Of a DNA stretch of 64,000 nt, positions 1-64,000 are shown in pieces. The translations under genes were made by a program, and so were the position numbers. The DNA lies in IMG/VR virus record IMGVR_UViG_3300020123_000428. One strand, given 5' to 3'. Source of the stretch: an uncultured virus (IMG/VR IMGVR_UViG_3300020123_000428) (taxonomy: Duplodnaviria; Heunggongvirae; Uroviricota; Caudoviricetes). Under the pieces are notes generated by a model. It was not told the origin of the DNA. It did no database searches and saw nothing but the letters and a program-made list of their open reading frames with translations. Position 1 is the stretch's first letter, and the number at the start of each line of letters is the position of its first letter.

Positions 1-550
1 GCGCGAATCGTCTTGACAGGGATCTCGTCGACGACGACCGGCGGACCCGATCCCTCTTCGACCGAGATCTCGCCGAGGTATTTGCGGTATGGCATTGGTG
101 CCTTGCGGCGCGCAGAGCGGGCATCCCTGGCTCGCACGGTGCCGATGTACTTGCCCTCTGGCGACCAGGTGAGACGGAAGGAAGTAAGAGACTGCGGCAT
201 GAGAACCTCCAAGAGGTGTGAGAGCGGGACCGAGATGGGGCGGGATTCCGCGACTCGGACGAAACAGGGTAATGCGAACGCCTTGCCAGTCGCAAGTTGG
301 CCGGTCGCGAGCCGGCCGGATTCCGGAGTGGCAGAAGATGCCCAGAACCTACCGGATCGGCGTCAGATCTGGCAGGTTTTCACCACTCCGGAGGGTCACC
401 TGTCAGGCACTTAGGCCGTCCTCACGGCGTCCGTAGTGGGGTCGGAGACCCCCGGGGTGACAGGCCAGGGGCCACAGACCACAGATCCCGCCCATGGAAA
501 TCGCCTCGAAAGTCCACCGGAGGGCCGTGTGACGTCCGGCGGACGGGCGC

Positions 551-1168
551 ATGATGGTCGGCGTGAAGACCCTCAACCCACATGACGACCTGGCGGAGGG
601 GTTTGAGCCCTCGCCGCTGCCCCCGATGGGCCCGGACGGAGCTCCGCAGATCCCCGCGCTGCGTGTGATCCCTCCAGCGAGGCCCAGCCTGTGCCACGCC
701 GGACCCTGCGTTCACTACCACCGGATCGTGATCCAGGTGGATGCGGCGGATCCGCGGGCGGTCAAGGTGCCGATCCGGCTTCCGGAGAGCGCGCCGGGGG
801 TCGAGTCGGCGCCGAGCGGCAGCGTCTACCGCGCGCCGGCGGCCTACCACACGCAGACGCACCACTACTGCTACCCGGACACGGGCATCGAGATCGATCT
901 GGGCGCGCTGCCGGTGGTCGAGTGCAACCGGTGGGAGTGCCAGCGCCCGGATCGAGCCGCTCTCGAGCACAACCGGAGGGTGCAGGAGTGGGAGGCCGCG
1001 CGTGCGGCTGCGGCGGAGGAGGCGGCCGTGATTGAGCAACAGATCGCCGAGTCCATGGCGGTGGCGCTGATCCACTGCCAGGGCTGCGGGCGGGAGTTCG
1101 AGGAGTCCGCGCTGGACATCACCATGCGGTGCCGGAACTGCGCCGCCCCACCCAAGGAGAAGAGATGA
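551..1168 (+). CDS. hypothetical protein with C-terminal Zn-ribbon
   Basis: GC3-rich ORF; CQGC...CRNC at C-terminus; stop overlaps next start (ATGA). Confidence 0.6.
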   Translation: MMVGVKTLNPHDDLAEGFEPSPLPPMGPDGAPQIPALRVIPPARPSLCHAGPCVHYHRIVIQVDAADPRAVKVPIRLPESAPGVESAPSGSVYRAPAAYHTQTHHYCYPDTGIEIDLGALPVVECNRWECQRPDRAALEHNRRVQEWEAARAAAAEEAAVIEQQIAESMAVALIHCQGCGREFEESALDITMRCRNCAAPPKEKR

Positions 1169-1617
1169 GCATCGAGCAGCTGCAGCAGGATCTGAAACAG
1201 GTTGCCGAGGCCGCCAAGGCGCTCGCCGGTCCGCTGGTTACCCCGAGCGAGATCGCGGTCTTCCTCCGGGACAACCTGGTCCCCCTGATCGAGAGCCACA
1301 TCGGCGAGTCGGCCGAGATGGACGAGTCGATCTACGGCCTGGTCCAGGAAGCCGAGGACGTCCTCCACGAGGACAACGCCGCGGTGTTCGCAGGGATCAT
1401 CACCTCCGGCGCCGTGCTCGTCACCGAGCTGGGCCACCGCGCGGGCAACGATCAGCGCCTGCTCAAGCTGATCAAGGAGTGGCGCGCGCTGGCCAAGCAG
1501 GGCGAGCAGATCCTGGAGGACATCACCATCCCGGACGATCCAGAGGCGGACGCGGAGGGTGAAGGCGAGAGCATGGACGCCGCCGAGACCCCGGCAGCGG
1601 AAGGCAAGGCCGAATGA
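1165..1617 (+). CDS. acidic helical hypothetical protein
   Basis: AAGGAG RBS before ATG 1165; coupled to both neighbours. Confidence 0.6.
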   Translation: MSIEQLQQDLKQVAEAAKALAGPLVTPSEIAVFLRDNLVPLIESHIGESAEMDESIYGLVQEAEDVLHEDNAAVFAGIITSGAVLVTELGHRAGNDQRLLKLIKEWRALAKQGEQILEDITIPDDPEADAEGEGESMDAAETPAAEGKAE

Positions 1618-3365
1618 GGCGCTCTGGTCGAGCCGACGTGCGGGTGGTCGATCCCCCGCCGCCCGAGACCCCACCCGATCCGTCGCCGGCCGAGCCCGAA
1701 CCGGCGGACCCGACCGACGATCCTCCGCTCGAGACGGCACCCGACGGGCCCAAGCCGGACGCCAAGCCGGAGAAGCGACCGGAGCGACCAGAACGCCCCG
1801 GTCGATCGGCGGCGTCCGCCCTGAACGAGATCCGCGACCAGGAGGAGGGCAGCCTCCGGGACTGGCTCACGGCGATGGGCACGGACGGCGCGTTCAAGGT
1901 CCAACTGCGCCGCGAGCAGCCCGAGCACATCTTCGTGCGGGGCAAGCAGATCAACACCAAGGGCTACCTCAACACGTTCGATCGGCCGATCGACGAGGAG
2001 TCCATCCAGCGCACCTACGGCGGCGGCACCTACTCGCTGAAGGTCACCTTCCGGTCCGAGAACGGGTCCTACCAGTACCGGCGCGGGTTTCACCGGACGA
2101 TCACGATCGCCGGCGACCCGAACCCCGAGGCGCTCCCCCAGGCATCGCCCGCCGCCGAGCCGGCCGCGCCGCAGCCCGAGGCGCCCTCGGTCGTGACCCG
2201 GGCGTTCGACATCCTGTCCACCGAGCTCCACCGGGCCCGGGACGCCCCCCGCTCGTCCGGGATCGATCCGGCGGTCCAGATGTTGATCGACCAGAACCGC
2301 GACCAGATGTTGTCCATCACCCGCCAGATGGCCGAGCTCCAGCGCGAGAACACCGCGCTGCGCAACCAGAAGCCCGTTGAGGACCCGATCAAGGAGAAGA
2401 TCCTGGGCTCGCTGATCGACGGCCAGAGCGGCCACGTGACCGCGCTCCAGTTGCGCCACGACTCCGAGATCCGCCAGATCAAGGAGTCGGCGCGGGACGA
2501 CCTGAAGCGGATCGAGGACCGTCACGACCGCGAGGTGCTGGCGATGCGGCAGAGCCACGAGCTCGCCATTGCCACTCTCAAGGCGAGCTACGAGCGCGAG
2601 ATCGCGGCGCTGCGCCAGTCGCACGAGGTGGCGATGGCGTCCGCCGTCAACACCGCCGCGATCCAGTCGCGGACGCTCGAGGGCGAGGTCAAGCGCCTCG
2701 AGCGCGATGTGGCCGATCTCCGCGCCGACAACAAGGAGCTGCGCGAGAAGAAGGACAAGTCCGTGATCGAGCAGATCAAGGACATGAAGGTGCTCAGGGA
2801 GGCGTTCAGCGATGGCGACGAGGAGTCCTCGGGCGGCGGCACCATCGGTCGGATCGTCGAGGCGGCGACCTCGCCGGCGGCGATCGAGGGGATCTCGAAG
2901 ATCCTGGGCCGGGGCGGTCCGCCGGCCGCACAGGTCCAGGCACAGGCGACCGCTGCCGCAGCGGCGGCGCGGCCGCCACGGGTGGTCCGCGACGCGACCG
3001 GCCAGCGGTTCGTGCAGCACGGCGACAAGCTGATCCCGGCCAAGCCCAAGCCGAAGGTGATCACCACCGAGGGCGGCCAGCAGATCGAGGCCCCGGTGGT
3101 GGACGCCGACCAGATCAAGATGCTGATCGCCTACCTGGAGCAGGCGTACCAACACGGGCAAGATCCGGAGGTGGTGGCGCAGAGCGGGCGGTCCACGGTG
3201 CCGCCGGATATCCTGGCGTGGATCAAGGACAACGACACCGAGGCCACATCGGGCGTTGACCTGTTCATGTCCAAGGTGGCAAAATTACCGGGCACCTCGC
3301 CGCTCGCATCACAGGCCGGACGCAACTGGCTCCGGAAGGTCGGCAAGGCGCTCGCCGGGGGATAG
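1614..3365 (+). CDS. coiled-coil protein, unknown function
   Basis: 583 aa; Pro-rich N-terminus, long heptad-like central region. Confidence 0.7.
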   Translation: MRRSGRADVRVVDPPPPETPPDPSPAEPEPADPTDDPPLETAPDGPKPDAKPEKRPERPERPGRSAASALNEIRDQEEGSLRDWLTAMGTDGAFKVQLRREQPEHIFVRGKQINTKGYLNTFDRPIDEESIQRTYGGGTYSLKVTFRSENGSYQYRRGFHRTITIAGDPNPEALPQASPAAEPAAPQPEAPSVVTRAFDILSTELHRARDAPRSSGIDPAVQMLIDQNRDQMLSITRQMAELQRENTALRNQKPVEDPIKEKILGSLIDGQSGHVTALQLRHDSEIRQIKESARDDLKRIEDRHDREVLAMRQSHELAIATLKASYEREIAALRQSHEVAMASAVNTAAIQSRTLEGEVKRLERDVADLRADNKELREKKDKSVIEQIKDMKVLREAFSDGDEESSGGGTIGRIVEAATSPAAIEGISKILGRGGPPAAQVQAQATAAAAAARPPRVVRDATGQRFVQHGDKLIPAKPKPKVITTEGGQQIEAPVVDADQIKMLIAYLEQAYQHGQDPEVVAQSGRSTVPPDILAWIKDNDTEATSGVDLFMSKVAKLPGTSPLASQAGRNWLRKVGKALAGG

Positions 3366-3400
3366 ACCTTGGCGGACCGAACGCCTCTCATCTTTTCCGG

Positions 3401-4030
3401 GTGAAGGCATGCTTGCTCGGCCCCCGACATAACCAGCGCCTCCCGCCCCTCCAGCCGATGTCCGGGCTGGGGTATGGCGGATCGCGCCTGTTCTGGTTGC
3501 CGGACCAGCCGCCGACTAGCCGGGTGGCCTACTCGGGTGCGCCGCAGACCATCGAGGTGATGCGCGACGCCGCGCTCGAGGATGCGGACCACTTCGAGAC
3601 GCGGCAGATCGCCGAGTCGGTGTGCGAGTGGCTCGACTCCAAGGACTACACCTCGGAGTATTTCGCGCTGTATCACTTCCTCCTGCAGCGCACGCGCTAC
3701 ATGCGGGATCCCAGGCGCACCGAGCTGGTCCGCGCGCCGTACGTGGTGAGCCGGCAGATCTTGGCCGGGCACCGGCCGTCGCTCGACTGCGACGACATGG
3801 CGTGCTGGCTGGCGGCGGCGGTGACCTCGGTCGGCGGCCGGGCCGAGTTCTGCACGGTGGCGTTCGAGCGGATGTTCTACGAGGGCAAGCCGCAGTACAG
3901 CCACGTGTTCACGCGCGCGCTGGAGCCGCGCACGCGCTGCATGCTGGTGCTGGATCCCGTCGCGGCGGAGAAGACCCCGCAGATGTTACGGCGGATCAAG
4001 GCCGCTGCTACCTGGCCGGTCACGGCCTGA
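3401..4030 (+). CDS. transglutaminase-like cysteine protease (putative virion maturation protease)
   Basis: LDCDDMACWL (Cys), YSHVF (His), VLDP (Asp) triad pattern; start may be ATG 3458. Confidence 0.7.
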   Translation: MKACLLGPRHNQRLPPLQPMSGLGYGGSRLFWLPDQPPTSRVAYSGAPQTIEVMRDAALEDADHFETRQIAESVCEWLDSKDYTSEYFALYHFLLQRTRYMRDPRRTELVRAPYVVSRQILAGHRPSLDCDDMACWLAAAVTSVGGRAEFCTVAFERMFYEGKPQYSHVFTRALEPRTRCMLVLDPVAAEKTPQMLRRIKAAATWPVTA

Positions 4031-4040
4031 GGAGACCTGG

Positions 4041-5879
4041 ATGGCATACAACCTACCACCCGCCTGGGATGCCGGATTCGTCCTCCCCAAGAACGTGCGC
4101 GACGAGGGCCTCGAGCGCCGCGCGTTCGTGACGAAGATGATCCCGCGCGGGACCTATGATCAGCCCACGGTCGGGACCGGCGGCTACGCCGTGCCCCGGT
4201 ACGTGATGGACGAGGGGTACGGGCAGGGCACGTACACCACCAAGTGGCAGCCCTCCGGGACCTACAACGGCCCCAAGATCCCCCACTGGCTGAACCAGCG
4301 CCCGCAGCTGGTCTCGACCGCGCCGATCCCCGGCGGTGGCCGCCAGGTCACCATCCAGCCGATGGGCGACGTGCCGATGCCCGAGCCGTTCGAGAGCTAC
4401 GGGCAGAAGGCGGCGGCCGACCTCATCTCGCGGGTGTCGGTCTTGCCGGCCGGCCAGCGCCAGCAGGTGCTGAAGGGCATCCTGGATCAGTTCGACAAGA
4501 GCGCGTGGAGCCGGACGAACGACATCTTCCAGCGCTACGTCAAGCAGGGCACGCCGCCGGCGAACGCCTTCCCGCTCGCGCTCGCCCGCGCGCTCTCGAC
4601 CGGCATCGCGGCCGAGATCATCGCGACGGGCATCCGAGGTACGGCACCCCAGGCAAACTCGCTCCTGGGCCTGGGGTGCTACGGCTGCATGGCAGCACTG
4701 GGAGCGACGGACGTGAGCCAGGTGACGGGCGGTCCCATCCTCTCGGCGGGGACGACTGGCGCCACGGCACGTCCACCCGCACCGGTGGCGACCCCCGCCA
4801 CCCCCGGTGCGCTCTGCGCGCCGCCGGCGGGGTACACGTGGGCGGCGGCCACGCCGACCGTGGCGGGGCACTGGGAGCGACTGGTCAAGGGCGCGACCCC
4901 GGTGTGGGGACCCTGCAATCCGACCACGGGGCAGACGATCGTGCCGGTCGTGCGGGACCAGCGGCCGACGTACGACTTCTACGTCGGGCCGTTCGGGTTC
5001 AACCTGGCCTCGCTGCCCGATCGCGTTTGGGCGCCGGGGCAGACGGGATCGGGCATCGCCAACCGCGCGGCGCCTCCGGACATCATGTACCTGACGCCGG
5101 ACCCGAACGCGACCCTGCCAAACCCCCCGGCCGGGAGTCCCTTGCGCGCGATCGCCGCCGACGTGATCGCGTATCTGAAGATGCGGCTCACCCAGTCCAA
5201 GGATGCCAATGGCAAGACCGACACCCCGGTCTACTACACGGGCGCCAGCGCCATCTACGGCTACCCGGAGTCGGACGCGGCCACGTGGTTCGGGGCGATG
5301 GACATCACGCCGCAGACCCCGCTCCGCATGCACGATCTGGCGAACCTGCGCACGGCGATCGCGCCGTTCGCCCGCACCAAGAACCCCAAGACCGGCGCGG
5401 ACATGATCCTCAGCGTCTCGCTCGCCAAGGCGGACGCCACCAAGGACTGGGACGCAAACTCAAACCCCCTGGCGCTCAAGGTCTGGCTCACCCGGGTGCC
5501 CGATCCGTCGGTCTGGGGCGAGCTCTGGAACCCGATGGTGTTCCTGAACCCGCTCACCGGCCTCCAGGTGACGGCCTCGATCGTGGCCGGCGCCGCCGGG
5601 TACCTGTCGGATCTGGCGTGCGGGGTCATGACCGATCCGAACGGCAAGACCGCGACGCAGGTCGCGGCCGGCACGGTCGCGGCGATGTACGGCGTGCCGC
5701 CGCAGACGGGCGTCGCGGGCGCCAACATCGCGGCCAGCGCGTGCGGGCAACCCCCGCCGCCGCCGACCGTGATCGCGCACCCGAAGTCGATCGTCCCCAT
5801 GCTACTGCTGGGGGCCGGCGCGATCGCGGCGGTCCTGATCGTGGCCCGCAAGCCCAAGAAGGCGACCCCCTCCCCATGA
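4041..5879 (+). CDS. large membrane-anchored virion protein
   Basis: 612 aa; C-terminal hydrophobic helix followed by RKPKK. Confidence 0.65.
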   Translation: MAYNLPPAWDAGFVLPKNVRDEGLERRAFVTKMIPRGTYDQPTVGTGGYAVPRYVMDEGYGQGTYTTKWQPSGTYNGPKIPHWLNQRPQLVSTAPIPGGGRQVTIQPMGDVPMPEPFESYGQKAAADLISRVSVLPAGQRQQVLKGILDQFDKSAWSRTNDIFQRYVKQGTPPANAFPLALARALSTGIAAEIIATGIRGTAPQANSLLGLGCYGCMAALGATDVSQVTGGPILSAGTTGATARPPAPVATPATPGALCAPPAGYTWAAATPTVAGHWERLVKGATPVWGPCNPTTGQTIVPVVRDQRPTYDFYVGPFGFNLASLPDRVWAPGQTGSGIANRAAPPDIMYLTPDPNATLPNPPAGSPLRAIAADVIAYLKMRLTQSKDANGKTDTPVYYTGASAIYGYPESDAATWFGAMDITPQTPLRMHDLANLRTAIAPFARTKNPKTGADMILSVSLAKADATKDWDANSNPLALKVWLTRVPDPSVWGELWNPMVFLNPLTGLQVTASIVAGAAGYLSDLACGVMTDPNGKTATQVAAGTVAAMYGVPPQTGVAGANIAASACGQPPPPPTVIAHPKSIVPMLLLGAGAIAAVLIVARKPKKATPSP

Positions 5880-6349
5880 GCCTCTACCAGAAGAACACCC
5901 GGGATCTGATCACCGCGCTGGGCATCGGGCAGTGGAACGCCACGATGATCATCCCCTACATGATGATCGCGCCGGCCACGACCGACCCCAAGTCGGCGCA
6001 GATCATCCTCCTGGTCCAGCACCTCCAGCAACTGCTCTACCAGATGGGCGCGACCGACGTGGCCAACACGGGGCGGCTGGATCCGCCGACCGCGCGCGCG
6101 CTGCGCCAGATCGTGGGCCCCAACTGGGAGCGCACGTCCTGGGGCGGCAACATCGGCGCGGTGCTGGACGCGCAGGCGGCCGGGACCCGGCTCACCCCGG
6201 CGCCCAGTGACGACGCGCCCAGCCCGATGCCGGTGGCGGTCGGCGGCCCGCTGGACTTCCTGCCGGACGTGCCCGGCGGCCTCGTGACCTACGGCGTGGT
6301 GGGGTACCTGCTCTACCGCCACTTCACGCGCGGGAGGATCGCCCGATGA
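5876..6349 (+). CDS. membrane protein with peptidoglycan-binding-like domain
   Basis: LQQLLYQMG...TGRLDPPTARALRQ resembles PG_binding_1; C-terminal TM helix. Confidence 0.55.
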   Translation: MSLYQKNTRDLITALGIGQWNATMIIPYMMIAPATTDPKSAQIILLVQHLQQLLYQMGATDVANTGRLDPPTARALRQIVGPNWERTSWGGNIGAVLDAQAAGTRLTPAPSDDAPSPMPVAVGGPLDFLPDVPGGLVTYGVVGYLLYRHFTRGRIAR

Positions 6350-7008
6350 CGTACACCAAGCCCGCGGCCCTGATGCGATCGTCACCGCCGGTCATGCAGT
6401 CCATGGGGGACGGCGACATCTGGGACTACCTCACGACGCTCATGGAGAGCGATGCGGTCGACGCGACCGACGCGCCCGCGACGGACAACGTCAACCAGAC
6501 CGTCGGCGGCGGCTCGACCACCGCCGCCGACTTCACCTCCATCAACGGCGTCTGCAAGCCCAAGAACTTCCCGGCGCTGGCCGCGGCGCGTGGATTTCAG
6601 GGCCAGCTCAACCGCGTGGCGCAGGTGAAGGGCTACGCGAAGATCGCGACCGATGGTGCGATCGGCCCCGGCACGCTGGCGCTGTTCCGGCTGGTGCAGT
6701 CGGCGGCGGGCGGATCGGTGATGGGAGATGCGTCGAGCTGCATGGGCGTGGCGCCCGATGTCGACGTGCTGGCCGGGCAGATCCAGGCGTTCGCGGACAC
6801 GCTGGGCGCGCCGGCCACGGTGCCGGGCCCGGCGATCTCGCTGCCGACCATCGTGACCGCGTCCGGCAAGACCGTCGTGGCCCCGGACGCCGGGATCCTG
6901 GGCTCGCTGGCGACGCTCTCGAGCGTGGAGAAGATCGCGCTCCTGGGCGTGGCCGGGGGGATCGGCTACCTGCTGCTGACCAGCGGCAAGAAGAAGCGGA
7001 GGAAGTGA
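6346..7008 (+). CDS. membrane protein with peptidoglycan-binding-like domain
   Basis: FQGQLN...IATDGAIGPGTLALF motif; C-terminal TM + GKKKRRK. Confidence 0.6.
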   Translation: MTYTKPAALMRSSPPVMQSMGDGDIWDYLTTLMESDAVDATDAPATDNVNQTVGGGSTTAADFTSINGVCKPKNFPALAAARGFQGQLNRVAQVKGYAKIATDGAIGPGTLALFRLVQSAAGGSVMGDASSCMGVAPDVDVLAGQIQAFADTLGAPATVPGPAISLPTIVTASGKTVVAPDAGILGSLATLSSVEKIALLGVAGGIGYLLLTSGKKKRRK

Positions 7009-7277
7009 TGTACACCCGCAACTCGCTGGGCGACGCGACGACGCCTGCCTCGACCCAGGTCACGGCGCCAGCGCCCAACTCGTTCAGCCTGCGCGACGCT
7101 GTCAACTCCGAGCCGGTGAGCACGGGGGCGGCGATCCTGCTCACGTACCACGGCTACAAGCGCACCGGGTCCCTGGCGTGGGCGCTCGTGTACGGCCTGG
7201 CGGGGAAGTGGTTCCCCGTCGAGGCGGTGCCGATCGCGATCGCCCAGGGCCTGGGGCAAAGGAAGCCCTGCCCATGA
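7005..7277 (+). CDS. small membrane virion protein
   Basis: hydrophobic segments; overlapping start/stop with neighbours. Confidence 0.55.
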   Translation: MMYTRNSLGDATTPASTQVTAPAPNSFSLRDAVNSEPVSTGAAILLTYHGYKRTGSLAWALVYGLAGKWFPVEAVPIAIAQGLGQRKPCP

Positions 7278-7600
7278 AGTTCGCATACAGCCGTGGTGGT
7301 GGCCCCCTGCTCGACTGGAGCAGCGGTCCGCCGCGTCAGACGCGCGCCGCCGACGCGACCGCGCTCGGATCGCTGGGGACGTCGAGTCTGTCCGGTCCGA
7401 CGCTGGTGTTGCCGGCGCCGGGCGCGCCGGAGCCGATCGGCGTCTCGAACCAAGCGATGGGCGGGTGCTCGTGCAGCGGATCGTGCGGGTGCGGCACCGG
7501 ATCGCCGCTGGGCGACATCGCGAGCTCGGTCCCGGGCGGCTATGTGACGATCCTGGCGGTGGCCGGGCTCGTCGCCTGGAAGCTCCTGCGGAAGCGGTGA
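7274..7600 (+). CDS. small membrane virion protein
   Basis: MKFAYSRGG...; CSCSGSCGC; C-terminal TM + RKR. Confidence 0.55.
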   Translation: MKFAYSRGGGPLLDWSSGPPRQTRAADATALGSLGTSSLSGPTLVLPAPGAPEPIGVSNQAMGGCSCSGSCGCGTGSPLGDIASSVPGGYVTILAVAGLVAWKLLRKR

Positions 7601-7605
7601 CCTCC

Positions 7606-7737
7606 ATGGCTCGATTCGACATCTCCGACTTCGTGGCGGATGGCGGATATCCGCCGCGGTACTGGTACGTCACGATGGGCGCGGCATTGCTGGTGGGCGT
7701 TGCGCTGGATCGCTGGTTCCCGCTGAGGCGGAAGTAG
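7606..7737 (+). CDS. tiny membrane protein
   Basis: MARFDISDF...; TM + RRK. Confidence 0.45.
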   Translation: MARFDISDFVADGGYPPRYWYVTMGAALLVGVALDRWFPLRRK

Positions 7738-7739
7738 CC

Positions 7740-8153
7740 ATGGGGGCCTGGGGGATGACGCCGTTCGACTCCGAGGACTTCGGGGATACCTTCGCGGAGA
7801 TCGCGGAGGGCCCCGTCGGGAAGGCGATCTACGCGCAGGCCATGCACCACATCCAGGAGGCCGCGCGGGATGGCGAGCCCCAGAAGATGTGGTCGGCGGT
7901 CGGCATCGCGCTGTGGGCCTTTCACACGGGGGCCATTGTCGGCGAGGACCGAGTGCGGCTCTCGTCCGCCGCGTGGGAGTTGCTGCAGCGTCTGGAGAAG
8001 AACGAGTCGTGGATGCGATCGTGGGCGGTCCCGGCGGCGTTCCGTCGCGTCTTCAAGGAGGTGCGCGCGCAGGTGGTGGGGATGGATGGCGAGGACACCC
8101 CGCTGACGCCGTACACCCTCCACGAGTTGTTCGGATCAGGGAGGCGTCGCTGA
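7740..8153 (+). CDS. DUF4259-like protein
   Basis: N-terminal MGAWGMTPFDSED resembles the MGAWGxGPFDND signature. Confidence 0.5.
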   Translation: MGAWGMTPFDSEDFGDTFAEIAEGPVGKAIYAQAMHHIQEAARDGEPQKMWSAVGIALWAFHTGAIVGEDRVRLSSAAWELLQRLEKNESWMRSWAVPAAFRRVFKEVRAQVVGMDGEDTPLTPYTLHELFGSGRRR

Positions 8154-8156
8154 ACC

Positions 8157-8450
8157 ATGGCCCGCTACTCGGTCTACGACTACACGCGGCACGCCTACGA
8201 CTACTACGAGGCGCCGGGGCCCGGCGGCACGCATGCCGGATCGCCGCCGCGTCCGGCATCGATCGGGGATCTGGGGGCATCGCCGGATCGGGGCGCATGG
8301 AAACTCCCGGCCGGCGCGCGCAAGGTGGGGAGCGGGGAGATGCCGCAGGGGCGCATCGCCAGCCTGTCTGGCGCGGACCTCCTCTCGAGCCCGTCATCGC
8401 TCGTGGTCTACGCCGTGATCGCCCTCGCCGCCTGGAGGTTCCTCCGATGA
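8157..8450 (+). CDS. small membrane virion protein
   Basis: C-terminal TM helix. Confidence 0.55.
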   Translation: MARYSVYDYTRHAYDYYEAPGPGGTHAGSPPRPASIGDLGASPDRGAWKLPAGARKVGSGEMPQGRIASLSGADLLSSPSSLVVYAVIALAAWRFLR

Positions 8451-9181
8451 CCTACCTGAAGCCGACCGCTGCCGTCCGCCGATACGCGCGCCCTCGTCGG
8501 CGCGGGCTCTCCGGGTTCTTCGACACCGTGACCGGCGACCTGACATCGATCTTGGGCCAGCCCTCGCCGGAGTCACAGTGCCTGACGCAGGCCAACGCGG
8601 CGTCGGCGCCGTTCGACGCCAAGATCGACGACCTCGCCAAGAACTGGAACCCGACCGGGTTCTACTCGACCGCGGACCTGCGCAGCATCGTCTCGTCGGC
8701 GATGTCCACCGTCCAGCAGGGCCAGGCGCTCCTCAACCAGGCCGCGGCCGAGCCGAACGCGTCCCAGGACAGCGTCATGCGGGCGACCGACGATCTGGGC
8801 CGAGCCGGGAGCCGCTCGCTCGACTACCTGCAGGCCGCCACGCAGGCGGATCAGCAGGGCATCGCGCTGGTCAACGCGCCGGGCCTCAAGCGCTGGGTGA
8901 CTGACACCATGGCGGCGGCGTCCTCGGCGATGGTCACCGCGGCCACCATCGGGTGCATCACGCCGTGGTGGGTGAACGCGCTGGCGACGTTCCAGTCGGC
9001 GTTCGACACCGCGTGGAGCGTGGTCAAGCAGGTGGTGGGCGCCGTGCTGGCGATCGGCGAGACCGCGCTCAAGGTCGCCGACGATCTCCCCCAGCTCACC
9101 GACCTCCTCGAGCTGGGCCTGGTGGTGATGGCTGGCTACTGGGTGTGGAACGAGTTCTTCGTCCACGGAGGTCGTCGATGA
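8447..9181 (+). CDS. membrane-anchored virion protein
   Basis: basic N-terminus RRRGLSG; C-terminal TM. Confidence 0.6.
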   Translation: MTYLKPTAAVRRYARPRRRGLSGFFDTVTGDLTSILGQPSPESQCLTQANAASAPFDAKIDDLAKNWNPTGFYSTADLRSIVSSAMSTVQQGQALLNQAAAEPNASQDSVMRATDDLGRAGSRSLDYLQAATQADQQGIALVNAPGLKRWVTDTMAAASSAMVTAATIGCITPWWVNALATFQSAFDTAWSVVKQVVGAVLAIGETALKVADDLPQLTDLLELGLVVMAGYWVWNEFFVHGGRR

Positions 9182-9690
9182 AGCGCGAGATCCCCCCCGA
9201 GGCTGAGGCGGCGGTCAGCAAGTACGTCGAGTTCCACCGGCTCGATCCGCGACAGATCGGCGCCTTCCCCGCCGAGTTCCGGATCCCCCCCCGGATGTAC
9301 CGGGCCGGCGCCGCCAAGTGGATCACCTACCAGTCCGGCAAGGTGGATCCGGAGACCCTGCGCAAGCCCTCCAAGCCGGTCAACTACATCCACGATCACG
9401 ACGCCGGGGTGATGTGCTACCTCGCCGAGCCGTACCATCCCGGGGACGCGGCCGTGCCAGTGCCGCGCGAGATCCTCGAGACCGAGGCGCTCACCCGTCT
9501 GGGCTACTGCCTGGGGTTCGAGTTCGAGGACGAGACGGGCAAGGCCGAGGCGCATAGCCAGCGCCCGCTGCCGGATCTGTACACGACACCCAACGGCCGC
9601 TGCCTCCTGGTCATCCAGTCCCGGAGGCACGTGCTGGCCATGATGTGGGGCGGGGGCCTGGGCGTGTTCGCCCGCGGTATCGACGGATAA
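9178..9690 (+). CDS. hypothetical protein
   Basis: GGAGG RBS; ATGA coupling; GC3-rich. Confidence 0.6.
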   Translation: MKREIPPEAEAAVSKYVEFHRLDPRQIGAFPAEFRIPPRMYRAGAAKWITYQSGKVDPETLRKPSKPVNYIHDHDAGVMCYLAEPYHPGDAAVPVPREILETEALTRLGYCLGFEFEDETGKAEAHSQRPLPDLYTTPNGRCLLVIQSRRHVLAMMWGGGLGVFARGIDG

Positions 9691-9696
9691 TCCCCC

Positions 9697-10161
9697 ATGA
9701 TCCCAACCAGCATCGCCGATCCCGCGGCCAGCGCGCCGACCACCATCCTCCCCCTCCTCGTGGTGGCGATCATGGCCCTGGCCGGGGTCATCGCCTACCT
9801 GTTTCGCTACTACTCCAAGCGCGTATCCCTGCTGGAAAAGGAGCGGCTGGAGCGCGAGATCGCGCATGCCAAGGAGCGCGAGTCCCTCGCCAAGGAGCGT
9901 GAGGCGTGGGCCGTCGAGCGCACCAAGCTCGAGGGCTACCGCGTCGAGCTGCGCGCCGAGTATGAGGGCAAGCACCGCGATCTCCTGCGATCGGTGTACG
10001 ACGACCTGCGCGAGTACGAGAACAACGCCCGCCGCGAGTACGCCGAGAATATGGAGACTGTCGCCGGCAAGGCCGCGGAGGCCTCCGACAAGATCGGCGT
10101 GATCCTGGACAAGTTCTATGACCGCTTCGTCGGCGGACCACGGCGATCCCCGCACTCATGA
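9697..10161 (+). CDS. TM + coiled-coil protein (possibly lysis-related)
   Basis: N-terminal TM followed by charged coiled coil. Confidence 0.55.
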   Translation: MIPTSIADPAASAPTTILPLLVVAIMALAGVIAYLFRYYSKRVSLLEKERLEREIAHAKERESLAKEREAWAVERTKLEGYRVELRAEYEGKHRDLLRSVYDDLREYENNARREYAENMETVAGKAAEASDKIGVILDKFYDRFVGGPRRSPHS

Positions 10162-10169
10162 GGTGACCT

Positions 10170-10451
10170 ATGAAGAAGACTCGATTCGCCGATGGCACTG
10201 GCAGCGGCACCCGCACACAGATCGAATCCGCGTGCGTCCGTGCGATCGATGCCTACGTGACCCTGGAGCGCCGCGCCGATCGCGTGCTCGAGGCGCTGGA
10301 CGACATCACCATCCCCGGCGTCGTGCGCCACGCGATCACGGAGGAGGACAGCCTCGTCATCGCGATCAAGGACGTCACCGGCTCGCCGGAGGGATCCAAC
10401 CCCGTGAAATCGACGCTGGCCAGTGGCAAGAAACCTGAAATAGGGGGTTGA
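10170..10451 (+). CDS. hypothetical protein
   Basis: GAGG RBS; fits the operon. Confidence 0.45.
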   Translation: MKKTRFADGTGSGTRTQIESACVRAIDAYVTLERRADRVLEALDDITIPGVVRHAITEEDSLVIAIKDVTGSPEGSNPVKSTLASGKKPEIGG

Positions 10452-11887
10452 CTAAAGTACGCGCCGACCGCGGGGTGGATCTCGTGCCCATCCTCTTCGT
10501 GAACGGCAAGCGTCGCGGCCTGCGGATCCGCGGATCGGCGTCGCTCGGCAAGGCGAACCCCGGCAAGCGTCGCGCCCGCAAGGGCAAGATGCCACCCGCG
10601 CTGGCGCGCTACTGGGCGAAGCGTCGCGGGCCCAAGCGGAAGCACCGGCAGCCGACCGCGCTGGCGCGCTACCATGCGCAGCGCCGCAAGGGGGGCAAGC
10701 GTCGCCGCGGCGCTGCCGCGCGGGCGCACGACAAGGGTCTTGCGGCGTTCGCCGCCCACAATCGCAAGCGAGGCCGTCGAGCCCGCAGGAGCAATGCTAT
10801 GGCAAAGGGATCTCGGAAGCGCGCCAAGGCCATGCGGGCCTACTGGCGCAAGCGCAAGGCGGCCGGCAAGAAGGGCGGCCTGGGGCGCACCAAGCGCGCG
10901 CGGCGCCGGCGCAGCAGCGCCGCTCCGAAGCGGCGTCGCGGCCGTGCGCGGAAGGCTGCGCACAAGCGCCGGCGGGCTCGCCGGACGCGGCGTACGCGCA
11001 CCCGGCGCACCCGCATGAGCAAGAAGATCCGTGGCCATCGCCGGCGGGCTCGCCGGGCGCGGGGTACGACCCGCCGGCGCCGCCGCTCGAGCATGCGCAC
11101 CATGCTGGGACCGGGCGGCGGGGCCGTCACGGTCAGGATGAACCCGGGCCGTCGGCGTCGCCGGCGTCGGACGCACGGGCGTCGGCGCGCGCGCCGCGTG
11201 CATCGCCGGTCGTACCGGCGATACCGCCGCGGCTACCGCCGCAACCCCGGCGGCATGCTGATCGATCTGGCCAAGAAGGCCGTGCCGGTGCTGCTGTCGT
11301 TCTACGGATCGCGGCTCATCGTCAACAAGATCGGCCCCATGCTGCCCGGCGTCTCGTCGCTGGGCTCGCTCCAGGGCCCGGCGCTCTCGATCGGTGCGGT
11401 CCTGCTCGCGAACGTCGCCACCAAGAAGGTGGGGGCGCTCGCGTCGCACCGCGAGGAGATCATGCTGGGCACGGCGTTCTCGGCCCTGGACGCGATCTTC
11501 CGCGCGTTCGCGCCGGCCAGCGTCCAGTCGATGATCGGCATGAGCGACTACGTCGCGATGAGCGACTACATCGCTGTGGGCGCGACGCCGCTCCCCGAGA
11601 ACTTCACCCTCTCGGACTACATCGCGGTCGGCAGCGACGGCGTGTCCGAGGAACTGGGGCTCGAGGAGGAGCTCGGGGTGGAGGAGGAACTGGGCGGCGC
11701 CATGGGCAACCCGCTCCTGGGCGGCATGCCCGGCGGCGCCTCGCTGCTCAAGCCGGTGCCGTCCCAGGCGTTCATCGCGCCGGTGCCGGCGCGCTCGTTC
11801 ACCAAGCAGATCCCCGCGGCGACCACGTCCTATGACGCGGCGGCCGACGTCTACGGGGGCATCTTCGGCGGCCGGTTCGGCGGCTGA
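10448..11887 (+). CDS. Arg/Lys-rich putative DNA-condensing core protein with hydrophobic and acidic C-terminal part
   Basis: ~250 aa dominated by R/K runs, then hydrophobic helices, SDY repeats and EELG repeats. Confidence 0.65.
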   Translation: MTKVRADRGVDLVPILFVNGKRRGLRIRGSASLGKANPGKRRARKGKMPPALARYWAKRRGPKRKHRQPTALARYHAQRRKGGKRRRGAAARAHDKGLAAFAAHNRKRGRRARRSNAMAKGSRKRAKAMRAYWRKRKAAGKKGGLGRTKRARRRRSSAAPKRRRGRARKAAHKRRRARRTRRTRTRRTRMSKKIRGHRRRARRARGTTRRRRRSSMRTMLGPGGGAVTVRMNPGRRRRRRRTHGRRRARRVHRRSYRRYRRGYRRNPGGMLIDLAKKAVPVLLSFYGSRLIVNKIGPMLPGVSSLGSLQGPALSIGAVLLANVATKKVGALASHREEIMLGTAFSALDAIFRAFAPASVQSMIGMSDYVAMSDYIAVGATPLPENFTLSDYIAVGSDGVSEELGLEEELGVEEELGGAMGNPLLGGMPGGASLLKPVPSQAFIAPVPARSFTKQIPAATTSYDAAADVYGGIFGGRFGG

Positions 11888-11909
11888 TCCCAACCGAACA
11901 ACGAGATCG

Positions 11910-11923
11910 ACGAGTTCCGAGAT
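11910..11923 (+). promoter_or_regulatory. 14-bp element ACGAGTTCCGAGAT, copy 1
   Basis: identical copy at 12594-12607; each lies ~75 bp before a putative capsid gene. Confidence 0.5.
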
Positions 11924-12000
11924 GTGGCTGGCGCCCCCAGCCAGGTGCTCCAGATGGTCTGGGGACACCGAATCAAACGTACGCGCAAAGGACTCCTTCG

Positions 12001-12576
12001 ATGCCTCGTCTTCACGGCTACCGCGAGCGTCTGCACCAGCCGCTCTGGGACACCCTCCTCCGCTCGACCGGCGATCCGGCGACCCCGATCGTGAACAGCA
12101 CCAAGCTGTTCGGCAACGCCAACATCGGCAACCTGGCGCTGACCAACCTCCAGACCGCCGGCCAGCTCGCCTCGGATCAGACCTACGTGATCCTGGCGCT
12201 GCGGTGCTTCATGTTCTTCGACGGGACCAACCGCCGGACGAACTACCTGGAGGTGACCGCGCAACTGTTCTGGACCCTGACCGTCGGCACCAAGCCGATG
12301 TTTCAGGCGCCGTGCTGGTACTACCCGGCCGGCGGTGGCGTCTGGGGCTTCGACTCGACCCAGTCGATCTTCAGCCACGGCACCCCGGAGCAGGCCGCGA
12401 TCCTGAAGCTGGCCCGCCCGATCATCGTCCCGGTCCGCCAGAACTTCGCCGCGCAGGCGGACTTCTTCGCGATCGGCACGACCTCGGCGCTGGATCTGCT
12501 GAACAGCGGCGCCCCCGACGACGTGAAGAACATCCTCTTCATGCTCGACGGCCTGCAGACCCGCGACGTCCAGTAG
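12001..12576 (+). CDS. putative single-jelly-roll major capsid protein
   Basis: 191 aa, beta-strand-rich, no TM, strongly biased codons, own leader, centre of virion module; fold inferred, not searched. Confidence 0.55.
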   Translation: MPRLHGYRERLHQPLWDTLLRSTGDPATPIVNSTKLFGNANIGNLALTNLQTAGQLASDQTYVILALRCFMFFDGTNRRTNYLEVTAQLFWTLTVGTKPMFQAPCWYYPAGGGVWGFDSTQSIFSHGTPEQAAILKLARPIIVPVRQNFAAQADFFAIGTTSALDLLNSGAPDDVKNILFMLDGLQTRDVQ

Positions 12577-12593
12577 GGACGCGCCGGGCCCCA

Positions 12594-12607
12594 ACGAGTT
12601 CCGAGAT
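12594..12607 (+). promoter_or_regulatory. 14-bp element ACGAGTTCCGAGAT, copy 2
   Basis: identical to 11910-11923. Confidence 0.5.
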
Positions 12608-12679
12608 CTTTATCCGCCACCACCGATCCCGGCATGCCGCCGGGATCGAGCCTGACTTCAGGAACCCCCGAGGGGAGCC

Positions 12680-13303
12680 ATGGCGACCGATCCCGCACTT
12701 GCCGCAGCCGTCCGGACGCATCGCGACGCGATCGTCAACCTCCAGAACACCGTCAACCAGCTGAGCCAGCAGGTCGCGGCGGCGCAGAGTCGCCCCCGAT
12801 CGGTGCAGGAGGAGATCGACGCCATCGAGGGCCGTCGCATCGAGTCCGTGCTCGCCGGCGAGGTGACGTTCACCGCCAACGATGTCGGCCAGCGCGCCAC
12901 GCCGATCATCATCCAGGTGTCGCAGGACGGCCCCTTCGTGATGACCCACTACCCGATGGCGCTGTGGTTCCCGTCGGCGCCCTCGACCGCCACGAACCTG
13001 AACCGGTGGCGTCCGGTGACCACGTTCCCCCTGCCGACGCAGGTGGTCGGCACCGACATCATCGACATCCAGTACGAGCTCAACGATGGCGGGTCGCAGC
13101 GCTTCATGCAGAACGAGCCCCGCGGCCCGCTCCTGTCGCGGCCTGACAACATCGTCCCGTGCCCGGTTCCCACCTTGTGGGCGCCGAACGCGGCCATCGT
13201 GTTCCAGCCGACGTACCTGTCGCTCACCTGGAACAGCGCCACTCCGCCCACCCAGGGGACGCTCCACGTCGACCTGATCGGCTACCGCATCGTCAACCTC
13301 TGA
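12680..13303 (+). CDS. putative second jelly-roll capsid protein
   Basis: 207 aa; N-terminal helix then beta-rich domain ending LHVDLIGYR, comparable to ILFMLDGLQ of the upstream protein. Confidence 0.5.
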   Translation: MATDPALAAAVRTHRDAIVNLQNTVNQLSQQVAAAQSRPRSVQEEIDAIEGRRIESVLAGEVTFTANDVGQRATPIIIQVSQDGPFVMTHYPMALWFPSAPSTATNLNRWRPVTTFPLPTQVVGTDIIDIQYELNDGGSQRFMQNEPRGPLLSRPDNIVPCPVPTLWAPNAAIVFQPTYLSLTWNSATPPTQGTLHVDLIGYRIVNL

Positions 13304-13830
13304 TGATGACTCACCGCTCCATCGGCCGCGCCGCCGGTCGCCGGGTGCTCCCCGGTGGCCATGCGGGCCTGCGCGCCGGTCGGCCGATGGGAGACGTCAT
13401 CAGCGACCTGACGGACTTCTTCACGCTCTCGAGCGGGTCGGTGGCCGCGCTGGCCGCGCAGGTGAACCGGTTCGGGGCGCAGGCGCCCTCCGGCTACCAG
13501 TTCGTGACCACGCCGATCGTTGCCACTGGCAACCTGGACGTGGGCCTGGCCACGGTGGCGCTCGCCATCTACCAGCGGCGCGCCACCGACGCCTACAACC
13601 AGTTCCACGATCAGGGCTCGGCGCAGGCGATCCAGGTCGCCAACCAGGCGCTGGGGGATCCGGTCTCGTACGTCGGCGCCCACATGGCGGACGTCACGCA
13701 GATCATCCAGGCGTTCGGCGACTCGCTGGGCATTCCGCCCGCGGCGGGCGACGCCACGTCCGGTGGCCCCTCCACGCAGACGCTCCTCTGGCTCGCGGGC
13801 CTGGGCCTGGCGATCTGGTGGATGAGGTGA
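13303..13830 (+). CDS. membrane-anchored virion protein
   Basis: RPMGD motif; C-terminal TM. Confidence 0.55.
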   Translation: MMTHRSIGRAAGRRVLPGGHAGLRAGRPMGDVISDLTDFFTLSSGSVAALAAQVNRFGAQAPSGYQFVTTPIVATGNLDVGLATVALAIYQRRATDAYNQFHDQGSAQAIQVANQALGDPVSYVGAHMADVTQIIQAFGDSLGIPPAAGDATSGGPSTQTLLWLAGLGLAIWWMR

Positions 13831-13832
13831 CC

Positions 13833-14438
13833 ATGGCGACCACCACCGCGATCTCGACCACGGATGTCCAGCAGGCGGCGGCCGAGCTGGCGCGCATGCG
13901 GCGCTCGCTGTCGGGCTGGCTCAAGTACCGGACCCTGAACGATCAGGTGCTGGCCGGGACCGCGCCGGTGCGAAAGCCCATGGCGTACGCGCAGCGCGTC
14001 GTGGCGTCGCGGCGGGACATGGCGATCGAGCAAGATCTCGCCACCAAGCTCTCGGCGCTCCTGACCGCGGTGATGCCCGGGACTCCGCTGCCGCCGCCCG
14101 ACGTCTCGTCCAACCCCCAGGCCGCGCTCCAGCTCGCGCAGATCGCGCTCCTGGGCGGGACATCGGTGCCGACGCCCACCGCGACCGGGGGCCTGTTCGC
14201 GGGGCCTCACCCGTGGCTCTGGCCGGCGCTGATCGTCGGCGGGCTGCTCCTGGTCGTGACGACCGCGATCAAGACCGCGGCGGACGTGGCCAAGGATCAG
14301 GAGCAGACCGCGTGCATCGAGGCCGGGGCGTGCACGGACTACGGGTTCTGGCTCAAGGCGGCGGGCGTGGTTACGCTCGCGTGGTTCGCCTGGGAGAAGA
14401 TGGGCGTGGGAGATATGTTCAAGAAGGGGAGGTCGTGA
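13833..14438 (+). CDS. two-TM virion protein
   Basis: two hydrophobic helices in the C-terminal half. Confidence 0.6.
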   Translation: MATTTAISTTDVQQAAAELARMRRSLSGWLKYRTLNDQVLAGTAPVRKPMAYAQRVVASRRDMAIEQDLATKLSALLTAVMPGTPLPPPDVSSNPQAALQLAQIALLGGTSVPTPTATGGLFAGPHPWLWPALIVGGLLLVVTTAIKTAADVAKDQEQTACIEAGACTDYGFWLKAAGVVTLAWFAWEKMGVGDMFKKGRS

Positions 14439-14587
14439 TCCAGGTCGCCTGACGCCGCTCGCTCTCCACGTCCCTCGCGATGCCGCCCCGTTCTCTCCTT
14501 GGGGGGCGAAATCCCGGAAAAGACGCGGGGGGCGCGAAGGGCGGGCGACTTCAGGCGACCTACCACCGACCCCTCGAGGAGGACCAC

Positions 14588-14929
14588 ATGGGATACACGA
14601 AGCGATACCGACGCCGCCACGGGCTCTCCGGCCTGGGGGATCTGACCAGCACGCTGGCGACCGCGGCCAACGTCGCGAGCGATCCGTACTTCCCCGAGGT
14701 GGTCTGCCAGATCCAGGCGCTCCAGGCCATCAACCACGGCCAGACGCCGGCCGCGTGCGCGGTGACCCCGCCGGGGACCCCGGACGACTTCGGCCTGGCC
14801 AACGCGCTCACCGGCCTCCGCGCGTACGTCTACGCCCAGGCCAACCCCTGGGCGTACGCGGTGGCGGCGATGGTGGTCGTGGGACTGCCGATGTGGATCG
14901 GCTTCGAGCTCGGCAAGGGGAGGGCATGA
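14588..14929 (+). CDS. small membrane virion protein
   Basis: GGAGGA RBS; MGYTKRYRRRHGLSGLGD; C-terminal TM. Confidence 0.6.
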   Translation: MGYTKRYRRRHGLSGLGDLTSTLATAANVASDPYFPEVVCQIQALQAINHGQTPAACAVTPPGTPDDFGLANALTGLRAYVYAQANPWAYAVAAMVVVGLPMWIGFELGKGRA

Positions 14930-15234
14930 TGAAGACCCGCACTCTCCTGTGGCTGGGCGCCGCCGGCGCGGCGGCCTACTACCTCTACCGCCAGTCGACA
15001 TCCGCGGCGGTGAGCGCCTCGGCGGCGCAGGCGGTGACGACGCCCACGACCGCGGTCGTGCCGGCCACGGGCGCGACGGTGGTGGCGCCGCCGGGCGCGA
15101 CGGTCGTCGTGCAGACCGACGATGCCGACATGGACTACGGTCCGGTCTGGGCGAGCCCGTGGCAGTCGCTGATGCCGGGGCGCGGGCGCGGACATGGCGG
15201 CCACGGTGGGCGCGGCCATGGAGGCCATCACTGA
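14926..15234 (+). CDS. small membrane protein with Gly/His-rich tail
   Basis: N-terminal TM; GHGG repeats. Confidence 0.5.
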   Translation: MMKTRTLLWLGAAGAAAYYLYRQSTSAAVSASAAQAVTTPTTAVVPATGATVVAPPGATVVVQTDDADMDYGPVWASPWQSLMPGRGRGHGGHGGRGHGGHH

Positions 15235-15884
15235 TGTCGTACACCAGGGATCCGGACCAGGCGACGCGCGGGGTCGGGGCGATCGCGGCGGCCGATCACA
15301 GCCGGGCCCGGCAGCGCCAGCGCGTTCAGGTCGGACGCGCCACGCAGCGCCGAGATCGGGCGATGGCGGCGGTGGCCCGCGGCGCGCTGGGCGCCACCAA
15401 GCAGTACAACACGACCTCCGGCTACAGCCGGCAGGTGCCGCTCCGGTCGACGCCGGTGTCGCACCCGGTAGCGACCGTCCCGCCGGCCAGCAACCCCGTC
15501 GCGACGCCGCCCGCCGGGAGCGGCGGTGGCATGTACATCCCTCCGCCGGCCGGGACGACCCTGCCGGTGGCGACCGTGCCGCCGCCGATCCAGCCGCTGC
15601 CGCCGATCTCGGCGCCGCCCGCGAGCGGCGGATCATCGAGCGGATCGGGTGGATCGGCCGGGCCCGCGGGCCCGAGCGGCTCCAGCGGCTCGACTAGCAC
15701 GGGCGTGGTGCTCACCAACCCCGGCATCGATCCGCTGCCGACGCTGGCGCCGCTCCCCGATGACGGGAGAGACCTCAGTGCGACCTCGCCGGATCACACC
15801 CTCCGCAACGTGGCGCTGATCGGCGGGGCGGCGGTCGCGGCCTACTTCCTGTTTTTCCGGAAGAAGAAGGGCACCTCGCCATGA
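15234..15884 (+). CDS. Pro/Ser-rich membrane-anchored virion protein
   Basis: C-terminal TM + RKKK. Confidence 0.55.
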   Translation: MSYTRDPDQATRGVGAIAAADHSRARQRQRVQVGRATQRRDRAMAAVARGALGATKQYNTTSGYSRQVPLRSTPVSHPVATVPPASNPVATPPAGSGGGMYIPPPAGTTLPVATVPPPIQPLPPISAPPASGGSSSGSGGSAGPAGPSGSSGSTSTGVVLTNPGIDPLPTLAPLPDDGRDLSATSPDHTLRNVALIGGAAVAAYFLFFRKKKGTSP

Positions 15885-16207
15885 GCTACTTCCGCCGCCC
15901 GATGGGGGATGGCCCCGTCACCGATCCATCGCAGGTGGATCCGACCGTCTCCACCATCGTCGGCACCGTCCCGCCGACCCTGGTCGACTGCGCGCAGCTG
16001 CCCGCGGACTCGCCGTGGCGGCAGCCGGGGCAGGTCTGCGCGCCGAAGACCAGCGTGATCGACGACCTGACCAACTTCTTCACGCTCTCGCCCTCGAGCT
16101 CGACGGCGAGCACCTCGGGCACCGGCTCGGCGATCCCGCCGATCGCGTGGGTCGGCGCGGCCGCAGTCGCGGCCTACTACCTGTTCGGCAAGAAGGGACG
16201 CCGCTGA
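15881..16207 (+). CDS. small membrane virion protein
   Basis: MSYFRRPMGD; C-terminal TM + KKGRR. Confidence 0.6.
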   Translation: MSYFRRPMGDGPVTDPSQVDPTVSTIVGTVPPTLVDCAQLPADSPWRQPGQVCAPKTSVIDDLTNFFTLSPSSSTASTSGTGSAIPPIAWVGAAAVAAYYLFGKKGRR

Positions 16208-16452
16208 TGCCGTACCTGATGCGCAAGATCCCGCGCTCCTCGTTCATGGGGATGGGCGCGGACATGTCGCCGCCGGCGGGCATCAGCAGCGACACGCCGC
16301 CGATCACGATGATGCCAGTCGCCATCGTGTCGCAGACCCCGCCGGTCTCAGCGCCGACCACCACCAGTCCCGGGCCCGGGATCCCGCCGTATCTACTGTG
16401 GGGCGGTGCCGCACTCCTGGCATACTGGGTCCTGTTCCACAAGGGGGTATGA
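16207..16452 (+). CDS. small membrane virion protein
   Basis: C-terminal TM; TGATG coupling. Confidence 0.5.
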   Translation: MPYLMRKIPRSSFMGMGADMSPPAGISSDTPPITMMPVAIVSQTPPVSAPTTTSPGPGIPPYLLWGGAALLAYWVLFHKGV

Positions 16453-16898
16453 AGATGCCGTACATGAAGCGCACCCTCATCCGTCGCCTGCCGCCGCGCG
16501 GTCGCCGCCGCGGCATGGGCTGCTCGGCCATGGGCGATTTCACCGACTCCGATCAGTGCTCGACCATCCCGCTGGGCGACCCGTACCGCAAGCCGGGCAA
16601 CTACTGCGCCACCCCGGACGGTGGTACCACGACCTTCAACGCGGACGGCACGACCTACCGCCAGCCCGGCTACACGGTCGATCCGGACCCGGCCCACCCG
16701 GCCGGTACCGGGCCCGGCGGATCGGCCACGACCGGCGCGGGCACCGGATCGTCGTTCCTGGACTCGCTGCTCAAGGTGGTGACCACCCCGACGCCGCCGA
16801 CCGTGATCGCGCCGGTCTCGACCGGGCTCTCCACCACCACCGCGATCGCGCTGGCCGGCGGCGCGATCCTCCTGGCGCTCATGCTGTCGCGGAACTGA
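16449..16898 (+). CDS. small membrane virion protein
   Basis: basic N-terminus, AMGD motif, C-terminal TM. Confidence 0.55.
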   Translation: MKMPYMKRTLIRRLPPRGRRRGMGCSAMGDFTDSDQCSTIPLGDPYRKPGNYCATPDGGTTTFNADGTTYRQPGYTVDPDPAHPAGTGPGGSATTGAGTGSSFLDSLLKVVTTPTPPTVIAPVSTGLSTTTAIALAGGAILLALMLSRN

Positions 16899-16909
16899 AG
16901 GGACCCACC

Positions 16910-17173
16910 ATGGCGTACATGCGCAACGATCTGATCAGCCGCTCCGGGTACTCCGGGGTCGGCGACATCTGGGACACGATCACCGGCGCCGCCGGCTCGG
17001 CGCTCAAGATCTACGGCTCCCAGCAGCAGGCCGCCGGCGCCGCCGCGGCGACCAGCGCCGACCTGAACGCCGCGCTGGCCGCGCAGCAGGGCATCGGGAC
17101 CGGGACGATCTTGCTCCTGGGCGGCGTCGGGATCGCGGCGTTCCTGCTCCTGCGCAAGAAGAAGGCGGCGTAG
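16910..17173 (+). CDS. small membrane virion protein
   Basis: GYSGVGDIWD; C-terminal TM + RKKK. Confidence 0.6.
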   Translation: MAYMRNDLISRSGYSGVGDIWDTITGAAGSALKIYGSQQQAAGAAAATSADLNAALAAQQGIGTGTILLLGGVGIAAFLLLRKKKAA

Positions 17174-17176
17174 CCC

Positions 17177-17722
17177 ATGGCGCAGCAGAGCCTGAGCGTC
17201 GACCTGTCGGACCCGACCGTCCAGAAGATGCTGGGCGTGGACGGCGGCGTTGCCGCTGGCAAGCGGTGCGAGGTCGTCCAGCTCGCCGGCGACGCCCCCG
17301 ATCCGACCCAGATGACGGGCCTGCGCGGTATGCAGTCGACCCACCGCCTGAACGCCGCCAAGCAGGAGGTGGTGGTGGTGTTCGGCGACGTGCTGATGAC
17401 GGTCGATGTCTACGCGCTCCCCGGCGAGCCGATGAAGGTGCACCTGTACTGCCCCCGGTGCCACAAGCACTCGACGGTGCCGGGCGACCGCAAGCGCATC
17501 GAGTTCGAGCCGCGCGCCCTGAACCCGATGCGGACCCAGATCCTGGCCGCCGGGCGCCCCGAGCTCGTGGCCCTGGCCCACTTCGGGCGGATCTCGATCG
17601 AGGCGTTCGAGTGCCCGTGGGAGATCGGCGATGCGCCGCACGTCGCGGGCGCGGTGCACACCGGCGCGTCGATGTGCCGGCTCAAGCTGGTGATCGACTG
17701 CAATCGCGCGCGGGAGGCGTGA
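17177..17722 (+). CDS. putative Zn-binding protein
   Basis: CPRC plus distal Cys residues. Confidence 0.55.
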   Translation: MAQQSLSVDLSDPTVQKMLGVDGGVAAGKRCEVVQLAGDAPDPTQMTGLRGMQSTHRLNAAKQEVVVVFGDVLMTVDVYALPGEPMKVHLYCPRCHKHSTVPGDRKRIEFEPRALNPMRTQILAAGRPELVALAHFGRISIEAFECPWEIGDAPHVAGAVHTGASMCRLKLVIDCNRAREA

Positions 17723-17729
17723 TCCGTCG

Positions 17730-19505
17730 ATGCCGCGCATGGCGCATCTCCAGGAGATGGATGACGCCGCCATGGACGGCATGGCGCGGGCGCTGTGGGT
17801 CCACGCGTACATGATCTGGGTGACGGAGGTCGAGCCGGCGCCCGAGATCACATCCGACGACTGGGGGTCTCAGGCGCCGAACACGGCGGTCACCCGGCGC
17901 GTGTCGATGCAGTCCGCCCGCGCGCTGGCGGAGTTGATCCAGCAGGTCAACGACCTGGGTGCGCGTCCGCTGGGCGCGTTGTTCCTGCGGATGAGCGCGC
18001 GCGCCGACGCCAACCGGGCGTACATGTTCGGACGTGAGATCGCCCTCCTGTGCGTGGGCGTGCGCGACCGCGCGGACAGCACGCTGATCCCGCCCGGCCA
18101 CGCGTTCCCGGTGCTGCCCTCGTTTCACATCGAGCTCGACGATGACGGCCAGGAACTCACGTGGGAGGGCGGCGTGGAGGCGACCGAGAACCCGGCGTGG
18201 CCGTCCTCGAGCGTCCAGAGCCTCCTCTTCGAGCGCGGGCGGTACACCGAGCGCCAGGCCCAGCGCTGGGCGCAGGATCACGGCTACCGCCACACCGCGG
18301 TCGACACGACGGGCGACTACATCCACCTGCGGCAGTTCCCGCCCGACGGTCGGCCGTGCCGCAACATCGAGTTCGGCCACGGCGTCCACGCGGTGGTGTG
18401 CGCGACATCGAACCCCGGCACGGGCCCGACCGTGCTGATCTTGGAGGACGATCCGAAGATCCAGTCGGCGCTGAGCCGGTGGGTGAAGAAGATCTTCGGC
18501 GCCAGGAACGTCCACATCGCGGTCGCGGACAACGTCGATGCGGCGGTCGCCGACCTCTCGGCCCACGACGTGAAGCTCATCGTGAGCGACGTCGATGTCA
18601 TCGGCAACCAGAGCGGCCTGGACTTCTTCGAGCACGTCAAGACCCAGCGACCGGACCTGGTCGATCGGTTCATCTTCTTCACCGGCAACTCGGCCGCGCA
18701 GGCGGTGCACTACCGCTACGTCCCCAAGGGCGGCGCGACCTTCGAGGACTTCAAGCGGGTGTACCGGGCCGACCGCGCCGAGCTGGAGGGTGGGCCGGCG
18801 CCGGAGGGCGCATCGCCCGTGGCCCTCCCGCGCACCCGCGCCACGTCCGCGCCGATGACGCTGGCCGAGTTCGCCGAGGCCGTGACGCAGGCGATGCGAC
18901 GCGTGCCCGAGGGCCAGTCCTCCGATGGGCGGTTCCAGGGGCGGGTCGGGGACAATGTGTTCATTGCGGCCGCGTGGCGAGCGCTCCGGGACCCGCGGCT
19001 CTCGGCGATGACGCTCGAGCAGTTCAAGCACCGGCTACTGCAGGCCAACCGTGAGCAACTGCTCCTCCTGAGTCGCGCGGACGCCCAGGGCGACATGGAC
19101 ACGGACGATCTCGTGACGTCCGAGATCGAGGACATGGGCGCGCGGTTCCACTTCATCCAGGATCTGCGGCGCAACGGGGGCATGTCGCTCCGCGAGTTCG
19201 CCCGGCTGGTGAGCGTCGAACTGCCCTACATCCCCGTCGAGCCCGATGTCGATGGCTACCGGGCCCGTGGGCGGTTCGGGCGCAAGGTCTTTATCAGCGC
19301 GCTGTGGCGCCAGATGAAGACGCACCCCCGCTTCGATGGCATGACGCTCCCGCAGTTCCAGCAGCGCCTCGTTCAGGCCCACCGGGAGCGGCTCTTGACC
19401 CTGGCGCGCGCGGACCTCGTGGCGGCGATGGACCCGCGCGAAGTCGCCGAGTCCGAGACCGACGTCGACGGGATCGCCCAGTTTCATTTCGTGGTGGACG
19501 AGTGA
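17730..19505 (+). CDS. multidomain protein with receiver (REC)-like domain and duplicated C-terminal domain
   Basis: VLILEDD...LIVSD...SGLDF...FIFFTG...VPK receiver pattern; two copies of VFI..W..MTL.QF..RL..A.RE.LL.L.RAD. Confidence 0.65.
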   Translation: MPRMAHLQEMDDAAMDGMARALWVHAYMIWVTEVEPAPEITSDDWGSQAPNTAVTRRVSMQSARALAELIQQVNDLGARPLGALFLRMSARADANRAYMFGREIALLCVGVRDRADSTLIPPGHAFPVLPSFHIELDDDGQELTWEGGVEATENPAWPSSSVQSLLFERGRYTERQAQRWAQDHGYRHTAVDTTGDYIHLRQFPPDGRPCRNIEFGHGVHAVVCATSNPGTGPTVLILEDDPKIQSALSRWVKKIFGARNVHIAVADNVDAAVADLSAHDVKLIVSDVDVIGNQSGLDFFEHVKTQRPDLVDRFIFFTGNSAAQAVHYRYVPKGGATFEDFKRVYRADRAELEGGPAPEGASPVALPRTRATSAPMTLAEFAEAVTQAMRRVPEGQSSDGRFQGRVGDNVFIAAAWRALRDPRLSAMTLEQFKHRLLQANREQLLLLSRADAQGDMDTDDLVTSEIEDMGARFHFIQDLRRNGGMSLREFARLVSVELPYIPVEPDVDGYRARGRFGRKVFISALWRQMKTHPRFDGMTLPQFQQRLVQAHRERLLTLARADLVAAMDPREVAESETDVDGIAQFHFVVDE

Positions 19506-19508
19506 TCA

Positions 19509-20126
19509 ATGGGCTACACCCGCACGCTCCGCCCCGCGCTCGGCGCCACGCCGATCGCCGCCGACGCTCCTGAGCCCGGCAAGCCACAGCCCCCGATCTA
19601 CCCGCTGGTGGTCGGCGATCACGGCGGCTGGCTCGAGGTGCGCAGCACCACGGCGGACGGATCGTGCGGGGTGCACGGCTATCCGTGCCGCCATCCGGGG
19701 GTCGATGTCGCCGGCGCCGCAGGCACCACCGTCGTGGCGCCCGAGACCGGATCGATCGTGATGGTCGGTGACGGGTCGGCGGCGCCGTTCGTGGGCTACG
19801 GGCCGTGGTTCGCGATCATCGCGGGCGCGGACAGTGGCAAGTTCCACTTCCTGGGGCACCTGGATCCCACGGGCGCGGCCTTGGCGCCGGTGGGCGCGCA
19901 GGTCACCGCAGGGGATCCGATCGGGGTCACGAGCTCGGCGAATCATACCCACTGGGAGGTCCGTGATCAGATCGTGCCGAACTTCGCCGCCGGCGAGGAC
20001 AACTTCACCAACAACAGCGACCCGATCGGCTGGTTAACGACCGCCGCGATCGGGGCCGGGACGCTCTTGGTGGCGGGTGCTGCGGCGGCGATCTTCCTCT
20101 GGCTCTTACTTCGGAGGCGTCCATGA
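19509..20126 (+). CDS. M23-family peptidoglycan peptidase with C-terminal membrane anchor
   Basis: HPGVD (HxxxD), GHL, HTHWEV (HxH) motifs. Confidence 0.75.
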   Translation: MGYTRTLRPALGATPIAADAPEPGKPQPPIYPLVVGDHGGWLEVRSTTADGSCGVHGYPCRHPGVDVAGAAGTTVVAPETGSIVMVGDGSAAPFVGYGPWFAIIAGADSGKFHFLGHLDPTGAALAPVGAQVTAGDPIGVTSSANHTHWEVRDQIVPNFAAGEDNFTNNSDPIGWLTTAAIGAGTLLVAGAAAAIFLWLLLRRRP

Positions 20127-23100
20127 GCAACCTCTTCATCAACCTGCCCACGCCGATCGGCAACGGGGTCGGCGCGTCGGTCGACATGTCGGCGACCGGC
20201 GCGACCAAGACCATCGTCGTGGTCGGCACGGCGCTGGTCACCCTGAACATCGAGATCAACAACGACGCCGCGCAGGGCGGCAGTTGGACCTCGGCAGCCA
20301 CGATCCAGAACACCGGCACCGTCACCATCAACGTGGCCTGCCGGTGGATGCGCGTGCGGGCGTCCGGCTACAACACCAGCGTCGGCGGGACCAGCTCGGT
20401 CAACGTCGGCGCGACCGATGACGGGACCGTGTTCGCGTCGCTGCCGGTGTCGGTCGGCAACGGCGTGGGCGCCGCGGTCGATGTCAGCGCGAACCTGGGG
20501 CTGTTCAAGACCGTCCAGGTCGGCGGGACGTTCGGGGGGACGACCCTGATCGAGGTGTCCGAGGATGGCACGACCGAATGGGCGCAGCCGTTCTCGTTCC
20601 AGAACCCGGGCGCGCAGTCAGCGGTGATCGTGACCCGGTTCATGCGCGTGCGCCGGGTCGGCGTTCCGGTGCTGAACCCCGGCCTGCCGGTGGTCAACGT
20701 CGGGTTCGCGTCGACCGCGGAGGGCAGCACCAAGCCGTCGCTGGCGATCGCGGGCGGCACCCAGACCGCCAGCTCGGGTACCGTCCTCTTTTCCAACACC
20801 AACGGCGTGACCTTCGGGCTCTTGGGCTCGGTGATGACGGCCTCGGTGCAGACCGCGGGCGGCACGGCCACCGGCGTCGGGGTCAGCGCGGGCACCGAGC
20901 TGGCCACCACCGGCGTGGTGGTCCTCTCGAACGCCAACGGCGTCTCGTTCGGGATGCACAACGCCACGGTGACGGCCTCGTACACGCAGTCGACCGCGCC
21001 GGCGGCCATCGCCGCCGGATCGCAGACGGCAGGTTCCGGGACGGTGGTGCTCGCCAACTCGAACGGCGTGTCCTTCGGCATGTCGGGCTCCTCGCAGATC
21101 ACGGCCAGCTATAGCCAGTCGACATCGCCCGCCGCCATCGCGGCCGGATCGCAGACCGCCGGTTCCGGCACCGTGGTGCTGGCCAACAGCAACGGTGTCT
21201 TCTTCGGAATGTCCGGGTCGTCACAGATCACCGCGAGCTACACGCAATCGACAGCGCCGGCCGCGATCAGCGCCGGCACCGCCTCCGTCGGCGCGGGCAC
21301 CGTCGTCCTCTCGAACTCCAACGGGGTGTCCTTCGGGCTGTCGGGCTCGACCGTCACCGCCTCCGTGGAGGCGCAGTCGGTCGCGCCGGCCGCGATCGCG
21401 GCCGGATCGCAGACCGGTAGTTCCGGCACCATCCTGTTCTCGAACGCCAACGGCGTGGTGTTCGGCATGAACGCCTCATCCCAGGTCACGGCGAGCTACA
21501 CCCAGTCGACAGCGCCGGCCGCGATCAGCGCCGGGACCGCGTCCGTCGGCGCGGGCACGGTGGTGTTCTTGAACAGCAACGGTGTCTCGTTCGGCCTGTC
21601 CGGCTCCACGGTCACGGCGTCCGCGGCCGCGCAGTCGGTGGCGCCAGGCGCCATCGCGGCGGGCACACAGACCGCCAACTCCGGTACGGTCGTCTTCTCG
21701 AACTCGAACGGCGTCTCCTTCGGGATGGCCGGATCGTCGCAGATCACCGCCAGCTATACGCAGTCGACGGCGCCCGCCGCGATCAGCGCCGGGACTGCCT
21801 CGGTCGGCGCCGGCACGGTCGTGCTGTCGAACTCGAACGGGGTCTCGTTCGGGCTCTCGGGATCGACGGTGACAGCCTCGGTCGGCGCGCAGTCGACCGC
21901 GCCCGGCGGGATCGCCGCCGGATCGCAGACCGCGACATCCGGCACCGTGGTGTTCTCGAACAGCAACGGCGTGTCCTTCGGGCTGTCGGGGTCGACGGTC
22001 ACCGCCTCGATCGCGGCCGGCGTGTCCGCGCCCGCGGTGGCGGCCGGAACGCAGACCGCCACGGGTGGCACGGTGGTGTTCTCAAACTCGAACGGGGTCT
22101 CGTTCGGGATGGCCGGATCGTCGCAGGTCACGGCGTCGTATACGCAGTCCACGGCGCCCGCGGCCATCAGCGCCGGCACGGCCTCGGTTGGGGCCGGCAC
22201 CGTCGTGTTCTCGAACTCGAACGGGGTCTCGTTCGGCCTCTCTGGGTCGACGCTCACGGCGAGCTACACGCAGTCGACCGCGCCCGCCGCGATCAGTGCC
22301 GGGACCGCGTCCGTTGGTGCGGGGACGGTCGTATTCTCCAACTCGAACAGCGTCTCGTTCGGTCTATCCGGATCGACCGTCACCGCCAGCATCAACGCTG
22401 GCCAGCCCTCGGTCGGGTGGCTGTTCGGAGATGGCACCGATGGCGCGGCCACGATGGATGGCGCGGCGACGGTCGCCGGCTGCACTCTCGCCGCGAGCGT
22501 GTACACCGCGACGCGGCCGGTATTCTTCACCCAGATCACCGGCAGCGCCAACATCACCCTCAAGCCCGACGGGTATCCGATCTACTGCTCGGGTACCTGC
22601 GCGGGACCTGGCTCGGGCACCTTCACGATCGACAGCTCCGGCAACCCCGGACAGTCCGGCGCCGCTGGCGGCGCTGGTGGCACCGCGACCTGGACGACCC
22701 CCCGTTACCTGCCTGCGGGGGTGACCGGCGGCGCCGGTGGAGGTGCCGGCCAGAACGGCACCGCGGCCGGGGCATCGCCGCGGGAGTTCTCGGGCGCGGC
22801 GGCCTCGGGCGGCACCACCGCGGGCGGCGTGGCCGGCCCCGGTGGCAACGGCGGCACGGGGCGCGGCGGTGGTGGTGGCGGGTCTGGCGGCGTGACCGGC
22901 GGCGCCGGCAACCCGGGCGGCGCGGGCGGCGGCATCACGGCCAAGTCGCCAGTCAGTGGCGATCTGCACCAGGCCGAGCAGGCCACCACCTTCCGCGACA
23001 ACACCACGGTCGCCTGGAGCTCGGGATCCGGTGGCGGTGGCGGCGGCGGCGCCGGTGGTGGCGGTGGATCCGGCGGGGGCGGCGGGTCCGCGGGGTCGCC

Positions 23101-23395
23101 GATCGTCCTACACGTGTTCGCGTGGAGCAACATCGCCCACATCGCGATCCAGTCCCTGGGGGGCGGCGGGGGAGCGGGTCAGGCCAGCGCCATGGCGGGC
23201 GGTGGCGCGTGCGGCGGCGGCGGCTCCGGTGGCATCGTCGTGATCGAGACCGCCGCGGCTACGTCGGCGACCCCCACGCCGACCGTCACCGGGGGCGGCG
23301 CGGGCGCGGGCGGCGGGGGCGGCACCGGATTCTTCGCGGGAGCGGCCGGCGGGACCGGCGGAAACGGCCTGTTCATCCTCCTGAACCCGCCCTGA
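20123..23395 (+). CDS. spike/fibre protein with ~42-aa repeats and Gly-rich C-terminal domain
   Basis: 1090 aa; ~13 repeats centred on VVFSNSNGVSFG; FGDGTDG then Gly-rich region. Confidence 0.7.
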   Translation: MSNLFINLPTPIGNGVGASVDMSATGATKTIVVVGTALVTLNIEINNDAAQGGSWTSAATIQNTGTVTINVACRWMRVRASGYNTSVGGTSSVNVGATDDGTVFASLPVSVGNGVGAAVDVSANLGLFKTVQVGGTFGGTTLIEVSEDGTTEWAQPFSFQNPGAQSAVIVTRFMRVRRVGVPVLNPGLPVVNVGFASTAEGSTKPSLAIAGGTQTASSGTVLFSNTNGVTFGLLGSVMTASVQTAGGTATGVGVSAGTELATTGVVVLSNANGVSFGMHNATVTASYTQSTAPAAIAAGSQTAGSGTVVLANSNGVSFGMSGSSQITASYSQSTSPAAIAAGSQTAGSGTVVLANSNGVFFGMSGSSQITASYTQSTAPAAISAGTASVGAGTVVLSNSNGVSFGLSGSTVTASVEAQSVAPAAIAAGSQTGSSGTILFSNANGVVFGMNASSQVTASYTQSTAPAAISAGTASVGAGTVVFLNSNGVSFGLSGSTVTASAAAQSVAPGAIAAGTQTANSGTVVFSNSNGVSFGMAGSSQITASYTQSTAPAAISAGTASVGAGTVVLSNSNGVSFGLSGSTVTASVGAQSTAPGGIAAGSQTATSGTVVFSNSNGVSFGLSGSTVTASIAAGVSAPAVAAGTQTATGGTVVFSNSNGVSFGMAGSSQVTASYTQSTAPAAISAGTASVGAGTVVFSNSNGVSFGLSGSTLTASYTQSTAPAAISAGTASVGAGTVVFSNSNSVSFGLSGSTVTASINAGQPSVGWLFGDGTDGAATMDGAATVAGCTLAASVYTATRPVFFTQITGSANITLKPDGYPIYCSGTCAGPGSGTFTIDSSGNPGQSGAAGGAGGTATWTTPRYLPAGVTGGAGGGAGQNGTAAGASPREFSGAAASGGTTAGGVAGPGGNGGTGRGGGGGGSGGVTGGAGNPGGAGGGITAKSPVSGDLHQAEQATTFRDNTTVAWSSGSGGGGGGGAGGGGGSGGGGGSAGSPIVLHVFAWSNIAHIAIQSLGGGGGAGQASAMAGGGACGGGGSGGIVVIETAAATSATPTPTVTGGGAGAGGGGGTGFFAGAAGGTGGNGLFILLNPP
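20740..22395 (+). repeat. ~13 imperfect ~126-129 bp coding repeats
   Basis: repeated TASYTQSTAPAAISAGTASVGAGTVVFSNSNGVSFGLSGS. Confidence 0.85.
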
Positions 23396-23411
23396 TCCGG
23401 GGTCGCGATAG

Positions 23412-24239
23412 GTGAGCCGATCCCCCCGGGTTGGCGCGCCGGTCTTGCCACTGTCACACCGCCAGGAGCATAGTGACGGTCGCATGCTGCTCGACATGAC
23501 CGAGGTGGCGAGCCGCCTCACGCAGGGCCAGGCCGGATCCGGGCTGGGCTTCGACCGCGTGCTCCACATCCAGGGGTCGACGTACCGGGACTCGTCGACC
23601 ATCATCATCATGCCCAGCCGGACGCCGACCCTGCACTACCGGGTGGTGGCCGCGCTGCAGGGGCTCATCGCCCCCATGAACCAGCGCCGGTGCATGATGT
23701 TCTGCGTGGGGGACGAGGTCGGCGTGGCCTACGACAACCTGATCGGCCACATCCTGGCCGACAAGGATCTCTCGTCGTACCGCTACGTGATGACCATCGA
23801 GAGCGATAACCTGGTGCCGCCCGACGCGCAGCGCCGGCTGACCGAGACCATCGAGGCCGGGATGTTCGACGCGGTCTCCGGGATCTACTTCACCAAGGGC
23901 GACATCAACATGCCCATGGCGTACGGCGATCCGGCGCACTTCGAGGCCACCGGCGAGCTCGAGTTCCGTCCGCGCGACGTGGCGGCGTGCCTGGCGGCCG
24001 GTCAGGTGATGCCCGTCAACGGCATCGCGATGGGCTGCGCGCTCTGGCGGATGGACCTCTTCCGCAAGATGCCCCGTCCGTGGTTCGTGACGGTCGACGA
24101 CCTGGTCGACGGCAAGGCGATGGGGTTCACGCAGGATCTCTGGTTCTGCAAGGCGGCGCGGCTCGCCGGGCACCGCTTCGCGGTCGACTGCCGGGTGAAG
24201 GTCGGCCACATGGACCTCGTCACCGAGCAGGTCTACTGA
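23412..24239 (+). CDS. GT-A fold glycosyltransferase-like protein
   Basis: IESDNL (DxD-like), MGCALW, TQDLWFC, VKVGH motifs; start uncertain. Confidence 0.65.
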   Translation: MSRSPRVGAPVLPLSHRQEHSDGRMLLDMTEVASRLTQGQAGSGLGFDRVLHIQGSTYRDSSTIIIMPSRTPTLHYRVVAALQGLIAPMNQRRCMMFCVGDEVGVAYDNLIGHILADKDLSSYRYVMTIESDNLVPPDAQRRLTETIEAGMFDAVSGIYFTKGDINMPMAYGDPAHFEATGELEFRPRDVAACLAAGQVMPVNGIAMGCALWRMDLFRKMPRPWFVTVDDLVDGKAMGFTQDLWFCKAARLAGHRFAVDCRVKVGHMDLVTEQVY

Positions 24240-24241
24240 GC

Positions 24242-24433
24242 ATGCTCGTGCTCCTCCTGTGCGGCGCGGTCTGTGCCACGCTGCAGCACGGCTGTAGCTG
24301 GGCGCGGCGCCGGCTCGAGGACGAGGACGGCGTGTCGCGGCAGGATCTGGGGGTCCTCCTGTTCCTGGAGGGCGCGATGCAGATGGCGACGACCGCGCTG
24401 ATCGCCTTGGCGGTCGTGGAAGGAACGCGATGA
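24242..24433 (+). CDS. small membrane protein
   Basis: hydrophobic; fills gap, coupled to next gene. Confidence 0.35.
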   Translation: MLVLLLCGAVCATLQHGCSWARRRLEDEDGVSRQDLGVLLFLEGAMQMATTALIALAVVEGTR

Positions 24434-25677
24434 AGATCTTGATCACCGGCGGCTGTGGATTTCTGGGCTCGCACATCGTCGAGCACCTCCTGAAGACGAC
24501 CGACGCCGACACCCAGATCGTCATCCTGGACAAGCTCACCTACGCCTCGAACGGGTTCGACCGGTTGCGCGACATCAGCGCCAGCCTGCCCTACGGACTC
24601 CCCGAGCGCGTGCAGGTGCTGGGATGCGACCTGTCCCAGTCCCTGCCCGAGGGGGTCCTCCGCGAGCTGGGCCCGGTGGACTACATCATCCACGCCGCGG
24701 CGGAGAGCCACGTCGACAACAGCATCGTCGATCCGCTCCCCTTCCTGATGAGCAACGTCATCGGGACGCACCACCTGCTCATGGCCGCGCGCGCGATGAC
24801 CGGCCTGCGGCGGATCTTCCTGGTGTCGACGGACGAGGTCTACGGGCCGGCGCCCGCGAAGGGCTACGGCGACTTCGTGACCCGTGGCGTCCGCCACCTC
24901 GTTCAGGAGGCGTCGGACGCGCTCAACATGGCCGGTAACGCCTGGAACTCCCTGCCGAAGGACATCCAGACCGCCTTCAGCAAGTTCAAGGAGGTCAGCG
25001 GCGGGTTCTGGCTGCGCCGGACGCACCTCCTGTACAGCGGCTTCGACGAGGAGGCGCGGTTCCGGCCAGCCAACCCCTACGCGGCCTCGAAGGCCGGCGC
25101 CGAGGCGGTGGCCATGGCCTACGCCAACACGTACGGGCTGGCCATCACCATCGTCAACACCATGAACCTCATCGGCGAGCGCCAGCACGCCGAGAAGTTC
25201 GTGCCGCTGGTGATTCGCAAGGTGCTCGCCGACGAGACGGTCGTCATCCACGCCGACCCCAGCCAGACCCAGTCGGGGAGCCGGTTCTACCTGCACTGCC
25301 GGACGTTCGCGAACGCGCTGGCGTGGCTGATGGACCAGGACGCCGCCGCGCCCGCGCTGGCGCTACGCGCAGCGCTGCCTGCTATCCCGACGTCCGCGCT
25401 CCCTCTCAAGCTCCATGTCTGCGGCGAGCGCGAGATCACCAACCTGGACCTGGCGCGCCTCATCGCCGAGTACGTGGGCCGGCCGCTCCGCTACCAGCTC
25501 GTGGACTTCCATTCGAGCCGGCCGGGCCACGATCTGCGCTACGCGATGAACGACAGCCTGATCACCCGCATGGGGTGGAAGCGCCCCATGGGCCTCGAGC
25601 AGTCCCTGGAGAAGACCGTCCGTTGGTACCTCGCCCATCCCCGCTGGCTCGATGCGGGCAAGAAGGAGACACGCTGA
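24430..25677 (+). CDS. rfbB: dTDP-glucose 4,6-dehydratase-like SDR
   Basis: TGGCGFLG, DKLTYA, HAAAESHVD, STDEVYG, YAASK, RPGHDLRY. Confidence 0.85.
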   Translation: MKILITGGCGFLGSHIVEHLLKTTDADTQIVILDKLTYASNGFDRLRDISASLPYGLPERVQVLGCDLSQSLPEGVLRELGPVDYIIHAAAESHVDNSIVDPLPFLMSNVIGTHHLLMAARAMTGLRRIFLVSTDEVYGPAPAKGYGDFVTRGVRHLVQEASDALNMAGNAWNSLPKDIQTAFSKFKEVSGGFWLRRTHLLYSGFDEEARFRPANPYAASKAGAEAVAMAYANTYGLAITIVNTMNLIGERQHAEKFVPLVIRKVLADETVVIHADPSQTQSGSRFYLHCRTFANALAWLMDQDAAAPALALRAALPAIPTSALPLKLHVCGEREITNLDLARLIAEYVGRPLRYQLVDFHSSRPGHDLRYAMNDSLITRMGWKRPMGLEQSLEKTVRWYLAHPRWLDAGKKETR

Positions 25678-26297
25678 TGTCGGAGTTCCTGCACGTCCTC
25701 ATGGTCGGGTTCGCCATCATCGGCGCCGGGATGGTCCCCGTGGTGATCACCATCGCGGTGGCGCGGTACCGCGCGCGGCGCCGGGAGGATCGGCTCTCGT
25801 TCCTGGGCGTCCCGACCGGGTCACTGACCGGCTGGGACGCGACGCTCGAGTACGGGGACCACGAGGGCGGCATCTTCGATCGCGACACGCTAGATGCGTC
25901 GGTCGCACTGGAGCACAACCGGCGTGATCACGAGGAGTTCATGCGAGAGATCCAGATGGCGGAGGAGCGCCGCCACCGCGCGGAACAGCGCGCGCGCCGT
26001 GAGAAGCGGTGGGCGTGGCTCCCGTGGTCGAAGTACCGTCGCCGCAGGGCCGCCGAGTTGCGCTGGCAGGTCTCTCAGCTGGAAGATGAACTGAAGCTCG
26101 CGCGCTGGCGGGCCGCGCAGTACCGTCGACTTGCGATGGATCATGTCGACTGGATGGGCAGTGGTCTACTGGAGCAGATCAAGAATATCGACGATACCAT
26201 CGCGGTGGTGTTCGAGACTCCACGCGCGCACGCAACGGACCCGAGTCCCGCCGATGACGATATCCCGGCCAACGCGTACGAGGATCTCCTGCAATGA
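25677..26297 (+). CDS. membrane-anchored hypothetical protein
   Basis: N-terminal TM; AGGAG RBS; TGATG coupling. Confidence 0.5.
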   Translation: MSEFLHVLMVGFAIIGAGMVPVVITIAVARYRARRREDRLSFLGVPTGSLTGWDATLEYGDHEGGIFDRDTLDASVALEHNRRDHEEFMREIQMAEERRHRAEQRARREKRWAWLPWSKYRRRRAAELRWQVSQLEDELKLARWRAAQYRRLAMDHVDWMGSGLLEQIKNIDDTIAVVFETPRAHATDPSPADDDIPANAYEDLLQ

Positions 26298-27157
26298 GCG
26301 ACCTCGGGACGCGCCCGGCCGACCCGGGACACGTGAGCGACCTCGGGACGCGCCCGGCCGACCCGGGACACGTGCTGCGCGTCGAGCCGGACCCTGCCGC
26401 GCAGGGGCATACTCCACAGATCAGCCCGGAGATTCCGGGACCCGCCGATGATGCGTGTGGCGTGGCTGGTTCCGTTGAGGTCACGATCGCCAAGCCGCCG
26501 GCGACCCGCCGGCTCGACCTTGCCAGTGGCCAGAACGTCCGCGTGGGATTCGAAGGCGTCGACATCTGGCCGGGCGCGCAGCACGTCGTGAACCTCCAGC
26601 AGTACCCCTGGCCGTTCGAGGACGAGAGCGTGCTCGAGGTCAACTGCAGCCACTACATCGAGCACATCCCGATGGAGATGATCGTCGGTCGCCGCTGCAG
26701 GTGCTGCGGCGGCCACGGCATTGTGCGCTTCGAGGGGTCGGCGGAGCGATGCTCACACTGCCAAGATGGGGTGCAGGCATGGCCTGCCAAGGACGCCCTC
26801 TTCGCATTCTTCGACGAGTGCTACCGCATCCTGGTGCCCGACGGCTGGCTCCACGTAGTGGTGCCGGCGCACCGCTCGGACCGGGCGTTCCAGGACCCGA
26901 CGCACCGGAGGTTCATCACCGCGCAGACCTTCGCGTACATGAACCAGGAGTGGCGGCGGATCAACCGGCTCGACCACTACAACGTCGACTGCAACTTCGT
27001 GGGCAACGCCAACCCGGTGGTGGACCAGACACTGACCCTGCGGCACCCCGACGTCGCCCAGCAGATGATCCAGCGCAACTGGAACACCGTGATCGACTGG
27101 ACCGCCAGCATGCAGAAGAAGCCCCGCATGACGGTCAAGGTGTTCACGTCGCCATGA
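26294..27157 (+). CDS. class I SAM-dependent methyltransferase-like protein with Zn-finger insertion
   Basis: LDLASG, WPFEDESV, SHYIEH, ECYRILVPDG, DPTH; true start may be downstream of 26441. Confidence 0.7.
   Translation: MSDLGTRPADPGHVSDLGTRPADPGHVLRVEPDPAAQGHTPQISPEIPGPADDACGVAGSVEVTIAKPPATRRLDLASGQNVRVGFEGVDIWPGAQHVVNLQQYPWPFEDESVLEVNCSHYIEHIPMEMIVGRRCRCCGGHGIVRFEGSAERCSHCQDGVQAWPAKDALFAFFDECYRILVPDGWLHVVVPAHRSDRAFQDPTHRRFITAQTFAYMNQEWRRINRLDHYNVDCNFVGNANPVVDQTLTLRHPDVAQQMIQRNWNTVIDWTASMQKKPRMTVKVFTSP
26295..26441 (+). repeat. 39-bp tandem duplication and three GCCCGG-N5-CCGGGAC hairpins
   Basis: 26295-26333 equals 26334-26372; hairpins at 26313-26330, 26352-26369, 26424-26441. Confidence 0.7.
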
Positions 27158-27315
27158 ACGTCTCGCACCACAAGCCCGCCGCGCGCGGCGTCAACCAGCT
27201 CATGTACGTGGGCGACGATGCGGCGATCGAGAGCGCGACGGCGAGCGGGTGGTCCACCCCGGTGAAGGTGGCGCTGGCGGCGGCGCTGGCGTACCTGCTC
27301 CTGGGGCGTCGGTGA
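27154..27315 (+). CDS. small membrane virion-type protein
   Basis: MYVGDD; C-terminal TM + RR. Confidence 0.45.
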   Translation: MNVSHHKPAARGVNQLMYVGDDAAIESATASGWSTPVKVALAAALAYLLLGRR

Positions 27316-27827
27316 AGCGCCTTCCGATCCGCTACATGGCGGCGACCGACACGTCGCCCGCGGGGATCCTCGCGCTGGCGTACCTGCCGGCGCTCCTGCG
27401 CATCGCGCCGGTGCGGGTCGGGTCGATCTCGGGGGGCCTGAGCGGACGCTGGGAGGGCTACGCCGCGCTCCTGGGGACGCCGCTGGCGACCGAGTACGTC
27501 AACGTGGTGTGCTGTGCGCCGGACCGCTGGACCTGGGTGCAGCGCGTCACCATCCCGAACCGGCCGGTCAACGGGGTCCCACAGCCGGCCGAGGTCGCGG
27601 AGAAGCGCCAGGAGCTCTACACGAGCGGCGTGCGCAACGTCCTCCTGACCCAGGTGCCTCCGGCGCCCCTGACCCGGGAGCAGCGCCAGACCGCGCTCCG
27701 CTACGAGGCGGTGGTGTCGCCGGATGCCCACACGCGACGTCTCTGGGACGGCCTCCATCCGGTGGTGTTCATGGTATCTGTTCCAGTCACGGATCACGCG
27801 GCGCTGCGCGCGGCGCTGGTCCCGTAG
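27312..27827 (+). CDS. hypothetical protein
   Basis: GTGA coupling; GC3-rich. Confidence 0.5.
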   Translation: MKRLPIRYMAATDTSPAGILALAYLPALLRIAPVRVGSISGGLSGRWEGYAALLGTPLATEYVNVVCCAPDRWTWVQRVTIPNRPVNGVPQPAEVAEKRQELYTSGVRNVLLTQVPPAPLTREQRQTALRYEAVVSPDAHTRRLWDGLHPVVFMVSVPVTDHAALRAALVP

Positions 27828-27843
27828 CAAAGGGGTTCTCGAG

Positions 27844-28155
27844 ATGGTTCCAGACATCGGTGACATCGTTCTGTTTCACTTCGAAGACCCGTACGTTCCG
27901 GCCGGGCGCTTACGAGTGCGACCCGCGATGGTGATCGCTGTGGGTACGCCAGCCGGACCCGGGGTTGGCTGGCCACTCGATCTCCAAGTGTTCTTCCACG
28001 TGGATGATCACATCTGGTGGCAGCACAGCGTTGTGGTCGTGCCATCGCCGTGTGTGACCGGAGTGCCGGCCCACCTCGAGCCGGACCTGGAGCACGGGCA
28101 GGTTCATCGCCTGCCGATACGCCACGGTACGTGGACGCATCGGAAGGGGGGCTGA
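27844..28155 (+). CDS. hypothetical protein (SH3-like start)
   Basis: PDIGDIVLF...RPAMVI..V pattern. Confidence 0.45.
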   Translation: MVPDIGDIVLFHFEDPYVPAGRLRVRPAMVIAVGTPAGPGVGWPLDLQVFFHVDDHIWWQHSVVVVPSPCVTGVPAHLEPDLEHGQVHRLPIRHGTWTHRKGG

Positions 28156-28157
28156 CC

Positions 28158-28679
28158 GTGACGACACCGACACCCAGTATCCCAGGAGCGCCGACGACCA
28201 CGATCTACCTCGCGTCGAGCTGGCGCAATCCGTATCACAGCGTGGTCCTCGCCGAACTACGCAAGCGGCGGTGCGAGGTCTACGACTTCAAGACCGACGG
28301 CCACGCGATGGCGTGGAAGGACTTGGATCCGGAACTTGCCACTGACCTGACCGCGGATCGGTTGCAACGGGTGCTGCAACTTCCCGGATCCGACCGAGCC
28401 TTCGCAGCCGACATGAACGCGATGAAGTGGGCCGACGCGTGCGTGCTGCTGCTGCCGTGCGGACTGTCGGCGCATCTCGAGGCCGGGTGGTTCGCGGGCA
28501 AGGGGAAGCCGGTGGCGGTGCTGGCTCCGGAGCTTCGCGAGCCCGAGCTCATGTACAAGATGTTCGAGCGGAACGCTGTATTTCGCGATGGCGCGGTCAC
28601 CCCGATCTTCGGGCTAATCGATCAGGTAGCGGACTACCTGAGCAGCGCCCATCTGCGGAACCGGACGTGGGACCCGTGA
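28158..28679 (+). CDS. nucleoside 2-deoxyribosyltransferase-like protein
   Basis: IYLASSWRN...DMNAMKWADACVLL...SAHLEAGW..GKGKPV. Confidence 0.7.
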   Translation: MTTPTPSIPGAPTTTIYLASSWRNPYHSVVLAELRKRRCEVYDFKTDGHAMAWKDLDPELATDLTADRLQRVLQLPGSDRAFAADMNAMKWADACVLLLPCGLSAHLEAGWFAGKGKPVAVLAPELREPELMYKMFERNAVFRDGAVTPIFGLIDQVADYLSSAHLRNRTWDP

Positions 28680-28891
28680 GCGTCGCCGGGTGGCTACTCG
28701 CCATCGGGATGGTGGTCGGCATCGTTGCCCGGGTGCCGAACTGCGACATCGGTCTACTCGTGGTCATCGCGGTCGCGATGGTGTGGCCGCCAGCGACGAC
28801 GGGCGCCGAGCAGTACCCAACGGCTGATGCTGCCGGGCGCGACGGGCGCCGCTCGACGGTGGACCGATCCTGCGCCTGAAGGAGATACGAG

Positions 28892-29626
28892 ATGATGACG
28901 AGCGACGAATGCAAGGAACGACTGGAGACCGCAGCGCGCGCGGTGACCGACATGCTGGATGATCTGGGCAATGCGAGCCCGGACGGCCAGGATGCCAGGA
29001 TGGACATCTTCAGGGCAGCGTATCGATCTCTGTCCGAGGACGACAAGGCCCGCATCACCACCTTGTTCCGAAGGGGTAGCCTCGCAGTGCTGAGCGATGC
29101 GCTTATCGGCAACAAGGCGATCGCTCAGGCCGCGTTCCGCGACCTCGCGGGGATCGCTCGGCGCATCGATCAGTCCCCCGACAAGGAGCACGCGGTCGAC
29201 GAGTTGCTCGATGCCGCCAACGAGCTCGGCGCCGACGACCAGAAGGAACTGCTCAAGGTACTTGAGTTCATCGGCATCCTCCGCGTGATGAAGAACGATC
29301 CGGAGGAGGCATCAGCCGACCCGGAGCCCCACAGCAAGACCGTGCTGCGCCGCCTGTTCGCTGAGAACCCATCCCCGCTCCCCAACCAGGCGCCGGCACT
29401 CGAGTGCGCGGTGATGTTCGCCGGAGGCGGTACCAGCGAGGGCGCGCTCTCGGAGACGCCGGATGGCGGCCTCCGCATGCTGACGCCCATGACGCCCCAG
29501 GCCCCCGGCCTCCGGCCCGGCAAGGTGATGATGATCGAGAAGTTCTTCGCCTACGAGGACATCGTCGCGGTCGCGGTCCGCCGCGAGGTCACCATCGAGG
29601 CGCCCACCCGCATCGTCTCGCACTAG
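28892..29626 (+). CDS. hypothetical protein
   Basis: AAGGAG RBS; 244 aa. Confidence 0.6.
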   Translation: MMTSDECKERLETAARAVTDMLDDLGNASPDGQDARMDIFRAAYRSLSEDDKARITTLFRRGSLAVLSDALIGNKAIAQAAFRDLAGIARRIDQSPDKEHAVDELLDAANELGADDQKELLKVLEFIGILRVMKNDPEEASADPEPHSKTVLRRLFAENPSPLPNQAPALECAVMFAGGGTSEGALSETPDGGLRMLTPMTPQAPGLRPGKVMMIEKFFAYEDIVAVAVRREVTIEAPTRIVSH

Positions 29627-29805
29627 GCGTGCCGCGGGCAGCGGTCGTCCCGCCAGCCCAGCGCGTCGACCGCCGCCCGGAGCGCCCGCCGCGCCTCATC
29701 GGTCGAGATCACCTCGGAGGCCGGCCGCGCGCCCACGGCGATCTCGATCCCGACTCCCTCGGCGCAGCCGGGCTCGTGGCAGTACACGATCACCCGGACG
29801 TTCAC
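29623..29805 (-). CDS. small Zn-finger protein
   Basis: CHEPGC...CPRH. Confidence 0.45.
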   Translation of the reverse strand: MNVRVIVYCHEPGCAEGVGIEIAVGARPASEVISTDEARRALRAAVDALGWRDDRCPRHA

Positions 29806-30221
29806 GCGTCGGGATCCTCATCGTCGTCGCCCTCGGCATCCTCGCCCTCGTCTTCGTCACCCTCCTCGTCTTCGTCGTCCTCGGAGAAGCGACTGTTCAG
29901 CTCGGTGATCACCTCGTCCTCGAGCGAGTACGCCAGCTCGTCGATGCGCCCCTGGAGCCACGCCTCGTAGGCGGTGTCCGCATCGATCGCCTCGCCGGCG
30001 GTCTTGATCCAGTCCTCGTTGTCGGCGATCCAGCGCCGCTTGGTCTTGCCGCTGGCGAGGGCCGCGGCCGCGCTCTGCGCCTGGCGCTGCAACTCCTCGC
30101 GGATCGGCACACCGTTGACCACCTTGTCGGCGATGTCGGCAGCGGTGAAGTCGTGGCGGAGCAGTTTCTCGCTCCGTCCGTCGAGGTACCAGAGGATGTA
30201 GTCGCCCTTGATCGTGGCCAT
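29802..30221 (-). CDS. hypothetical protein with acidic tail
   Basis: 139 aa; D/E-rich C-terminus. Confidence 0.6.
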   Translation of the reverse strand: MATIKGDYILWYLDGRSEKLLRHDFTAADIADKVVNGVPIREELQRQAQSAAAALASGKTKRRWIADNEDWIKTAGEAIDADTAYEAWLQGRIDELAYSLEDEVITELNSRFSEDDEDEEGDEDEGEDAEGDDDEDPDA

Positions 30222-30272
30222 GGGCGAATCATACTTGACTTGCGACCACCGCCGCGTCTATTTTTGTGTCAC

Positions 30273-30467
30273 ATGACGAGCAAGAGAGATCCGGCGAGGG
30301 GAGGCGCAGAGCTCGACCTGACCGTGCTGGCCCACACCCGCATCTCTCGGCGGGCCTCCGAGCTACTGCGGAAGCGCGCCCAGCAGGAGGGCATCAAGCC
30401 GGGCACCTGGGTGCGGCAGCAGATCTACCGCGGCCTGGGGCTCATCAAGGACGCCGATGGCGAATAG
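30273..30467 (+). CDS. ribbon-helix-helix-like regulator
   Basis: HTRISRRASELLRKRAQQEGIKPGTWVRQQI; divergent from 30221; TTGACT at 30235 upstream. Confidence 0.5.
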   Translation: MTSKRDPARGGAELDLTVLAHTRISRRASELLRKRAQQEGIKPGTWVRQQIYRGLGLIKDADGE

Positions 30468-30753
30468 CACCCCCCAGCAGTCCCCCGGCGTCACGGGCCC
30501 CATCGACCGGGTCCCGTGCCCGCACTGCGGCAAGCCCAACGACTTCCGGGACCTGTCCAGCCAGCAACTCCTGGACACCGGGCACCGGCTGTTCTGCGAT
30601 TCCTGCGGCAACTCGATGGAGATCGCCGCTATCCGCACCATGACGTTCCTGCTCGTGCGGCCGCTCCGCGGCGGCGGAGCGCGCCCTATCGCGGGGCCGC
30701 ATGACGCCCGGACGATCAGCCCGGCGCAACTGCAGCGCCTCCTGAAGAGGTAA
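30457..30753 (+). CDS. Zn-ribbon protein
   Basis: CPHCGK...CDSCGN. Confidence 0.55.
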   Translation: MANSTPQQSPGVTGPIDRVPCPHCGKPNDFRDLSSQQLLDTGHRLFCDSCGNSMEIAAIRTMTFLLVRPLRGGGARPIAGPHDARTISPAQLQRLLKR

Positions 30754-30756
30754 CCG

Positions 30757-31173
30757 ATGGACGCCCTCGAAGAGGATACCCGGGCCGTGCTGGCATCCAT
30801 GATCGGCAAGACCATGCAGTCCGTGGTCGCGGTGACGGTGCCGAATGCCTACAAGGGTCGGCCGAACCAGATCGACTTCCACGCCGAGAGCGGCGAGCGC
30901 TACCGGATGTACCACGACCAGGACTGCTGCGAGTCCACGGACATCGAGGACATCGTGGGCGACCTGTCGGACCTGGTGGGCTCTCCCATCGTCATGGCCG
31001 AGGTGGTGACCAGCCAGACCGACCCGCAGCGGACCGACAGCTTCTCCGAATCATGGACCTGGACGTACTACAAGTTCGCGACCGCCAAGGGCTACGTCAC
31101 CATCCGGTGGTACGGCGACTCCAACGGCTACTACAGCGAGTTCGCGCGGTTCGTGCGAGTCGATACGGAGTGA
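30757..31173 (+). CDS. conserved phage protein
   Basis: YHDQDCCES.IEDIVGDL...IRWYGDSNGYYSE, a pattern recalled from phage hypothetical proteins. Confidence 0.65.
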   Translation: MDALEEDTRAVLASMIGKTMQSVVAVTVPNAYKGRPNQIDFHAESGERYRMYHDQDCCESTDIEDIVGDLSDLVGSPIVMAEVVTSQTDPQRTDSFSESWTWTYYKFATAKGYVTIRWYGDSNGYYSEFARFVRVDTE

Positions 31174-31176
31174 CCG

Positions 31177-31371
31177 ATGGAACCGCGCGCATCCCGGCTC
31201 GGCCTCGACGAGATCTCCCAGATCCGGGAGCGCTCCGCCGAGGGCCTCTCGATGATCGACACCCGCCGGATCCTGGCCCACCTCGAGTGGCAAGATCAGG
31301 AGCTCGAACGCATCCGCTACGAGCGCGACATGGCCATGGACCAGTTGGCCGACACCAGGAGCGCCCAATGA
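31177..31371 (+). CDS. hypothetical protein
   Basis: GGAG RBS; operon fit. Confidence 0.45.
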   Translation: MEPRASRLGLDEISQIRERSAEGLSMIDTRRILAHLEWQDQELERIRYERDMAMDQLADTRSAQ

Positions 31372-31697
31372 CCGCCAACTCCCGGACCGATTTCCACATC
31401 ACCCTGTGTCGACCGATGCGCATCATGCTCCAGGACACGAGCGTGGAGTTCCTCGAGTTCGACGCCGTCCGTAACTACGACTGCGACGACATCCAGATGC
31501 GGATGGCCTTCCTTGAGGTGTCCCGCCTCTACCTGAGGGTCTGGCCGACTCCGGCACCGACACCCGCATACAGGCCTGCGCCTACGCCCACGCCAGACAA
31601 GCCAGCACGCCCCGTCAAGATGGCGGTTCGGCTGCTCATTCCGGTCGATAACATCTCTGGCATGGTCGAGCGTGCGCCGGATCTCAAGAAGGCGTGA
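31368..31697 (+). CDS. hypothetical protein
   Basis: AGGAG RBS; ATGA coupling. Confidence 0.45.
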   Translation: MTANSRTDFHITLCRPMRIMLQDTSVEFLEFDAVRNYDCDDIQMRMAFLEVSRLYLRVWPTPAPTPAYRPAPTPTPDKPARPVKMAVRLLIPVDNISGMVERAPDLKKA

Positions 31698-31735
31698 CAT
31701 CGTGGCCGGGTCTCGCCGTTCGTAACCCCAAGGGG

Positions 31736-32557
31736 ATGACTCCAATGCCGAGGACGCAAGCATACAAGGTATTCACGCACGATCTCCGACCCCCGGTACG
31801 TGGTGGGGATCCGGTCTGGGCGGGCGGCGTACCGCACATGCTACCGCGCACGGAGGTGGACACGTCCGACGAGGAATGCGCGGCAGGCTGGAACGCGTGC
31901 GCGATGGCGGAGGACGCGCTGCGCATCGCGGGGCTGTGGCCGGATGGCCGCCCAAGCCGGCTGTTTCGCGTCGAGACCAACGAGCCGGTGTTCGTGCGCG
32001 GCGACAAGGTGCGCGCCGCCACGTGGACCATCGTCGAGGAGTCGGCGGTGGACGACGCGGTCCACGCGCTGTCCCGGAAATGGTTCAGCGCCGAGTTTGC
32101 CGACGAGATGGCGCTCGAGCAACTGACATGGCGAGCCGCGCTCACGCGACCGGCGCGTGACCCGGCGCTCGTCGAGCAACACCTCGCACGAGCGCTCGAA
32201 GCGCGCGGTCTGCCGTGGACGTTGCGGCGCTTCGACACCGCCAGGGACGCCTGGGACGCCTGGGCCGCCTGGGCCGCCAGGGCCGCCAGGGACGCCAGGG
32301 ACGCCTGGGCCGCCAGGGCCGCCAGGGACGCCAGGGACGCCTGGGACGCCTGGGACGCCTGGGCCGCCTGGGCCGCCTGGGACGCCTGGGACGCCTTGAC
32401 CCACTACTTCGCTAGCGCGAAGAAGTGGGTCAGCGGACCGCGTGCCCAGTACACCATCGGTATCCGCGACGCCTATGCCCACGGCCTTGCCATCGCTATC
32501 CCCACAGCCCACAACCAGATCGGCTGGGCTCTCGACAACCGAACGGATCACCGATGA
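31736..32557 (+). CDS. phage protein with A(W/R)(D/A) tripeptide repeats
   Basis: ORF with internal 9-bp tandem array. Confidence 0.6.
   Translation: MTPMPRTQAYKVFTHDLRPPVRGGDPVWAGGVPHMLPRTEVDTSDEECAAGWNACAMAEDALRIAGLWPDGRPSRLFRVETNEPVFVRGDKVRAATWTIVEESAVDDAVHALSRKWFSAEFADEMALEQLTWRAALTRPARDPALVEQHLARALEARGLPWTLRRFDTARDAWDAWAAWAARAARDARDAWAARAARDARDAWDAWDAWAAWAAWDAWDALTHYFASAKKWVSGPRAQYTIGIRDAYAHGLAIAIPTAHNQIGWALDNRTDHR
32240..32395 (+). repeat. 9-bp tandem repeat GCC(A/T)GGG(A/C)C, ~17 units
   Basis: directly visible. Confidence 0.9.
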
Positions 32558-32883
32558 AAACGCTCCTGATCACGCTGATCGTCATCATTGCCGCCTGCGG
32601 CGATCCCGATACCTCCTCGGTGTCACAGGAACTGACCGCCTGCACCGGCGACGATGGCCTGCACATCATCTGCTACAGCACTGACTGGCCGGGGCCCTGC
32701 GCCCAACTCTCGAACTGCAACCCCACGGGGTACTGTCCGGAGTCCACCTCGACAGAGATCGCATACTGCGCCAACGTCAAGAACTGCGGTCGCCCCGAGT
32801 ATGGGAACTACTGCACCGGACAGGCGTGCCCCAACGGCACCCCGCAGTTCCAGCACTGGTGCCTGCTCGGTAGCCCACCCTGA
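32554..32883 (+). CDS. Cys-rich lipoprotein
   Basis: signal peptide with lipobox IAAC; many Cys. Confidence 0.6.
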   Translation: MKTLLITLIVIIAACGDPDTSSVSQELTACTGDDGLHIICYSTDWPGPCAQLSNCNPTGYCPESTSTEIAYCANVKNCGRPEYGNYCTGQACPNGTPQFQHWCLLGSPP

Positions 32884-32916
32884 GTCGGGCCAAAGGAGCG
32901 GACGTCCGCCAGACGC

Positions 32917-33170
32917 GCTGTGGCGCCACCACAGACCCTGAACAGTGAAGGAGGAGATCCAATGCGCACCTAGAGCCCGTCACCGATGAGATTGAGTCGC
33001 TCCCAACTCCCACAGAGCGACGGACAAAGGCAGGCGGCACGGCGCCCTATCCGTGCAAACAAGGGTTGGCTCCGGACCCACCCACGGAGACGCGTCGGGC
33101 GCGTTATGGAGACCCGGAGAAGCAAGCGTACGATAGCCGGAGACGAGACCGAGATGAGACGGAGACATGT
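32917..33170 (+). CRISPR. degenerate hairpin-repeat mini-array
   Basis: GCTGTGG-N5-CCACAGAC 32917-32936; GCTCCG-N10-CGGAGAC 33069-33091; further GGAGAC half-repeats. Confidence 0.4.
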
Positions 33171-33649
33171 CACAGACAAGGGTTCACGAGATGCGCTTTC
33201 CACTGGCAAGAACACAGGCCATGGCACCGAGCTGGGAGGTCCACCGGTACGGTATCCTCCACGTGGTGACCGACCTCCAGGGTCGCCTCGTGGCGGTCGC
33301 GGTGAACCAGGAGACCACGGGGCACTTTCTCGTGTCCCACGTCGCCCAGGACACCCGGCGGTTCTTCGTGGCGTGGTCCGGCCCGCTGCCCCGGCCGGGT
33401 GACTACCTGATGGTGCCCCGGCGGGCGAAGTACGCCTACGAGATCGTGGGTGAGCCCGTGGTGCGCGGTCCGGGCGATGTGGTGGTCGACGTCCGGCAGG
33501 TCCCGCTCCCGCTTCCTGCGCACATCCGGCCGACGATCCACCGCTGGGCGTGGCACCACCGGGTCGGACGGTTCACCGGAAACGCGGTGGGGCGTGCTCG
33601 CGCGCCTGAGCAGCGAGACACGCTGTCAATCTCCTCTGGCGAGACGTGA
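33167..33649 (+). CDS. hypothetical protein
   Basis: GC3-rich core; start uncertain; 3' end overlaps hairpin repeats. Confidence 0.45.
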   Translation: MSQTRVHEMRFPLARTQAMAPSWEVHRYGILHVVTDLQGRLVAVAVNQETTGHFLVSHVAQDTRRFFVAWSGPLPRPGDYLMVPRRAKYAYEIVGEPVVRGPGDVVVDVRQVPLPLPAHIRPTIHRWAWHHRVGRFTGNAVGRARAPEQRDTLSISSGET

Positions 33650-33685
33650 TCAGGAGTGGTCGGAACGGCCCGCGGGACGCGGGAC
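33596..33685 (+). CRISPR. degenerate hairpin-repeat mini-array
   Basis: GCTCGC...GCGAGAC 33596-33619; half repeat 33639-33645; GCCCGC-N5-GCGGGAC 33668-33685; spacers 19 and 22 nt. Confidence 0.5.
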
Positions 33686-33713
33686 GCGCTTCAAGCGGAA
33701 AGGAGTTCAAGCG

Positions 33714-34019
33714 ATGATGACGATGCTCAAGCAGTGGTGGAAGATCGCTCGCATCCCCGAGGCACTGGATGCGGCGGAGTCGGAGATCGTGGCGAGGATC
33801 TCCGGCATCAGGCGATCGCTGACCCTGGCACGTGGCATGGTCGGCGGCGGGTACCTGATCGTCGGTCGGAACAACCGGACCATCGCGTACGGCACTCACC
33901 GGCAGGCTCGGGACTTCGCTGACACGCTCGCCCGCAACACCGGCGAGTGCGTCACGGTGGCGGTCATCCTGGAGCACCGCCACTGCCCCAACTGCCCGCA
34001 CACCCAGGAGTCGAACTAG
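33714..34019 (+). CDS. hypothetical protein
   Basis: AAGGAG RBS. Confidence 0.5.
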   Translation: MMTMLKQWWKIARIPEALDAAESEIVARISGIRRSLTLARGMVGGGYLIVGRNNRTIAYGTHRQARDFADTLARNTGECVTVAVILEHRHCPNCPHTQESN

Positions 34020-34021
34020 CC

Positions 34022-34258
34022 ATGACGCGGCACATCGATCGCCTGATCTGGCCGCTGATCTGCCGGCGGCGGGGGTACGCCATCGTTCTGATCTTGCTCC
34101 TGGCTGGGCTGGTCGCCCAGCTCATCGAGCCTGACATGCTGCACAGCACCGTGCTGTGGTGCGCGCTGGACGTGGCCATCGCGATGGCGGCGGTCCTGGT
34201 CATCGACTCCCGCGCCCGCTACGTGGTGTGGCGCAGCGCCCAGCGGCGGAGGCTCTAG
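34022..34258 (+). CDS. two-TM membrane protein
   Basis: two hydrophobic helices. Confidence 0.45.
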   Translation: MTRHIDRLIWPLICRRRGYAIVLILLLAGLVAQLIEPDMLHSTVLWCALDVAIAMAAVLVIDSRARYVVWRSAQRRRL

Positions 34259-34261
34259 GCG

Positions 34262-34528
34262 ATGTCGGACCTCACGGATCCGCAATTGGCACGCCTGCTC
34301 GAGGACTTGCCCCAGATGGCGAGCCGCGACCTCGAGGTCGGGGACGCGGTGCTGATCTCGGTCTCCGCGATCGCGACCGAGCTTCAGCGCCGGCGCGAGG
34401 CCCACCGCCAGATGCTGCTCGAGGTCGAGTCCCTCGAGTGGTTCGCCCAGCGGCCGGATTCGCGCCACCCGGTCACCCAGGGCGCCGTGCTGCGCGTCCT
34501 GGAAGCCATCCGCAAGGCGGGTGGCTGA
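34262..34528 (+). CDS. hypothetical protein
   Basis: operon fit. Confidence 0.45.
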   Translation: MSDLTDPQLARLLEDLPQMASRDLEVGDAVLISVSAIATELQRRREAHRQMLLEVESLEWFAQRPDSRHPVTQGAVLRVLEAIRKAGG

Positions 34529-35091
34529 TGCCCCGCCACAACGGCTACGCGGTGTTCAGCGCGTGCAGTACGTACCGCTACGAGCTGGGCGGGGACATCG
34601 GGCCCCAGGAGCCGCTCAGCCTGTTCCACACCTCGCCGGTGTCGGCGCGGGACCCGATCCTCTGGATCATGGCCAACCCCTCGAAGGCCGGCGCCCAGGA
34701 CACCGACCCGACGGTCAGCACCACCGTGGTGTTCTCGGAGATCTGGGGCTACAACCGCTACATGGTGGGGAACCTGTCGGCGTTCGTTTCCACCGACCCT
34801 CGGGGCATGAAGCGAGCCCACGCGGCCGGCACGGACATCGTGGGGCCCGACAACGATCGCCACCTGATCGAGATGATCGGCCGGGTCCGGTCCGCCGAGC
34901 AGAGCGGCCGCCGGGGCCGCATCATGGTGGCCTGGGGCAAGGGCGCCGACCCCGAGCGCGTCCGCCAAGTGATGTCCCTGGTCCAGGGTGATGTCTACTG
35001 CCTGAAGACCAACCAGGACGGATCCCCGGTCCACCCGCTCTACCAGCCCCACCGCCTGGAGCCGTTCGTGTGGAGGGCGCCATGGATGTGA
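34528..35091 (+). CDS. DUF1643 family protein
   Basis: YRYEL...IMANPSKA...DPT...NL..F..TDP...AWG...HPLY. Confidence 0.8.
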   Translation: MPRHNGYAVFSACSTYRYELGGDIGPQEPLSLFHTSPVSARDPILWIMANPSKAGAQDTDPTVSTTVVFSEIWGYNRYMVGNLSAFVSTDPRGMKRAHAAGTDIVGPDNDRHLIEMIGRVRSAEQSGRRGRIMVAWGKGADPERVRQVMSLVQGDVYCLKTNQDGSPVHPLYQPHRLEPFVWRAPWM

Positions 35092-35456
35092 TGTGCTGCC
35101 CGCTGAGCGAGGCGGATGACGCGCCCAGCGTCTACAACACCACCCACCCGGTCGCGCGCAAGGAGCACCGCTGCGAGGAGTGCGGCGAAACCATCGGCAA
35201 GGGACAGAAGTACGAGCTCTACAAGAGCCTGTTCGATGGTCGTTGGTCGACCACGCGCACGTGTCTGTCGTGCGCCGAAATCCGCAACCACTTCGCGTGC
35301 GGCCAGTCGTACTACATCGGCCAGCTCTGGGAAGACCTCGAGCAGAACTTCTTCCCTGACATGAAGGCCGGCGGACCGTGCTTCACCGGGCTATCGCCGG
35401 AGGCGCGGGCTCGGATGTTCAAGCGCCGCCTCGCGTGGCTGGAGAAACACCGATGA
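35082..35456 (+). CDS. Zn-binding phage protein
   Basis: ARKEHRCEECGETI...TCLSC. Confidence 0.6.
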   Translation: MDVMCCPLSEADDAPSVYNTTHPVARKEHRCEECGETIGKGQKYELYKSLFDGRWSTTRTCLSCAEIRNHFACGQSYYIGQLWEDLEQNFFPDMKAGGPCFTGLSPEARARMFKRRLAWLEKHR

Positions 35457-35839
35457 TCGAGTTCAACGAGGACACCTACTGCCTGGGCATCTGGTACCTG
35501 CAGGGGCACCGCAGCGACTGGCTGGCGGCGGTGACGCGCGATGGCAACGGTCCCCTGGTGCTGCGGTACCGGTTCCGCCGCTATCGCGACGGGAAGGCAT
35601 TCGACAGCGACGACGAGAAGAGTTGGTGGCAAGCCACCTGCCCGAACGGTGGCTCCGAGGACGAGATCATCCGCGTGGTCGACGGCATCATGAACGATCT
35701 GATCGCCAAGGGGTTCTCGGTCGGTGAACCGTGGAGAGCCATCGTCCGCGGCGGAGCCGAGGTCGCGCTCCAGCAACTCCAACAGGCGCCGTTCATCCAC
35801 CTCCGACGGGTGGACGACGAGAGCCCGGACCAGAACTGA
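35453..35839 (+). CDS. hypothetical protein
   Basis: ATGA coupling. Confidence 0.55.
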   Translation: MIEFNEDTYCLGIWYLQGHRSDWLAAVTRDGNGPLVLRYRFRRYRDGKAFDSDDEKSWWQATCPNGGSEDEIIRVVDGIMNDLIAKGFSVGEPWRAIVRGGAEVALQQLQQAPFIHLRRVDDESPDQN

Positions 35840-35920
35840 TGAGCGCCCCCATCGTCGCGACCGGCTGGCGCGTGTGGCTCGCCTACGAGGCAAAGCCCGG
35901 GATCACCCGCGCGTCCTGCC

Positions 35921-36211
35921 ATGACCGAGGTCATGCAGGCGTCGCCGATCGAGGATTGCGCACGCGGCGTCAAGATCCGCGGATGGTCGAAGGACTTGCA
36001 GGGACCGATGGAGTTCGTGAGCCCGTACCTCGAGTGCGGACGGCCGATCCGCTTCGTCATCATGCCGATGATAATGCCGGTCCTCCAAGAGCAGCCCGTC
36101 ACCCCGGAGTGGCGCGCCCAGACGCTGGAGCGGCTGGCCGAGGTGTACGAGCACCGCGCCATGCTGGACACGCGCATCCGCACCCTGAGGAGCCAACGTG
36201 ACGACGAGTGA
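35921..36211 (+). CDS. hypothetical protein
   Basis: ORF in operon; start uncertain. Confidence 0.4.
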   Translation: MTEVMQASPIEDCARGVKIRGWSKDLQGPMEFVSPYLECGRPIRFVIMPMIMPVLQEQPVTPEWRAQTLERLAEVYEHRAMLDTRIRTLRSQRDDE

Positions 36212-36446
36212 ACCGCCGATCGCTGAGGTCGTGCTGACCCACGCCACCGAGCCGCGGGGCTACCGCCTATGCCGCTGCTCAGTGTGCGACGAGGTCCACC
36301 GCTGCACGCCCAGCAGCGACTTTTTCACCGTCGGCGGTGAAGCGGACGAGCCCCTCGAGAACGGCAAGCCGCTCTTCTGCGCGTCGTGCTTCTTCGATTG
36401 GTGCGCGCGGCACATGGATCGCTCTCGCTCTCGAGCACCGTCGTGA
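36198..36446 (+). CDS. Zn-finger protein
   Basis: CSVC...CASC. Confidence 0.45.
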   Translation: MTTSEPPIAEVVLTHATEPRGYRLCRCSVCDEVHRCTPSSDFFTVGGEADEPLENGKPLFCASCFFDWCARHMDRSRSRAPS

Positions 36447-36454
36447 TCACGCGC

Positions 36455-36979
36455 ATGTCCAACGCAGAGTACCTCCGCCAGCTCCGCCGGAAGGCGATCG
36501 AGCAGGGGTTGTGCTACTCCTGCCGCGCGCGCCGATGTACGCCGGGTGCGCGATACTGCGCGGAGTGCATCGAGCGAGCGGCCAACCACGAGCGCACGCT
36601 GGTCGCCACCAGGCGGTGCATCTGCTGCTGCGCCAACCTCCCCCGTGGCTGGCGTAAGCAGCGGTGTCCCGGATGCACCTCAGCGGAGGCCGAGCGCAAG
36701 CGGGCGCAGAAGGCTCGGTGGATCGCCGCCGGGATGTGTAGCCAGTGCGGCAAGCACTCGCCGATGCCGCAGCGGCGCCGCTGCTACGAATGCAATGAGG
36801 CCGGCCGGCTCCGGATGCTGGGCTACGAGCGCCGCCGGGGTCGCAAGCCCAAGCCCAAGCCGTGCGCCATCTGCAACCGCTTGGGCCTCGATGGCACCAA
36901 CCACACGAGGCACACCCACGCCCGTCACATGGCGCTGCTCGCCCGCGCTTTCCCCTCGAAGGGGACTGGAACTAAATAG
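36455..36979 (+). CDS. multi-Zn-finger basic protein
   Basis: repeated CxxC pairs. Confidence 0.55.
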   Translation: MSNAEYLRQLRRKAIEQGLCYSCRARRCTPGARYCAECIERAANHERTLVATRRCICCCANLPRGWRKQRCPGCTSAEAERKRAQKARWIAAGMCSQCGKHSPMPQRRRCYECNEAGRLRMLGYERRRGRKPKPKPCAICNRLGLDGTNHTRHTHARHMALLARAFPSKGTGTK

Positions 36980-36991
36980 TAATTTAGTTCC
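36968..36991. promoter_or_regulatory. AT-rich perfect inverted repeat GGAACTAAAT-N4-ATTTAGTTCC
   Basis: 10-bp arms in a rare AT-rich intergenic patch. Confidence 0.55.
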
Positions 36992-37031
36992 GCTCAACCC
37001 ACAGTCCTGCGTAATTTCAAGGAGTTACATC

Positions 37032-37610
37032 GTGTCTGATCCACTTCCTTTCATGCTGACCGGTGACCACATCCTCGTGCGCTTCCTTCCCCCGCATGCC
37101 GACGCGCCGAATCTTCGGCATGCCGAGGTCATCCAACTGGGACCCCGCTTGCCGCTGGGGCTCACCGAGCGCCCGCTCTGCGTCGGGGACTCCGTTCTGA
37201 TGAGCAGCGATGCGGGATCGTGGGTGGGGGTCGAGATGCCCGAAGGGCAGCCACTGTGCATCGTCCGGTTTGCAGACGTGCTGGCGATCATCAGTGCCCC
37301 AGAGGTCAAGGACACCCAGAAGCGTGACCATGGGGCGCAGATGCTCCTGATCCCGTTCAAGGGCAAGCCGTTCGAGATCAGGCTCCCCAAGCCTGCGGTC
37401 GGCGACGCTGGCGTTCTGCGCGACTGGAGCGATCGCTTCTACGTGTTCGACCCACTCGGCCATAGGCCACCGCTCCGGTTTGTCGAGGTCAAGTGCCTCG
37501 ACATACGGGACGCGCGTACCCCATCTCAGTGCCAGCACGCCACCCGCTGCGACATCGACATCGAGACCGGCCTGCCGACATGCGTCTCTCGCCCGGAGCC
37601 GCAGCCGTGA
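37032..37610 (+). CDS. GroES/Cpn10-like domain protein with C-terminal extension
   Basis: TGDHILVR...AEVIQLGP...LCVGDSVL...IVRFADVLAII; AAGGAG RBS before GTG. Confidence 0.55.
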   Translation: MSDPLPFMLTGDHILVRFLPPHADAPNLRHAEVIQLGPRLPLGLTERPLCVGDSVLMSSDAGSWVGVEMPEGQPLCIVRFADVLAIISAPEVKDTQKRDHGAQMLLIPFKGKPFEIRLPKPAVGDAGVLRDWSDRFYVFDPLGHRPPLRFVEVKCLDIRDARTPSQCQHATRCDIDIETGLPTCVSRPEPQP

Positions 37611-37815
37611 ACGAGGGGCAGGCGAAACGCCTTCGACGACTCCTGTCTCCGGGCAGCCGAGTCGCGGTTCTGGCGCGGTGGCCTCGGCTGAACCACCGTG
37701 AGCGCGGCCGACTTATGCGCCAGATCGAGGCCGAGGCGGAGACGCTCTCGTGGCGCCACACAACTCCGCCGGTGTGGGATCCGGTCGGCATCTCCGTGGC
37801 GATCGGACGCGACCT

Positions 37816-37980
37816 ATGAAGCGCAGCAAGCTCTCCCTGTCCCGGGAGACCATCCGCGCCTTCGCGGCGGCAACTCCCTCGATGGCCACCTCGATGACGA
37901 GCAACCCCAAGAAGCAATCCGAGTTCGTGCCGCCAATGGCCGGATGCACCAGCGCCGGGCTGGCGGAGTGCACCCGATGA
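37816..37980 (+). CDS. RiPP/lanthipeptide-precursor-like peptide
   Basis: leader MKRSKLSLSRETIR; Ser/Thr/Cys-rich core. Confidence 0.45.
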   Translation: MKRSKLSLSRETIRAFAAATPSMATSMTSNPKKQSEFVPPMAGCTSAGLAECTR

Positions 37981-38660
37981 GCGACCACAAGTACGAGGCG
38001 CTCGGCGATGGCGACCTGACGCCCGAGCAGCTCGACGGCATGGAGATGTGGGATCGCAGCGACATGCTCAGCGCGCGCCACCGCTTCGTCGGCGCGGTGC
38101 TGGTGCGCCGCGCTGTGGCCGAGATCCGTCGCCACCGCGCCGCCCAGTCCACCAGCGCGGAGCGGGTGCGGAGCGCGGTGAGGGATGCAATCGACAGCGA
38201 GGTTTGCATCGACAACGATCAGGTGTCGGCAATCGCTGACCGCGTCGCGTCGCTGCTGGCAGCCTCGTCGTCGGACACCGCCTGCGGTGCCGGTGCCGAC
38301 CGCCACCGCGCCGCAGCGCCTCAAGAGCAAGTCCCGGACGAGACCATCAATCGCTTCCTTGATCCCGGCTGGGAGCGCATCGGGCGGATCGACAAAGCGG
38401 AGCGCCGCTCGCTCTGGATTCGTGAGTCGCCAGACGTCATCGAGCTCTGCGCCGGGCGCGAGGGAGACGACGCGTATGTGCGGATCACGCCGGAGAATCC
38501 GCAATGGCGCGACCTGTCCAGCGTGTTGGGCTGCGCGCGGTTCGCGGCCGAATACGAGGACGACGACGGGCGCACGCTGGAGCGCGAGGCCACCGCTCAG
38601 CGCGTGGTGGTTCCGACGAAGCGGCGGAAAGCCGGATCTCGCCCGTCACGCGAGCCCTGA
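37977..38660 (+). CDS. hypothetical protein
   Basis: ATGA coupling. Confidence 0.5.
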   Translation: MSDHKYEALGDGDLTPEQLDGMEMWDRSDMLSARHRFVGAVLVRRAVAEIRRHRAAQSTSAERVRSAVRDAIDSEVCIDNDQVSAIADRVASLLAASSSDTACGAGADRHRAAAPQEQVPDETINRFLDPGWERIGRIDKAERRSLWIRESPDVIELCAGREGDDAYVRITPENPQWRDLSSVLGCARFAAEYEDDDGRTLEREATAQRVVVPTKRRKAGSRPSREP

Positions 38661-38711
38661 TGTGGATGGATGGCTACCCGGGCGGCGGATACAATGCCAG
38701 TGGCAAGTGGG

Positions 38712-39070
38712 GCTCGCCCCCGGGCGAGACACGATGACAAGGCCTTCACCTCCAAAGGAGAGCCGCATGCTGACCCGACATGTCGACCGCCCTCGCCTCC
38801 GCCCCTGCATCGCCTGCATCCTCGTCGCGCTGCTCTGCACGGCCGTCGCGGGTGCGATGTGTGCGTCGATCGACTACGTAGCGCGGATGGCGGTGACCGA
38901 CTATGGTCAGTCGCTGGGGACCATCAACACGTGCACGCTGCCGGTGGTCGACAAGGAATAGCTCCGGATCCGGAGACCGTCGCGCGCCCCGAGCGATCGC
39001 GGACAGCAGGCAACGGAGACAACTGCACGAACGACTCAGGGGCTGGCTCGGTGCCCACGCAAACCGACGA
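38712..39070 (+). CRISPR. dispersed hairpin repeats
   Basis: GCTCGCCCCCGGGCGAGAC 38712-38730; GCTCCGGATCCGGAGAC 38961-38977; half repeat CGGAGAC 39014-39020. Confidence 0.45.
38734..38961 (+). CDS. small membrane protein
   Basis: hydrophobic segment; start may be 38767. Confidence 0.35.
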   Translation: MTRPSPPKESRMLTRHVDRPRLRPCIACILVALLCTAVAGAMCASIDYVARMAVTDYGQSLGTINTCTLPVVDKE

Positions 39071-39097
39071 CCGAATCATGAACCGAAGGAGATCGAG

Positions 39098-41002
39098 ATG
39101 GGTAAGAAGACCGAACGTATCGCCGAGCTCGAGGAGACACTCGCATCCTCCCGGATGCTGATCTTGAGCATCGCGCAGGATCTCAACATCGCCGCGCTGC
39201 TGCCGCATGACTGGCGTCAGCACCCGTTCCAGGTGGCGCGGCTGTTTACTCGGGCGATCGGGATCCGGCCAGCGCCGGGCCCCGTCGCTCCGACGAGCTC
39301 GGCGGACGCCGAGACCGAAGCCGATCCTGTGTCGCGCTCGGCGCCGGCCGAGACGGGTACGACTAGACCGCGCTCGGCGTTCCCCGAGACGCCTGAGCTC
39401 CCGTCGTTCGACGCCATGGTCGACGACCAGGTGGCGAAGATCGAGCGAGCCAAGGCGCCGGTCGGCGCGAACGCCGTGGTCATCTCCGACCCAGGCGCCG
39501 AAGTACCGCTGGAGATGATGCATACGCTGCGCAACGTCATCGATGCGGTCGCCCAGGAGCTCGGCATCGAGCACGAAGGGCAGGCCCCGTTCGACGTGCT
39601 GTACGCCTGCTACAACGAGATCCGGCGGATAAAGAACCCCGACGGTACGATCGATGCCGACACCGGAGATGAGGCGCTGTCCAAGGGGGATTCCCTCGCC
39701 GAGGCGGTGGCGCACGGCCAGCGCACCGAGAACACGCTGCGGGAGCAGCTCGAGGCGTCGCGCACCCTGGTGAACCGGATCGCCGGCGCGCTGCAGATCA
39801 GCACGTGGTCACCGGATGGCGCAGAACTGCTTGAGCGCGTCCAGGCGTGGTCGACGGCACGCACGATCCTCCGGCGGTGGCACCGCTCGATCACGATCGA
39901 GGTCTCCGCCGATAGCAACGTGCGGGTCCCGGCGAGGCACGTACGGATCAGCCTGGCCGAGTTGATCGATCGGATGGATGGGCCCGGCTCGGCGGACCGA
40001 GACTTCAGGACGATGAAGACCGAGACCACCACAGCAACGTCCGCGACGAGCTCGGCGCCGGCGGAGACGGCAGCCCAAACAGCGACGACGTCCACGGACA
40101 AGGCGTGCCAGGTCTGCGCGCGTTTGGAGGCGCACCCGGACCACCGGGATCGCGGGATGACCAACTATCACCAGTTCGTGTCGAGCTCGGCGCCGGCCGA
40201 GACTGTTGCAGCGCCCGAGACAACCACAGCGGCAGCATCGCCCAGCGTCCTGACGGCGTGCCGGGTGTGCGGCATGCCCGAGGGGTTCTTCGATCACCAT
40301 GGGCTGGGGCCGATCGCCCACCCGTTCGTCCCCGGCGGCCAGTTCGCACCGGTGACCACGACGCGCTCGGCGCCGGCCGAGACGGTTGACACTCCGTCGG
40401 CGGCTCCAGGGATGCCGGTCGGCCTGCTCCTCGATGAGGAGAAGATCCAGCTTCTGCAGTGGCTGTCCGACCACTCCACGATGATCGGGGGGGCCAGCGG
40501 GCCGCGCGTCGTGCTTGACGACGTGATCCGGGCAGCCAAGATCGCGCTCGCCAGCGCCAAGCACCCGGACGACCCCGAGGAGCGGATGAAGCGGATCCGC
40601 GAGCGCATGAGCCGCCTGAAGCACGGACCGAAGGGCACCGGGCAACCTGGCTCGTGCGAGCCCGACTGCCTGAAGTGCGAGCTCGACCGCGAACTGAAAG
40701 CGCTGCAACTGGGACGCGCGGCGCCGATCCAGTGCATTCGCTTCACCGTGAGCCTCATCCGCGAGGCCGAACTCCCCGGCCAGTGGGTGTCCATCTTCCA
40801 TGAGCTCAACCTCAAGTCGGGCGGCGTGACGCCGCAACGCGCCCTCCTGGCAGGGGCTGCCGCCGTGCGGATGCTGGTGGACCACCGTATGACCCAGGAC
40901 AAGATGTTGGCCCACGAGGTGTTCGCGGCGCTGAAGGCCCAGGGCGGGTTCCGGGGCTTGTCGGACCGGATGATCCTGGCCGACGACAAGGAGCAGGGCT
41001 GA
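39098..41002 (+). CDS. large mosaic protein with SAPAET-type repeats
   Basis: AAGGAG RBS; TGATG-coupled to the Cas12m-like gene; CxxC...H motifs. Confidence 0.65.
   Translation: MGKKTERIAELEETLASSRMLILSIAQDLNIAALLPHDWRQHPFQVARLFTRAIGIRPAPGPVAPTSSADAETEADPVSRSAPAETGTTRPRSAFPETPELPSFDAMVDDQVAKIERAKAPVGANAVVISDPGAEVPLEMMHTLRNVIDAVAQELGIEHEGQAPFDVLYACYNEIRRIKNPDGTIDADTGDEALSKGDSLAEAVAHGQRTENTLREQLEASRTLVNRIAGALQISTWSPDGAELLERVQAWSTARTILRRWHRSITIEVSADSNVRVPARHVRISLAELIDRMDGPGSADRDFRTMKTETTTATSATSSAPAETAAQTATTSTDKACQVCARLEAHPDHRDRGMTNYHQFVSSSAPAETVAAPETTTAAASPSVLTACRVCGMPEGFFDHHGLGPIAHPFVPGGQFAPVTTTRSAPAETVDTPSAAPGMPVGLLLDEEKIQLLQWLSDHSTMIGGASGPRVVLDDVIRAAKIALASAKHPDDPEERMKRIRERMSRLKHGPKGTGQPGSCEPDCLKCELDRELKALQLGRAAPIQCIRFTVSLIREAELPGQWVSIFHELNLKSGGVTPQRALLAGAAAVRMLVDHRMTQDKMLAHEVFAALKAQGGFRGLSDRMILADDKEQG
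39297..39390 (+). CRISPR. intragenic three-repeat mini-array
   Basis: 19-nt GCTCGG-N6-CCGAGAC at 39297, 39336, 39372; spacers 20 and 17 nt. Confidence 0.55.
39987..40383 (+). CRISPR. intragenic hairpin repeats
   Basis: repeats at 39987-40003, 40050-40068, 40185-40203, 40365-40383; half repeats at 40020 and 40215. Confidence 0.5.
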
Positions 41003-42927
41003 TGTCGGTCCGCGTCTACGAGTACGGTCTGCGCGCGCCCACCTTCAACGCCGATCTGGTGGACGAGCAGATCTTCAAGGCCCACCGGTACCGCAACCTC
41101 CTGACCGAGATCGAGCAAGCGCGGCGCGTGGCCGTGCGGCAGATCATGAGCGCGCACCCCGACATGGTCCCGCTCGATGAGGAACTCCGGGTCCTGAACG
41201 AGCAGATCGAGGCCGCGCGGCAGGTCATCATGAGCGCTCGCAAGGCGACCCGGTCCCGCTCGGAGACCGCCGAGCAGCGCGCCCAGGTCCGCGAGCTCAC
41301 CGCCAAGGCCAAGGGGTTGCGGGAGCAGATCAAGGGCATCCGCAAGGCGGTGGCGGAGGACACCGCGATCCGCGAGGCGCTCGATCGCGCGGACGAGGAG
41401 TCGGAGGAGAAGATCCGCCAAGCCCGCGCGGTGTGTGGCGTGTACTGGGGGACCTACCTCCTGCAGGAGGCGGCGGCGCGGCAGGCTCGCCAGGAGCGCA
41501 TGCCGCCCAAGTTCCAGCGCTACCGCGGCGAGGGCCGGGTGTCGGTGCAGCTCCAGAAGGGCCTCGAGCTGGCGGACCTCTGGGGGACCGACACCCAGAT
41601 CCGCATCGAGCCGGTGGCCGAGGCCGCCCATGATCCGCTCACCCGCCGCGGCGATCGCCGGCGGCTCGCCCGCACCAACGTCATGATCCGGGTCGGCTCG
41701 GACAAGGGCAAGCCGATCTGGGCCACGTGGCCGATGATCTACCATCGCCCGCTGCCCAAGGGCGCGGTCCTGAAGGTCGCCACGGTCAGCCGACGTCGGC
41801 GCAACTGCTCGACCTGGGACTGGCGCCTCCACGTCACCGTGGACACCAGCGCGTGCGAGGCGCGCCCGGTGCCGGCAGGCGGCGTGGTCGCCCTGAACCT
41901 GGGCTTCTGCATGCGTCCCGGTGGCGGCGTCCGTGCCGGCTACATGGTCGGCAGTGATGGCGAGGAGCGGGAGATCTTGGTCAACAAGTCCGACGCCTAC
42001 CGCGGTCGGGACCTCTCCGTGGAGGAGCAAGCCCGGCTGGGCGAGTGGATCCCCAACGGCTTCGCCAAGGCGGAGAGCATCCAGTCGATCCGCGACAAGA
42101 ACCTCGACCGGTTGCGCGCCGCCCTCCTGGCGTGGCGCGGCCGCGCCGAGCTCGACATCGGGGCGATCACCGAGATGATCCAGGAGTTCCGGCGGGGCCC
42201 CCGCGACAACCCCCGCACCTGGAACTGGGGGGACCCGCCCCCGCCGGTGATCGCGCCCGAGATCCCGGAGTGGCTCATGACGACGACGCAGGCCATGCAC
42301 GCCTGGCGATCCCCCGACCGCTTCCGGTCCCTGTACCGCGCCTGGGGCCGCCAGCGCTTCGAGGGCGACGGGGTGGGCTACGAGTGCCTGGGTGCGTGGG
42401 TCGAGCGGGACGAGCACCTGGAGCACTACGAGGCCGGTCTGCGGCGCTCCGCACTCCTGGACCGCCGCGAGTCCTACCGCATCCTGGCCGCCCAGATGGC
42501 CCGCACCTACGCCACCCTGGTCATCGACGACACCGATCTGCGCGCCTTCCAGCGCAGCCCCTCCCCCGAGAGTGGGGATGTCGAGTTCAACGCCGTGAAG
42601 CGGAACCAGCGCCTCGCCGCCGGCAGCGAGCTACGAGGCGTCCTCATGAACGCCTTCGGGCCCGGCCGGACGGTCAAGCTCTCGGCCAAGGATGTCACCC
42701 GCCGCTGCTACCACTGCGGCACCATCAACCAGTGGGAGCGATCCACCGCCGACCGCCTCCACACCTGCAGCGAGTGCAAGGTCCAGTGGGACCAGGACGC
42801 CAACGCCTGCCGGAACCTCCTGCGAGAGCACGAGCACACCAAGGACGCACCCGCAGCGCCGGCCCCGGACAAGAAGCCCAGCCGCTCTGAGCGCCTCCTG
42901 GAGGCCAAGCGCCGGCGGGCCGCGTGA
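41002..42927 (+). CDS. cas12m: Cas12m-like (type V-M) / TnpB-superfamily RNA-guided DNA-binding protein with non-canonical RuvC
   Basis: 641 aa; long N-terminal coiled coil; YWGTY, RYRGEGRVSVQLQ, YHRPLP, VALNLGF (RuvC-I, N for D), WRSPDRF..L..AW, LVIDDTDL (RuvC-II, D for E), CYHC/CSEC Zn finger, WDQDANA (RuvC-III); blocks match my recollection of MmCas12m. Confidence 0.8.
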   Translation: MSVRVYEYGLRAPTFNADLVDEQIFKAHRYRNLLTEIEQARRVAVRQIMSAHPDMVPLDEELRVLNEQIEAARQVIMSARKATRSRSETAEQRAQVRELTAKAKGLREQIKGIRKAVAEDTAIREALDRADEESEEKIRQARAVCGVYWGTYLLQEAAARQARQERMPPKFQRYRGEGRVSVQLQKGLELADLWGTDTQIRIEPVAEAAHDPLTRRGDRRRLARTNVMIRVGSDKGKPIWATWPMIYHRPLPKGAVLKVATVSRRRRNCSTWDWRLHVTVDTSACEARPVPAGGVVALNLGFCMRPGGGVRAGYMVGSDGEEREILVNKSDAYRGRDLSVEEQARLGEWIPNGFAKAESIQSIRDKNLDRLRAALLAWRGRAELDIGAITEMIQEFRRGPRDNPRTWNWGDPPPPVIAPEIPEWLMTTTQAMHAWRSPDRFRSLYRAWGRQRFEGDGVGYECLGAWVERDEHLEHYEAGLRRSALLDRRESYRILAAQMARTYATLVIDDTDLRAFQRSPSPESGDVEFNAVKRNQRLAAGSELRGVLMNAFGPGRTVKLSAKDVTRRCYHCGTINQWERSTADRLHTCSECKVQWDQDANACRNLLREHEHTKDAPAAPAPDKKPSRSERLLEAKRRRAA

Positions 42928-43319
42928 CGCCGCGCGAGCGATGGGATGCGGCGGTGGCGCTCCAGCACCAGACGGTAGCGCAGATCGCCAGACTTCCGCT
43001 GGACGAGGCCGGCGACAGTTCGTGCACGGATCTGGTCAACCGCGCCACCTACGAGCTGATGGAGGCGTACCGGGAGTTGAGGTACGAATACGAGTCGCAC
43101 GCTTGGCGTGGGTCAGAACCACATCCGTTGTACGACTTGCTCATGCCAGAGTGGTACGCGGCGTACAATCTGCACCGTGAGGCGATGTTCCAGCGGGAAC
43201 GCGTGGGCACGCTCTACCGAGCCACTCTGGCTATCGATGAGCAGTGCCTCGCAATGGCGCGCGTGTATTCGGCGATCCCGTCGCACCTGAAGGTGGACTC
43301 GACCGGCGTCGAGGCATGA
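42924..43319 (+). CDS. hypothetical protein
   Basis: GTGA-coupled to the cas12m-like gene. Confidence 0.5.
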   Translation: MTPRERWDAAVALQHQTVAQIARLPLDEAGDSSCTDLVNRATYELMEAYRELRYEYESHAWRGSEPHPLYDLLMPEWYAAYNLHREAMFQRERVGTLYRATLAIDEQCLAMARVYSAIPSHLKVDSTGVEA

Positions 43320-43366
43320 TGAACTCGGACAACATTCCGAGGCCGGCTCGATGTGCTCTGGGAATG

Positions 43367-43506
43367 GCTCGTCGCCGACGAGACCAGCTGTCGTCCCTGG
43401 TTCCGCTCGGGGATGCCCGAGACGAGTGGGAAGTTGTGGTCAGGATCCGCTCGGGGATCGCCGAGGACAGGTCACAGCCGAGACGCGTTCATCAACTGCC
43501 CGAGAC
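43367..43506 (+). CRISPR. degenerate mini-array downstream of cas12m-like gene
   Basis: hairpins 43367-43384, 43405-43423, 43449-43468; half repeats CCGAGAC at 43478 and 43500; spacers 20 and 25 nt. Confidence 0.6.
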
Positions 43507-43531
43507 CCGTGCTCTCAGTCCCAAAGAGGTT

Positions 43532-43903
43532 ATGATGAATCCCCGCGATCAAGAGTTGTTCGACGGCCGCCCGAAGATCACCAAGCCGTGCCCTCATTGT
43601 TCCGGGCATGGCCGGGTCACAGTCGGCTATGCGCTCATCCACTTCGAGCGTGCGTCGATGCCTGAGCCACTGGACAGGATCCCGCCCGACGCGATCTGCG
43701 CCCTGGTCGTCGGCTCCTCCGGCATCTACGAGTGCTGCAAGGAGGCGGTCGAGATCGCGGCTCGAGCGCAACGTCCCGTTGCCTTCGAGTTCTGCAGTCA
43801 GATCGTCATCGCCAGAGCAGGGGATGATCCGGTCCGGCTCGCACGCGAGTGGTGGATGATCGAGTACAAGGAGACACCAGAGGCCAGCGCCGCGCGACGA
43901 TGA
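43532..43903 (+). CDS. hypothetical protein (CPHCSGHG)
   Basis: GAGG RBS; flanked by mini-arrays. Confidence 0.5.
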   Translation: MMNPRDQELFDGRPKITKPCPHCSGHGRVTVGYALIHFERASMPEPLDRIPPDAICALVVGSSGIYECCKEAVEIAARAQRPVAFEFCSQIVIARAGDDPVRLAREWWMIEYKETPEASAARR

Positions 43904-43911
43904 CACAAGGT

Positions 43912-44030
43912 GGTCCAGCTCGGTGGGTTCGACCGAGACGCGCTCTCGTCAACCATCGGGTTCCGCTCGGGGAATCCCGAGACGCCAGAGCAAGGGATGT
44001 CCGGTCCAGCCCAGTGGCAGAACCTGGGAC
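43912..44030 (+). CRISPR. three-repeat mini-array
   Basis: GGTYCM + hairpin + AC at 43912-43939, 43959-43983, 44003-44030; two 19-nt spacers. Confidence 0.65.
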
Positions 44031-44109
44031 AGTTGTGCTGCCTTGCCAGTGGAAAGTTCACTTGACACCCGACGTCTGCTTCGCACAGGCTGTCGGGTAA
44101 GGAGATCCC

Positions 44110-44514
44110 ATGCTCACCGCCGAACAACTCCATGACCTGCACCGCCGCGCTGATGCGGTGACCCTGCCCAGTGCCGGGCCGTTCTGTGCTCGGACCGCGG
44201 CTCGACTGCTCTCGGGGACCCACTTCCTGACCAGCGCGTGGGGCCCGCCAGCCATGCAGGCCGCGTGTGCGCGTCTCGCTCAGGGAGAGATCACCCAGAC
44301 CGACGAGTTGCCCATCAGCATCCTGTCGGCGGCGGTCCGCGGGCTCCTCCTGGTGTTCTCGGTGGAGCACGTCCGCGCCGCGCTGGCGTTCTGGGCCAGC
44401 GAGAACGATCCCGCCGTCTGGCGCGCGGTCACCGAGGATGGATCGGCATGGCTCGACGTGACCCGTCGAGACGGTGGTGGCGATGCGCAGCGGCTAGCTC
44501 GGCAGAACGGCTGA
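44110..44514 (+). CDS. hypothetical protein
   Basis: AAGGAG RBS; 3' end overlaps hairpin repeats. Confidence 0.5.
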   Translation: MLTAEQLHDLHRRADAVTLPSAGPFCARTAARLLSGTHFLTSAWGPPAMQAACARLAQGEITQTDELPISILSAAVRGLLLVFSVEHVRAALAFWASENDPAVWRAVTEDGSAWLDVTRRDGGGDAQRLARQNG

Positions 44515-44517
44515 GAC
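44451..44517 (+). CRISPR. two-repeat mini-array
   Basis: GCTCGACG-N5-CGTCGAGAC 44451-44472; 24-nt spacer; GCTCGGC-N6-GCTGAGAC 44497-44517. Confidence 0.5.
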
Positions 44518-44571
44518 GCGTCTGAGAACGACTCGCGATCTCTTGCGAGGCATGTCCGCAGCTTAGCTGCA

Positions 44572-44934
44572 TCAGATGTGGTACCGAATGTAGATCTCGA
44601 GCGAGGGAGGTCCCCCGTCCATGGACGGCGTGGCGATCTCGATGAGGAAGTTGGCGTTCGTGGTGCCCTGCTTGTTGATGGCGATGGGCCCCAGCGGGCT
44701 ACCGAGCTGGGAGGCGAAGCACGCCTCGACGGCCACGACATCCTGCAGTCCCCGGATGTGGCCCTGATAGTTGTAGGGCTGCGGCGCGAAGGTCTCCGGC
44801 AGCACCAGATCGGGCGTGGCCTGGCTGCCGAACAGGCCGATCGATGCCGAGGAGTTCGCCGCGATCGCGGTCCCCGTGATGCGGAGCATGTTGTCGGCGA
44901 TCTGCGTGACGGTCGGGGTACCCACGAACGGCAT
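44572..44934 (-). CDS. beta-rich protein, paralogue 1 (possibly structural)
   Basis: clear similarity to 45091-45450 (QI.D...RITG...PD.VLP.TF.PQ.Y.Y...LEIY.RYH). Confidence 0.65.
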   Translation of the reverse strand: MPFVGTPTVTQIADNMLRITGTAIAANSSASIGLFGSQATPDLVLPETFAPQPYNYQGHIRGLQDVVAVEACFASQLGSPLGPIAINKQGTTNANFLIEIATPSMDGGPPSLEIYIRYHI

Positions 44935-45090
44935 GGAGGTCTCTCCCTGAATTGGAGGGTGACCCTTGCCGGCGGCGGTTGTGCGCACGCGCGCCGCGTT
45001 AGCGGCCTCGAGCACCGGGGAAGCGATGTCGGTGTGGTGCCTCCCGGGCGGTCATGCCCGACGTCTCACTGGCCATTTAGGCCAATGCGA

Positions 45091-45450
45091 CTACTCGTGG
45101 TAGCGGACGTAGATCTCGAGCGCCGGCGTCGCGATGGTGAAGCCGTTGCTCAGGGTCGCCCGGAAGTCGGCATCGGTGGTGCCGGTCTTGGCGACGCCGA
45201 CCTGCTCGAAGTCCGCCACGACCGCAGCGGGGTTGGCGGTCACCTGGACGGCGTCGGCCAGGTGGACCGTGTTCGCCCCGTAGGTGTAGTTCTGGGGGTT
45301 GAACGTCGCCGGGAGCACGACATCGGGCGTCGCGCCGCTGTGGCCGGTGAGCGCGATCGTGCCGCTGGCACCCGCCGCCAGCGAGAGTCCGGTGATGCGC
45401 ACGAGACGGTCGGAGATCTGCAGGATGGTCGCGGTGCCGGTGAATGCCAT
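45091..45450 (-). CDS. beta-rich protein, paralogue 2
   Basis: similar to 44572-44934. Confidence 0.65.
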   Translation of the reverse strand: MAFTGTATILQISDRLVRITGLSLAAGASGTIALTGHSGATPDVVLPATFNPQNYTYGANTVHLADAVQVTANPAAVVADFEQVGVAKTGTTDADFRATLSNGFTIATPALEIYVRYHE

Positions 45451-45499
45451 GGGGGAGACGGTATCACCGCTCACCTTGCAGGTTCAATACCTACCTGAT

Positions 45500-45594
45500 G
45501 TCTCGGGTGGTGGTTAGTTCCGTTGGCGTCTCGGAGCACACGACGCCGTCGTCTCGGTTCCGTCCCATCGGCCGTAGTCTCGGCGTCCCCGAGC
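45500..45594 (-). CRISPR. one full hairpin followed by three CCGAGAC half-repeats
   Basis: GTCTCGG on + strand at 45500, 45528, 45551, 45577; spacers 16-21 nt. Confidence 0.55.
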
Positions 45595-45766
45595 GGGTCA
45601 CGTGCTACTGTAGCACGGTCGACGAGCACCCTGGGGCTATGCACAAGAAACTCACCTGTCTCTGCAACCGGCAATCGCACGTCGGCCGAGTGACCCAGGT
45701 GGATGTCGCCTGCGCCTGAAACGGATGCTGGGGGGCTCGTCGACCGTCTGACCAGGAGCGGAAACC

Positions 45767-45940
45767 ATGAAGCGCAAGCTGATCCTCAAGTCCCAGACCC
45801 TGCGCGTGCTCTCGTCGCGTGATCTCGCCACCGCGGTCGCTGGCGAGGCCGCCATCAGCGCGGCATGGTGCCAGACCCAGCGCAATTGTCCGCCGCCGGC
45901 CAGCGATGGCTTCAGCTGCGGCGGCAACACGCACGACTGA
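45767..45940 (+). CDS. RiPP/lanthipeptide-precursor-like peptide
   Basis: AGGAG RBS; MKRKLILKSQTLRVLSSRDLATAVAG leader; Cys/Ser/Thr core; 57 aa, below ORF-track cutoff. Confidence 0.55.
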   Translation: MKRKLILKSQTLRVLSSRDLATAVAGEAAISAAWCQTQRNCPPPASDGFSCGGNTHD

Positions 45941-45960
45941 TCCAGGATCACGTCGATGTC

Positions 45961-46011
45961 GTCTCCGGGTTCGGCCTCGGAGCGCGGTCTGTCGTCTCGG
46001 ACGCGCCGAGC
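45961..46011 (-). CRISPR. two hairpin repeats
   Basis: 45961-45983 and 45994-46011. Confidence 0.4.
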
Positions 46012-46183
46012 TCGCCCGCTGAACCTCTATGGGCCTCGGCGCCGCCGAGTTGGTCCACGCAGACATAGCACATGCGGACGTTCGCCACCTCGCGCCAGCG
46101 ACGGTGTGGCTTGGCTCGATACCCGGCGTCCCGGCGCCGCCGGCCGCAGCGCGGGCATCGCCGGGTCTTGTGGCCACGTCGTT

Positions 46184-46735
46184 TCAGGGTTGCTCTCGCT
46201 TCGCGTGCGCGAGGTCGGCCTCGGAGGGTCCGCCTCCCAGGTCCCCGGTCAGGTCGGACAGGTCCTGATCGCCCAGGGCGGTCTCCGGCATCGGCGCGCC
46301 GTCCATCAGCGTGGCGACCTTGAGCGGCGATGGCGGCGGCGCCGGCGGGGCCGCTGGCGGGGCGCCCAGCCGGACCAGCACCCCCTTGGCCGCCGTGCGA
46401 TCTTTGGGCACCGGCACGGTGCGGGGCTCGGGCGCCCGCACGGTGCGGTCCTTGTACACCATCCGCGGTGGCGGCGCCGGGACCGGGCGCCGAGCCGGCG
46501 CCGGCGCAGGTGTCTGGACGTTGTTGCGGGCGACCGCCTGGACCACGGCGCCGACATCGACCGAGGCCGGCACCGCAGTCAGGTGGCCGTTGACCAGCAG
46601 ATCGTGATCCGGGGGGATCTTGGTCACCACGCCCCGCACGGGGACCGTGTACGGCGTGGCGTTGGCGAGCTCGAACGATGTCCCCGGGCTCTCGGCCGCG
46701 GGCCTCTCTTCGGTCGGGGGCTGACTCATGATCAC
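46184..46735 (-). CDS. Pro-rich hypothetical protein
   Basis: GAGG RBS. Confidence 0.5.
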   Translation of the reverse strand: MIMSQPPTEERPAAESPGTSFELANATPYTVPVRGVVTKIPPDHDLLVNGHLTAVPASVDVGAVVQAVARNNVQTPAPAPARRPVPAPPPRMVYKDRTVRAPEPRTVPVPKDRTAAKGVLVRLGAPPAAPPAPPPSPLKVATLMDGAPMPETALGDQDLSDLTGDLGGGPSEADLAHAKREQP

Positions 46736-46751
46736 CTCTGGCCGGAGGGTA

Positions 46752-47147
46752 TCACGTGTGGACGCGCAGGCGGTCGCCGACGATGCGAGACGTGCTGGGC
46801 GGCAACTCGTCCAGGTCCCCCGCCACCCAGCGGTCCACCAGCGCCCGGAACTCCGAGGCCCTCTTGAGCTCCACGGGCGGCAGGTGCGCCGCGTCCACCC
46901 GCGCCACCGCGTCCCCGGGCTGGCGCTCGAAGAACGCGATCCGCACCAGCGGGTCCCGGCGCCCGGTCGCGCACGGCACGCTGATCCAGGTCTTCGCCGC
47001 GCTGAAGATGTCGAACTCGACCACCATCACCACATGGTCCGACACCTGCCACTCCCGGGCGCTGTCGTCCCGGGCGGACAAGAGCGCCGAGAACCGCTCG
47101 CACACCTGTTGGTATCGCATCTGCCCGGAACGTAGCATTGTGGTCAT
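46752..47147 (-). CDS. hypothetical protein
   Basis: ORF in minus arm. Confidence 0.45.
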   Translation of the reverse strand: MTTMLRSGQMRYQQVCERFSALLSARDDSAREWQVSDHVVMVVEFDIFSAAKTWISVPCATGRRDPLVRIAFFERQPGDAVARVDAAHLPPVELKRASEFRALVDRWVAGDLDELPPSTSRIVGDRLRVHT

Positions 47148-47237
47148 GCGCCTCGGTATCTGAAATGAACCGAGTCTCACCGTTCGATACCCTTGTCACC
47201 AGACGACGACGGATGCTGCCATCGCCTGCAACCGCTC

Positions 47238-47406
47238 GTCTCGGTTCACCCGAGCCGGTTCTCAACCAATACCGGCATCGATAGCGTCTCGGTTCAGCCG
47301 AGCCGATCTCGACAAGAGTCCCGGCGATCCGGCGATCCGGGCCAGTCTCAACCCAGCGCGCTTGTCTCGGACGCAATCCCGAGCCCATCTCGGAAAACGC
47401 CGAGCG
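47238..47406 (-). CRISPR. four-to-five-repeat mini-array
   Basis: hairpins 47238-47256, 47286-47304, 47318-47343, 47364-47385 and degenerate 47387-47406; the four main units are each preceded by GAGA. Confidence 0.6.
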
Positions 47407-47408
47407 CG

Positions 47409-47780
47409 TCACATCGCTTCGGAGATGCCCCGGCCCTTGCCGAAGATCACCTTCCAGATCGCGCCGGCCAGCGGAATGGAGAGCGTGGCCGCGATCTGGA
47501 GCCACTTCTGGAGCTCGGCAGTCTTGAGCGTCTGCACTCCCGCCTGGAGCTGCGCCATCACGTTGGCTTGCCACTGGGCGGTGGCCGGATCGGTCAGGGT
47601 CGGCTGCGAGAGCGTGCTGGCTGACGCCGGATCGTCGCCCAGCGAGCCCAGCGCCGGCCCCATCTGGCGGTGCACCCGCGCCCGCGACAACGGGGTCGAG
47701 ACGCCGCCGATGGCCGTGTACCAGCGGGGGCCGTGAGCGGTGTCGCCGGAGAGCGCGCGATGCTTGCGGTGGTAGGACAT
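47409..47780 (-). CDS. membrane-anchored virion-type protein
   Basis: basic N-terminus, ALGSLGD, C-terminal TM. Confidence 0.6.
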   Translation of the reverse strand: MSYHRKHRALSGDTAHGPRWYTAIGGVSTPLSRARVHRQMGPALGSLGDDPASASTLSQPTLTDPATAQWQANVMAQLQAGVQTLKTAELQKWLQIAATLSIPLAGAIWKVIFGKGRGISEAM

Positions 47781-47792
47781 GGGGCCCCTTGT

Positions 47793-48407
47793 TCAGTTGG
47801 TGGCGAACACGCCCAGGTTGGCGGCGCCGATGGCGTCGTCGATCGCCAGGTCCGACAGATCGCCCTGCGCTGGCGGCGATGCCTGCGGACCTGCGTTGGT
47901 CACCTTGCCGCCGCTGGACACGCCGTAGCGCCCGGCGTCGAAGGCGTCGTTGTACGTGAACTCGTTCGGGTCCTCGTCCGTCGGTTGCAGCATGGCCGCC
48001 TGGCTCTGGGCGGCGAGCTGGTTCTGGGCGGTCGTGGTCGCGGCCGCGATCTCCGGCGTCGCATCCGCGATCACCCACCCCAGGGTCGGTAGGTAGAGTT
48101 GGATGATGGACTGGATCGCCGCGATCGCGGAGCCGACCACCACGGGCGTGTGGTACTTCTCGATCCACTTCACTCGGTGGGCCAGGAACCACGCCGCCAG
48201 GAACGAGCCGACCGAGGTCACCGCGCCCGCGTGCTTCGCCCAGCCGGGCGAGAGCTTGGCGACCTGGGTGGCGGCGATCCGGGTGGCGAACCGCGTGGCC
48301 GCGAACCCCGCGAACCCCGGCACGATGTACTCGACCAGGTCCGTGAAGAGGGGCGGGTTGCGCCGCATGGGCTTCACGTACCGACGATGCATTGTGGAAC
48401 GCGCCAT
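47793..48407 (-). CDS. membrane virion-type protein
   Basis: MRRNP then hydrophobic helices and acidic tail; architecture like C-half of 10448-11887. Confidence 0.6.
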   Translation of the reverse strand: MARSTMHRRYVKPMRRNPPLFTDLVEYIVPGFAGFAATRFATRIAATQVAKLSPGWAKHAGAVTSVGSFLAAWFLAHRVKWIEKYHTPVVVGSAIAAIQSIIQLYLPTLGWVIADATPEIAAATTTAQNQLAAQSQAAMLQPTDEDPNEFTYNDAFDAGRYGVSSGGKVTNAGPQASPPAQGDLSDLAIDDAIGAANLGVFATN

Positions 48408-48507
48408 GTCCTGTGTTGCTCCTGCGCGGCCCCGGGTACGCGCCGTAGGCCACAGGGTAGCCCGGGATCGGCCGGTGGTTCAAGCCCCTTCCTCGGCAGC
48501 GCGTGGT

Positions 48508-48662
48508 GTCCCGGCCTCCCCGGGCAGGTCCCCTCGTAGTTCATGAGCCGTCTCGGTCGCCCGAGCGTCGCTAGTTCCCCGTCCCCGCTTGGGGGGCTCA
48601 TCTTGAGCGCCGCCAGCACACGTCTCGCAGGCAGGGCACACCCGTCTCGCCGCTTCGCGAGC
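48508..48662 (-). CRISPR. mini-array with covarying hairpins
   Basis: hairpins 48508-48525, 48550-48566, 48581-48597, 48644-48662; half repeat 48622-48627; spacers 14-24 nt. Confidence 0.6.
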
Positions 48663-48671
48663 AGATACCTA

Positions 48672-49109
48672 CTAACTCCCGGTCGGCGCGGTGACCCCCC
48701 CGTGGACGGCGCAGCCCAGCACCGTCTCCAGGAACCGCCGCAGCACCGGCGTCGCGTCGTGGGCGTGGTGGACGATCTCGCGTAGCGAGGTCCGAGCCAG
48801 CGCCGTGAGCGTCATCAGCAGCTTCAGGTATGACCCGCCCAGCTTGGGCTCGATGTGGTGCCACTGGTTCGAGATCATGATCTCCATCACCTGGTCCGGC
48901 TCGACACCGTAGGTCGCCAGGATCCCGGCCACATGCCCCAGGATCAGGAACACGGTCGAGCACTCACCGGTGTGCAGCGAGAACTCGCGGAGTCCCAGAC
49001 CCACCAGCTCGCGCTGCAGGAGGGACGGGCCGGCCGAGGTCGCCGCCTGCATCAGGCGATCGACGAAGTGGTTCGCCTGCTGCTGGGTCTCGTCGTGCGG
49101 GGTCGTCAT
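48672..49109 (-). CDS. hypothetical protein
   Basis: GGAGG RBS. Confidence 0.55.
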   Translation of the reverse strand: MTTPHDETQQQANHFVDRLMQAATSAGPSLLQRELVGLGLREFSLHTGECSTVFLILGHVAGILATYGVEPDQVMEIMISNQWHHIEPKLGGSYLKLLMTLTALARTSLREIVHHAHDATPVLRRFLETVLGCAVHGGVTAPTGS

Positions 49110-49402
49110 GATCGGGGCCTCCTTGCCTTGGGCGTCTTGGTCTTGCCAGTGGCCGCGGTGACCGGCGGGGTCACCACGGCCTGGAGCTCGGGGCCGGGCT
49201 CGATCACGCGCTCGGGGCGCGACGGCTTGCCGCTGAACCCGCCATCATCGAACCAGCATCGGACGCAGAGGTACACCGGCACGCCCGATCCCGGCCGCGG
49301 CTCCATCTCGAGCATGATGGTGCCGTGCGCCGCCGGGCGCTCGCAGTCCTCGCAAGCGATCCCGATCGAGAGCGGGACCTCGATGTCCGAGGTCGTGGCC
49401 AT
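49106..49402 (-). CDS. Zn-finger protein
   Basis: CEDC...CVRC. Confidence 0.5.
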   Translation of the reverse strand: MATTSDIEVPLSIGIACEDCERPAAHGTIMLEMEPRPGSGVPVYLCVRCWFDDGGFSGKPSRPERVIEPGPELQAVVTPPVTAATGKTKTPKARRPRS

Positions 49403-49413
49403 GGTCGGTCCGG

Positions 49414-49773
49414 TCAGCGCGAGGCCGGGGTATCGTACTCGGCGCTGGCGGTCGCACCGCTCTGATCGATCGCCGCCGGCGCCGTGTTGGCGGCCAGCAC
49501 CGACACCAGGGTTCCGATCGTCACCCCCAGCGCCGCGATGGCCACGTTGACCGCGCTGGCGGTCGCGGTCTTGCCGTCGATGAAGACGGTGCGGGATACG
49601 CTGCCATCCGTGGTCGGCAGCATGCCCACGGTGCACGCCCCGCTGGGGCAACTCACGTTGATGGGTGTGGTCACGTCGATCACGTTGTTCGCCGGGTTCG
49701 CGGCGTCGAAGTGGGTGTAGAGGACCAGAGGTCCGTAGTTGATGGACTTTCCGACATGGACAGAAGACGTCAT
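49414..49773 (-). CDS. hypothetical protein
   Basis: GC3-rich ORF. Confidence 0.5.
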   Translation of the reverse strand: MTSSVHVGKSINYGPLVLYTHFDAANPANNVIDVTTPINVSCPSGACTVGMLPTTDGSVSRTVFIDGKTATASAVNVAIAALGVTIGTLVSVLAANTAPAAIDQSGATASAEYDTPASR

Positions 49774-49812
49774 GCGGACGGTGTAGCACCGGGGTCTGAC
49801 AGGCTGGACGCA

Positions 49813-50145
49813 TCAGATCGGGGGTCCAGCCGGCGGAGATCCCGGGCGTGAATCGGAAGGCGAGCGGCTCACGCTTCCGCACCGCGCGTCGTAAAGTCTG
49901 GCTAGGTCGCCGATGCCCCGGTAGAAGCGACGAGAACCGCGGCAGATCGCTCGGGAGATCATCACGACGATTACGATAGGCCACCCGACTGTCGCCAACA
50001 CGTCGATAACAAAACGTGCGTCTGGTGTCAGCGCCAGCAGACCGAGACCACGGCGCTGTACAAGGAGCAAGGTGACGCACGTGCCTAACATCCCGTACAT
50101 CAGCAGGGAGAGGAGTATTACGACTGCGAGATCAAACGTGCTCAT
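49813..50145 (-). CDS. two-TM membrane protein
   Basis: hydrophobic helices; atypical composition. Confidence 0.4.
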   Translation of the reverse strand: MSTFDLAVVILLSLLMYGMLGTCVTLLLVQRRGLGLLALTPDARFVIDVLATVGWPIVIVVMISRAICRGSRRFYRGIGDLARLYDARCGSVSRSPSDSRPGSPPAGPPI

Positions 50146-50469
50146 TGCGTGGATGCCTCACCGTGGAGTTCCACGCCTGTCAGCGACCGGTACGGCACCA
50201 CCCGGCGGGTGATCGCCATGGTCTTCCGGCCGCAATGGTTGCAACGGACGAGACTCACTGGACTCACCGCCGCCGCCGCCCGCGGTCGTCCCAGAGGTCA
50301 AGCACGAACGGCAGGCCGATCGCCCCCACGAACACCAGACCGCCGAAGACGTTGGTCAGCGCGGTGGTGTTGCCGGTCGCGGCGAGCGCGATCATGAGCG
50401 CGCCGGTCAGCACGATCCCGACCAGAACCAGAACGAAGATTTGCTTCTTGGACACGGACGTCTCTCCCT

Positions 50470-51176
50470 TCAGTGCATCGGATAGGTCACGCAGGTCACC
50501 CGGGCATCCCAGCACGCCCGGCACTCCCCGCACTTGTTGTCGCGCTTCTCCACCGCCAGGCACTCGACCGCACCGCGGCGCGCGACCAGCCGGACGCCGC
50601 TCAGGCTGTAGGGCACGCTGGCCACCGCGGAGGTCGGCAGATCCTCGAGATCGCGAGGCACCACCGGCTCGGAGTCGATCATCTTGCCCGAGAGCCGGAT
50701 GACCAGGTTGTCCGGATCACGCCGCCGCCCGCCCGGAACGCGGTCACGATCTCGTACTCGCGGGTCGGCAGCCAGTGCCGGACCTCCGGCGTCCGCGCGC
50801 ACACGGCCACGATGTTCCGCAGGTGCCAGAGGCCCTGCAGGTCCCCCGAGTCGTGCCACCGGAAGTAGTTCTGGGGCGGCTGGCAGGCCCGGCTGATGAG
50901 CGTCACCATCGCGTCCACCCACCGCGGGTGGTGGATGCCGCGCCAGCGCCGCTCGTGCCCCTCGAGCAGCGGCTTCCAGCTGCGATACCAGTCCGTCATG
51001 GCGTAGCAGCCCGAGCACACCGAGCCACGCACCCCGCGCAGCTTGCCGCCGGTGATGCACTTCTGGGCGCTGATCCCGTACGAGTAGCCGGGCATCTTGC
51101 TGGGGTGTCCCAGCGCACCAGCGATCTCCTGGGCCTCCTTGACGGTCATCAGCATGGGCAGGCGGACGCGCGGCAT
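50470..51176 (-). pseudogene. GP88-like phage protein split by a 1-nt frameshift
   Basis: SKMPGYS, CSGCYA, YFRWHDSGD, HWLPTRE in one frame; PDNLVIRLS...CGECRACWD in another; join near 50713. Confidence 0.65.
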
Positions 51177-51574
51177 CACCGGCCGTCCCCTGTGGCCTTG
51201 CACGCCTGTGCGTATTCGTGTTGGAACTTCCTGACCATGGACGCCAACCACGCCCGCATGGTCGCCTGATCGTAGTCCCGGAACATCCCCGAGAAACTGC
51301 CGCGCTCGCGGTGGTGCTGGCGGCAGAGTGGGATGCACGTCTCGTCCGGCGCCTTGCGCCCCATGCCGCGGCGCCCCGCGTGGTCCGCCTCGACGTGTCC
51401 GCCGCACGGGCTGGGGTTGGGCAGGAGGCGGGCGCAGCACGGCTGGCGCCATACCCAGACGATGTAGGCCATGTCCCGGGGACGCTGGCGGTAAGCCGAC
51501 TTGCCACTGGCACGAAGCCGGGACGTCCGGCGCAGCGGGGTCTTGCGCTTGAGCGGGGTGTGCTTCATCCCCAT
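51176..51574 (-). CDS. DUF968/HNH-like putative nuclease
   Basis: QPCC...EADH...GMGRKAPD..CIPLCRQHH. Confidence 0.65.
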   Translation of the reverse strand: MGMKHTPLKRKTPLRRTSRLRASGKSAYRQRPRDMAYIVWVWRQPCCARLLPNPSPCGGHVEADHAGRRGMGRKAPDETCIPLCRQHHRERGSFSGMFRDYDQATMRAWLASMVRKFQHEYAQACKATGDGR

Positions 51575-52323
51575 CCGATCGTGTCACTGCGCACGAGCTT
51601 GTCGATGTCCCAGTGTGCAATGACGTCATCGATCATGGCCACGCACTCCGCATATGGTGCACCCGGTTTGTTGGGGCCAGACCGGAGTCCGTACATGTCG
51701 GAGGCGTCCGCTACGTAGGTCATGGTGGCCTCGCCGCGCGAGAACGTGAACATGACGCGCCCAGCGCAGTCGAAGGTCATGAGCGTGGTCGTGCCGAACA
51801 CCCCGGCATTGCCGCGATGGGACTCGGACTTGATCCGCGGCATCAGTTTGCGGTACGCGAGCCGCACGAACCGACGCCACGAATGGTCGATGACCTTCAT
51901 CTGCGCGCCCAGGGTGGCCTCCAGCTCGGTCTCCAGCCAGCGCTCACCGGTGAGCAGCGGCATCAACCGACAGACGGAGTGCGCCACCAGCACGCGGTGT
52001 ATTCCACCAGCGTAGACATCGACCAGATCGGGGATGTCGTGTCCAGTTTCTCTCCGGTAGGTCGACCGCTCCGATTCCCATCGTGGGGACGATGCGAACT
52101 CGGCGTATGCCTCGACCACAAGTTGGGGGATGTGGCGGGTGAAACTGCCATCGATCGGATCGTCGGGGGATTCGGACTCCTCGAGCCATGTGGACAACAT
52201 CCAGGCGAGTCGGTCCTCGCCGCGGCCGCACGCATATTCCGGGTGACCGTACTCGTCGGTCAGTCCTTCCCCTTTCCTGTACCAGAACCAACGGAGTCGG
52301 TTGATGAAGTCGGTCTTGTTCAT
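51565..52323 (-). CDS. hypothetical protein
   Basis: AAGGAG RBS; 252 aa. Confidence 0.55.
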   Translation of the reverse strand: MNKTDFINRLRWFWYRKGEGLTDEYGHPEYACGRGEDRLAWMLSTWLEESESPDDPIDGSFTRHIPQLVVEAYAEFASSPRWESERSTYRRETGHDIPDLVDVYAGGIHRVLVAHSVCRLMPLLTGERWLETELEATLGAQMKVIDHSWRRFVRLAYRKLMPRIKSESHRGNAGVFGTTTLMTFDCAGRVMFTFSRGEATMTYVADASDMYGLRSGPNKPGAPYAECVAMIDDVIAHWDIDKLVRSDTIGWG

Positions 52324-53468
52324 CGATCTCCTTTGCCTCGCCGAACCGGCTTGGCCAGATGCTGCCTACCATCGAGGTACGGGGCGCCGATGACGCCGCC
52401 CGGCTTGCGCTTCGATCCGACGCCCGCGGAGATGGCTCCGCTCCGGTCATCATCTCGATGCCCAGGAGATCGGTCGCCTTCCACCCAGGCCCACGGGTTC
52501 GCCTGCTTCAGGAAGTACGGGACGTCGGCATCGGCGCACTGATCACGCAGATCTCGGAGCCATGCGGTAGCGCACGGCCGCGCGCCAGGCCCGCTCTCGC
52601 AGCCCGCGATCACCCAGTGCACCCGCGGATCCTGCGTGCTCCCGTCGCGCTGCGGTACCGACCAGCGTCCAGTAAGCGCGTCGATCGGGATTGGGTTGGG
52701 TCGTACCCGGCGCAGGTCGACCAGACCGAGCAACGGCTCGCAACTGAGGAACCGGACCGCCGCCGGCGTCGCCAGCAGGTGCGGGATCCGCTCGTCGGCG
52801 GCCTCCTGGTTCTCGACCGATACGCCGATCCAGACGTTCGGCAACGGCCATGATGTTCCATAGGTGGCAGCATTGGGGAGGTCGAGCAGCTTGTGGTTTG
52901 GCCGGCCATCATCGTCATCTCCCCACACGTCGCCAGCGCTCGCCTCCCACGCGCAGGTGAGCAGAGCGCTCGGGCCGAACCGCATCATGTCATGCCCGTC
53001 TCCGTGCTCCTCCGCCCATTCGAACCACTTGCGCATCCGCTTCGCGCGCTTCGTGAGCACCTGGAACGTGTGCTGCGGGCACGCCGCCATCACCCCGAAC
53101 ACCGCCGCGATCTGCTCGTTGCTCAGGCTCTCGTGGAACAGGTCGGACATCGAGTTAACGAAGATCTCCCGGGGGTGCCGCCACCGCAGCGGTTCGGCGA
53201 GCTTGTTCGGGTCGAGCACCACCTTGCCAGTCCAGCGCGGCTCGTCGTACGAGCCCGCAGCGGTAACACACGTGTAGCGGAGCCCGCTGACCATCGAGCG
53301 AACACTCACCAGCCCGTCGTACGGGGACGGCTTCCCCTTGGCCATTCGCACGATGCGCGCGGCCTGCTGCTCGGCGTAGCAGTGCCGGCATCCCTCGCTC
53401 ACCCGGGAGCATCCCCGCGTGGGGTTCCATGTCGTCTCGGTCCACTCGATCTTCGTCTCACGGCTCAT
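52320..53468 (-). CDS. DUF5131 (phage Gp37/Gp68) family protein
   Basis: IEWT..TWNP..GC..VS.GC..CYA, FVNSMSDLFHE, QVLTKR, LSCEPLLG, WVIAGCESG. Confidence 0.85.
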   Translation of the reverse strand: MSRETKIEWTETTWNPTRGCSRVSEGCRHCYAEQQAARIVRMAKGKPSPYDGLVSVRSMVSGLRYTCVTAAGSYDEPRWTGKVVLDPNKLAEPLRWRHPREIFVNSMSDLFHESLSNEQIAAVFGVMAACPQHTFQVLTKRAKRMRKWFEWAEEHGDGHDMMRFGPSALLTCAWEASAGDVWGDDDDGRPNHKLLDLPNAATYGTSWPLPNVWIGVSVENQEAADERIPHLLATPAAVRFLSCEPLLGLVDLRRVRPNPIPIDALTGRWSVPQRDGSTQDPRVHWVIAGCESGPGARPCATAWLRDLRDQCADADVPYFLKQANPWAWVEGDRSPGHRDDDRSGAISAGVGSKRKPGGVIGAPYLDGRQHLAKPVRRGKGDR

Positions 53469-54241
53469 CGCTCAACCCTCCGGAACGTGATGGCCCACAC
53501 CCACGGATTGGCCGCCCACGCCGCCGACGTGTCGACGACAGTGCGCCACGGCTTGAGCGTGTAGCTCGGGTCTCCGAGGTGCAGGTACTCACGCCGGCGC
53601 CGCTTGCCATTGACGCGATCCCACAGGTCGGCGAACGGAAGGCGGTGCGGCTGGTCGCCGAGGCGGCAGCGATCGAACCCCGGACCGGGCACCCGTTGCT
53701 CCGGCGAGATGTGCCCGTGCGGCGGCGTGTACGGCTCCACGCCCTCGGCCCGCGCGTCGTCCTCGGTGATCTCCTGGACGCGCTGCACGCGGACCTCGGT
53801 GATCTCGAGGGCGATGCGCGACGCCCAGCGGGGCATGAAGATCCCAGGGCGCCAGAAACACCCCTCCTGGAGCTGGCCCCAGTCCGCCCGGAGCGCCACG
53901 TTGTACTGCGCGCGCAGGGGCTCGGGGGGAACTCCGCGCACCGATTCCCGGAGCCAGTCGGTCTCATCGCCGTACGCGTGCAGTCCCCACGTCTCCTTGA
54001 CCCACAGGCGATCTCCGGGATACCCGTACGGGCAGTACGAGCGCGGATACATCGGTGGCTCGCACCCGTCCATTCGATAGATCTTCAGGTAGGGTCCGGG
54101 ACCGAATACCGTTCCACCGGGATCGACGACGACACCCGCCGCGTCTGCCGGTAGCTTCACGGCTCTCCTCGTCTGGGTCTTGCGCCCCTCCAGGATCGCA
54201 CGGACCATCTCGGCCTTGAACAGGATCGGGCGCTCCTTCAC
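53465..54241 (-). CDS. ASCH/PUA-like phage protein
   Basis: MKERPILF..MVRAILEGRKTQTRR...GDRLWVKETW...FMPRWASR...NPWVW. Confidence 0.75.
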   Translation of the reverse strand: MKERPILFKAEMVRAILEGRKTQTRRAVKLPADAAGVVVDPGGTVFGPGPYLKIYRMDGCEPPMYPRSYCPYGYPGDRLWVKETWGLHAYGDETDWLRESVRGVPPEPLRAQYNVALRADWGQLQEGCFWRPGIFMPRWASRIALEITEVRVQRVQEITEDDARAEGVEPYTPPHGHISPEQRVPGPGFDRCRLGDQPHRLPFADLWDRVNGKRRRREYLHLGDPSYTLKPWRTVVDTSAAWAANPWVWAITFRRVER

Positions 54242-54510
54242 GACGGCCCACCCAACAGGCCTCGGAGCGCCACCAACACAGCCTGTGAATCATCGAAGGA
54301 TGAGTAGGGGCCGCCATCGAGCGCTTGGTCCACCGCCCGGAATACCGTGATCCCTCCGTGCTCTCGCCACCGTACGACGGCCAGGCCATCCGCCGTGCGA
54401 ATGTCGATGTGGTAATGACCATCCACCCGCAGCGGAGGGTCCACCGTGACCACGGCTCCGGGAAACGCGCTGCAAATCGCTGCCACGAAGTGGTCCAGCG
54501 ATGACTTCAT
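54238..54510 (-). CDS. hypothetical protein
   Basis: coupled to both neighbours. Confidence 0.4.
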   Translation of the reverse strand: MKSSLDHFVAAICSAFPGAVVTVDPPLRVDGHYHIDIRTADGLAVVRWREHGGITVFRAVDQALDGGPYSSFDDSQAVLVALRGLLGGPS

Positions 54511-55130
54511 GATCTCCCCCACGTCGACCAGCGGGTCAGGTGCGCGAAGGTCCGCTCGAACTTCCGGGGGCTGGGCCCGAAGTAGATCAGCGCCGGCTCG
54601 AACCGGCACGACATCCGCTTCATCCCGGCCTTGGGGGCATCTGGGTCCAGGAACGCGATCCGCTGGAGCCCCAGGATGCGGGGGTTGTGCTTGGGCTTCA
54701 GGCACTGGTCCCGCCACCAGTGCGCCGAGGTCGACATCATGCACAGGCGCACCAGCTCGCGGACGTGGCCCACCTCGATCTCGTGCAGCATCTTGGCGGT
54801 CCAGGCGGCCGCCTGCGAGTAGGGGTCGTTCTGGTAGACCACGCGCGTCATCGGCCTGGGCACCAGTACCCACGGACGGACCAGTCCGCCGCGCGACAGC
54901 TTCAGCCGCGCCGCCACGAGCGAGCGGTCATTGGAGCAGGGGTCGACGTCCACCTCGCCGTAGAGGTCGTGGAGCGGCACGGTGATCTCGGGTGGCGAGC
55001 ACCAGGAATCGGAGTCCGACGGCTTGCGATCTCCAGCGCCGGCGGGAACCTGCGCGGACAGCACCCGCGCGACCCACGCCTTGCTGCGTCCGAGCGCTGC
55101 CGCGACCTGCCCGGCCGTGTACGTGCTCAT
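54507..55130 (-). CDS. phage DNA N6-adenine methyltransferase-like protein
   Basis: DSWCSPP, DVDPCS, VYQNDPYS (NPPY variant), RIAF. Confidence 0.65.
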   Translation of the reverse strand: MSTYTAGQVAAALGRSKAWVARVLSAQVPAGAGDRKPSDSDSWCSPPEITVPLHDLYGEVDVDPCSNDRSLVAARLKLSRGGLVRPWVLVPRPMTRVVYQNDPYSQAAAWTAKMLHEIEVGHVRELVRLCMMSTSAHWWRDQCLKPKHNPRILGLQRIAFLDPDAPKAGMKRMSCRFEPALIYFGPSPRKFERTFAHLTRWSTWGRS

Positions 55131-55387
55131 CGCTTGCCACTGTCAAACTGCAGGTCGGCCAGCCTGACCAGCGCCCGCACGCTATCGCGAAGGATTGCCA
55201 ACTCGCGGTCCTGGCGCTCCATGTGGCTACGGAGCCGGGCGTTCTCGACCTCGTGCTCGCGGATGCAGAGCAGATCGGCGTTTCGCTGCTGGGCGAACTC
55301 CCCCTGGATCTTCTCGATCTGGTTTCTGGTCTCGCGGACGGCCTGGTGTGCGTCCGCGAGTGCGCTCGCTTGGGTCTTGCGTGTCAT
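55127..55387 (-). CDS. coiled-coil hypothetical protein
   Basis: GGAG RBS; ATGA coupling. Confidence 0.45.
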   Translation of the reverse strand: MTRKTQASALADAHQAVRETRNQIEKIQGEFAQQRNADLLCIREHEVENARLRSHMERQDRELAILRDSVRALVRLADLQFDSGKR

Positions 55388-55419
55388 CTCGGATCTCCGT
55401 GTCCCTTTGTACCTACCAA

Positions 55420-55860
55420 TCAGTCGAGGTCCAACAGCGCGAATCGCACGCGGGAGGCGTCCTGATCTTCCACGCCATCGACCGACTCCGGGGGTGATGT
55501 GGTCAGTCGGCGCACCTCGGCGAGCGCGGCCTCCAACTCGGTGGCCAACTGTCGGGCGCGGGCCTGCGCGGCCGTCCGCGCGGCGGCATGGCGCTCGGCC
55601 TCATCGGTGAGGCGGCGGATGCGGGCCTGGGCGGAGGCCTCCGCGGCGCGGGCCTCGTGGGCGGCCACGCGGGAGCGCTGCGCCTCTCCGCGAGACCGCT
55701 CGATCTCGGCGCGGGTCTCGGCGAGCGACTGCTCCAGCTTTGCGCGGATCGTGGGGGCGCCGCTGGCGGCGCACGCCTTGTGCAGCACCTCCGTCTCCGC
55801 CACCACGACCTGGTTCCGAGCCACGATGGGCTGGAGGCAGATGGCGCAGCGGGCTCCCAT
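55420..55860 (-). CDS. Zn-finger + coiled-coil protein
   Basis: CAIC...HKAC. Confidence 0.5.
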   Translation of the reverse strand: MGARCAICLQPIVARNQVVVAETEVLHKACAASGAPTIRAKLEQSLAETRAEIERSRGEAQRSRVAAHEARAAEASAQARIRRLTDEAERHAAARTAAQARARQLATELEAALAEVRRLTTSPPESVDGVEDQDASRVRFALLDLD

Positions 55861-55915
55861 GGCGGCATAGGATACGTCTCGCTCGGTCTCGTGGTCTACC
55901 TCACGAGATAGTCCG

Positions 55916-56182
55916 TCAGAACTCGCTGCAGAACCAATCACCGAGGTTGCAGTCCACCAGAGGCGTGGAGACGCCGTCGATGTCGACCTTGGCGTTCTGG
56001 ACCTCCTGATCGGTCATCTCCTCCCAGGAGATGTCGCCGTCCGCCTTGCACTCGTCGTACGACTTGCCCCACTGACCGAACTCGATCTGGGCGTCTCGCA
56101 AGATCTGCTCGGCGTGGGCCATGTCTTGGGCCACCACCACGTAGTCGGCGCCATCGTCCATCGCGAAGTATCGCTTGATCAC
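55916..56182 (-). CDS. acidic hypothetical protein
   Basis: AAGGAG RBS. Confidence 0.5.
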   Translation of the reverse strand: MIKRYFAMDDGADYVVVAQDMAHAEQILRDAQIEFGQWGKSYDECKADGDISWEEMTDQEVQNAKVDIDGVSTPLVDCNLGDWFCSEF

Positions 56183-56652
56183 GGGATCTCCTTTTCGTGT
56201 CGAGCTATCTCATCTTCGGTGACCTCTCCCCAGATCGGATCGCCCGCGGACATCGGCCACATCACGCGCAGCGTGGTCGCGTCCATCTGCTGCGTGCCGT
56301 GCTCGGTCGCGACCAGAGCGACCCAGCGGTCGGCTCCCATCCGGTGGACCTTCGTGTTGCCGGTGTTCGGGGAGACCGTGACGCCGTACTGCACCGGCAC
56401 GAACCGGACCGACAACAGGGTCCCGTAGAAGGTCTTGCTGGCGTTCAGGTCGGGATAGTACCGCGCCAGGATCTCCTCGCGTCGATCGGGGGGCGCCATC
56501 GCCATATCCCGCCTGAGTCCTTCGATCGCAGGGTTGCGATCACCGGATCGAGTTCTCGCCATGTCATCATCGACACGGCGTCTCGCCGCCGCTCGGCGTT
56601 CCTCATCAGGTACCGACCACTCGACACGCATCGGGTGCATCATCGCTGACAC
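56179..56652 (-). CDS. hypothetical protein
   Basis: operon fit. Confidence 0.45.
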   Translation of the reverse strand: MSAMMHPMRVEWSVPDEERRAAARRRVDDDMARTRSGDRNPAIEGLRRDMAMAPPDRREEILARYYPDLNASKTFYGTLLSVRFVPVQYGVTVSPNTGNTKVHRMGADRWVALVATEHGTQQMDATTLRVMWPMSAGDPIWGEVTEDEIARHEKEIP

Positions 56653-56933
56653 CCCACGGTGCGGTCATCCACCACGATCGGATGCTGTCCCCCGGTGCAG
56701 TGCAGCCGGCCGTACAGGCACCCGCTGGGCACCACCGACCGATCCGGTCGTCCGTACGTCCCGTCGTAGTCCGGATCGCCAACGGGGTTCTGGGTGCACA
56801 GGAACTCGCCGGACGGGCGGATCCCGTTGTTGTGCCAGTGGCCAGGGCACGCCGCGTGGTGCGGACGGAGCACCTGCGCCGCGATCGCCAGCAGCACCCC
56901 GATGATCACGTAGTACCAGTTCGAGCAGTCCAT
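56640..56933 (-). CDS. Cys-rich secreted/membrane protein
   Basis: N-terminal TM; TGATG coupling. Confidence 0.45.
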   Translation of the reverse strand: MDCSNWYYVIIGVLLAIAAQVLRPHHAACPGHWHNNGIRPSGEFLCTQNPVGDPDYDGTYGRPDRSVVPSGCLYGRLHCTGGQHPIVVDDRTVGCQR

Positions 56934-57499
56934 CAGGTTCCTGCCGGCTGGTTGTTGGCGAGCGCGCGGAGGCGATCGGCTACCTCGGGGCAGTCGATCT
57001 GGTCGCACGCCTCGCGCAGCCCAGCTTCAAGAGCGGAGACCCGGTTGTTCCGGATGGCCAGGTTGTCATCCAGCCATTGGACAAACTCCGACAGCGCCCC
57101 AGAGACGGGCGGATGAGATCCGGCGAGGGCGAGGGCGCGGATCGCATCAATGCCCCGGACCTCCGCCAGCGCCGCCTCGAGTTGGTCGGCGAGGTCGCGG
57201 AGGTTGTTGCGCATCCACGCTATGCCACGCGCATCAGCACCACCGTGCGGACCGTTCCCGGTGGTTGCGAAGCACGTGGCGTCAAGTTCGATTGGCTTGT
57301 CCGATGCCGCAACCGCCACGACGTGCATGGGTTGACCAGAGAACTCGGCGTGCGCCTCGCGAAACTGGATCAACTGATCGTCGAGTTCGTCCGAGCGGTA
57401 GAGCCCAGCGACTGCTGTACCTGTGGTCATCGCCTCGTCGTGCTTCTTGGCCCCGCTCACCAGCCGAGCGCAGAGCGCGGGGTCGAGCTTGGCGGTCAC
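56933..57499 (-). CDS. hypothetical protein
   Basis: GAGGA RBS. Confidence 0.5.
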   Translation of the reverse strand: MTAKLDPALCARLVSGAKKHDEAMTTGTAVAGLYRSDELDDQLIQFREAHAEFSGQPMHVVAVAASDKPIELDATCFATTGNGPHGGADARGIAWMRNNLRDLADQLEAALAEVRGIDAIRALALAGSHPPVSGALSEFVQWLDDNLAIRNNRVSALEAGLREACDQIDCPEVADRLRALANNQPAGT

Positions 57500-57852
57500 T
57501 GGTCGTCCTCTCGGTCCGCGGTCGCGGCGCTGTATTCGCTCGCCGGTCTCCAGTGGCTCATGTTCGACTTGCCAGGGTCATGGCCGTGTGTGCGAAATGC
57601 GCCGCACACCAAGCATACCTGGGTCTGATAACTGCCCCACGCGCGTGGAGCGTCTCTACCCCGTTCGGTGCGAGCGTGATCGCACTTGGCGTGCGCAATC
57701 GCGTCCAGCGCCGATGTCAAATCGTCGCGTAACGACTTGGCATTGTCGACTCGAAGCACGTGATCTTCGCCGCCCAGACGAACCATCACCCGAGGCCCAC
57801 GTCCGGTGTCGTGCCATGTCACAGGCCCATGATCGTCCGGCGGATTCGTCAT
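57496..57852 (-). CDS. hypothetical protein
   Basis: overlapping start/stop. Confidence 0.45.
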   Translation of the reverse strand: MTNPPDDHGPVTWHDTGRGPRVMVRLGGEDHVLRVDNAKSLRDDLTSALDAIAHAKCDHARTERGRDAPRAWGSYQTQVCLVCGAFRTHGHDPGKSNMSHWRPASEYSAATADREDDQ

Positions 57853-58136
57853 CGGCGAACCTTGGCCAGAGCGGCACCATAGGCATCCTGACGACGGATC
57901 AGATCGGCATCAGCGTTGGCGATCTCTGCGGCACCGCGGTCGGTCAGGGCACGCTGGCGGTGCGCCTCGAAGCGAACACGGGCAGCGACCCGCTCTTGTT
58001 CTCGCAGTGCCAGCGCCGCCGCCGCGATCTCCAGGAGCACGGGCGCAGCTGATGCGAGGTCCGCGTCGTGGTTCGCGCCCTCGTCTCGACACAGCCGCTG
58101 CAACTCCGCGATGCTCGGTCGGTCGTCGGCGGTCAT
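57849..58136 (-). CDS. hypothetical protein
   Basis: overlapping start/stop. Confidence 0.4.
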   Translation of the reverse strand: MTADDRPSIAELQRLCRDEGANHDADLASAAPVLLEIAAAALALREQERVAARVRFEAHRQRALTDRGAAEIANADADLIRRQDAYGAALAKVRR

Positions 58137-58324
58137 GGGGCCTTGAACCCCTGCGCCTGCAGCCACTCGACCATCACGTAAATCAGACCGCGCGCGGTCT
58201 CCGATGCAACGTAGCGCTGATGCTGGTCCTGCTGCGCGAACCTATCGACCAATTCGCGCTCCTTGAGCCGGATCTTGGCGAGCAGTGCATCGGCGTCCTC
58301 GTCCTTGCACACGATGACCTTCAT
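58133..58324 (-). CDS. hypothetical protein
   Basis: operon fit. Confidence 0.4.
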   Translation of the reverse strand: MKVIVCKDEDADALLAKIRLKERELVDRFAQQDQHQRYVASETARGLIYVMVEWLQAQGFKAP

Positions 58325-58325
58325 C

Positions 58326-58838
58326 TCACCCCTCCCCAGTCGGCAGGGTGGTGGAGGCGGTCCGGCGCAACTCCTCGCGGATATCCATCCAGAGCTTGCC
58401 CAGCACGTTCTTGCCGTCCCGGTTCGGGCCCCAGCCCCAGAAGTCGTCGCGCCACGAGTTCTCGATGAGATCGCGGTCGCCGGTCTCGATCAGCTTGCGC
58501 CGGACGTACTCGTGCTGCTTCACCTTCGCGATGAGGATTTCGCGCATGATGTCGACCTTCACCGCGTCCCAGTCCTTGTGGCGCTGGTCCTTGTGGCGCT
58601 GGGCGATCTGGTATGCCTCGTGTGCGGACGGGGCCATCAGGATCTCCCACCGGATATCACGGCGCCCCGAGGGGAATTTCTCCCAGTGATACACCGCCTC
58701 GGCAGTGTCGAATCGGTGACCTCCCCAATTCACCGTGAACGCGCTGAAGTTCGAGAGCACGTAGAACTCCGGCTCGTAGAAGAACACCTGCTCCTGGGTG
58801 TCGAGCCCGTGCGTTGCCTGTCCCGGTGATATCGCCAT
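58326..58838 (-). CDS. NADAR family protein
   Basis: FYVLSNFS...TAEAVYHWEKF...WDAVKVDIM...LIENS..DDFWG...GKNVLGKLWMDIR. Confidence 0.85.
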   Translation of the reverse strand: MAISPGQATHGLDTQEQVFFYEPEFYVLSNFSAFTVNWGGHRFDTAEAVYHWEKFPSGRRDIRWEILMAPSAHEAYQIAQRHKDQRHKDWDAVKVDIMREILIAKVKQHEYVRRKLIETGDRDLIENSWRDDFWGWGPNRDGKNVLGKLWMDIREELRRTASTTLPTGEG

Positions 58839-58875
58839 CTCGTGATCTCCTTCCGTGGTTGCTCGTCGATCTTCG

Positions 58876-58917
58876 GTCTCGTGGATCGCCAGGCAGCAAC
58901 GTCTCGTTCCACCGAGC
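58876..58917 (-). CRISPR. hairpin repeat + 19-nt spacer + half repeat
   Basis: GCTCG-N6-CGAGAC 58901-58917; CGAGAC 58876-58881. Confidence 0.45.
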
Positions 58918-58929
58918 CGGCCTTGCGAC

Positions 58930-60027
58930 TCACAAGTCTGCCATGCTGGCCATGCGGACGTCACGCCATTCGATCACCCGTCTGGCGGTAGACACCTCTG
59001 CGGCCAGGTCGCACCCGGCCAGCCAGCGGGCGTTCATCCTGACCCCGGAATGCACGCTGTACTTCGCCAGGACAACGAAATCGTCCAGGGTGACCCGTCC
59101 GGCCACCCAGACCGCCAGGAGCGCGCTGAGCGCATTCTGGTGCGTCCGGTCGTACTGCGGGTCCCAGAGTCCCTGGGCGAGCTCGCGGAGGACGTCCGCC
59201 AGCGTGTAGGGCGGGACCAGCGTGAGCGGGGCTCGATCCCCTCTCCCCCGATCCCCCTCTCCGGAAGAGATCCAGATCTCTGGGATCTGGGATCTGGGAT
59301 CTGGGATCCTGTTGGTATCCGATACGGTATCGGATACGGTTTCCGGAGCCCTGATTTTATTCGGTTGATGCAGAGCGGCAGAGTTATCCACAGAAGCGAG
59401 TGATTCCTGTGGATAGTCTGGTTCACCGGACGGAGCGATACCGTTTCCGGCCAACAGAGCCGGTAGGGAGGGCGAGCCGAAGAGGCTCGGCTGAGTGTGT
59501 GTGCTGGTGTCGGAGTCGGCCAGCCGGCGGACGCCGCGGCGGCGCGGAGGGGGGATCGCCACCCGGGCGAACGTGTCGCGCCACGCGTTCTCGTGATCGG
59601 CCGAGACCTCCTTGCCCGACAGCCGGGCCCCAGTGTCCAAGATCCACCGCAGCGTAACTACATGGGCGTCGCGCACGCCGCACTCGGGGACGCTCCGAAA
59701 GCGGGTCCACCAGCCGCGGATCATCTTGCCATTGGACGGATACTCCCCCGCGTCCGGCAATTCGCAGAGCCGCAGCACGCGGTACTTCGAGTCGTACTCG
59801 ACCATGCCGCGCTCGATGAGCGCGTCGAGCGCGGTCACCACCTCATCGCCCGGCAACTTGGCGGCGTCGGCCATCGAGGGGATGCCGCCCTGCCAGAGGC
59901 CGGGGGCGTGGCGCTTGGCCTCGCCGCTGGTGAACAGCGCCAGCCAGAGGATACGGGGCGCGCAGGGCAGCGCGACCCAGGGCTCCCAGTCCCAGAGGCT
60001 GGATCCAAGGCGGGTGAAGGCCGTCAC
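58930..60027 (-). CDS. putative replication initiator protein
   Basis: N-terminal wHTH-like region, low-complexity linker carrying DNA repeats and DnaA boxes. Confidence 0.55.
   Translation of the reverse strand: MTAFTRLGSSLWDWEPWVALPCAPRILWLALFTSGEAKRHAPGLWQGGIPSMADAAKLPGDEVVTALDALIERGMVEYDSKYRVLRLCELPDAGEYPSNGKMIRGWWTRFRSVPECGVRDAHVVTLRWILDTGARLSGKEVSADHENAWRDTFARVAIPPPRRRGVRRLADSDTSTHTQPSLFGSPSLPALLAGNGIAPSGEPDYPQESLASVDNSAALHQPNKIRAPETVSDTVSDTNRIPDPRSQIPEIWISSGEGDRGRGDRAPLTLVPPYTLADVLRELAQGLWDPQYDRTHQNALSALLAVWVAGRVTLDDFVVLAKYSVHSGVRMNARWLAGCDLAAEVSTARRVIEWRDVRMASMADL
59270..59416. other. putative replication origin inside the initiator gene
   Basis: CTGGGAT x4, 12-bp-period GATACGGT repeats, AT-rich patch, TTATCCACA 59384-59392 and inverted TGTGGATAG 59408-59416. 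Confidence 0.55.
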
Positions 60028-60431
60028 TTGCGGGGCCTCGCTGTGCGGCGCCGACGGTAGTTGATGAGGGCGACGCCGTGGACGGGCGTGTTCCAGAGGT
60101 CGTCGCGCTGGCGGGTGAGGTCGATGATCTCCTGCTGGAGCTCGGCGCGCTTCTTGTTGACGTGCGTGACCCATGCGTTGTGGTCGTCGACCATGCGCTG
60201 GAATGCCTCGGCCTGGCGCTTGTAGGCGGCGACCCACTCGGCGCTGTCGTGCGCGAGGCGGCGCAGGTACCACCAGGGGTCGAGCGACCGCTGACAGGCG
60301 CTGCAGGTGAGCTCGGCAATGGTCTCGTCGACCGTGACGCTGGTGTGCGGGCAGAGGCTGATCTGCCGAGCCCGGATGAGCGGCAGGAGATCGACGACCG
60401 GCGCCGGGGGCGGGGGCGGGTCGTCGCTCAC
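60024..60431 (-). CDS. Zn-finger + coiled-coil protein
   Basis: CPH...CSAC...LDP. Confidence 0.55.
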   Translation of the reverse strand: MSDDPPPPPAPVVDLLPLIRARQISLCPHTSVTVDETIAELTCSACQRSLDPWWYLRRLAHDSAEWVAAYKRQAEAFQRMVDDHNAWVTHVNKKRAELQQEIIDLTRQRDDLWNTPVHGVALINYRRRRTARPRK

Positions 60432-60649
60432 CAGTCATTGCTCCCGCTGGGGCCCGCCGGCTCGGGGTAGTTCCGATCGTCGCCCAGCGGCTCCCGCCAG
60501 TACGAGCCATCGCGCATCGCCAGCCCGACCTCCATGAGCCCCCACCACCACAGGTATTGCCGCAGGACGGGGAAGCGAAACATCAGGGGAGACCTCCGCG
60601 TGTCATTCTCGCGACGATACTCCCACTCCGGATGGATCTGCGCGCCCAC
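60428..60649 (-). CDS. hypothetical protein
   Basis: coupled ORF. Confidence 0.35.
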   Translation of the reverse strand: MGAQIHPEWEYRRENDTRRSPLMFRFPVLRQYLWWWGLMEVGLAMRDGSYWREPLGDDRNYPEPAGPSGSNDW

Positions 60650-60770
60650 GTCACGGTGAGCGTGATCGATCGGCGCGCACTGAAGATCTGGATAGCCCTA
60701 CGGGTAGCGCGATATCGGAGCCCGACCGCTAGGAACGCCCGCAGACGCTCCGACGTTTCAGGAGATCATT

Positions 60771-62039
60771 TCATGGACGCATGGACGCGCGCCACGCCGG
60801 CGGCTCGAGAGCGGTCGCGAACGTCGCGGCGACCCTCCGATCCCGGGTGCTTGCCGCTTGCAAGAGCACGGCGGCCTCGAAACTGCGCGACAAGAAGGCC
60901 AGGCCATCGGCGATCTCGATCTGTAGACTGGGGATGCGCTGTCCGGCCTCGAGCACGCGCCGGACGTCGTCGCGATCGATGTCCCAGACCTCGCCGTGTA
61001 CCTCGTAGTGCGCGACGAGATCGTCGACCGAGAACACGTACACGGTGTCGGGCATGACCATCGCGACGTTCTCGGGGATCTCGGAGACGACCTGGTAGAA
61101 CGCGTTGGTCCGGATGTGGATGGTGCTGATCCGGAACATCGGCGGGAGCATACTGTCGGCGACCGTGACTGCGTCCTCCCGGCGCAGCGTAGTTACCGGG
61201 AGCTTGGCGCCGCGGACCTCCATCATCTGCTGGCTCGGGCGTCCGATCGGCCGCGCCTGAAACAAGATCCCCCGCGCCTGCAGGCCGTCCGGATCGTGGG
61301 CCTCATCATCCTCCTGGGGGGCGGTCGGGATGGCCGACGGATCGATCACGGCGATGTGGCCCGGATCGGTGATGACCCACCGGCCACCCACCATGCCGAA
61401 GTTGCCCTCGTGCAGGTCCCCGAAGAAGATGTGCTGCTCCTCCCAGATCTGCACGAGTCCCTGTCCGATCGGCTGCAACTCCGGGAAGTCGGTCTGCTGG
61501 GCCATCGTGTGGCACGCACGCAGCCACTTCGCCAAGAGCGGACCCATCAGGCGGCTGTGCTTCTGGACCTCGCGGAAGGCGTTCTGGGCCGCGAGGTGCT
61601 GGCGCTCCATCAGGTCCCGCGCGTCCTCGGGGAGTTCGCTCATGCCGCCGACGCGCTCGGCCGAGTCTCGCCACAGCAGGTACACGCGCCGGTTGTCGTG
61701 AAACTCGCCAGTGTCCTTGACCACGTGGTAGTGGACGCAGATCGGCGCCACGAGCTGGTTGGCCAGAGTGGCCGCGAACTCGGCCTCGGTGTGGTCGGTG
61801 GTGATCTTCAGGACCACCGCCGGATCCAGCGTGGGGATCACGCAGCCGTACGCGCCGCAGCCGTACTCCTTGACCGCGGCGACCACGCGACTCCCGCGGG
61901 CGACCGGGCGGACGTCCATGAGCCGCGGCAGCCATCGCGACGGCATCGAGTCCTCGAGATCCTCGTAGACCCGGCCGATGATCTCCGCCACCCAGGGCGG
62001 GTTCTGGACGAAGGCGTCGGGTGACGGGCGCGCGCGCAT
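60771..62039 (-). CDS. protein-kinase-like protein
   Basis: GCGAYGCV glycine loop, VLKIT, GDLHEGN catalytic loop, ITDPG. Confidence 0.7.
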   Translation of the reverse strand: MRARPSPDAFVQNPPWVAEIIGRVYEDLEDSMPSRWLPRLMDVRPVARGSRVVAAVKEYGCGAYGCVIPTLDPAVVLKITTDHTEAEFAATLANQLVAPICVHYHVVKDTGEFHDNRRVYLLWRDSAERVGGMSELPEDARDLMERQHLAAQNAFREVQKHSRLMGPLLAKWLRACHTMAQQTDFPELQPIGQGLVQIWEEQHIFFGDLHEGNFGMVGGRWVITDPGHIAVIDPSAIPTAPQEDDEAHDPDGLQARGILFQARPIGRPSQQMMEVRGAKLPVTTLRREDAVTVADSMLPPMFRISTIHIRTNAFYQVVSEIPENVAMVMPDTVYVFSVDDLVAHYEVHGEVWDIDRDDVRRVLEAGQRIPSLQIEIADGLAFLSRSFEAAVLLQAASTRDRRVAATFATALEPPAWRASMRP

Positions 62040-62925
62040 GGTGGTATCTTACGAGGGATTCATGGAGATCTCCGAGAAGAACCTGTCGGGGTTCCGCGAC
62101 TGGCTCCGGGGGCGCGGGCGGACCGAGGGGACGGCCGAGACCTACTGCATGAACCTCCGCACCTGTGGCGCCGACCCCAAGGGGCTGACCCACCGCCTGA
62201 TCGCCGGCGACCTCGCCCCGACCACGCTGCGCTGTAACCTCGCGTCCCTCCGAGCCTGGGCGCTGTACGCCAAGGACGGCACCCTGTCCCAGACCCTGGC
62301 CGACCTGCGCCTCCCGCCGCCGCGCCGCATGAAGTCCCGTGATCCGCTGGATCGCGAGGACTGGAAGCGGATAGTGCGCCACCTCCAGACCTGCGACATG
62401 ACCAACGAGGCCATGCGTCAGATCCTGCTCATCATGGCGCTCCGGGGCCTCAGGTCCGGCGACGTTCTGCGGCTCCGCCGCGCCGAGGTCGTCCGCGCCG
62501 TTGCCAGCGGCAAGCTCTCCTACGAGGGCAAAGGCAGGAAGCGCATCGAGCTCTCGGCGGCGCCGATCCGGGGGCCGCTCGAGGCGCTCGCGCAGATGCG
62601 CGGCTGGGACCGCGTGCGTGACCTCCTCGGAACCGCTCGCTCCGGCGAGACGCTTGCATCGTCGGCGCTGCGCAAGAAGGTGTGGCGTGCCGCGATCCGC
62701 ACCGGCGCCGCGGCCGGCATCGACGAGATGAACCCGCACCGCTACCGGCACACGTTCGCGACGCAGTACCTGGCCCAGCTCGCTGGCGACCCCAATAGCA
62801 TCGTGAAGCTGCAGCGGTACATGCACTGGGAGTCGATGGGGACCGCGGCGCGGTACGTCGACCACGTGTCCCGCGAGCAACTCGATAAGGTGGGCGACGA
62901 CATGGTGTCCGACCTCCTGACCTGA
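62038..62925 (+). CDS. tyrosine recombinase/integrase
   Basis: GLRSGD (R), GKG (K), HRYRHTFA (HxxR), MHW, ARY (Y); start 62038 or 62062. Confidence 0.85.
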   Translation: MVVSYEGFMEISEKNLSGFRDWLRGRGRTEGTAETYCMNLRTCGADPKGLTHRLIAGDLAPTTLRCNLASLRAWALYAKDGTLSQTLADLRLPPPRRMKSRDPLDREDWKRIVRHLQTCDMTNEAMRQILLIMALRGLRSGDVLRLRRAEVVRAVASGKLSYEGKGRKRIELSAAPIRGPLEALAQMRGWDRVRDLLGTARSGETLASSALRKKVWRAAIRTGAAAGIDEMNPHRYRHTFATQYLAQLAGDPNSIVKLQRYMHWESMGTAARYVDHVSREQLDKVGDDMVSDLLT

Positions 62926-62987
62926 CCCCGGCCATTGCAGGGGGCTATCCACGGGCGCGCGGTCGCTGATAGCATCAGCGCCAGCCC

Positions 62988-64000
62988 ATGCCAGACAAAC
63001 TCTACGCCATCCTCGAGTTCACCGGAATTCCCGTCGATGGCACGCAGACGCTGCCCCACGGCCTGACGATCAACGGCCAAGTGCTGGTGCCGGACTTTGT
63101 GTCCCCGCAGTACCCGGGGACGTTCGAGGTGACCAGCACGACGACCTCGGGCATCACGCTCCACAACGTCTCGAGCGCCAGTGGCAACTGCTTGGTCTGG
63201 TGCTACGCGATCCACCCGGTGGCCCGATCGTTCGGGGCACCGCCCGACGATGGGAACATCCACCAGCATCTGACGCCCCAGCCGTTCGTGCTGGGGTCGC
63301 CGAATGTCCCGGCGGGATCCTTTGATCAGTTCAACGTGAAGAACTTCGGCGCCATCGGCGACGGGGTGCACGACGACACCGGAGCCATCAACCGCGCGAT
63401 GGCGGCGGCGGCGCTCGTCCAGCTCAGCGGGGCGTTCGGGGCCATGGTGTTCTTCCCGAAGGGGGTCTACAGCGTGAGCGCGCCGGTGCAGGTACCAGAC
63501 GGCGTGGGGTTACAGGGCGTGGGGACGCCGGGCTCGGTCATCCGCGCGTCGGCGACGTTCAATGGGACGGCGCTGGTCCAGAACCTCCATCAGGACGGCA
63601 CGCAGGAGTTCATGTTCGTCGAGGGGCTCACGCTCGACGGCAACCATGCGGCGGGGGCGGTGTGCAGCACCGCGGTGCTGGACATCGTGTCGATCTTCGT
63701 GAACTCGTTCGTCCGCGACGTCGAGATCCTGAACGGCAGCAGCGTCGGCTTGCACGTGGGCGCTCTCCGCGCGATGGGGCCGATCCTGTTCGACAACATC
63801 TGGGTGGCGAACAACCTGGGCGACGGCATCTGGTGCCAGGAGATGCCCGGGAACGTCGGCGCCTGCGACGGGCTGCTGTTTCTCCACACCGCGAGCGAGC
63901 ACCAGGGGTCCAACCACGTGGCGCTGCGTCTCACGGGGCTGGGGAGCGCATCGGGCTGGTCCTTCATCAACCTCCACATCGAGCAGGGCCAGATCGGGGC
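62988..64000 (+). CDS. pectate-lyase-3-like beta-helix spike/depolymerase (partial, runs off window)
   Basis: FNVKNFGAIGDGVHDDTGAINRA...VFFPKGVY; open to window end. Confidence 0.75.
   Translation, partial: MPDKLYAILEFTGIPVDGTQTLPHGLTINGQVLVPDFVSPQYPGTFEVTSTTTSGITLHNVSSASGNCLVWCYAIHPVARSFGAPPDDGNIHQHLTPQPFVLGSPNVPAGSFDQFNVKNFGAIGDGVHDDTGAINRAMAAAALVQLSGAFGAMVFFPKGVYSVSAPVQVPDGVGLQGVGTPGSVIRASATFNGTALVQNLHQDGTQEFMFVEGLTLDGNHAAGAVCSTAVLDIVSIFVNSFVRDVEILNGSSVGLHVGALRAMGPILFDNIWVANNLGDGIWCQEMPGNVGACDGLLFLHTASEHQGSNHVALRLTGLGSASGWSFINLHIEQGQIG

Follow-up and report, generated by a model that had tools for sequence, protein, structure and literature searches.

The Halopanivirales (Helvetiavirae), represented by SH1, HHIV-2, HCIV-1, SNJ1 and P23-77, include some temperate viruses; they have two adjacent single-jelly-roll capsid genes, vertex spikes and numerous small proteins in an internal membrane. 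Tailless bacterial viruses of the PRD1/PM2 type (Tectiviridae, Corticoviridae) have many small proteins, encoded by the virus, in an inner membrane and carry muralytic enzymes in the virion. Condensation of dsDNA by Arg-rich proteins is known from protamines and from adenovirus pVII and Mu; adenovirus has a jelly-roll capsid, no membrane, a packaging ATPase (IVa2) and a dedicated cysteine protease that matures its virion proteins. In SPV1 (Portogloboviridae), a jelly-roll shell of VP4 hexamers and VP10 pentamers surrounds a lipid layer within and a core of nucleoprotein with DNA condensed by the basic VP1, and the circular genome carries glycosyltransferase and methyltransferase genes and no identifiable polymerases (PMC8459092). 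According to PMC8812541, SPV1 is without a packaging ATPase, PRD1 has one, and the PRD1/PM2 type uses one gene for a double-jelly-roll capsid protein, the genomes of prokaryotic viruses with such capsids being <20 kbp. An FtsK/HerA-type packaging ATPase is encoded by the Halopanivirales, as covered in part by PMC8812541.

The window, by which we mean the whole 64,000-nucleotide stretch of DNA analysed, belongs to the uncultured virus IMGVR_UViG_3300020123_000428, with a genome of 81.6 kb (~82 kb) that is probably circular. Taken as a whole, the data are best explained, and with moderate confidence, by a temperate, tailless, membrane-containing jelly-roll virus of soil bacteria with a protamine-like DNA core and a co-directional, translationally coupled virion operon at 551-23395 (Table 1). 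The virus is known here from its genes alone, and all evidence on the particle is computational. Genes were called with our own GC3 script, and the window was compared with five complete or near-complete relatives, four of them flagged with terminal repeats. G001, a complete relative, has 86 kb. The relatives' contigs were circular permutations of one another with end overlaps of 32-125 bp. The virus belongs to a large lineage of which no description was found in the literature, in agreement with the sequence-only reading, and the family was not found in the GenBank phage collection searched; homologues of the 12001-12576 product formed 286 clusters at 50% identity. The temperate lifestyle proposed earlier was supported by a tyrosine integrase, detected in the Pfam scan, and its G001 homologue matched PF00589 at E 1.9e-13; G001 also encodes an endolysin with GH25 and PG-binding domains. 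The guess of a myxobacterial host gained partial support: among 401 genomes, all from the phylum to which a MAG with the label Myxococcales belongs, six held a relative, and one distant relative adjoined bacterial housekeeping genes in a MAG of that phylum.

Table 1. Features of the window (hydropathy, Kyte-Doolittle; 5/5, found in all five relatives)
Feature	Coordinates	Strand	Evidence
Conserved gene	551-1168	+	Cys-rich C-terminus; 5/5
Conserved gene	1129-1617	+	Acidic, helical; 5/5
Conserved gene	1614-3365	+	583 aa; disordered N-terminus, long coiled coil; 5/5
Transglutaminase-core Cys-His-Asp enzyme	3401-4030	+	PF01841 in homologues; 5/5
612-aa protein, M-A-Y N-terminus, C-terminal anchor	4041-5879	+	5/5
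Small tail-anchored cluster	6346-7008, 7005-7277, 7274-7600, 7606-7737, 8157-8450	+	Hydropathy
Non-conserved insert in that cluster	7740-8153	+	
Soluble ~170-aa protein ending ...GIDG	9178-9690	+	5/5
N-terminal anchor and coiled coil	9697-10161	+	Hydropathy 2.85 at residues 17-33; 5/5
Small soluble protein	10170-10451	+	
479-aa polybasic, protamine-like protein	10448-11887	+	5/5
Jelly-roll protein, 191 aa	12001-12576	+	GC3 0.95
Jelly-roll protein, 207 aa	12680-13303	+	GC3 0.93
Nine packed small membrane proteins	13303-13830, 13833-14438, 14588-14929, 14926-15234, 15234-15884, 15881-16207, 16207-16452, 16455-16898, 16910-17173	+	Hydropathy
Cys-rich 181-aa protein	17177-17722	+	5/5
591-aa protein with response-regulator receiver domain	17730-19505	+	PF00072 E 2.2e-7, residues 235-325; 5/5
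M23 peptidoglycan peptidase, M-G-Y N-terminus, C-terminal anchor	19509-20126	+	PF01551 E 8.8e-9
1090-aa repeat protein	20123-23395	+	Two ~95-aa N-terminal domains, ~11 x 43-aa repeats, Gly-rich C-terminus
Accessory gene	23412-24239	+	PHROG 1574
NAD-dependent epimerase/dehydratase	24430-25677	+	PF01370 E 2.1e-37
N-terminally anchored protein	25677-26297	+	Hydropathy
Methyltransferase-like, accessory block	26294-27157	+	
Tyrosine integrase	61978-62925	+	PF00589 E 1.3e-11
Pectate-lyase-type domain	62988-63998		
C-terminal anchors, 14 proteins	Starts 4041, 6346, 7274, 7606, 8157, 13303, 13833, 14588, 15234, 15881, 16207, 16455, 16910, 19509	+	Hydropathy
N-terminal hydrophobic segments, three proteins	Starts 9697, 14926, 25677	+	Hydropathy

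Conservation was concentrated below 23.4 kb, where 17 of the 30 called genes were found in all five relatives vs 9 of 58 beyond that point. Within the genome, 12001-12576 was more conserved than any other gene (77-91% identity), followed by 3401-4030 (73-78%) and 12680-13303 (63-73%), each in 5/5 relatives, and the other genes common to all five showed 31-64% identity (tblastn). The gene order, with the transglutaminase-core enzyme first and then the anchored proteins, the ...GI[DV]G protein, the polybasic protein, the jelly roll, a second protein of ~200-240 aa and the muralytic enzyme, was kept at only 36-39% capsid identity in relatives on 94- and 105-kb contigs, and also on 83- and 93-kb contigs of relatives recognised at HMM level. 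The sequence-only reading had placed the virion module at 3401..27315; its core stood, but the conserved module begins at ~551 and the last 4 kb are accessory. The three genes at 551..3365 had tblastn matches in all five relatives (37-52% identity) and no Pfam, PHROG or PDB-sequence match, and an ESM Atlas search returned only unnamed viral clusters, those of 1614-3365 bearing the automatic label Uroviricota. The 1614-3365 product could be scaffold-like, and a capsid, portal or ATPase fold in divergent form may lie concealed in it or in the product of 4041-5879 or 17730-19505. At the other end, the block 23412..27157 (PHROG 540 E 1.4e-70, PHROG 6636 E 2.9e-5) was present in 3/5 relatives and missing from 2/5; it comprises sugar-modification accessory genes outside the virion core.

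Two adjacent beta-rich proteins of ~200 aa had been noted at 12001-12576 and 12680-13303, and both ORFs proved real. AlphaFold2 confidently modelled the first as an all-beta single jelly roll (pLDDT 85.3, pTM 0.79) and the second as an N-terminal helix (residues 5-36) with a jelly roll (~50-207; pLDDT 83.3, pTM 0.69). The suggested fold search gave the SPV1 capsid chain 6oj0_T as the top match for both: among 48,161 chains it was the only one at Z >= 8 for the first protein (Z 8.4, rmsd 3.9, 136 aligned), followed by HHIV-2 (6.7), P23-77 VP17 (6.5) and HCIV-1 (6.4), and for the second it reached Z 7.1 (rmsd 3.5, 124 aligned), followed by HHIV-2 (6.6) and HCIV-1 (6.2). Since these scores are middling against the best Z of 7-8 that, by the tool's note, models without true relatives typically reach, kinship with SPV1 or the Helvetiavirae beyond the shared fold is not established. 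From the models, we propose that 12001-12576 encodes the major capsid protein and 12680-13303 a second capsid protein or penton base. Foldseek found no match to the jelly-roll models at E <= 0.001, profiles of the two sequences matched no solved capsid protein, and the two showed no sequence similarity to each other (hhalign probability 0.3%). Homologues numbered 641 for the first and 679 for the second. The relatives' homologues of the first bear loop insertions of ~235-260 aa, as in outward-facing capsid loops.

Jelly-roll cement or decoration proteins of tailed phages matched as well (KHP40, Z 6.3; Pam1, Z 6.0, Foldseek probability 0.99; GP4, Z 5.0). A very divergent tailed phage, in which the jelly rolls would have such a role and the genes for HK97 capsid, portal, terminase and tail would lie among the orphan ORFs, would fit these matches, the ordinary phage genes in the rest of the genome (DUF5131, Dam, HNH, GP88, NADAR), the automatic Uroviricota taxon labels and the 'tailspike-like' pectate-lyase domain, which is the sole 'tail' label in the window. 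We consider it quite improbable. In line with the sequence-only reading, 89 window ORFs (73 compared with Pfam and PHROGs, 16 more with Pfam only) gave no match to a terminase, a portal, an HK97 capsid or a tail-tube/sheath family, nor were terminase, portal, HK97 or tail families found in the rest of G001. Six-frame searches for Terminase_6N, TerL_ATPase, Phage_portal and Phage_capsid each scored 0/5 relatives. No conserved gene carried a P-loop, the jelly roll is the genome's most conserved protein, and 17-18 tail-anchored proteins are interleaved with it, an arrangement that is not known from the head modules of tailed phages.

A packaging ATPase had been expected outside the window, and a search of the flanks for an FtsK/HerA-type enzyme had been suggested. 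FtsK_SpoIIIE, Pox_A32 and DUF87 (HerA) were each detected in 0/5 relatives by six-frame search, in which the named control genomes were positive for all seven families (1 to 14 of 14), and among the genes conserved in both the window and the five relatives, none showed a Walker-A motif. Because no conserved gene has this motif, the ATPase looks absent from these genomes, judging by sequence, and not just located outside the window; an atypical or host-supplied motor may also be compatible with the lack of Walker A. The result bears on the Halopanivirales-type assignment made earlier, under which two vertical single-jelly-roll capsid proteins would assemble into heteromeric pseudo-hexamers that cover an internal membrane and a packaging ATPase of FtsK/HerA type would be too divergent to recognise or supplied by the host. 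The paired single jelly rolls of that assignment stand: the two genes are adjacent and unrelated in sequence, structural matches to the capsid proteins of HHIV-2, HCIV-1 and P23-77 lie at Z 5.5-6.7, and membrane proteins are many. Nonetheless, the assignment is unlikely. With the ATPase families at 0/5 and no conserved Walker A, a defining feature of the Halopanivirales is lacking; there is no sequence relationship, the top structural match is SPV1 and not a helvetiavirus, and a polybasic core protein is present. The genomes of the order span 16-31 kb, and 81.6 kb compares with ~30 kbp and 16-19 kb in the described families (PMC12643093, PMC12642351). The PRD1/PM2 type would share the tailless form, inner membrane and muralytic enzyme with the window virus, whose jelly rolls differ in being separate genes 103 nt apart.

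The closest analogue of the window virus is the ATPase-less SPV1. The two would be alike in their single-jelly-roll shell proteins, inner lipid, DNA condensed by a basic protein, circular genome, glycosyltransferase and methyltransferase genes, lack of identifiable polymerases and missing packaging ATPase. They differ as follows: the SPV1 genome measures 20.2 kb and its host is a hyperthermophilic archaeon, whereas the window virus is four times larger and linked to bacteria; profile searches showed no sequence similarity between SPV1 and the window jelly-roll proteins; and the shared leader tag, transglutaminase-like enzyme, integrase and peptidoglycan enzymes occur in the window virus only. 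The window's polybasic protein is also far larger, with hydrophobic and acidic parts fused to it. Its residues 1-265, which we propose as the DNA-condensing part, are 43% Arg+Lys with a net charge of +111; the remainder is about neutral, hydrophobic or amphipathic at residues 266-400 and acidic at the C-terminus. In all the distant relatives examined, a gene for a large Arg/Lys-rich protein lay directly upstream of that for the jelly roll. Adenovirus core proteins and protamines are alike in Arg-rich condensing of DNA, with no homology to the window protein; adenovirus differs in its missing membrane and its ATPase, and cleavage by the window enzyme is a candidate parallel. A polybasic nucleocapsid inside an enveloped or pleomorphic particle, with an outer envelope to house the tail-anchored proteins and with jelly rolls that serve as matrix or lectin-like surface proteins, would agree with the many anchored proteins, the protamine-like protein, the missing packaging motor and the jelly-roll lectins and adhesins among the structural matches. 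We give it a slim chance: 12001-12576 is conserved to an extreme degree and has icosahedral capsid proteins as its top matches, which suits a lattice-forming protein better than a variable surface one, and no signal peptide or anchor was seen in either jelly-roll protein.

Membrane anchors were called by Kyte-Doolittle hydropathy alone. Hydrophobic C-termini with basic tails, found in 14 proteins, were concentrated in the virion module, and together with the N-terminal segments and one doubtful anchor (start 7005) gave 17-18 putative membrane-anchored small proteins, close to the ~20 counted before. As first read, the module fits a tailless, probably membrane-containing virus with two adjacent single jelly rolls. 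In the 6346..8450 cluster, starts overlap preceding stops, and the genes at 6346, 7005 and 8157 were found in 5/5 relatives. The 4041-5879 product, whose hydropathy peaks at 2.6 within residues 584-602 of 612, may be a large membrane or vertex protein of the virion. The 13303..17173 cluster was delimited by GC3 frame plot, translations, hydropathy and start refinement, and six of its nine proteins begin M-x-Y. After start refinement, this start was found on ten module proteins vs 2/58 called genes outside, at a Tyr background of 2.1%; ten membrane proteins share the N-terminus M-x-Y...[LMV]G[DA]. The proposed RiPP leaders are most likely these N-termini, as no RiPP machinery was seen. In the 3401-4030 enzyme, D129-C130-D131, H168 and D185 were invariant among 10 homologues, and 3/10 family members matched PF01841 Transglut_core (best E 2.9e-14); retained in distant relatives too, it is a candidate maturation protease or cross-linker by sequence. 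The 9178-9690 protein, a candidate minor capsid or vertex protein with no Atlas match, has homologues that are placed alike in three distant loci (L022, L023, L040), and proteins with similar C-terminal endings occupy this position in four others (L028, L036, L038, L041).

The anchored M23 peptidase named earlier was confirmed (PHROG metallo-endopeptidase E 1.4e-8; hydrophobic residues 183-201 of 205), and distant relatives likewise encode an M23 or an SLT enzyme in this module, a C-terminal anchor being present on at least one of them; we propose a virion-borne entry enzyme. The predicted spike was a real large ORF, and its role is our proposal: the repeat protein may be a vertex spike or receptor-binding fibre. 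Its repeat has a period of 129 nt in 10.7 copies (TRF), it was found in 3/5 relatives and had no Pfam or PHROG family match, and its first ~200 aa were 45-52% identical in L008, L020 and L021. Membrane proteins and peptidoglycan enzymes in such number, most genes being without a known family, might also belong to a cell-envelope or secretion operon on an integrative element. This non-virion origin is highly improbable, given IMG/VR relatives of ~79-86 kb with terminal repeats and permuted starts that carry an integrase, an endolysin, replication and modification genes of phage type, and a jelly roll like that of capsid proteins.

For the tailless, membrane-containing virus that we favour, the data suggest the following course. 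The two jelly-roll proteins would form an icosahedral shell, a step supported at the level of fold, the first making capsomers and the second acting as co-capsomer protein or penton base. The 17-18 small tail-anchored proteins would enter the host membrane and be taken up into a lipid layer beneath the shell, and the N-terminus common to ten of them may be a sorting or cleavage tag for the 3401-4030 enzyme. The polybasic half of the 10448-11887 product would condense the DNA, and membrane and shell would close round this core, as in SPV1; because the genomes have no conserved P-loop ATPase, the DNA would not be pumped into a preformed shell. At entry, the 1090-aa repeat protein would bind the receptor and the anchored M23 peptidase would cut the peptidoglycan.

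AF2 structures were predicted for two window proteins only, the proposed major capsid protein (first jelly-roll protein) and the proposed second capsid protein or penton base (second jelly-roll protein), from alignments A1 (45 sequences) and A3 (44 sequences), respectively. No stretch of A1 was sufficiently conserved to serve as a query for related loci. The first, of 191 aa, was modelled as an all-beta jelly roll (pLDDT 85.3, pTM 0.79), and the second, of 207 aa, as a jelly roll preceded by a helix of 32 residues at the N-terminus (pLDDT 83.3, pTM 0.69). The sequence-only reading had proposed this fold for the two adjacent proteins, and both models came out as single jelly rolls; as a predicted structure, the fold is well supported for each. 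When 48,161 chains were searched with VIA-align, the top match of the first protein was chain 6oj0_T of Sulfolobus polyhedral virus 1 (SPV1), with Z 8.4, rmsd 3.9 and 136 residues aligned; it was the sole match at Z >= 8, and the tool itself cautions that 7-8 is a usual top Z even for models lacking true relatives. The STIV turret jelly roll (Z 7.3) and satellite panicum mosaic virus (7.2) came after it, and the capsid proteins of HHIV-2 (6.7), P23-77 (VP17, 6.5; VP16, 5.5) and HCIV-1 (6.4) ranked lower. The second protein again matched 6oj0_T best (Z 7.1, rmsd 3.5, 124 aligned) with no chain at Z 8, and reached 6.6 with HHIV-2 and 6.2 with HCIV-1. Values of 4.9-6.7 to HHIV-2, HCIV-1 and P23-77 are within the range of generic jelly-roll similarity. 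Foldseek yielded no match at E <= 0.001 in PDB or BFVD, and the BFVD search returned generic jelly-roll capsids only, with SPV1 VP4 at rank 25. Sequence profiles of the two families matched no solved capsid chain, and no relationship between the two proteins was detectable. DUF7592 was set aside as uninformative for the first protein (E 0.079, and 1.1e-5 on one homologue, below the cut-off). Beyond the fold, specific kinship of the pair with any one capsid family is not well supported.

Jelly rolls also occur in cement proteins of tailed phages, and these matched as well (KHP40, Z 6.3; Pam1, 6.0; GP4, 5.0), the Pam1 protein being the top Foldseek row for the model of the second protein, which counts against the capsid reading. 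Caudoviricetes differ in possessing an HK97-fold capsid, a portal and a large terminase. Pfam and PHROG scans of the window ORFs matched no family of terminases, portals, HK97 capsids or tail proteins, and no structural or packaging family was present in the extra 22 kb of G001, a complete relative of 86.4 kb that was read whole. Six-frame searches of five near-complete IMG/VR relatives (G001-G005) found Terminase_6N (PF03237), TerL_ATPase (PF03354), Phage_portal (PF04860) and Phage_capsid (PF05065) in none of the five. The packaging families FtsK_SpoIIIE (PF01580), Pox_A32 (PF04665) and DUF87/HerA (PF01935) were likewise found in 0/5 each; all seven families were detected among named control genomes, in from one of 14 (Pox_A32) up to 14 of 14 (DUF87). 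A very divergent HK97 capsid, portal or terminase may hide among the orphan proteins without predicted structures. On the capsid reading, the second protein would be either a second capsomer protein, as in the helvetiavirus scheme, or a penton base, as in the SPV1 scheme. Two homologues of the first protein, P0308 and P0293, the longer ones examined, carry insertions of ~235-260 aa in two different loops, after residues ~73 and ~117, rather than jelly-roll fusions; these look like the 'tower' decorations of capsids.

The Walker A scan covered all stop-to-stop frames of >= 80 aa with the patterns [AG]xxxxGK[STG] or GxGK[ST]. There were three matches in the window, three in G001, two in G002, six in G003, four in G004 and nine in G005. 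Of those in the window, one lay in a wrong frame, one in the deoxyribosyltransferase and one in a helical protein of 139 aa. A glycine-rich P-loop context was seen in two ORFs only, one AAA+-like and one helicase-like (1177 aa), both in G003 and both lacking a counterpart in the window. None of the credible genes of the window contained a Walker A motif, nor did any gene shared by the five relatives; hence the group has no conserved P-loop NTPase. A packaging ATPase had been expected to lie outside the window, and it is apparently absent altogether. The ~80-kb genomes (the window and G001-G005) carry no conserved helicase, packaging ATPase or terminase. Polymerase families gave no match in the window or G001, and without these or a conserved P-loop NTPase, replication must depend on host functions or on proteins not recognised as such, for example two in the right half of the window (see the table).

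Features of the window and their positions
Feature	Coordinates	Strand	Remarks
Module ORF	1614-3365	+	PDB-sequence searches (single-sequence and profile), nothing useful; ESM Atlas, unnamed viral clusters only; related-locus search, no viral contig carrying it, and none with the distant homologue P0281
Transglutaminase-like enzyme	3401-4030	+	PDB-sequence searches (single-sequence and profile) of the family, nothing useful
M-x-Y proteins (ten)	starts 4041, 6346, 7005, 14588, 15234, 15881, 16207, 16455, 16910, 19509	+	
Module ORF	9178-9690	+	ESM Atlas, no match
Polybasic protein	10448-11887	+	
14-base word, first copy	11910-11923		91 nt upstream of the first jelly-roll start
First jelly-roll protein	12001-12576	+	
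14-base word, second copy	12594-12607		86 nt upstream of the second jelly-roll start
Second jelly-roll protein	12680-13303	+	
Receiver-domain protein	17730-19505	+	591 aa
M23 peptidase	19509-20126	+	C-terminal hydrophobic anchor
Sugar-modification cassette	23412-27157		3' of the repeat protein
ORF	38903-41002		PDB-sequence searches (single-sequence and profile), nothing useful
TnpB/Cas12f-like protein	41002-42927		641 aa
Tandem paralogues	44572-45015 and 45091-45474	-	147 and 127 aa
Unrecognised protein, right half	58930-60510		
Unrecognised protein, right half	60771-62039		PDB-sequence searches (single-sequence and profile), nothing useful
Tyrosine integrase	61978-62925		Pfam/PHROG scans
Pectate-lyase-type domain	right end, cut by window end		Pfam/PHROG scans

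Membrane anchors were assigned by simple hydropathy scripts. Fourteen module proteins had a C-terminal hydrophobic segment with an Arg/Lys tail, three had an N-terminal segment and one was doubtful, a count of 17-18 that agrees with the ~20 small anchored proteins noticed earlier; the membrane-anchored M23 peptidase was also borne out. From these 17-18 hydrophobic-anchored small proteins alone, we infer that a lipid layer probably carries them. Several refined gene starts overlap the preceding stop codon, so that the genes look translationally coupled. The ORF put forward as a spike is present, with 1090 aa and ~11 copies of a 43-aa repeat, and its role as a spike is conjectural. The polybasic gene sits directly upstream of the jelly-roll genes; residues 1-265 of its product are 43% Arg+Lys with a net charge of +111, after which the protein is neutral and hydrophobic before it ends in an acidic tail. 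Asn-Pro occurs at residues 232 (RMNPG) and 266 (RRNPGG), bracketing the end of the basic part, and the N-termini of homologues in three distant loci (L022, L023 and L028) also carry ...NP...LVNPG....

The transglutaminase-like family shows a D-C-D ... H ... D pattern that is invariant in ten homologues, and three of ten members reached Pfam Transglut_core (best E 2.9e-14). Behind the gene of this Cys-His-Asp enzyme lie ten genes whose products, otherwise unrelated, begin with M-x-Y; in most of them a basic residue comes next, and [LMV]G[DA] stands 8-30 residues further on. Outside the module, Tyr stood at position 3 in two of 58 called genes, and the overall Tyr frequency was 2.1%. Judged by its sequence pattern, the M-x-Y...[LMV]G[DA] leader could be a sorting or cleavage tag. 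The receiver-domain protein, present in all five relatives, combines a response-regulator receiver domain (PF00072, E 2.2e-7) with two C-terminal repeats of ~110 aa, and is an odd component within a structural module. Taken together, the module is best read as an operon for the virion of a tailless virus whose shell is built of jelly-roll proteins. In such a particle, the DNA would be condensed by the polybasic protein in a core rather than pumped in, the leaders would be cleaved, the M23 peptidase would act in entry and the repeat protein would serve as the spike.

An exact 14-base word precedes both jelly-roll genes and was absent from the rest of the window at up to two mismatches. The leader of the first gene contains a hairpin and a ...CACCGAATCAAACG... 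block, both conserved in G001 and G003. The 14-base word or leader element may act as a late promoter or in translation. No promoter-like site was detected in 9-15 kb, and the one terminator-like site there, inside the first jelly-roll gene, is within chance expectation. RNA folds of the two intergenic regions were no better than shuffles (z -1.2 and -1.6).

The contig containing the window is 81,604 bp long (row P0001); 64 of its 81.6 kb were read, and complete relatives stood in for the 17.6 kb outside. Genes were called by a simple third-position GC script (88 calls), with dense regions refined by frame plot and translations; 73 ORFs were scanned against Pfam and PHROG and 16 more against Pfam. 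GC was 65-73% along the window, and no tRNA was found in it. The left half consists almost entirely of orphan ORFs on the + strand. The right half (~28-64 kb) carries ordinary phage replication and modification genes by Pfam and PHROG, among them DUF5131, Dam, HNH/DUF968, GP88, NADAR, DUF7448, DUF1643 and nucleoside deoxyribosyltransferase. The TnpB/Cas12f-like protein (Cas12f1-like_TNB, E 1.7e-5; PHROG transposase, E 1.5e-7) is kept at 40-48% identity in four of the five relatives and therefore appears to belong to these genomes rather than to have inserted in passing. The tandem paralogues, found in 5/5 relatives, have near-identical C-termini (...LEIY[IV]RYH...). The sugar-modification cassette encodes a glycosyltransferase-like protein (PHROG 1574), an NAD-dependent epimerase/dehydratase and a methyltransferase-like protein; it is found in G001, G002 and G005, whereas G003 and G004 lack it. 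Its products may add sugars to virion proteins or change the host surface.

Homologues at E <= 0.001 numbered 641 among 719 candidates for the first jelly-roll protein; for the second there were 679. For the first, a full HMMER search of 1.84 billion representatives matched 286 clusters (50% identity), including 67 with E <= 1e-10, and many of the contigs bearing homologues were 75-105 kb long. Nine loci were from IMG/VR, with relatives of 75.6-86.4 kb. Direct terminal repeats were flagged in four of the five records examined (CheckV completeness 94-100%) and measured 32, 123, 123 and 125 bp; the records shared one gene order with different start points. Such short end repeats and permuted starts are as expected from circular assemblies. 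Beyond the span of the window, the 22 kb of G001 encoded, besides orphan ORFs, an integrase and a GH25 lysozyme that bears peptidoglycan-binding domains. Below 23.4 kb, 17 of 30 called genes were shared by all five relatives, compared to nine of the 58 beyond. Identity in the relatives was highest for the first jelly-roll protein (77-91%), followed by the transglutaminase-like enzyme (73-78%) and the second jelly-roll protein (63-73%). The sequencing runs listed with a match were five soil metagenomes (shares 0.40 to 0.05), with no RNA run among them.

More distant loci with 36-39% capsid identity were on contigs of 22, 94 and 105 kb. There the gene order was kept: transglutaminase-like enzyme, tail-anchored proteins, a protein ending in ...GI[DV]G, polybasic protein (538-735 aa), jelly roll and second protein (215-241 aa), the last aligning weakly to the profile of the window's second protein (hhalign E 4e-4, probability 34%). 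Three of the module genes were also present on an 8-kb contig of 45% GC. The names 'Candidatus Peribacteria' and 'Nitrobacter' on MAGs of relatives are binning labels and were set aside as host evidence. A profile search of one phylum, that of a MAG labelled Myxococcales, matched six of 401 genomes, the centre genome counted. Two of the six matches, on contigs of 83.2 and 92.7 kb, had Transglut_core, a polybasic protein, a jelly roll and enzymes of the M23 or SLT type, one with an anchor; no terminase or portal was found in the 40 kb read from each. A third match (loci L041 and L042, G133:C73), on a 29-kb MAG contig, was a compact version of the module beside bacterial housekeeping genes, with a weak capsid match (E 3.7e-6). 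Its 5' neighbours were a cNMP-binding protein, an HtrA-like protease and a pseudouridine-synthase/methyltransferase, and the compact module comprised a Transglut_core enzyme, a histone-H1-like polybasic protein of 164 aa, two proteins of ~150-180 aa at the capsid position, an SLT enzyme and an anchored PG-binding protein. By gene content, this locus looks like a relative, possibly a small one, integrated into the chromosome of a bacterium, although the contig may be a chimera.

The Halopanivirales-type reading offered earlier stood in one part: members of that order have two single-jelly-roll capsid genes side by side, as the models and fold matches suggest for the window. They differ in their FtsK/HerA-superfamily (A32-like) packaging ATPase, which was found neither in window genes nor in the five relatives, and because of this membership fails. 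In Bamfordvirae (Tectiviridae, Corticoviridae and others), two jelly rolls are fused in one protein, whereas here they are separate ORFs. Portogloboviridae resemble the group in having no packaging ATPase and a basic nucleocapsid protein, the counterpart here being the polybasic protein as a candidate DNA condenser; SPV1 is described as without a genome-packaging ATPase (PMC8812541). Their VP4/VP10-type single jelly rolls might be a further likeness, the SPV1 chain 6oj0_T being the top match of both proteins but without sequence similarity. However, their circular dsDNA is ~20 kbp, about a quarter the length of this contig, and their hosts are hyperthermophilic Sulfolobales, in contrast to soil metagenomes, bacterial peptidoglycan enzymes and one relative beside bacterial genes. 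Given this mismatch in genome size and host, membership in Portogloboviridae fails too. By analogy, the likeness to SPV1 appears to concern how the particle works, not kinship, and there is no sequence kinship. To our knowledge, SPV1 alone among described viruses combines a jelly-roll shell with a lipid layer and a protein-condensed DNA core.

With tblastn, the first jelly-roll protein matched none of 50,697 phage records in GenBank and none of 72,556 plasmids, and full-text searching found no published description of such viruses, though further papers may exist; the suggestion of an undescribed lineage is in line with both. We tentatively propose, at a strength somewhat short of probable, a widespread, undescribed high-rank lineage of 80-105-kb bacterial viruses with GC from at least 45% to 74%, combining a jelly-roll shell over a membrane, motor-less DNA enclosure, protamine-like condensation, and a leader tag with a transglutaminase-like protease that sorts or matures membrane proteins. 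Bacterial viruses with large genomes are assumed to depend on HK97, portal and terminase machinery, and the described genomes of jelly-roll prokaryotic viruses are, as far as we know, below ~31 kb. If the proposal is true, abundant tailless viruses of soil bacteria with 80-105-kb genomes break the size rule for jelly-roll viruses, theirs being by far the largest prokaryotic jelly-roll virus genomes known, and virus-detection tools that call such contigs tailed phages misclassify an entire lineage. The SPV1 architecture would then have a counterpart in bacterial viruses, and condensation-driven packaging without a motor would not be limited to one rare archaeal virus. Since PMC8812541 puts SPV1 at the base of the capsid branch of helvetiaviruses, the finding would also bear on the origins of jelly-roll capsids.

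Follow-up and report, generated by a model that had tools for sequence, protein, structure and literature searches.

Gene content around cas12m

The window analysed here is a stretch of 64,000 nt, probably part of a phage of about 80 kb, and it belongs to a family of phages of that size. On its plus strand, an ORF at 41002..42927 encodes a protein of 641 aa, for which the top PDB matches were Cas12m (23vw, E = 3.8e-58) and Cas12m2 (8hhl/8hio, E = 2e-20); the match to the Pfam family Cas12f1-like_TNB (25.3 bits) was slightly below the cut-off. Its RuvC triad, taken from an alignment of 31 sequences, was N299, D (in the motif VIDD) and D599, and the C-terminus contained a zinc ribbon. Residues H248-R249 aligned with H269-R270 of Cas12m2, which are described as contacting the crRNA scaffold (PMC10442227). 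By these matches to solved structures the ORF is a Cas12m homolog, and the hairpins lie around a genuine Cas12m gene.

Directly 5' of cas12m lies an ORF of 634 aa (39098..41002, plus strand), the stop of which abuts the cas12m start and which contains seven hairpin units in frame. G-C at third positions was 0.75–0.95 throughout the frame, and the N-terminal 250 aa or so had homologous genes in two related phages that lack cas12m (G003 and G004). Its homolog at locus L116 contained five hairpins, in other frames and encoding other peptides. Because the hairpins of these two upstream genes differ in both frame and peptide, selection appears to act on the nucleic acid.

Location of the hairpin units

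The hairpins had the form G-C(stem)-loop-(stem)G-AC and were mostly located 3' of stop codons, the others being between cistrons or inside ORFs. On the plus strand, three GCCCGG..CCGGGAC units occurred at the 5' end of ORF 26294-27157 (26313-26330, 26352-26369 and 26424-26441; 22.5–23.6 bits), the first two being the products of an exact tandem duplication of 39 bp. Single intergenic units were found at 32917..32936 (GCTGTGG..CCACAGAC; 17.4 bits and E = 0.12 with the covariance model R1, below) and 33069..33091 (GCTCCG..CGGAGAC, with a 10-nt loop; 15.4 bits with R1), while two units (33596-33619 and 33668-33685) spanned the stop of ORF 33167-33649 and preceded the ribosome-binding site of the next gene. 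A single unit at 38712..38730 lay between the stop at 38660 and the ATG at 38767, at distances of 52 and 36 nt respectively, and another, at 38961..38977, began on the final G of the TAG closing ORF 38767-38961. Within ORF 39098-41002, three units at 39297..39390 (gaps of 20 and 17 nt) encoded SSADAET, RSAPAET and RSAFPET; the remaining four were at 39987-40003, 40050-40068 (with one G-G mismatch), 40185-40203 and 40365-40383. A mini-array between two genes (43367..43511) comprised two units (43367-43384 and 43405-43423), a degenerate third at approximately 43446-43471 and then two lone CCGAGAC half-sites. The mini-array at 43918..44030, 15 nt 3' of the stop at 43903, had three units with gaps of 25 nt and 25 nt, and a 5' tag (GGTCCA or GGTTCC) ahead of units. 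Two units at 44451..44517 lay at the end of the last plus-strand gene, the second overlapping its TAG stop.

On the minus strand, a single unit at 45577..45594 preceded three lone (C)CGAGAC half-sites, and two units at 45961..46011 were separated by 10 nt. Five units formed a mini-array at 47238..47408 (47384-47408, which was degenerate, 47364-47384, 47318-47342, 47286-47303 and 47238-47255), directly 3' of the stop of ORF 47409-47780; hairpins occupied the same position 3' of the homologous gene in the related phages G002 and G005. Three units at 48508..48662 began 10 nt past the stop codon of ORF 48672-49109 and were followed by a conserved promoter-like element (TTGnnn-17/18-TAnnnT) and the leader of ORF 47793-48407. 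A variant unit at 55886..55907 (CTCGTG..CACGAGAC), just 3' of a TGA stop, had T rather than G as its 5' flank, and a weak unit at 58898-58920 (13.7 bits, E = 0.85) had a stem of only 4 bp; with these two imperfect cases at 55.9 and 58.9 kb included, every position listed in the preliminary description was recovered. Outlying units were identified at 59161-59178 (GCCCAG..CTGGGAC, minus strand, inside ORF 58930-60027; 18.9 bits) and at 62635..62651 (GCTCGCTCCGGCGAGAC, plus strand; 18.5 bits, E = 0.066), the latter sense within a plus-strand integrase gene.

Strand bias and structural conservation

The motif scan required G, a C-initiated Watson-Crick stem of at least 5 bp, a loop of 3–10 and then G-AC; regional counts were compared with 100 dinucleotide shuffles. 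Across the whole window it returned 34 hairpins on the plus strand and 20 on the minus. In the interval 26.3–59.2 kb, perfect hairpins numbered 34 in gene sense, against about 6 expected, and three in antisense. The earlier figure of over 30 hairpins was thus correct as a raw count and becomes nearer 28 with background subtracted, some of the 34 probably being chance matches. From 26,300 to 44,550 there were 23 hairpins on the plus strand (shuffles 3.09 ± 1.94, maximum 8) and three on the minus (2.63 ± 1.77); from 44,550 to 59,200 there were 11 on the minus strand (2.67 ± 1.9, 11 also being reached in one shuffle) and none on the plus. The structural arm (1–26,300) was not enriched, with 8 and 4 hairpins on the two strands versus 5.4 and 5.0 in shuffles. 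All 15 instances of the narrow motif GCTCGG..CCGAGAC, nine on the plus strand (39297-43965) and six on the minus (45594-48566), were sense to local genes.

Twenty-two units were used to build a covariance model (R1), which was applied to both strands with filters off. At E ≤ 0.1 there were 27 matches, all of them on the sense strand: 21 seeds and six new sites (26349, 40047, 43915, 47384-47408, 59158 and 62632). Both the strand-biased excess over shuffled sequence and the reversal of orientation with gene direction, as originally put forward, were evident in the regional counts and in the model matches alike. G, C and G-A-C were invariant among the 22 aligned units, and both sides changed at 3 of 5 stem pairs (9 cells); the covariation score of 0.289 (shuffles 0.100 ± 0.026) was matched by none of 500 shuffles. 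The figure of 98% pairing is circular, since units were selected for pairing. Folded alone, 32/32 units gave the expected hairpin (dG -6.3 to -11.7 kcal/mol), and whole clusters folded no better than shuffles (z = -0.95 and -0.65). Gaps between neighbouring units were 10–30 nt with two outliers, 48 and 54 (n = 14), and the sequences between units were unique, much as first described.

Since all 27 matches are sense and the G...AC flanks are asymmetric, the units would appear to function as RNA. The same observations speak against repeats that act as DNA, either mobile palindromes (REP/PATE-like) or sites for a DNA-binding protein, which would otherwise suit dispersed units that vary in copy number among relatives and lie in frame inside genes. 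The binding protein could be that encoded by a zinc-ribbon ORF at 35070-35456, which has the same phyletic pattern as cas12m (4/4 versus 0/3) and might be the true partner of the hairpins in its stead; however, its family is widespread among viruses generally. Moreover, a G-U-compatible change was tolerated among relatives and neither a Y1 transposase nor a RAYT was seen among 59 proteins scanned. An explanation of this kind was considered very unlikely.

Resemblance to type V-M repeats

In the crRNA of Cas12m2, G(-23) is described as pairing with A(-2), and a C...G stem of 6 bp adjoins the guide (PMC10442227). Seven canonical arrays beside Cas12m homologs had 36-nt repeats with a period of about 72, each repeat consisting of a 12-nt tag and a 24-nt G-C(6 bp)-loop-(6 bp)G-AC hairpin. 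The published crRNA and these arrays agree with the preliminary description, in which the MmCas12m repeat ends in the same hairpin shape. The canonical format was found in 53 of 118 loci, and arrays of the N-type clade (L096, L100 and L103) had the CTCGG/CCGAG stem seen in the window. The window hairpins are CRISPR-like and shaped as the 3' handle of a V-M repeat is. Twelve of the 118 loci had clusters in a short format (period ≤ 55, hairpin ≤ 21 nt), eight of them with N at RuvC-I, and in G002 a canonical array decayed into shorter, variable units, with dispersed short units in addition. The 64-kb window contained no array of 36-nt repeats with spacers of about 36 nt; one could lie elsewhere in the phage, beyond the window.

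Hairpins in related phages

The association between hairpins and cas12m was evaluated in eight genomes (the window and G001–G007). All five with cas12m were enriched in hairpins relative to shuffles: three strongly and in clusters (window, 54 vs. 23.2 ± 3.4; G001, 96 vs. 26.4 ± 5.5; G002, 66 vs. 24.6 ± 4.6), and two modestly (z about 3), with solitary units (G005, 37 vs. 25.3 ± 4.2; G006, 39 vs. 24.2 ± 4.6). Hairpins in relatives lacking the effector had been named in advance as the case against a connection; they were at background in all three equally related genomes without cas12m (G003, 26 vs. 20.9 ± 4.1; G004, 25 vs. 20.6 ± 3.7; G007, 21 vs. 24.6 ± 5.0). The window-trained model identified 40 matches in G001 at E ≤ 1, one in G002, three in G005, two in G006, one in G003 and none in G004 or G007. 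Phylogenetically, the window was sister to the pair G003 and G004, which lack cas12m (support 96/99), and at least two gains or losses of cas12m were required. At the intergenic site 5' of the homolog of ORF 47793-48407 there were three units in the window, five in G001 and at least nine in G002, and none in G003 or G004. G005 and G006 are 90.7% identical, and six units orthologous between them showed one stem change, a C-to-T producing G-U, and about 15 loop changes; at the level of sequence, the stems show purifying selection. One intragenic 'unit' of G005 was not conserved in G006.

Placement just 3' of stops is equally expected of RNA 3'-end stabilisers or terminators. GC-rich RNA elements independent of Cas12m (terminators or barriers to 3' exonucleases), resembling the handle by chance or common descent, would account for the stable stems and for the many units 0–50 nt past a stop, ahead of the next promoter or ribosome-binding site. 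However, hairpins were absent at equivalent sites in the three equally related phages without cas12m, and units occur inside genes too. No U-tract follows the hairpins, and a terminator scan of 38–49.5 kb produced three sites (3.1 expected), none on the sense strand of any unit. Tandem runs, which reach 14 units in G001, and invariant G...GAC flanks would be unnecessary for such roles, and the explanation seems improbable. The phyletic pattern also bears on Racr-like decoy RNAs, which would titrate a host-encoded Cas12m and so blunt type V-M immunity of the host. Phage mimicry by solitary repeat units is established (PMC10651486) and a high copy number would titrate well, but the hairpins occur only in phages with a cas12m of their own and were missing from 3/3 siblings that would face the same host. 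They are also partial, clustered and adjoin the cas gene, whereas the repeats selected in PMC10651486 are solitary, full-length and cas-unlinked; decoys were thus given very little credence.

Spacer sequences

The preliminary description viewed the hairpins as a distributed guide repertoire, conserved in structure. The units would then be crRNA genes, with the downstream 17–20 nt guiding Cas12m in trans to host or rival-phage DNA and silencing the genes bound. The uniqueness of inter-unit sequences is in keeping with this, as are the gaps of the best mini-arrays (14–30 nt, mostly 20–25). The last 6 nt or so of several gaps resemble a 5' tag, in which only G at -5 is conserved (1.2 bit in the window, 1.5 bit in the G002 repeat tag); the gaps minus the tag are about 14–19 nt, near the 17-bp optimum given in PMC10442227. 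Related leaders gain and lose whole units as arrays do, and canonical arrays are kept in G002 and many other relatives. Against this, no window spacer had a match, whether elsewhere in the window itself or in seven related genomes, 118 related loci or a cultured-phage collection (50,697 phage records), which is weak evidence. The modal gap in G001, a close relative, was 13–14 nt, below the 17-bp heteroduplex reported for Cas12m2 (PMC10442227), and some gaps were as short as 4–10 nt. Some short spacers were conserved among diverged phages. Seven units are in frame in a real protein gene and several others directly precede ribosome-binding sites, such that their 'spacers' would be constrained by other functions and a guide would not be free to track its target. 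A role in cis, through RNA binding, processing or regulation, would suit this placement at least as well. The hairpins kept their CRISPR-like character; their use as a distributed guide repertoire, with many spacers short or constrained and no spacer target, was unsupported in its original form and was thought unlikely.

Proposed function

Most probably, the hairpins are minimal repeat units cognate to Cas12m that are carried within phage transcripts. That these minimal V-M units are mainly cis-regulatory, acting via the phage's own Cas12m, is the interpretation we favour, with reasonable rather than strong confidence. Each unit would represent the repeat's 3' handle, 17–24 nt long and made up of G, C-U-C with a variable stem, the loop, a complementary stem ending G-A-G, and A-C; the 12-nt 5' tag would have been lost and the loop shortened from about 10 to 4–6 nt. 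Approximately 30 units, sense only, would be carried by the early and middle transcripts of a soil phage of about 80 kb that encodes Cas12m, as tandem mini-arrays right 3' of stops, as singles in the gaps between cistrons and as inserts that keep the frame within protein linkers. The N-D-D triad suggests that the phage Cas12m binds DNA and does not cut it. It would recognise the handle in nascent phage RNA and probably cut just 5' of it, each cut releasing a handle with the next 10–30 nt, held by Cas12m. In outcome, Cas12m would process and occupy the polycistronic RNAs of the phage itself, that of the cas12m operon among them. Better-formed mini-arrays (43.4, 43.9 and 47.3 kb, to which the 14–30-nt gaps belong) may also yield working short guides.

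Comparison with known systems

The reference systems of type V-M, MmCas12m2 and GoCas12m (PMC10442227, PMC11013384), share with the window the effector family, with a non-canonical RuvC triad that is linked there to binding without cutting, and the geometry of the handle, with its G-A closing pair, C...G stem and A-C before the guide. They differ in having an array of 36-nt repeats and spacers of about 36 nt, where the window has only the 3' handle, with a shortened loop, in some 30 units over about 33 kb of both gene arms, placed in 3' UTRs, between cistrons and within ORFs at gaps of 10–30 nt. The myxophage MV-1 locus, claimed as the first phage Cas12m (bioRxiv 10.64898/2026.09.14.751636), resembles the window in being without adaptation genes.

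Racrs (PMC10651486) are likewise repeat-like phage hairpins outside arrays, the RNA of which is bound by a Cas protein, as is proposed for the window. As described there, however, a Racr is a nearly full-length copy of a host repeat, occurs singly and is unlinked to cas genes, whereas the window units are partial, clustered, present in dozens of copies and strictly co-occurring with a phage-borne cas12m. The crRNA-like regulatory RNAs (CreA, CreR, crlRNA and viral crlRNAs; bioRxiv 10.1101/2023.03.10.532045, 10.1101/2024.12.27.630466, 10.1101/2024.10.29.618823) consist of degenerate mini-CRISPR units whose spacers are short or match only in part; through them a Cas effector binds DNA and regulates transcription, and the target is not destroyed. 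The passages searched on them make no mention of type V-M. At each locus such units number one or a few, with a promoter target that can be identified and an effector supplied by the host, unlike the present case, with no identifiable target, 30–70 copies per genome and the phage's own effector. Nothing similar was found in print, and some 30 scattered handle hairpins, in place of one tidy array, point to an undescribed viral use of CRISPR parts.

Strand distribution and structure of the hairpin units

The units were delimited by a mechanical scan rule: a G, a perfect stem of ≥5 bp opening with C, a loop of 3–10 nt and then G-AC. Across the whole window this returned 34 matches on the + strand and 20 on the - strand. 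The window has a G+C content of 65–73%; its coding strand is + up to about 44.5 kb and - between 44.57 and ~62 kb, after which comes an integrase on the + strand, and structural-type genes occupy the first 26 kb. Within the + gene arm (26.3–44.55 kb) there were 23 hairpins on the + strand, against 3.1 ± 1.9 expected from 100 dinucleotide shuffles, and three on the - strand. Within the - gene arm (44.55–59.2 kb) there were 11 on the - strand, against 2.7 ± 1.9 expected (1 of 100 shuffles also reached 11), and none on the + strand. No enrichment over shuffles was found in the structural arm. The narrow form, GCTCGG..CCGAGAC, occurred 15 times in the window and was sense in every case. A covariance model of 22 units, run with filters off, gave 27 matches at E ≤ 0.1, all of them sense, including six outside the seed set. 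The strand-biased enrichment over shuffled controls expected from the preliminary description was thus borne out in both arms and by the model. Every site it had listed was recovered, those at 55.9 kb and 58.9 kb being weak variants; the units at 26.3 kb are present, two of them representing one exact 39-bp duplication.

The units were 17–25 nt long with variable stems, and were spread over 33 kb. The G, the C and the G-A-C were invariant across the 22 aligned window units, while three of the five stem pairs showed double-sided changes. When folded singly, all 32 units adopted the structure as drawn; whole clusters were no more stable than their shuffles. Neighbouring units were separated by 10–30 nt, plus two longer gaps (maximum 54 nt), and 23 of the 54 window hairpins had a same-strand neighbour within 80 nt. 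Tandem Repeats Finder identified no canonical array, i.e., near-identical direct repeats of ~36 nt with unique spacers of similar length, within the 64-kb window. Rfam returned no match to the window at gathering thresholds, and no tRNA genes were found there. A 9-bp tandem repeat, CGCCTGGGA, present in 17.6 copies at 32239–32396 (+) within the ORF at 31694–32557, gave false 'hairpins' in loose scans.

Mobile palindromes of the REP/RAYT or IS200/IS605-derived kind would be expected in mixed or inverted orientations and with a Y1 transposase/RAYT partner; all strong matches were sense, and the 59 window proteins scanned included no such Pfam family. Beside full units, solitary (C)CGAGAC 3' half-sites lacking the 5' arm were observed every 20–30 nt, at 43470–43511, 45500–45576 (-) and 48600–48625 (-), and these may be decayed units. 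They were left out of the evidence because the strand bias of the bare motif is not specific to genomes with cas12m: a sense bias of GAGAC was also seen in G003, a related genome without the gene (102 vs 56).

The Cas12m protein and the repeat handle

The ORF at 41002–42927 (+) encodes a protein of 641 aa that matched Cas12m structures in the PDB (23vw, E = 3.8e-58; Cas12m2 8hhl/8hio, E = 2e-20; 23vu, E = 1e-19), the match to 23vw and to Cas12m2 spanning both halves. PHROGs and NCBIfam recognized only a TnpB-like C-terminus. Alignment with 30 homologs placed the RuvC positions at N299 (ALNLG), the D of VIDDTDL and D599 (WDQDANA); in more distant homologs the first position was D or H and the second was E. 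N-D-D and H-D-D variants of Cas12m are listed in PMC11013384, and DNA binding without cleavage was detected in the Cas12m set tested there. H248-R249 of the window protein aligned with H269-R270 of Cas12m2, which make base-specific contacts to the crRNA scaffold according to PMC10442227; across 31 homologs R249 was invariant and H248 was present in at least 90%.

PMC10442227 also describes a Cas12m2 crRNA in which G(-23) forms a non-canonical pair with A(-2), and C(-22)-C(-17) is paired with G(-8)-G(-3). This geometry is exactly the G-C(stem)...(stem)G-A-N shape, adjoining the guide. A Cas12m repeat ending in the shape of the window hairpins had been put forward in the preliminary description, and it was confirmed both by this source and by seven canonical arrays that immediately follow Cas12m homologs in viral contigs (loci L004, L011, L012, L016, L023, L025 and L029). 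The repeats of these arrays comprised a 12-nt tag and a 24-nt G-C(6 bp)-loop-(6 bp)G-AC hairpin, 36 nt in total, with a period of about 72. One spacer of the L011 array (12547–12582) was an inverted copy of the adjoining repeat, with 22-nt reverse matches to many repeats.

Cas12m homologs were surveyed at 118 loci, which were not de-duplicated (for at least 10, one contig is present in two collections). Counted from the survey table, 53 of the 118 had the canonical format; 12 had a short format (period ≤55, hairpins ≤21 nt), eight of these with N at RuvC-I. Canonical arrays within the N-type clade (L096, L100 and L103) had a CTCGG/CCGAG stem, as in the window units. A conserved G five nt upstream of the window units coincided with the tag position most conserved in G002, a related phage with cas12m. 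Short-format clusters with a period of about 40 and hairpins of about 20 nt were observed beside distant, D-type Cas12m homologs in L017 (12371–12536) and L159, and on this account miniaturisation may have arisen more than once.

Hairpins and cas12m in related phages

Megablast of 36–46 kb found no DNA-level similarity to the window in 50,697 phage records, and a single-protein scan of viral contigs, which found no close relative, proved insufficient; relatives were recovered by alignment-based search, and at least nine further contigs of ~80 kb carry homologs. A scan of genome contigs gave only distant MAG matches and no host for the window phage. Four soil metagenome runs contained short, low-depth contigs identical to the window, in which no unit-level polymorphism was seen; no RNA run was found to contain the sequence.

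Seven complete or near-complete IMG/VR records possessed the structural genes of the window. Four carried cas12m (G001, G002, G005 and G006) and three lacked it (G003, G004 and G007), the latter all being 100% complete with terminal repeats. From 100 crude window ORFs, 32 were shared with G001, 42 with G002, 48 with G005, 43 with G003, 46 with G004 and 35 with G007. Hairpin totals were compared with 20 shuffles per genome. Among genomes with cas12m the totals were 54 for the window (shuffles 23.2 ± 3.4), 96 for G001 (26.4 ± 5.5), 66 for G002 (24.6 ± 4.6), 37 for G005 (25.3 ± 4.2) and 39 for G006 (24.2 ± 4.6); without cas12m they were 26 for G003 (20.9 ± 4.1), 25 for G004 (20.6 ± 3.7) and 21 for G007 (24.6 ± 5.0). 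Clustered units numbered 23 in the window, 52 in G001, 28 in G002 and two in each of G005, G006 and the three genomes lacking the gene. The window-trained model made 40 matches in G001, one in G003 and none in G004 or G007; matches were few in the other genomes with cas12m (G002, G005 and G006), which have different stems. The preliminary description had held that the same hairpins in relatives without the effector would count against it; all three such genomes were near shuffle level, in a comparison of eight genomes.

In a nine-protein tree the window was sister to the pair G003 and G004, which lack cas12m (support 96/99), and at least two changes in cas12m presence were needed. N4-type hairpin promoters and stoperator-like sites were rejected, since no phage RNA polymerase occurred among the 59 proteins scanned and the siblings without cas12m lack the hairpins. 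Besides cas12m, the sole window gene with the same presence pattern was a small zinc-ribbon ORF (CxxC...CxxC) at 35070–35456 (+), found in all four relatives with cas12m and in none of the three without. It had no match in a PDB search and belonged to a widespread viral hypothetical family in the Atlas. Tandem repeats of 129/258/387 bp at 20921–22387 (+), within the 1090-aa ORF at 20123–23395, were common to G002, G005 and G006 only. In a 591-aa protein of the structural block, at 17730–19505 (+), Pfam recognized a response-regulator receiver domain (E = 2.2e-7, just above the cut-off), which is unusual in a phage structural region.

Placement and conservation of the units

Most family-type hairpins were intergenic, i.e., 58 of 72 in G001 and 34 of 44 in G002, with two and none antisense, respectively. 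Window units at 38961, 43918, 44497, 47408, 48662 and 55907 started 0–50 nt past a stop codon. An intrinsic terminator would take the form of a GC-rich hairpin followed by a U-run; the units were followed by GAC and mixed sequence without one, and a terminator scan of 38,000–49,500 found three sites against 3.1 ± 2.0 expected, none of them on the sense strand of a unit.

A promoter-like element, TTGnnn-17/18-TAnnnT, preceded a 204-aa gene (window 47793–48407) in all six genomes compared, lying within 48410–48500 (-) in the window and at orthologous sites in G001–G005. The leader next to the start codon was similar in the window, G003 and G004. Between the upstream stop and this element there were three units in the window, five in G001 and at least nine in G002, and none at the same site in G003 and G004, which lack cas12m. 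In G005, a single 24-nt unit followed the stop of the homologous gene and another followed the next gene.

Units also occurred within coding sequence. The ORF at 39098–41002, the stop of which abuts the start of cas12m, had coding-type GC3 throughout, and its first ~250 residues were homologous to genes of G003, G004 and G005. Its seven units all lay in one frame and read as S-A-P-A-E-T-like linkers. The homolog at L116, where Cas12m is 59% identical to that of the window over the 234 residues present, had five units, placed at other linker positions and divided between two frames, which encoded different peptides. Between the two genes the nucleic-acid hairpin is kept, and the peptide is not.

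Between G005 and G006, which are 90.7% identical, the stems and flanks of six orthologous units showed one change (C-to-T, giving a G-U pair) while the loops showed about 15; one in-gene 'unit' in this comparison was not conserved, and is probably a chance match. In five G001-like contigs, the leaders preceding cas12m kept their hairpins, with variable loops, gains or losses of whole units, and some 13-nt spacers in common. A count of G-U against A-C mismatches (9 vs 5) was set aside as not independent, seven of the nine being one inherited variant in the G002 array.

Spacers and potential targets

The sequences following the units were searched for targets and no protospacer was identified; there was no second match for window spacers in the window, the seven related genomes, the 118 loci or the 50,697 phage records. 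Allowing up to three mismatches, window 18-mers gave eight second-site matches for 32 spacers, where about 16 were expected by chance on our own estimate. Comparison of 522 spacers with the related genomes and loci by blastn-short found only self-targets in relatives and partial matches of 20–25/36, treated as chance, and distant blastn of window 43,320–44,110 against phages gave only chance-level matches, in the coding part. A test with 12–16-mer seeds (83 vs 29 for reversed controls at 12 nt) was not used, since repeats of the hairpin arms and duplicates of units confound it. Gaps in G001 peaked at 13–14 nt (13 of 43) and reached down to 4–10 nt; the optimal guide-target duplex given for Cas12m2 in PMC10442227 is 17 bp. 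Sequence downstream of in-gene units, and of units just before an RBS, was constrained. The interpretation in the preliminary description was upheld in part: the hairpins match the V-M handle and lie near cas12m. Its distributed guide repertoire was not supported as stated, the missing spacer matches, the short gaps of G001 and the constrained downstream sequence telling against a pure set of guides. The absence of targets is weak evidence, as the search covered viral sequences rather than the host genome, and 64 kb of a phage that probably has a further 16–20 kb.

Self-matching spacers were found in two arrays of the family. In G002 (loci L044–L045), an array spacer by the hairpin at 18362–18385 (-) matched that phage's own cas12m at 36 of 36 positions (G002:11461–11496), the coding strand being the non-target, a match which suggests that a binding-only effector is autoregulated. 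In L010, the spacers at 12158 and 12308 matched 36/36 at 9126–9161 (+) and 9130–9095 (-), head to head, in the gene upstream of cas12m. Together, these sequence matches suggest that the Cas12m effector family is used on self DNA. The 5' flanks of the self-protospacers were gagg, ctgc and gagg (...ccgagg in G002), unlike the T/C-rich PAMs reported for Cas12m.

Interpretation and comparison with known systems

At least one test counts against each of the terminator, decoy and DNA-palindrome readings. The hairpins are probably Cas12m-cognate minimal repeat units that work as RNA within phage transcripts, a reading considered most likely given their anatomy, the repeat shape common to the family, their co-occurrence with cas12m and conservation specific to the stems. 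A mainly cis role is favoured, in which Cas12m would act on RNA at the borders between cistrons and within its own operon, by binding and processing it; the better mini-arrays may have a trans-guide role. A bolder proposal, which we consider rather unlikely, is that the system is a CRISPR turned inside out, with handles in the phage's own messages turning the following sequence into guides that steer a binding-only Cas12m onto its own DNA or RNA. Sequence past each handle, whether the next promoter, RBS or coding stretch, would become the guide; Cas12m would be loaded co-transcriptionally and aimed at dozens of sites in the phage's own nucleic acid. Phage transcription units would then be timed or insulated by an RNA-programmed switch acting genome-wide, and the self-targeting spacers of G002 (matching its own cas12m) and of L010 (matching the gene upstream of cas12m) would represent the ancestral form of this autoregulation.

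The observations describe a lineage of soil phages of about 80 kb in which the array format is dissolved into 30–70 minimal handle hairpins through their own transcripts, and where hairpin presence follows cas12m through two or more gains or losses. Should Cas12m bind the units, it would be a natural CRISPR effector serving as a viral multi-site RNA-binding or processing and gene-control factor; the units would include the smallest natural Cas12m handle (17–19 nt), of use for compact CRISPRi or base-editor guides, and would form a class of CRISPR-derived elements missed by both array finders and solitary-repeat finders.

No description of dispersed minimal V-M handles in a phage carrying cas12m was found in the full texts searched. 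The published neighbours are canonical Cas12m work, one preprint on a phage Cas12m, RNA anti-CRISPRs (Racrs) and crRNA-like regulators. Published claims of a Cas12m borne by a phage are recent: a single 2026 preprint reports it as the first, with an ordinary 8-spacer array (bioRxiv 10.64898/2026.09.14.751636). Racrs are solitary repeat units, defined in PMC10651486 as having no other repeat within ~100 bp and being unlinked to cas genes; the window units, by contrast, often have close same-strand neighbours and surround cas12m. Racrs are also near full-length, with at least 90% identity to the host repeat, whereas the window units correspond to the 3' half of the family repeat only. The crRNA-like regulators CreR, CreA and crlRNA combine a repeat-like unit with a pseudo-spacer that is partly complementary to the promoter it represses; for such second sites the window 18-mers gave the eight matches noted above, against about 16 estimated by chance. 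A canonical V-M array has regular, near-identical repeats of ~36 nt, whereas the window has units of 17–25 nt with variable stems and gaps of 10–54 nt. Features shared with type V-M are the Cas12m gene, the H-R pair aligned with the scaffold-reading residues of Cas12m2 and the G-A-closed C...G stem-loop at the 3' end of the repeat.

Follow-up and report, generated by a model that had tools for sequence, protein, structure and literature searches.

Type V-M systems, whose Cas12m effectors include MmCas12m2 (8HHL/8HIO), GoCas12m (8PM4), MsCas12m and PmCas12m, are described as plasmid-enriched, and their presence in prophages has already been published (review PMC11656645). According to PMC11013384, none of the Cas12m variants with H-D-D, N-D-D or D-E-D triads cuts double-stranded DNA, and two N-D-D orthologues showed PAM-dependent binding of double-stranded DNA without cutting; triads of further clades are listed in PMC10442227. 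Cleavage of the pre-crRNA by Cas12m proteins is independent of RuvC (PMC11013384; preprint 10.64898/2026.03.26.714355). The Cas12m2 crRNA carries G-23.A-2, a 6-bp stem and a 3' AC, and residues R237, R241, R245, H269 and R270 of Cas12m2 were reported as scaffold contacts (PMC10442227). Solved Cas12m complexes grip the crRNA pseudoknot. One myxophage Cas12m, MvCas12m of MV-1, is also in print, and its report (preprint 10.64898/2026.09.14.751636) describes a D-E-D triad and an adjacent eight-spacer array, without cas1, cas2 or cas4. A phage-borne type V-M system or Cas12m is as such not new, and neither is the N-D-D triad, which is already described as a Cas12m variant.

Two other kinds of RNA element resemble what is reported below. 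Racr (PMC10651486) and Cracr RNAs (preprint 10.1101/2024.10.29.618823) derive from lone repeat-like hairpins scattered in phage genomes, mimic host repeats and act on the host Cas proteins. CreR and other crRNA-like mini-arrays (preprints 10.1101/2023.03.03.530964 and 10.1101/2023.03.10.532045) are degenerate repeat-spacer-repeat structures located beside cas genes, which they autorepress.

A full-length Cas12m encoded by a phage lineage

The locus studied here lies in a 64,000-nt stretch of viral DNA (the window) and comprises three overlapping genes:

39098..41002, + strand: upstream ORF (634 aa) without family assignment, the stop codon of which overlaps the start of cas12m
41002..42927, + strand: cas12m (641 aa, protein P0001); RuvC triad N299-D509-D599, zinc finger C569/C572/C589/C592
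42924..43319, + strand: 131-aa downstream ORF, likewise without family assignment; it begins with a GTG that overlaps the stop of cas12m

The initial annotation had proposed a 641-aa ORF with a RuvC domain and a zinc finger, translationally coupled on both sides, and our analysis agrees on every point. The ORF has an ATG start and a third-codon-position GC of 0.94 (0.85-1.00 across all 120-nt bins), and the couplings correspond to TGATG at 41000-41004 upstream and GTGA at 42924-42927 downstream. The motifs quoted for it are found in P0001 (VALNLG from residue 296, VIDDTD from 507 and WDQD from 596), and the MmCas12m blocks cited alongside (ALHLGW, WKSPQRF, LVDDTS and YDQD) are all present in the Cas12m2 chains 8hhl/8hio, where their aligned counterparts in P0001 are VVALNLGF, WRSPDRF, LVIDDTDL and WDQD.

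A phmmer search of the PDB with P0001 retrieved the Cas12m 23vw (E 3.8e-58), Cas12m2 (2e-20), UnCas12m4a (1e-19) and 8pm4 (4e-10), whereas TnpB chains reached an E of about 0.5 with the single sequence and about 1e-4 with a profile of 47 homologues. That profile matched four different Cas12m sequences almost end to end (profile positions 2-565 of 602; E 6.6e-130 to 1.3e-48), the next matches being TnpB and Cas12f, at best 1.6e-7 and only at the C-terminus. The PADLOC model Cas12u1 also recognized P0001 (8.8e-83). The comparison with Cas12m and TnpB sets that the initial annotation had called for thus gave a full-length relationship to Cas12m and a weak, C-terminal one to TnpB, confirming that the protein is not an ordinary TnpB.

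Aligned to Cas12m2 and 23vw, the RuvC triad reads N299-D509-D599, the non-canonical N-D-D composition already noted in the initial annotation and one of the described non-cutting Cas12m types; the same triad occurs in the N-D-D orthologues of Bigelyte 2024 (PMC11013384). N299 is conserved in at least 90% of the 47 close homologues, and D597 and D599 are invariant. As is characteristic of Cas12m, the C-terminal RuvC holds an inserted CxxC..CxxC zinc finger (TNB), whose cysteines C569, C572, C589 and C592 are invariant across the 47 homologues; PF07282 matched residues 558-606 with 25.3 bits, 1 bit below its cut-off. The scaffold contacts R237, R241, R245, H269 and R270 of Cas12m2 align with R, R, R, H248 and R249 of P0001, H248 being conserved in at least 90% of the homologues and R249 in all. 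P0001 is solidly identified as a full-length type V-M effector, Cas12m. Because its N-D-D orthologues behave in this way, P0001 most likely binds double-stranded DNA under RNA guidance and does not cut it.

The viral origin of the locus was upheld, since three complete phage genomes (G001-G003) of 79-86 kb, which have direct terminal repeats and one cas12m each, share synteny with the window. About 15 window ORFs have counterparts, 24-64% identical, in four related loci (L001-L004), in two of which (L003/L004) residues 103-273 of the upstream ORF are conserved before cas12m; a tblastn search with the downstream ORF gave no match in loci L001-L028. As cas12m is present in a single syntenic copy that has diverged about as far as its neighbours, it appears to be inherited with the phage and not to be a mobile passenger. 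Like MV-1, as far as its description allows a comparison, the window showed no adaptation genes: the Cas1, Cas2 and Cas4 models of PADLOC had no match in the 78 other window ORFs, nor did Pfam find cas1, cas2 or cas4 in 6 + 52 ORFs, as the initial annotation had stated for cas1 and cas2.

Repeat-derived units in place of a regular array

The locus departs from the described type V-M systems in its RNA component. No regularly spaced CRISPR array was found within the 64-kb window by TRF and a repeat search, Rfam gave no match and no tRNA was found in the window. In place of an adjacent array of ~36-nt repeats with regular spacers, there are one repeat-19 nt-repeat structure and lone units. The statement that a canonical array is missing is strictly correct with respect to a regular array; the window nonetheless contains three full scaffolds, together with about 19 handles of the minimal kind. 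The full units are:

43399..43468, + strand: repeat-spacer-repeat mini-array (unit A 43399-43423, 19-nt spacer 43424-43442, unit B 43443-43468)
43959..43983, + strand: scaffold unit C, pseudoknot pairing UUCC:GGAA, hairpin GCTCGG..CCGAGAC

These three units (~25 nt) lie 0.5-1 kb downstream of cas12m and retain the pseudoknot and hairpin of the crRNA scaffold; units A and B can each form both, and unit B ends in GGAC. All three show the marks of a repeat-derived scaffold, namely the pseudoknot, the C:G-closed hairpin, the G.A and the 3' AC. In an alignment of 12 scaffolds (the three from the window and nine from related arrays), whose layout is that of the Cas12m2 crRNA, the pseudoknot and hairpin are paired in 97.2% of the cells, seven of the nine pairs show compensatory changes and none of 500 shuffles attained the score.

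The minimal hairpins, of 17-24 nt (G-CTCGG-loop-CCGAG-AC), are spread over 33-49 kb and oriented as the genes. Against an expectation of 0.9 (30 Markov simulations), the window contains 22 instances of the general pattern G-CTC-NN..NN-GAGAC; for the exact hairpin pattern, 0.63 instances were expected and 15 are present. At least two inner pairs were formed at 25 of the 41 sites with both anchors, whereas four control anchors gave 1 of 11-15. When loops of up to 14 nt were allowed, 23 units were counted, all co-oriented with the nearest called ORF. A G precedes the stem in 42 of 42 exact-pattern units of the window and the L001 locus, and the loops range in length between 2 and 11 nt, with compensated stems; as the units were found by requiring pairing, the compensatory changes within the window are partly circular as evidence. 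The listing of the initial annotation for this site did not include the 22 repeat-handle hairpin units. The hairpins located individually are:

33069-33091, + strand: outlying hairpin, stem CTCCG/CGGAG
33596-33619, + strand: outlying hairpin, stem CTCGC/GCGAG
38712..38730, + strand: compensated stem CTCGC/GCGAG, 36 nt ahead of small ORF 38767-38961
39297-39315, 39336-39354 and 39372-39390, + strand: three hairpins within the upstream ORF, with 20 and 17 nt between them
39987-40003, 40185-40203 and 40365-40383, + strand: three further hairpins within the upstream ORF
43918..43939, + strand: intergenic hairpin, 15 nt past the stop at 43903
44451..44472, + strand: compensated stem CTCGA/TCGAG, 3' end of ORF 44110-44514
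45577-45594, 45961-45983 and 45994-46011, - strand: three hairpins, then CCGAGAC half-sites at 45500-45557
47238-47255, 47286-47303 and 47364-47384, - strand: three hairpins between ORFs 47409-47780 and 46752-47180
48550-48566 and 48644-48662 (the latter with stem CTCGC/GCGAG), - strand: two hairpins between ORFs 48672-49109 and 47793-48407
62635..62651, + strand: isolated handle-like hairpin inside an integrase-family ORF, which may be a chance member

The six hairpins inside the upstream ORF encode SSAPAET-type peptide repeats, and a decayed copy is present at 40050. All six are read in the same frame and resemble one another in their flanks; their spread may have been that of a peptide repeat.

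Most of the dispersed units are devoid of a pseudoknot. For the window and G001 alike, the flank-to-loop helix was no better than in shuffled sequences; among the array repeats of two related loci, by contrast, 24 of 28 (L054) and 23 of 27 (L052) have it. The minimal hairpins may bind Cas12m weakly or not at all, since the pseudoknot gripped in the solved complexes is missing. Folding energies of the hairpin regions were no better than those of shuffled sequences (z from +1.4 to -1.5).

Arrays and dispersed units in related phages

In many related loci regular arrays adjoin cas12m, and the ~36-nt repeat ended in G-C-stem-loop-stem-G-AC in every array inspected (ten loci). The L054 locus, whose Cas12m is also N-D-D and 46% identical, contains an array of 29 units, most of which read GTAGCGAGAGCTGCTCGGCGCTCCACGAGCCGAGAC, identical to the window hairpin; the latter is the 3' end of the 36-nt CRISPR repeat of that phage. 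Each hairpin of 47238..47384 is preceded by GAGA-N3-4-G, like this repeat. True arrays with 36-nt spacers are retained in sister phages, and the hairpin sequence follows the Cas12m lineage, with CTCGG, CTCGA, CTCGT, CTCAA and CGCAG in separate branches. The units of the window exist, are strand-biased and covarying, and are identical to the 3' handle of these arrays.

A FastTree phylogeny of 87 proteins placed the window in a clade of 26 rows (support 100), all with N at RuvC-I. Arrays were found in nine of the 26, eight of these lying outside the 12-row subclade of the window, where nine rows had dispersed or mixed units, one had an array and two had too few units. Among three strains 93-98% identical, the hairpin cluster before cas12m varies in number, loops and inter-unit sequences. 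The window represents a new arrayless variant of the known type V-M system, with three ~25-nt scaffolds and about 19 minimal hairpins embedded in operons, of which six fall within coding sequence. It also differs from MV-1, compared by description only, in its N-D-D triad and in having no array.

Function of the units and alternative explanations

The 22-23 guides of the window gave no match beyond those of random 24-mers or 12-14-mers, either in the rest of the window or in the three complete related genomes. The 19-nt spacer (43424-43442) matches exactly the ribonucleotide reductase genes of unrelated phages, which is only a lead because the match is within the chance range. The degenerate repeat-spacer-repeat beside the cas gene and, in L001-type strains, such a cluster within the cas12m leader resemble CreR; however, the partial guide match to the cas promoter that defines CreR was sought in the window, and no guide surpassed the random controls.

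The explanation that we consider, as a whole, the probable one is that a lineage of ~80-kb soil phages carries cas12m as a conserved gene inherited vertically, and that the effector uses repeat-derived operon units for the guided blocking of competitor or host DNA. The branch of the window would have no regular CRISPR array, and the RNA partners of Cas12m would be units transcribed within ordinary phage operons: three full scaffolds (pseudoknot and hairpin ending in G-AC) downstream of cas12m, one pair of which flanks the 19-nt spacer, and about 19 minimal hairpins carried in two convergent operons around cas12m. Cas12m would bind these units in phage transcripts and trim them to a handle plus a guide of ~17 nt; the loaded protein could then sit on matching DNA of competitor elements or of the host, blocking transcription or replication. 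We infer the binding of the units by P0001, that of the minimal ones above all, as well as guide production and targets. A programmable repressor against host or competitors, as suggested in the initial annotation, would likewise follow from the known behaviour of the Cas12m family.

More tentatively, and with rather less than an even chance, the array may have dissolved into the phage genome, so that minimal Cas12m handles punctuate phage operons, even inside a coding sequence. If so, ordinary phage transcription would yield dozens of Cas12m-bound RNAs, and Cas12m would be a core phage factor and not an accessory defence island, either processing or regulating phage messages or drawing from them a broad, fast-changing pool of guides.

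The units might instead be cis-acting RNA sites, and not guide genes, at which a co-opted Cas12m cuts or caps polycistronic phage mRNAs and thereby controls the stability or translation of the adjacent genes and of its own, as a CRISPR-derived operon punctuation or autoregulation. We regard this as unlikely, although the RuvC-independent cleavage of pre-crRNA would allow it and no DNA targets of the guides emerged from the searches described above. The co-orientation of the 23 window units, 13 of which lie between called ORFs, agrees with such sites, as do the G001 genome, where units occur over most of the 86 kb, far from cas12m, and 55 of 64 are between ORFs, the hairpin cluster that forms the cas12m leader in L001-type strains, and the retention of cas12m in the four related phage genomes examined, expected for a core function. 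On the other hand, the units keep no regular spacing to start or stop codons (10-173 nt), inter-unit sequences are replaced wholesale between near-identical strains, which resembles spacer turnover and not conserved untranslated regions, and true arrays persist in sister phages.

It is improbable that the minimal hairpins are a generic phage family unrelated to Cas12m (REP-like elements, RNA stabilisers or strand-specific DNA sites of another protein), with only the three scaffold units belonging to the effector. The 'stoperators' of mycobacteriophages, oriented intergenic repressor sites, show the same strand bias, most units have no pseudoknot and a peptide repeat may account for six of them. 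Nevertheless, the CRISPR repeat of the clade has exactly this stem, closing G, C:G first pair and 3' AC, loops of 2 to 11 nt with compensated stems misfit a double-stranded operator, and T runs do not follow the hairpins, terminator-like sites being at chance level.

A function of the hairpins as decoy or hijacking RNAs of the Racr or Cracr type against a host type V-M system, the phage cas12m being a separate matter, is very improbable. Solitary phage units mimicking host repeats are known inhibitors (PMC10651486; review PMC11656645), Cracr RNAs with a 19-nt handle, similar to the ~19-nt handle found here, are known for V-A (preprint 10.1101/2024.10.29.618823), and minimal hairpins without a pseudoknot could yield dead complexes. 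In the window, however, it is the phage itself that encodes the cognate effector, with whose lineage the hairpin sequence varies, and the hairpin is identical to the repeat of arrays adjoining the phage cas12m in sister phages.

We give practically no credence to P0001 as the passenger of a TnpB-type transposon with an omega-RNA, a reading refuted to the extent that sequence analysis permits: the weak C-terminal matches to TnpB models and the label 'similar to transposase' of a homologue, in the sole phage record containing one, are outweighed by the full-length homology to Cas12m and by NCBIfam scores of 26.2, 19.6 and 19.4 bits against cut-offs of 350, 100 and 425. Assignment to the IS200/IS605 or IS607 TnpBs failed on these scores and on the single syntenic copy per phage genome without an adjoining transposase; consistent with the argument of the initial annotation, no transposase family matched among the scanned window ORFs, the sole recombinase being the integrase-family gene at 61978-62925. 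P0001 shares the RuvC and zinc-finger core with TnpB and with TldRs, reportedly nuclease-dead TnpB-like repressors, together with the idea of a dead RNA-guided binder as a repressor. The TnpB models reach only residues 482-619 of P0001, below their cut-offs, whereas in its REC lobes and scaffold it is a Cas12m, and the handle is placed on the 5' side of the guide, as in CRISPR, in contrast to the long 3' omega-RNA scaffold of TnpB.

Identity of the effector

General libraries detect just the C-terminal RuvC and zinc-finger core of P0001, the cas12m product, and all below cut-off: Pfam PF07282 scored 25.3 bits (cut-off 26.3) and the NCBIfam TnpB models 19-26 bits (cut-offs 100-425); a PHROG family labelled 'transposase' also matches the protein (E 1.5e-7). 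When the single sequence was compared with solved structures, it matched Cas12m 23vw (3.8e-58), Cas12m2 (2e-20), UnCas12m4a (1e-19) and 8pm4 (4e-10), with TnpB chains at an E value of about 0.5. A profile of 47 homologues aligned over nearly the full length with the same four Cas12m sequences (E 6.6e-130 to 1.3e-48), and with TnpB and Cas12f over the C-terminus only (E 1.6e-7 or worse). The PADLOC Cas12u1 model matched P0001 at 8.8e-83, V-U1 being given in a passage of PMC11013384 as the former name of V-M. The initial annotation had proposed a Cas12m-like effector partly from blocks of MmCas12m; full-length Cas12m matches, with TnpB models under cut-off, bear out this identity, and those blocks are found in the Cas12m2 chain, aligned with the corresponding blocks of P0001. 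The residues reported in PMC10442227 to hold the crRNA scaffold of Cas12m2 (R237, R241, R245, H269 and R270) correspond in the alignment to R, R, R, H248 and R249 of P0001.

The Cas12m family comprises 3355 cluster representatives at E values up to 1e-3 and 1655 at 1e-30. Relatives in viral contigs were recovered only by searching with an alignment, since the single P0001 sequence recovered none from them; a nucleotide search of the phage collection gave zero matches, and an exact 42-nt stretch of cas12m was absent from the viral collection.

The gene under study is the following:

41002-42927, plus strand: cas12m ORF, 641 aa, ATG start

Its GC3, 0.94, exceeds that of the neighbours (0.80-0.97 upstream, about 0.72-0.82 in the next ORF downstream); a 710-aa ORF antisense to cas12m is a consequence of the high GC content. 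The motifs VALNLG, VIDDTD and WDQD lie, as had been read from the sequence, at residues 296, 507 and 596, and the zinc finger consists of two CxxC pairs at residues 569/572 and 589/592. Translational coupling was likewise found on both sides: the stop of the upstream ORF overlaps the cas12m start (TGATG), and the cas12m stop overlaps the GTG of the downstream ORF (GTGA).

Aligned to Cas12m2 and 23vw, the RuvC triad reads N299-D509-D599, in agreement with the N-D-D first noticed, and the matching columns read H-D-D in Cas12m2 and D-E-D in 23vw. In 47 close homologues D597 and D599 never vary, and the conservation of N299 is 90% or more. The N-D-D triad is not unusual for Cas12m: it is present in 23 of 115 related loci, and passages of Bigelyte et al. 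(2024; PMC11013384) describe eight orthologues, four with D-E-D, two with H-D-D and two with N-D-D. According to the same passages, none of the eight cut dsDNA, all eight bound it in a PAM-dependent manner, and their cleavage of pre-crRNA was independent of RuvC. In those of the 115 related loci with N at position I, position II is D, E, G, H or N, a variability that fits a site which would no longer be used for DNA cleavage.

Dispersed hairpins and crRNA scaffolds

The claim that the window lacks a canonical array stood in that no regular array was found, but it left out repeat-derived hairpins that are present. These handles, of the type G-CTCGG-loop-CCGAG-AC, resemble the 3' end of the family's CRISPR repeat, and the sequence 3' of each is called its guide. 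The pattern CTCGG-loop-CCGAGAC occurs 15 times (0.63 expected), always within 39.3-48.6 kb; the units are on the plus strand up to 44.5 kb, the point at which gene orientation changes, and on the minus strand beyond it. For the relaxed pattern G-CTC-NN..NN-GAGAC (stem of 5 bp or more), 22 occurrences were counted where Markov simulations gave 0.9, with inner stems CTCGG (15 units), CTCGC (4), CTCCG (2) and CTCGA (1). In a second count that does not presuppose pairing, in which sites with both anchors were scored for inner Watson-Crick pairs, at least two such pairs were found in 25 of 41 sites; each of four control 3' anchors gave 1 of 11-15. A G precedes the stem in 42 of 42 units of the window and the related locus L001, where the pattern did not require it. 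When loops of up to 14 nt were admitted, the count rose to 23; by crude gene calls, all 23 run in the direction of the nearest ORF and 13 are intergenic.

On the other hand, folding energies computed for six hairpin regions were no better than those of shuffles. The half-site CCGAGAC alone was not enriched (32 vs 23, a count reached by 7 of 100 shuffles). No T runs follow the window hairpins. Between 32.5 and 49.5 kb, promoter-like sites (1 vs 1.1) and terminator-like sites (5 vs 4.9) were at chance level, and Rfam and tRNA scans of the window gave 0 matches each.

The upstream ORF contains six of the minimal units, which share a frame and encode peptide repeats of the S-S-A-P-A-E-T type; this ORF has coding-type GC3 throughout. 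Selection on RNA and on peptide is inseparable for these six units, because in a seventh copy, at 40050, a synonymous change breaks the stem and leaves the peptide intact, and the unit at 39987 keeps the stem with a changed peptide.

Regular arrays adjoin cas12m in many related loci, and in all arrays examined (ten loci) a repeat of roughly 36 nt ends in G-C-stem-loop-stem-G-AC, the stem sequence varying by lineage. A 5' segment of these repeats and the first half of their loop form a second, covarying helix (GAGC:GCTC, AGCGT:ACGCT, TGGC:GCCA, AAGGC:GCCTT and GCCAC:GTGGC). In the Cas12m2 crRNA, as described in PMC10442227, the helix C(-22..-17):G(-8..-3), closed by G(-23).A(-2) and followed by A(-2)C(-1), is stacked on a pseudoknot. 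That the hairpins are a family unrelated to Cas12m is unlikely; at L054, the locus of an N-D-D relative (46% identical), a 29-unit array directly follows cas12m and most of its units read GTAGCGAGAGCTGCTCGGCGCTCCACGAGCCGAGAC, which is the window's hairpin.

Three window units have both the pseudoknot and the hairpin of a full scaffold:

43399-43423, plus strand: scaffold unit A, pseudoknot helix UUCC:GGAA or GAUCC:GGAUC
43443-43468, plus strand: scaffold unit B, which ends GGAC, pseudoknot helix UUCC:GGAA or GAUCC:GGAUC
43959-43983, plus strand: scaffold unit C, pseudoknot helix UUCC:GGAA

A spacer of 19 nt separates units A and B; for PmCas12m, the crRNA is reported to have a repeat part of about 33 nt and a guide of about 17 nt (preprint 10.64898/2026.03.26.714355). 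In an alignment of the three units and nine scaffolds of related loci, both helices paired in 97.2% of cells (shuffles 75%, slid partners 31-50%), with compensatory changes in 7 of 9 pairs and a score reached by 0 of 500 shuffles, in a test whose structure was drawn from the same sequences and for which the hairpin arm, not the pseudoknot helix, had served to find the units.

Roughly 19 other window units and nearly all of the 64-65 units of G001, a complete phage genome of the same lineage, are minimal, with a median inner length of 6 nt vs 11-13 in arrays. No flank-to-loop helix beyond shuffle level was found in the minimal units of the window and G001, and one was present in 24 of 28 repeats of L054 and 23 of 27 of L052. 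Because the base next to the G is left out, this test misses the three window scaffolds, which a separate analysis shows. The three pseudoknot-bearing units are the safest candidate guide genes.

Turnover of arrays and handles

In a FastTree tree of 87 distinct proteins, the window falls in a 26-row clade (local support 100) with N at RuvC-I in all 26 rows. By a crude classification of arrays and dispersed units, many loci being short, arrays occur in nine of these rows (L058, L100, L052, L086, L051, L054, L055, L053 and L002), and the 12-row subclade of the window (support 96) has nine dispersed or mixed loci, two with too few units to call and one array, L002, which also carries extra lone units. 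Dispersed handles are found in other phage lineages too. One of these, with an N-E-D Cas12m on contigs of 112-178 kb, is represented by L013, in which 16 full-length units (..CTGGGAGGTTTAGTGATCCCAGAC) are irregularly spaced over 20 kb (1593-20187), 15 of them on one strand.

Among three L001-type strains, 93-98% identical, the cluster leading into cas12m differs in unit number, in loops and in the inter-unit sequences (13-40 nt). Substitutions between strains reach 7.5-8.1% in the 17 nt after handles, vs 2.2-3.6%. We discounted this faster change: the 17 nt before handles are likewise raised (5.2-5.6%), and the intergenic setting may suffice to explain it.

Putative guides and candidate targets

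Self-targeting by window guides was rejected, as matches to the rest of the window and to the complete genomes G001-G003 scored within random controls; the best, between the guide after 43983 and 43811-43835 (23/25 with a gap), was no better than 18% of random 24-mers. Guide prefixes of 12-14 nt were duplicated no more often than random ones, and the 63-64 guides of G001 gave no match to their own complete genome beyond random controls. The spacers of related arrays had no convincing match in the window, the sole one being 18 nt with one mismatch (E 0.023).

Self-matching spacers were found in related arrays. One spacer of the L002 array (about 16500-17950, minus strand) is identical over 35 of 35 nt to its own cas12m (10917-10951), and two spacers of the L064 array (11791-12590) match back-to-back sites at 9103-9163, about 870 bp upstream of its cas12m. 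Such perfect matches are tolerable for a non-cutting binder and may have a regulatory role.

The 19-nt spacer at 43424-43442 is matched exactly by eight IMG/VR contigs (L130-L137), whose sequences sort into three groups with about 62% identity between groups; a ribonucleotide reductase gene (phrog_367, E 2.6e-26) is matched on its antisense strand. AGG precedes this match; it also stands before the protospacer in L002 and before one of the pair in L064. We regard the reductase match as a lead only, within the chance range for a 19-mer, because an independent exact match is expected 0.2-0.6 times (a rough estimate, the collection size not being given), the contigs have a GC content of 48-53% vs 68% in the window, no such gene was found in the window, G001-G003 or the other loci, and the observation on the AGG flank is post hoc. 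Two other window guides, of 20 nt each, had no exact match in IMG/VR.

Proposed mechanism and alternatives

We favour an array-stripped V-M system in which Cas12m would bind repeat-derived units in phage transcripts, would trim them to a handle plus about 17 nt and, thus guided, would silence matching foreign or host DNA by binding. As a whole this chain appears moderately probable, and its first links are held with much greater confidence. The main rival takes the minimal hairpins as cis-acting sites through which Cas12m would process or regulate phage messages, including its own; we think this improbable, though worth keeping in mind. That the hairpins are decoys against a host V-M system, or a family unrelated to Cas12m, is less likely than this rival.

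V-M systems have been reported on plasmids 'and some prophages' (PMC11656645), and a phage Cas12m with an array is described in a preprint (10.64898/2026.09.14.751636). Also in print are viral solitary repeats, Racr (PMC10651486), Cracr (preprint 10.1101/2024.10.29.618823) and CreR (preprints 10.1101/2023.03.03.530964 and 10.1101/2023.03.10.532045). Full-text searches, bioRxiv supplements aside, turned up no account of an arrayless phage Cas12m or of phage operons with Cas12m handles scattered along them.

Here a whole soil-phage lineage keeps cas12m as a syntenic gene, and it lets one trace how regular arrays gave way to minimal handles of about 19 nt at scattered sites. Cas12m is a compact binder of interest for gene silencing and base editing, and has been described as a plasmid weapon. 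If the minimal handles are bound, they would be the smallest natural Cas12m scaffold and would imply guide-making or message control from within ordinary operons; if they are not, the effector would have only three guide units, still a useful natural minimal system.

Phage context and neighbouring genes

Few window ORFs could be assigned to a family, and the families found are typical of phages (DUF5131, Dam methylase, HNH, M23 peptidase, NADAR and an integrase-family gene). About 15 ORFs around cas12m have syntenic counterparts, 24-64% identical, in four IMG/VR contigs (L001-L004). Three of these are complete, each a genome of 79-86 kb that has direct terminal repeats and one cas12m. Were the present phage as large as these relatives, the window would lack about 15-20 kb of its genome. 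GenBank phage records yielded one homologue, in Virus Rctr197k (34% identity), annotated as 'similar to transposase'. That P0001 is a TnpB passenger can be excluded as far as sequence analysis allows; in line with the initial annotation, which saw no tnpA, no transposase was found in 78 other window ORFs, and no Cas1, Cas2 or Cas4 either. The divergence of cas12m (40-48% identity) is like that of its neighbours (24-64%), on which basis the gene looks to have been inherited with the phage, not as a mobile passenger.

Identical pieces of the window occur at low depth in four soil DNA runs, whose contigs hold short identical pieces without usable variation at the hairpins; no RNA runs carrying window 39000-48700 were listed.

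Neither the 634-aa protein upstream nor the small neighbours could be placed in a family with Pfam, PHROGs, NCBIfam, PADLOC or the ESM Atlas. Two tandem paralogous small genes on the minus strand (44572-45015 and 45091-45474; 147 and 127 aa), for which a family search found none, have two copies each in L001 and L002 as well. In the window, as in L001, the 45091-type copy has handle clusters upstream of it. Between minus-strand genes, a small plus-strand ORF (45767-45940) reads MKRKLILKSQTLRVLSSRDLATAVAG followed by a Cys-rich tail; it has zero NCBIfam or PADLOC matches, and we take it to resemble a leader-plus-core peptide precursor.

Other repeats were seen elsewhere in the window. About 11 tandem copies of a 129-nt unit within minus-strand ORFs (20921-22387) resemble the coding sequence of a repeat protein, perhaps a fibre or an adhesin, and 17.6 copies of a 9-nt unit (CGCCTGGGA) at 32239-32396 (plus strand) predict a three-residue peptide repeat in ORF 31694-32557. 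ORF 26294-27157, with a weak methyltransferase PHROG match, begins with a perfect 39-nt tandem duplication (26295-26372, plus strand). A 26-nt stretch at about 63290-63314 (minus strand) matches two places each in L001, L045, L047 and L073 with 1-2 mismatches and appears to be a conserved repeated element. Finally, a 591-aa phage ORF at 17730-19505 (plus strand) carries a response-regulator receiver domain (PF00072, 31.5 bits).
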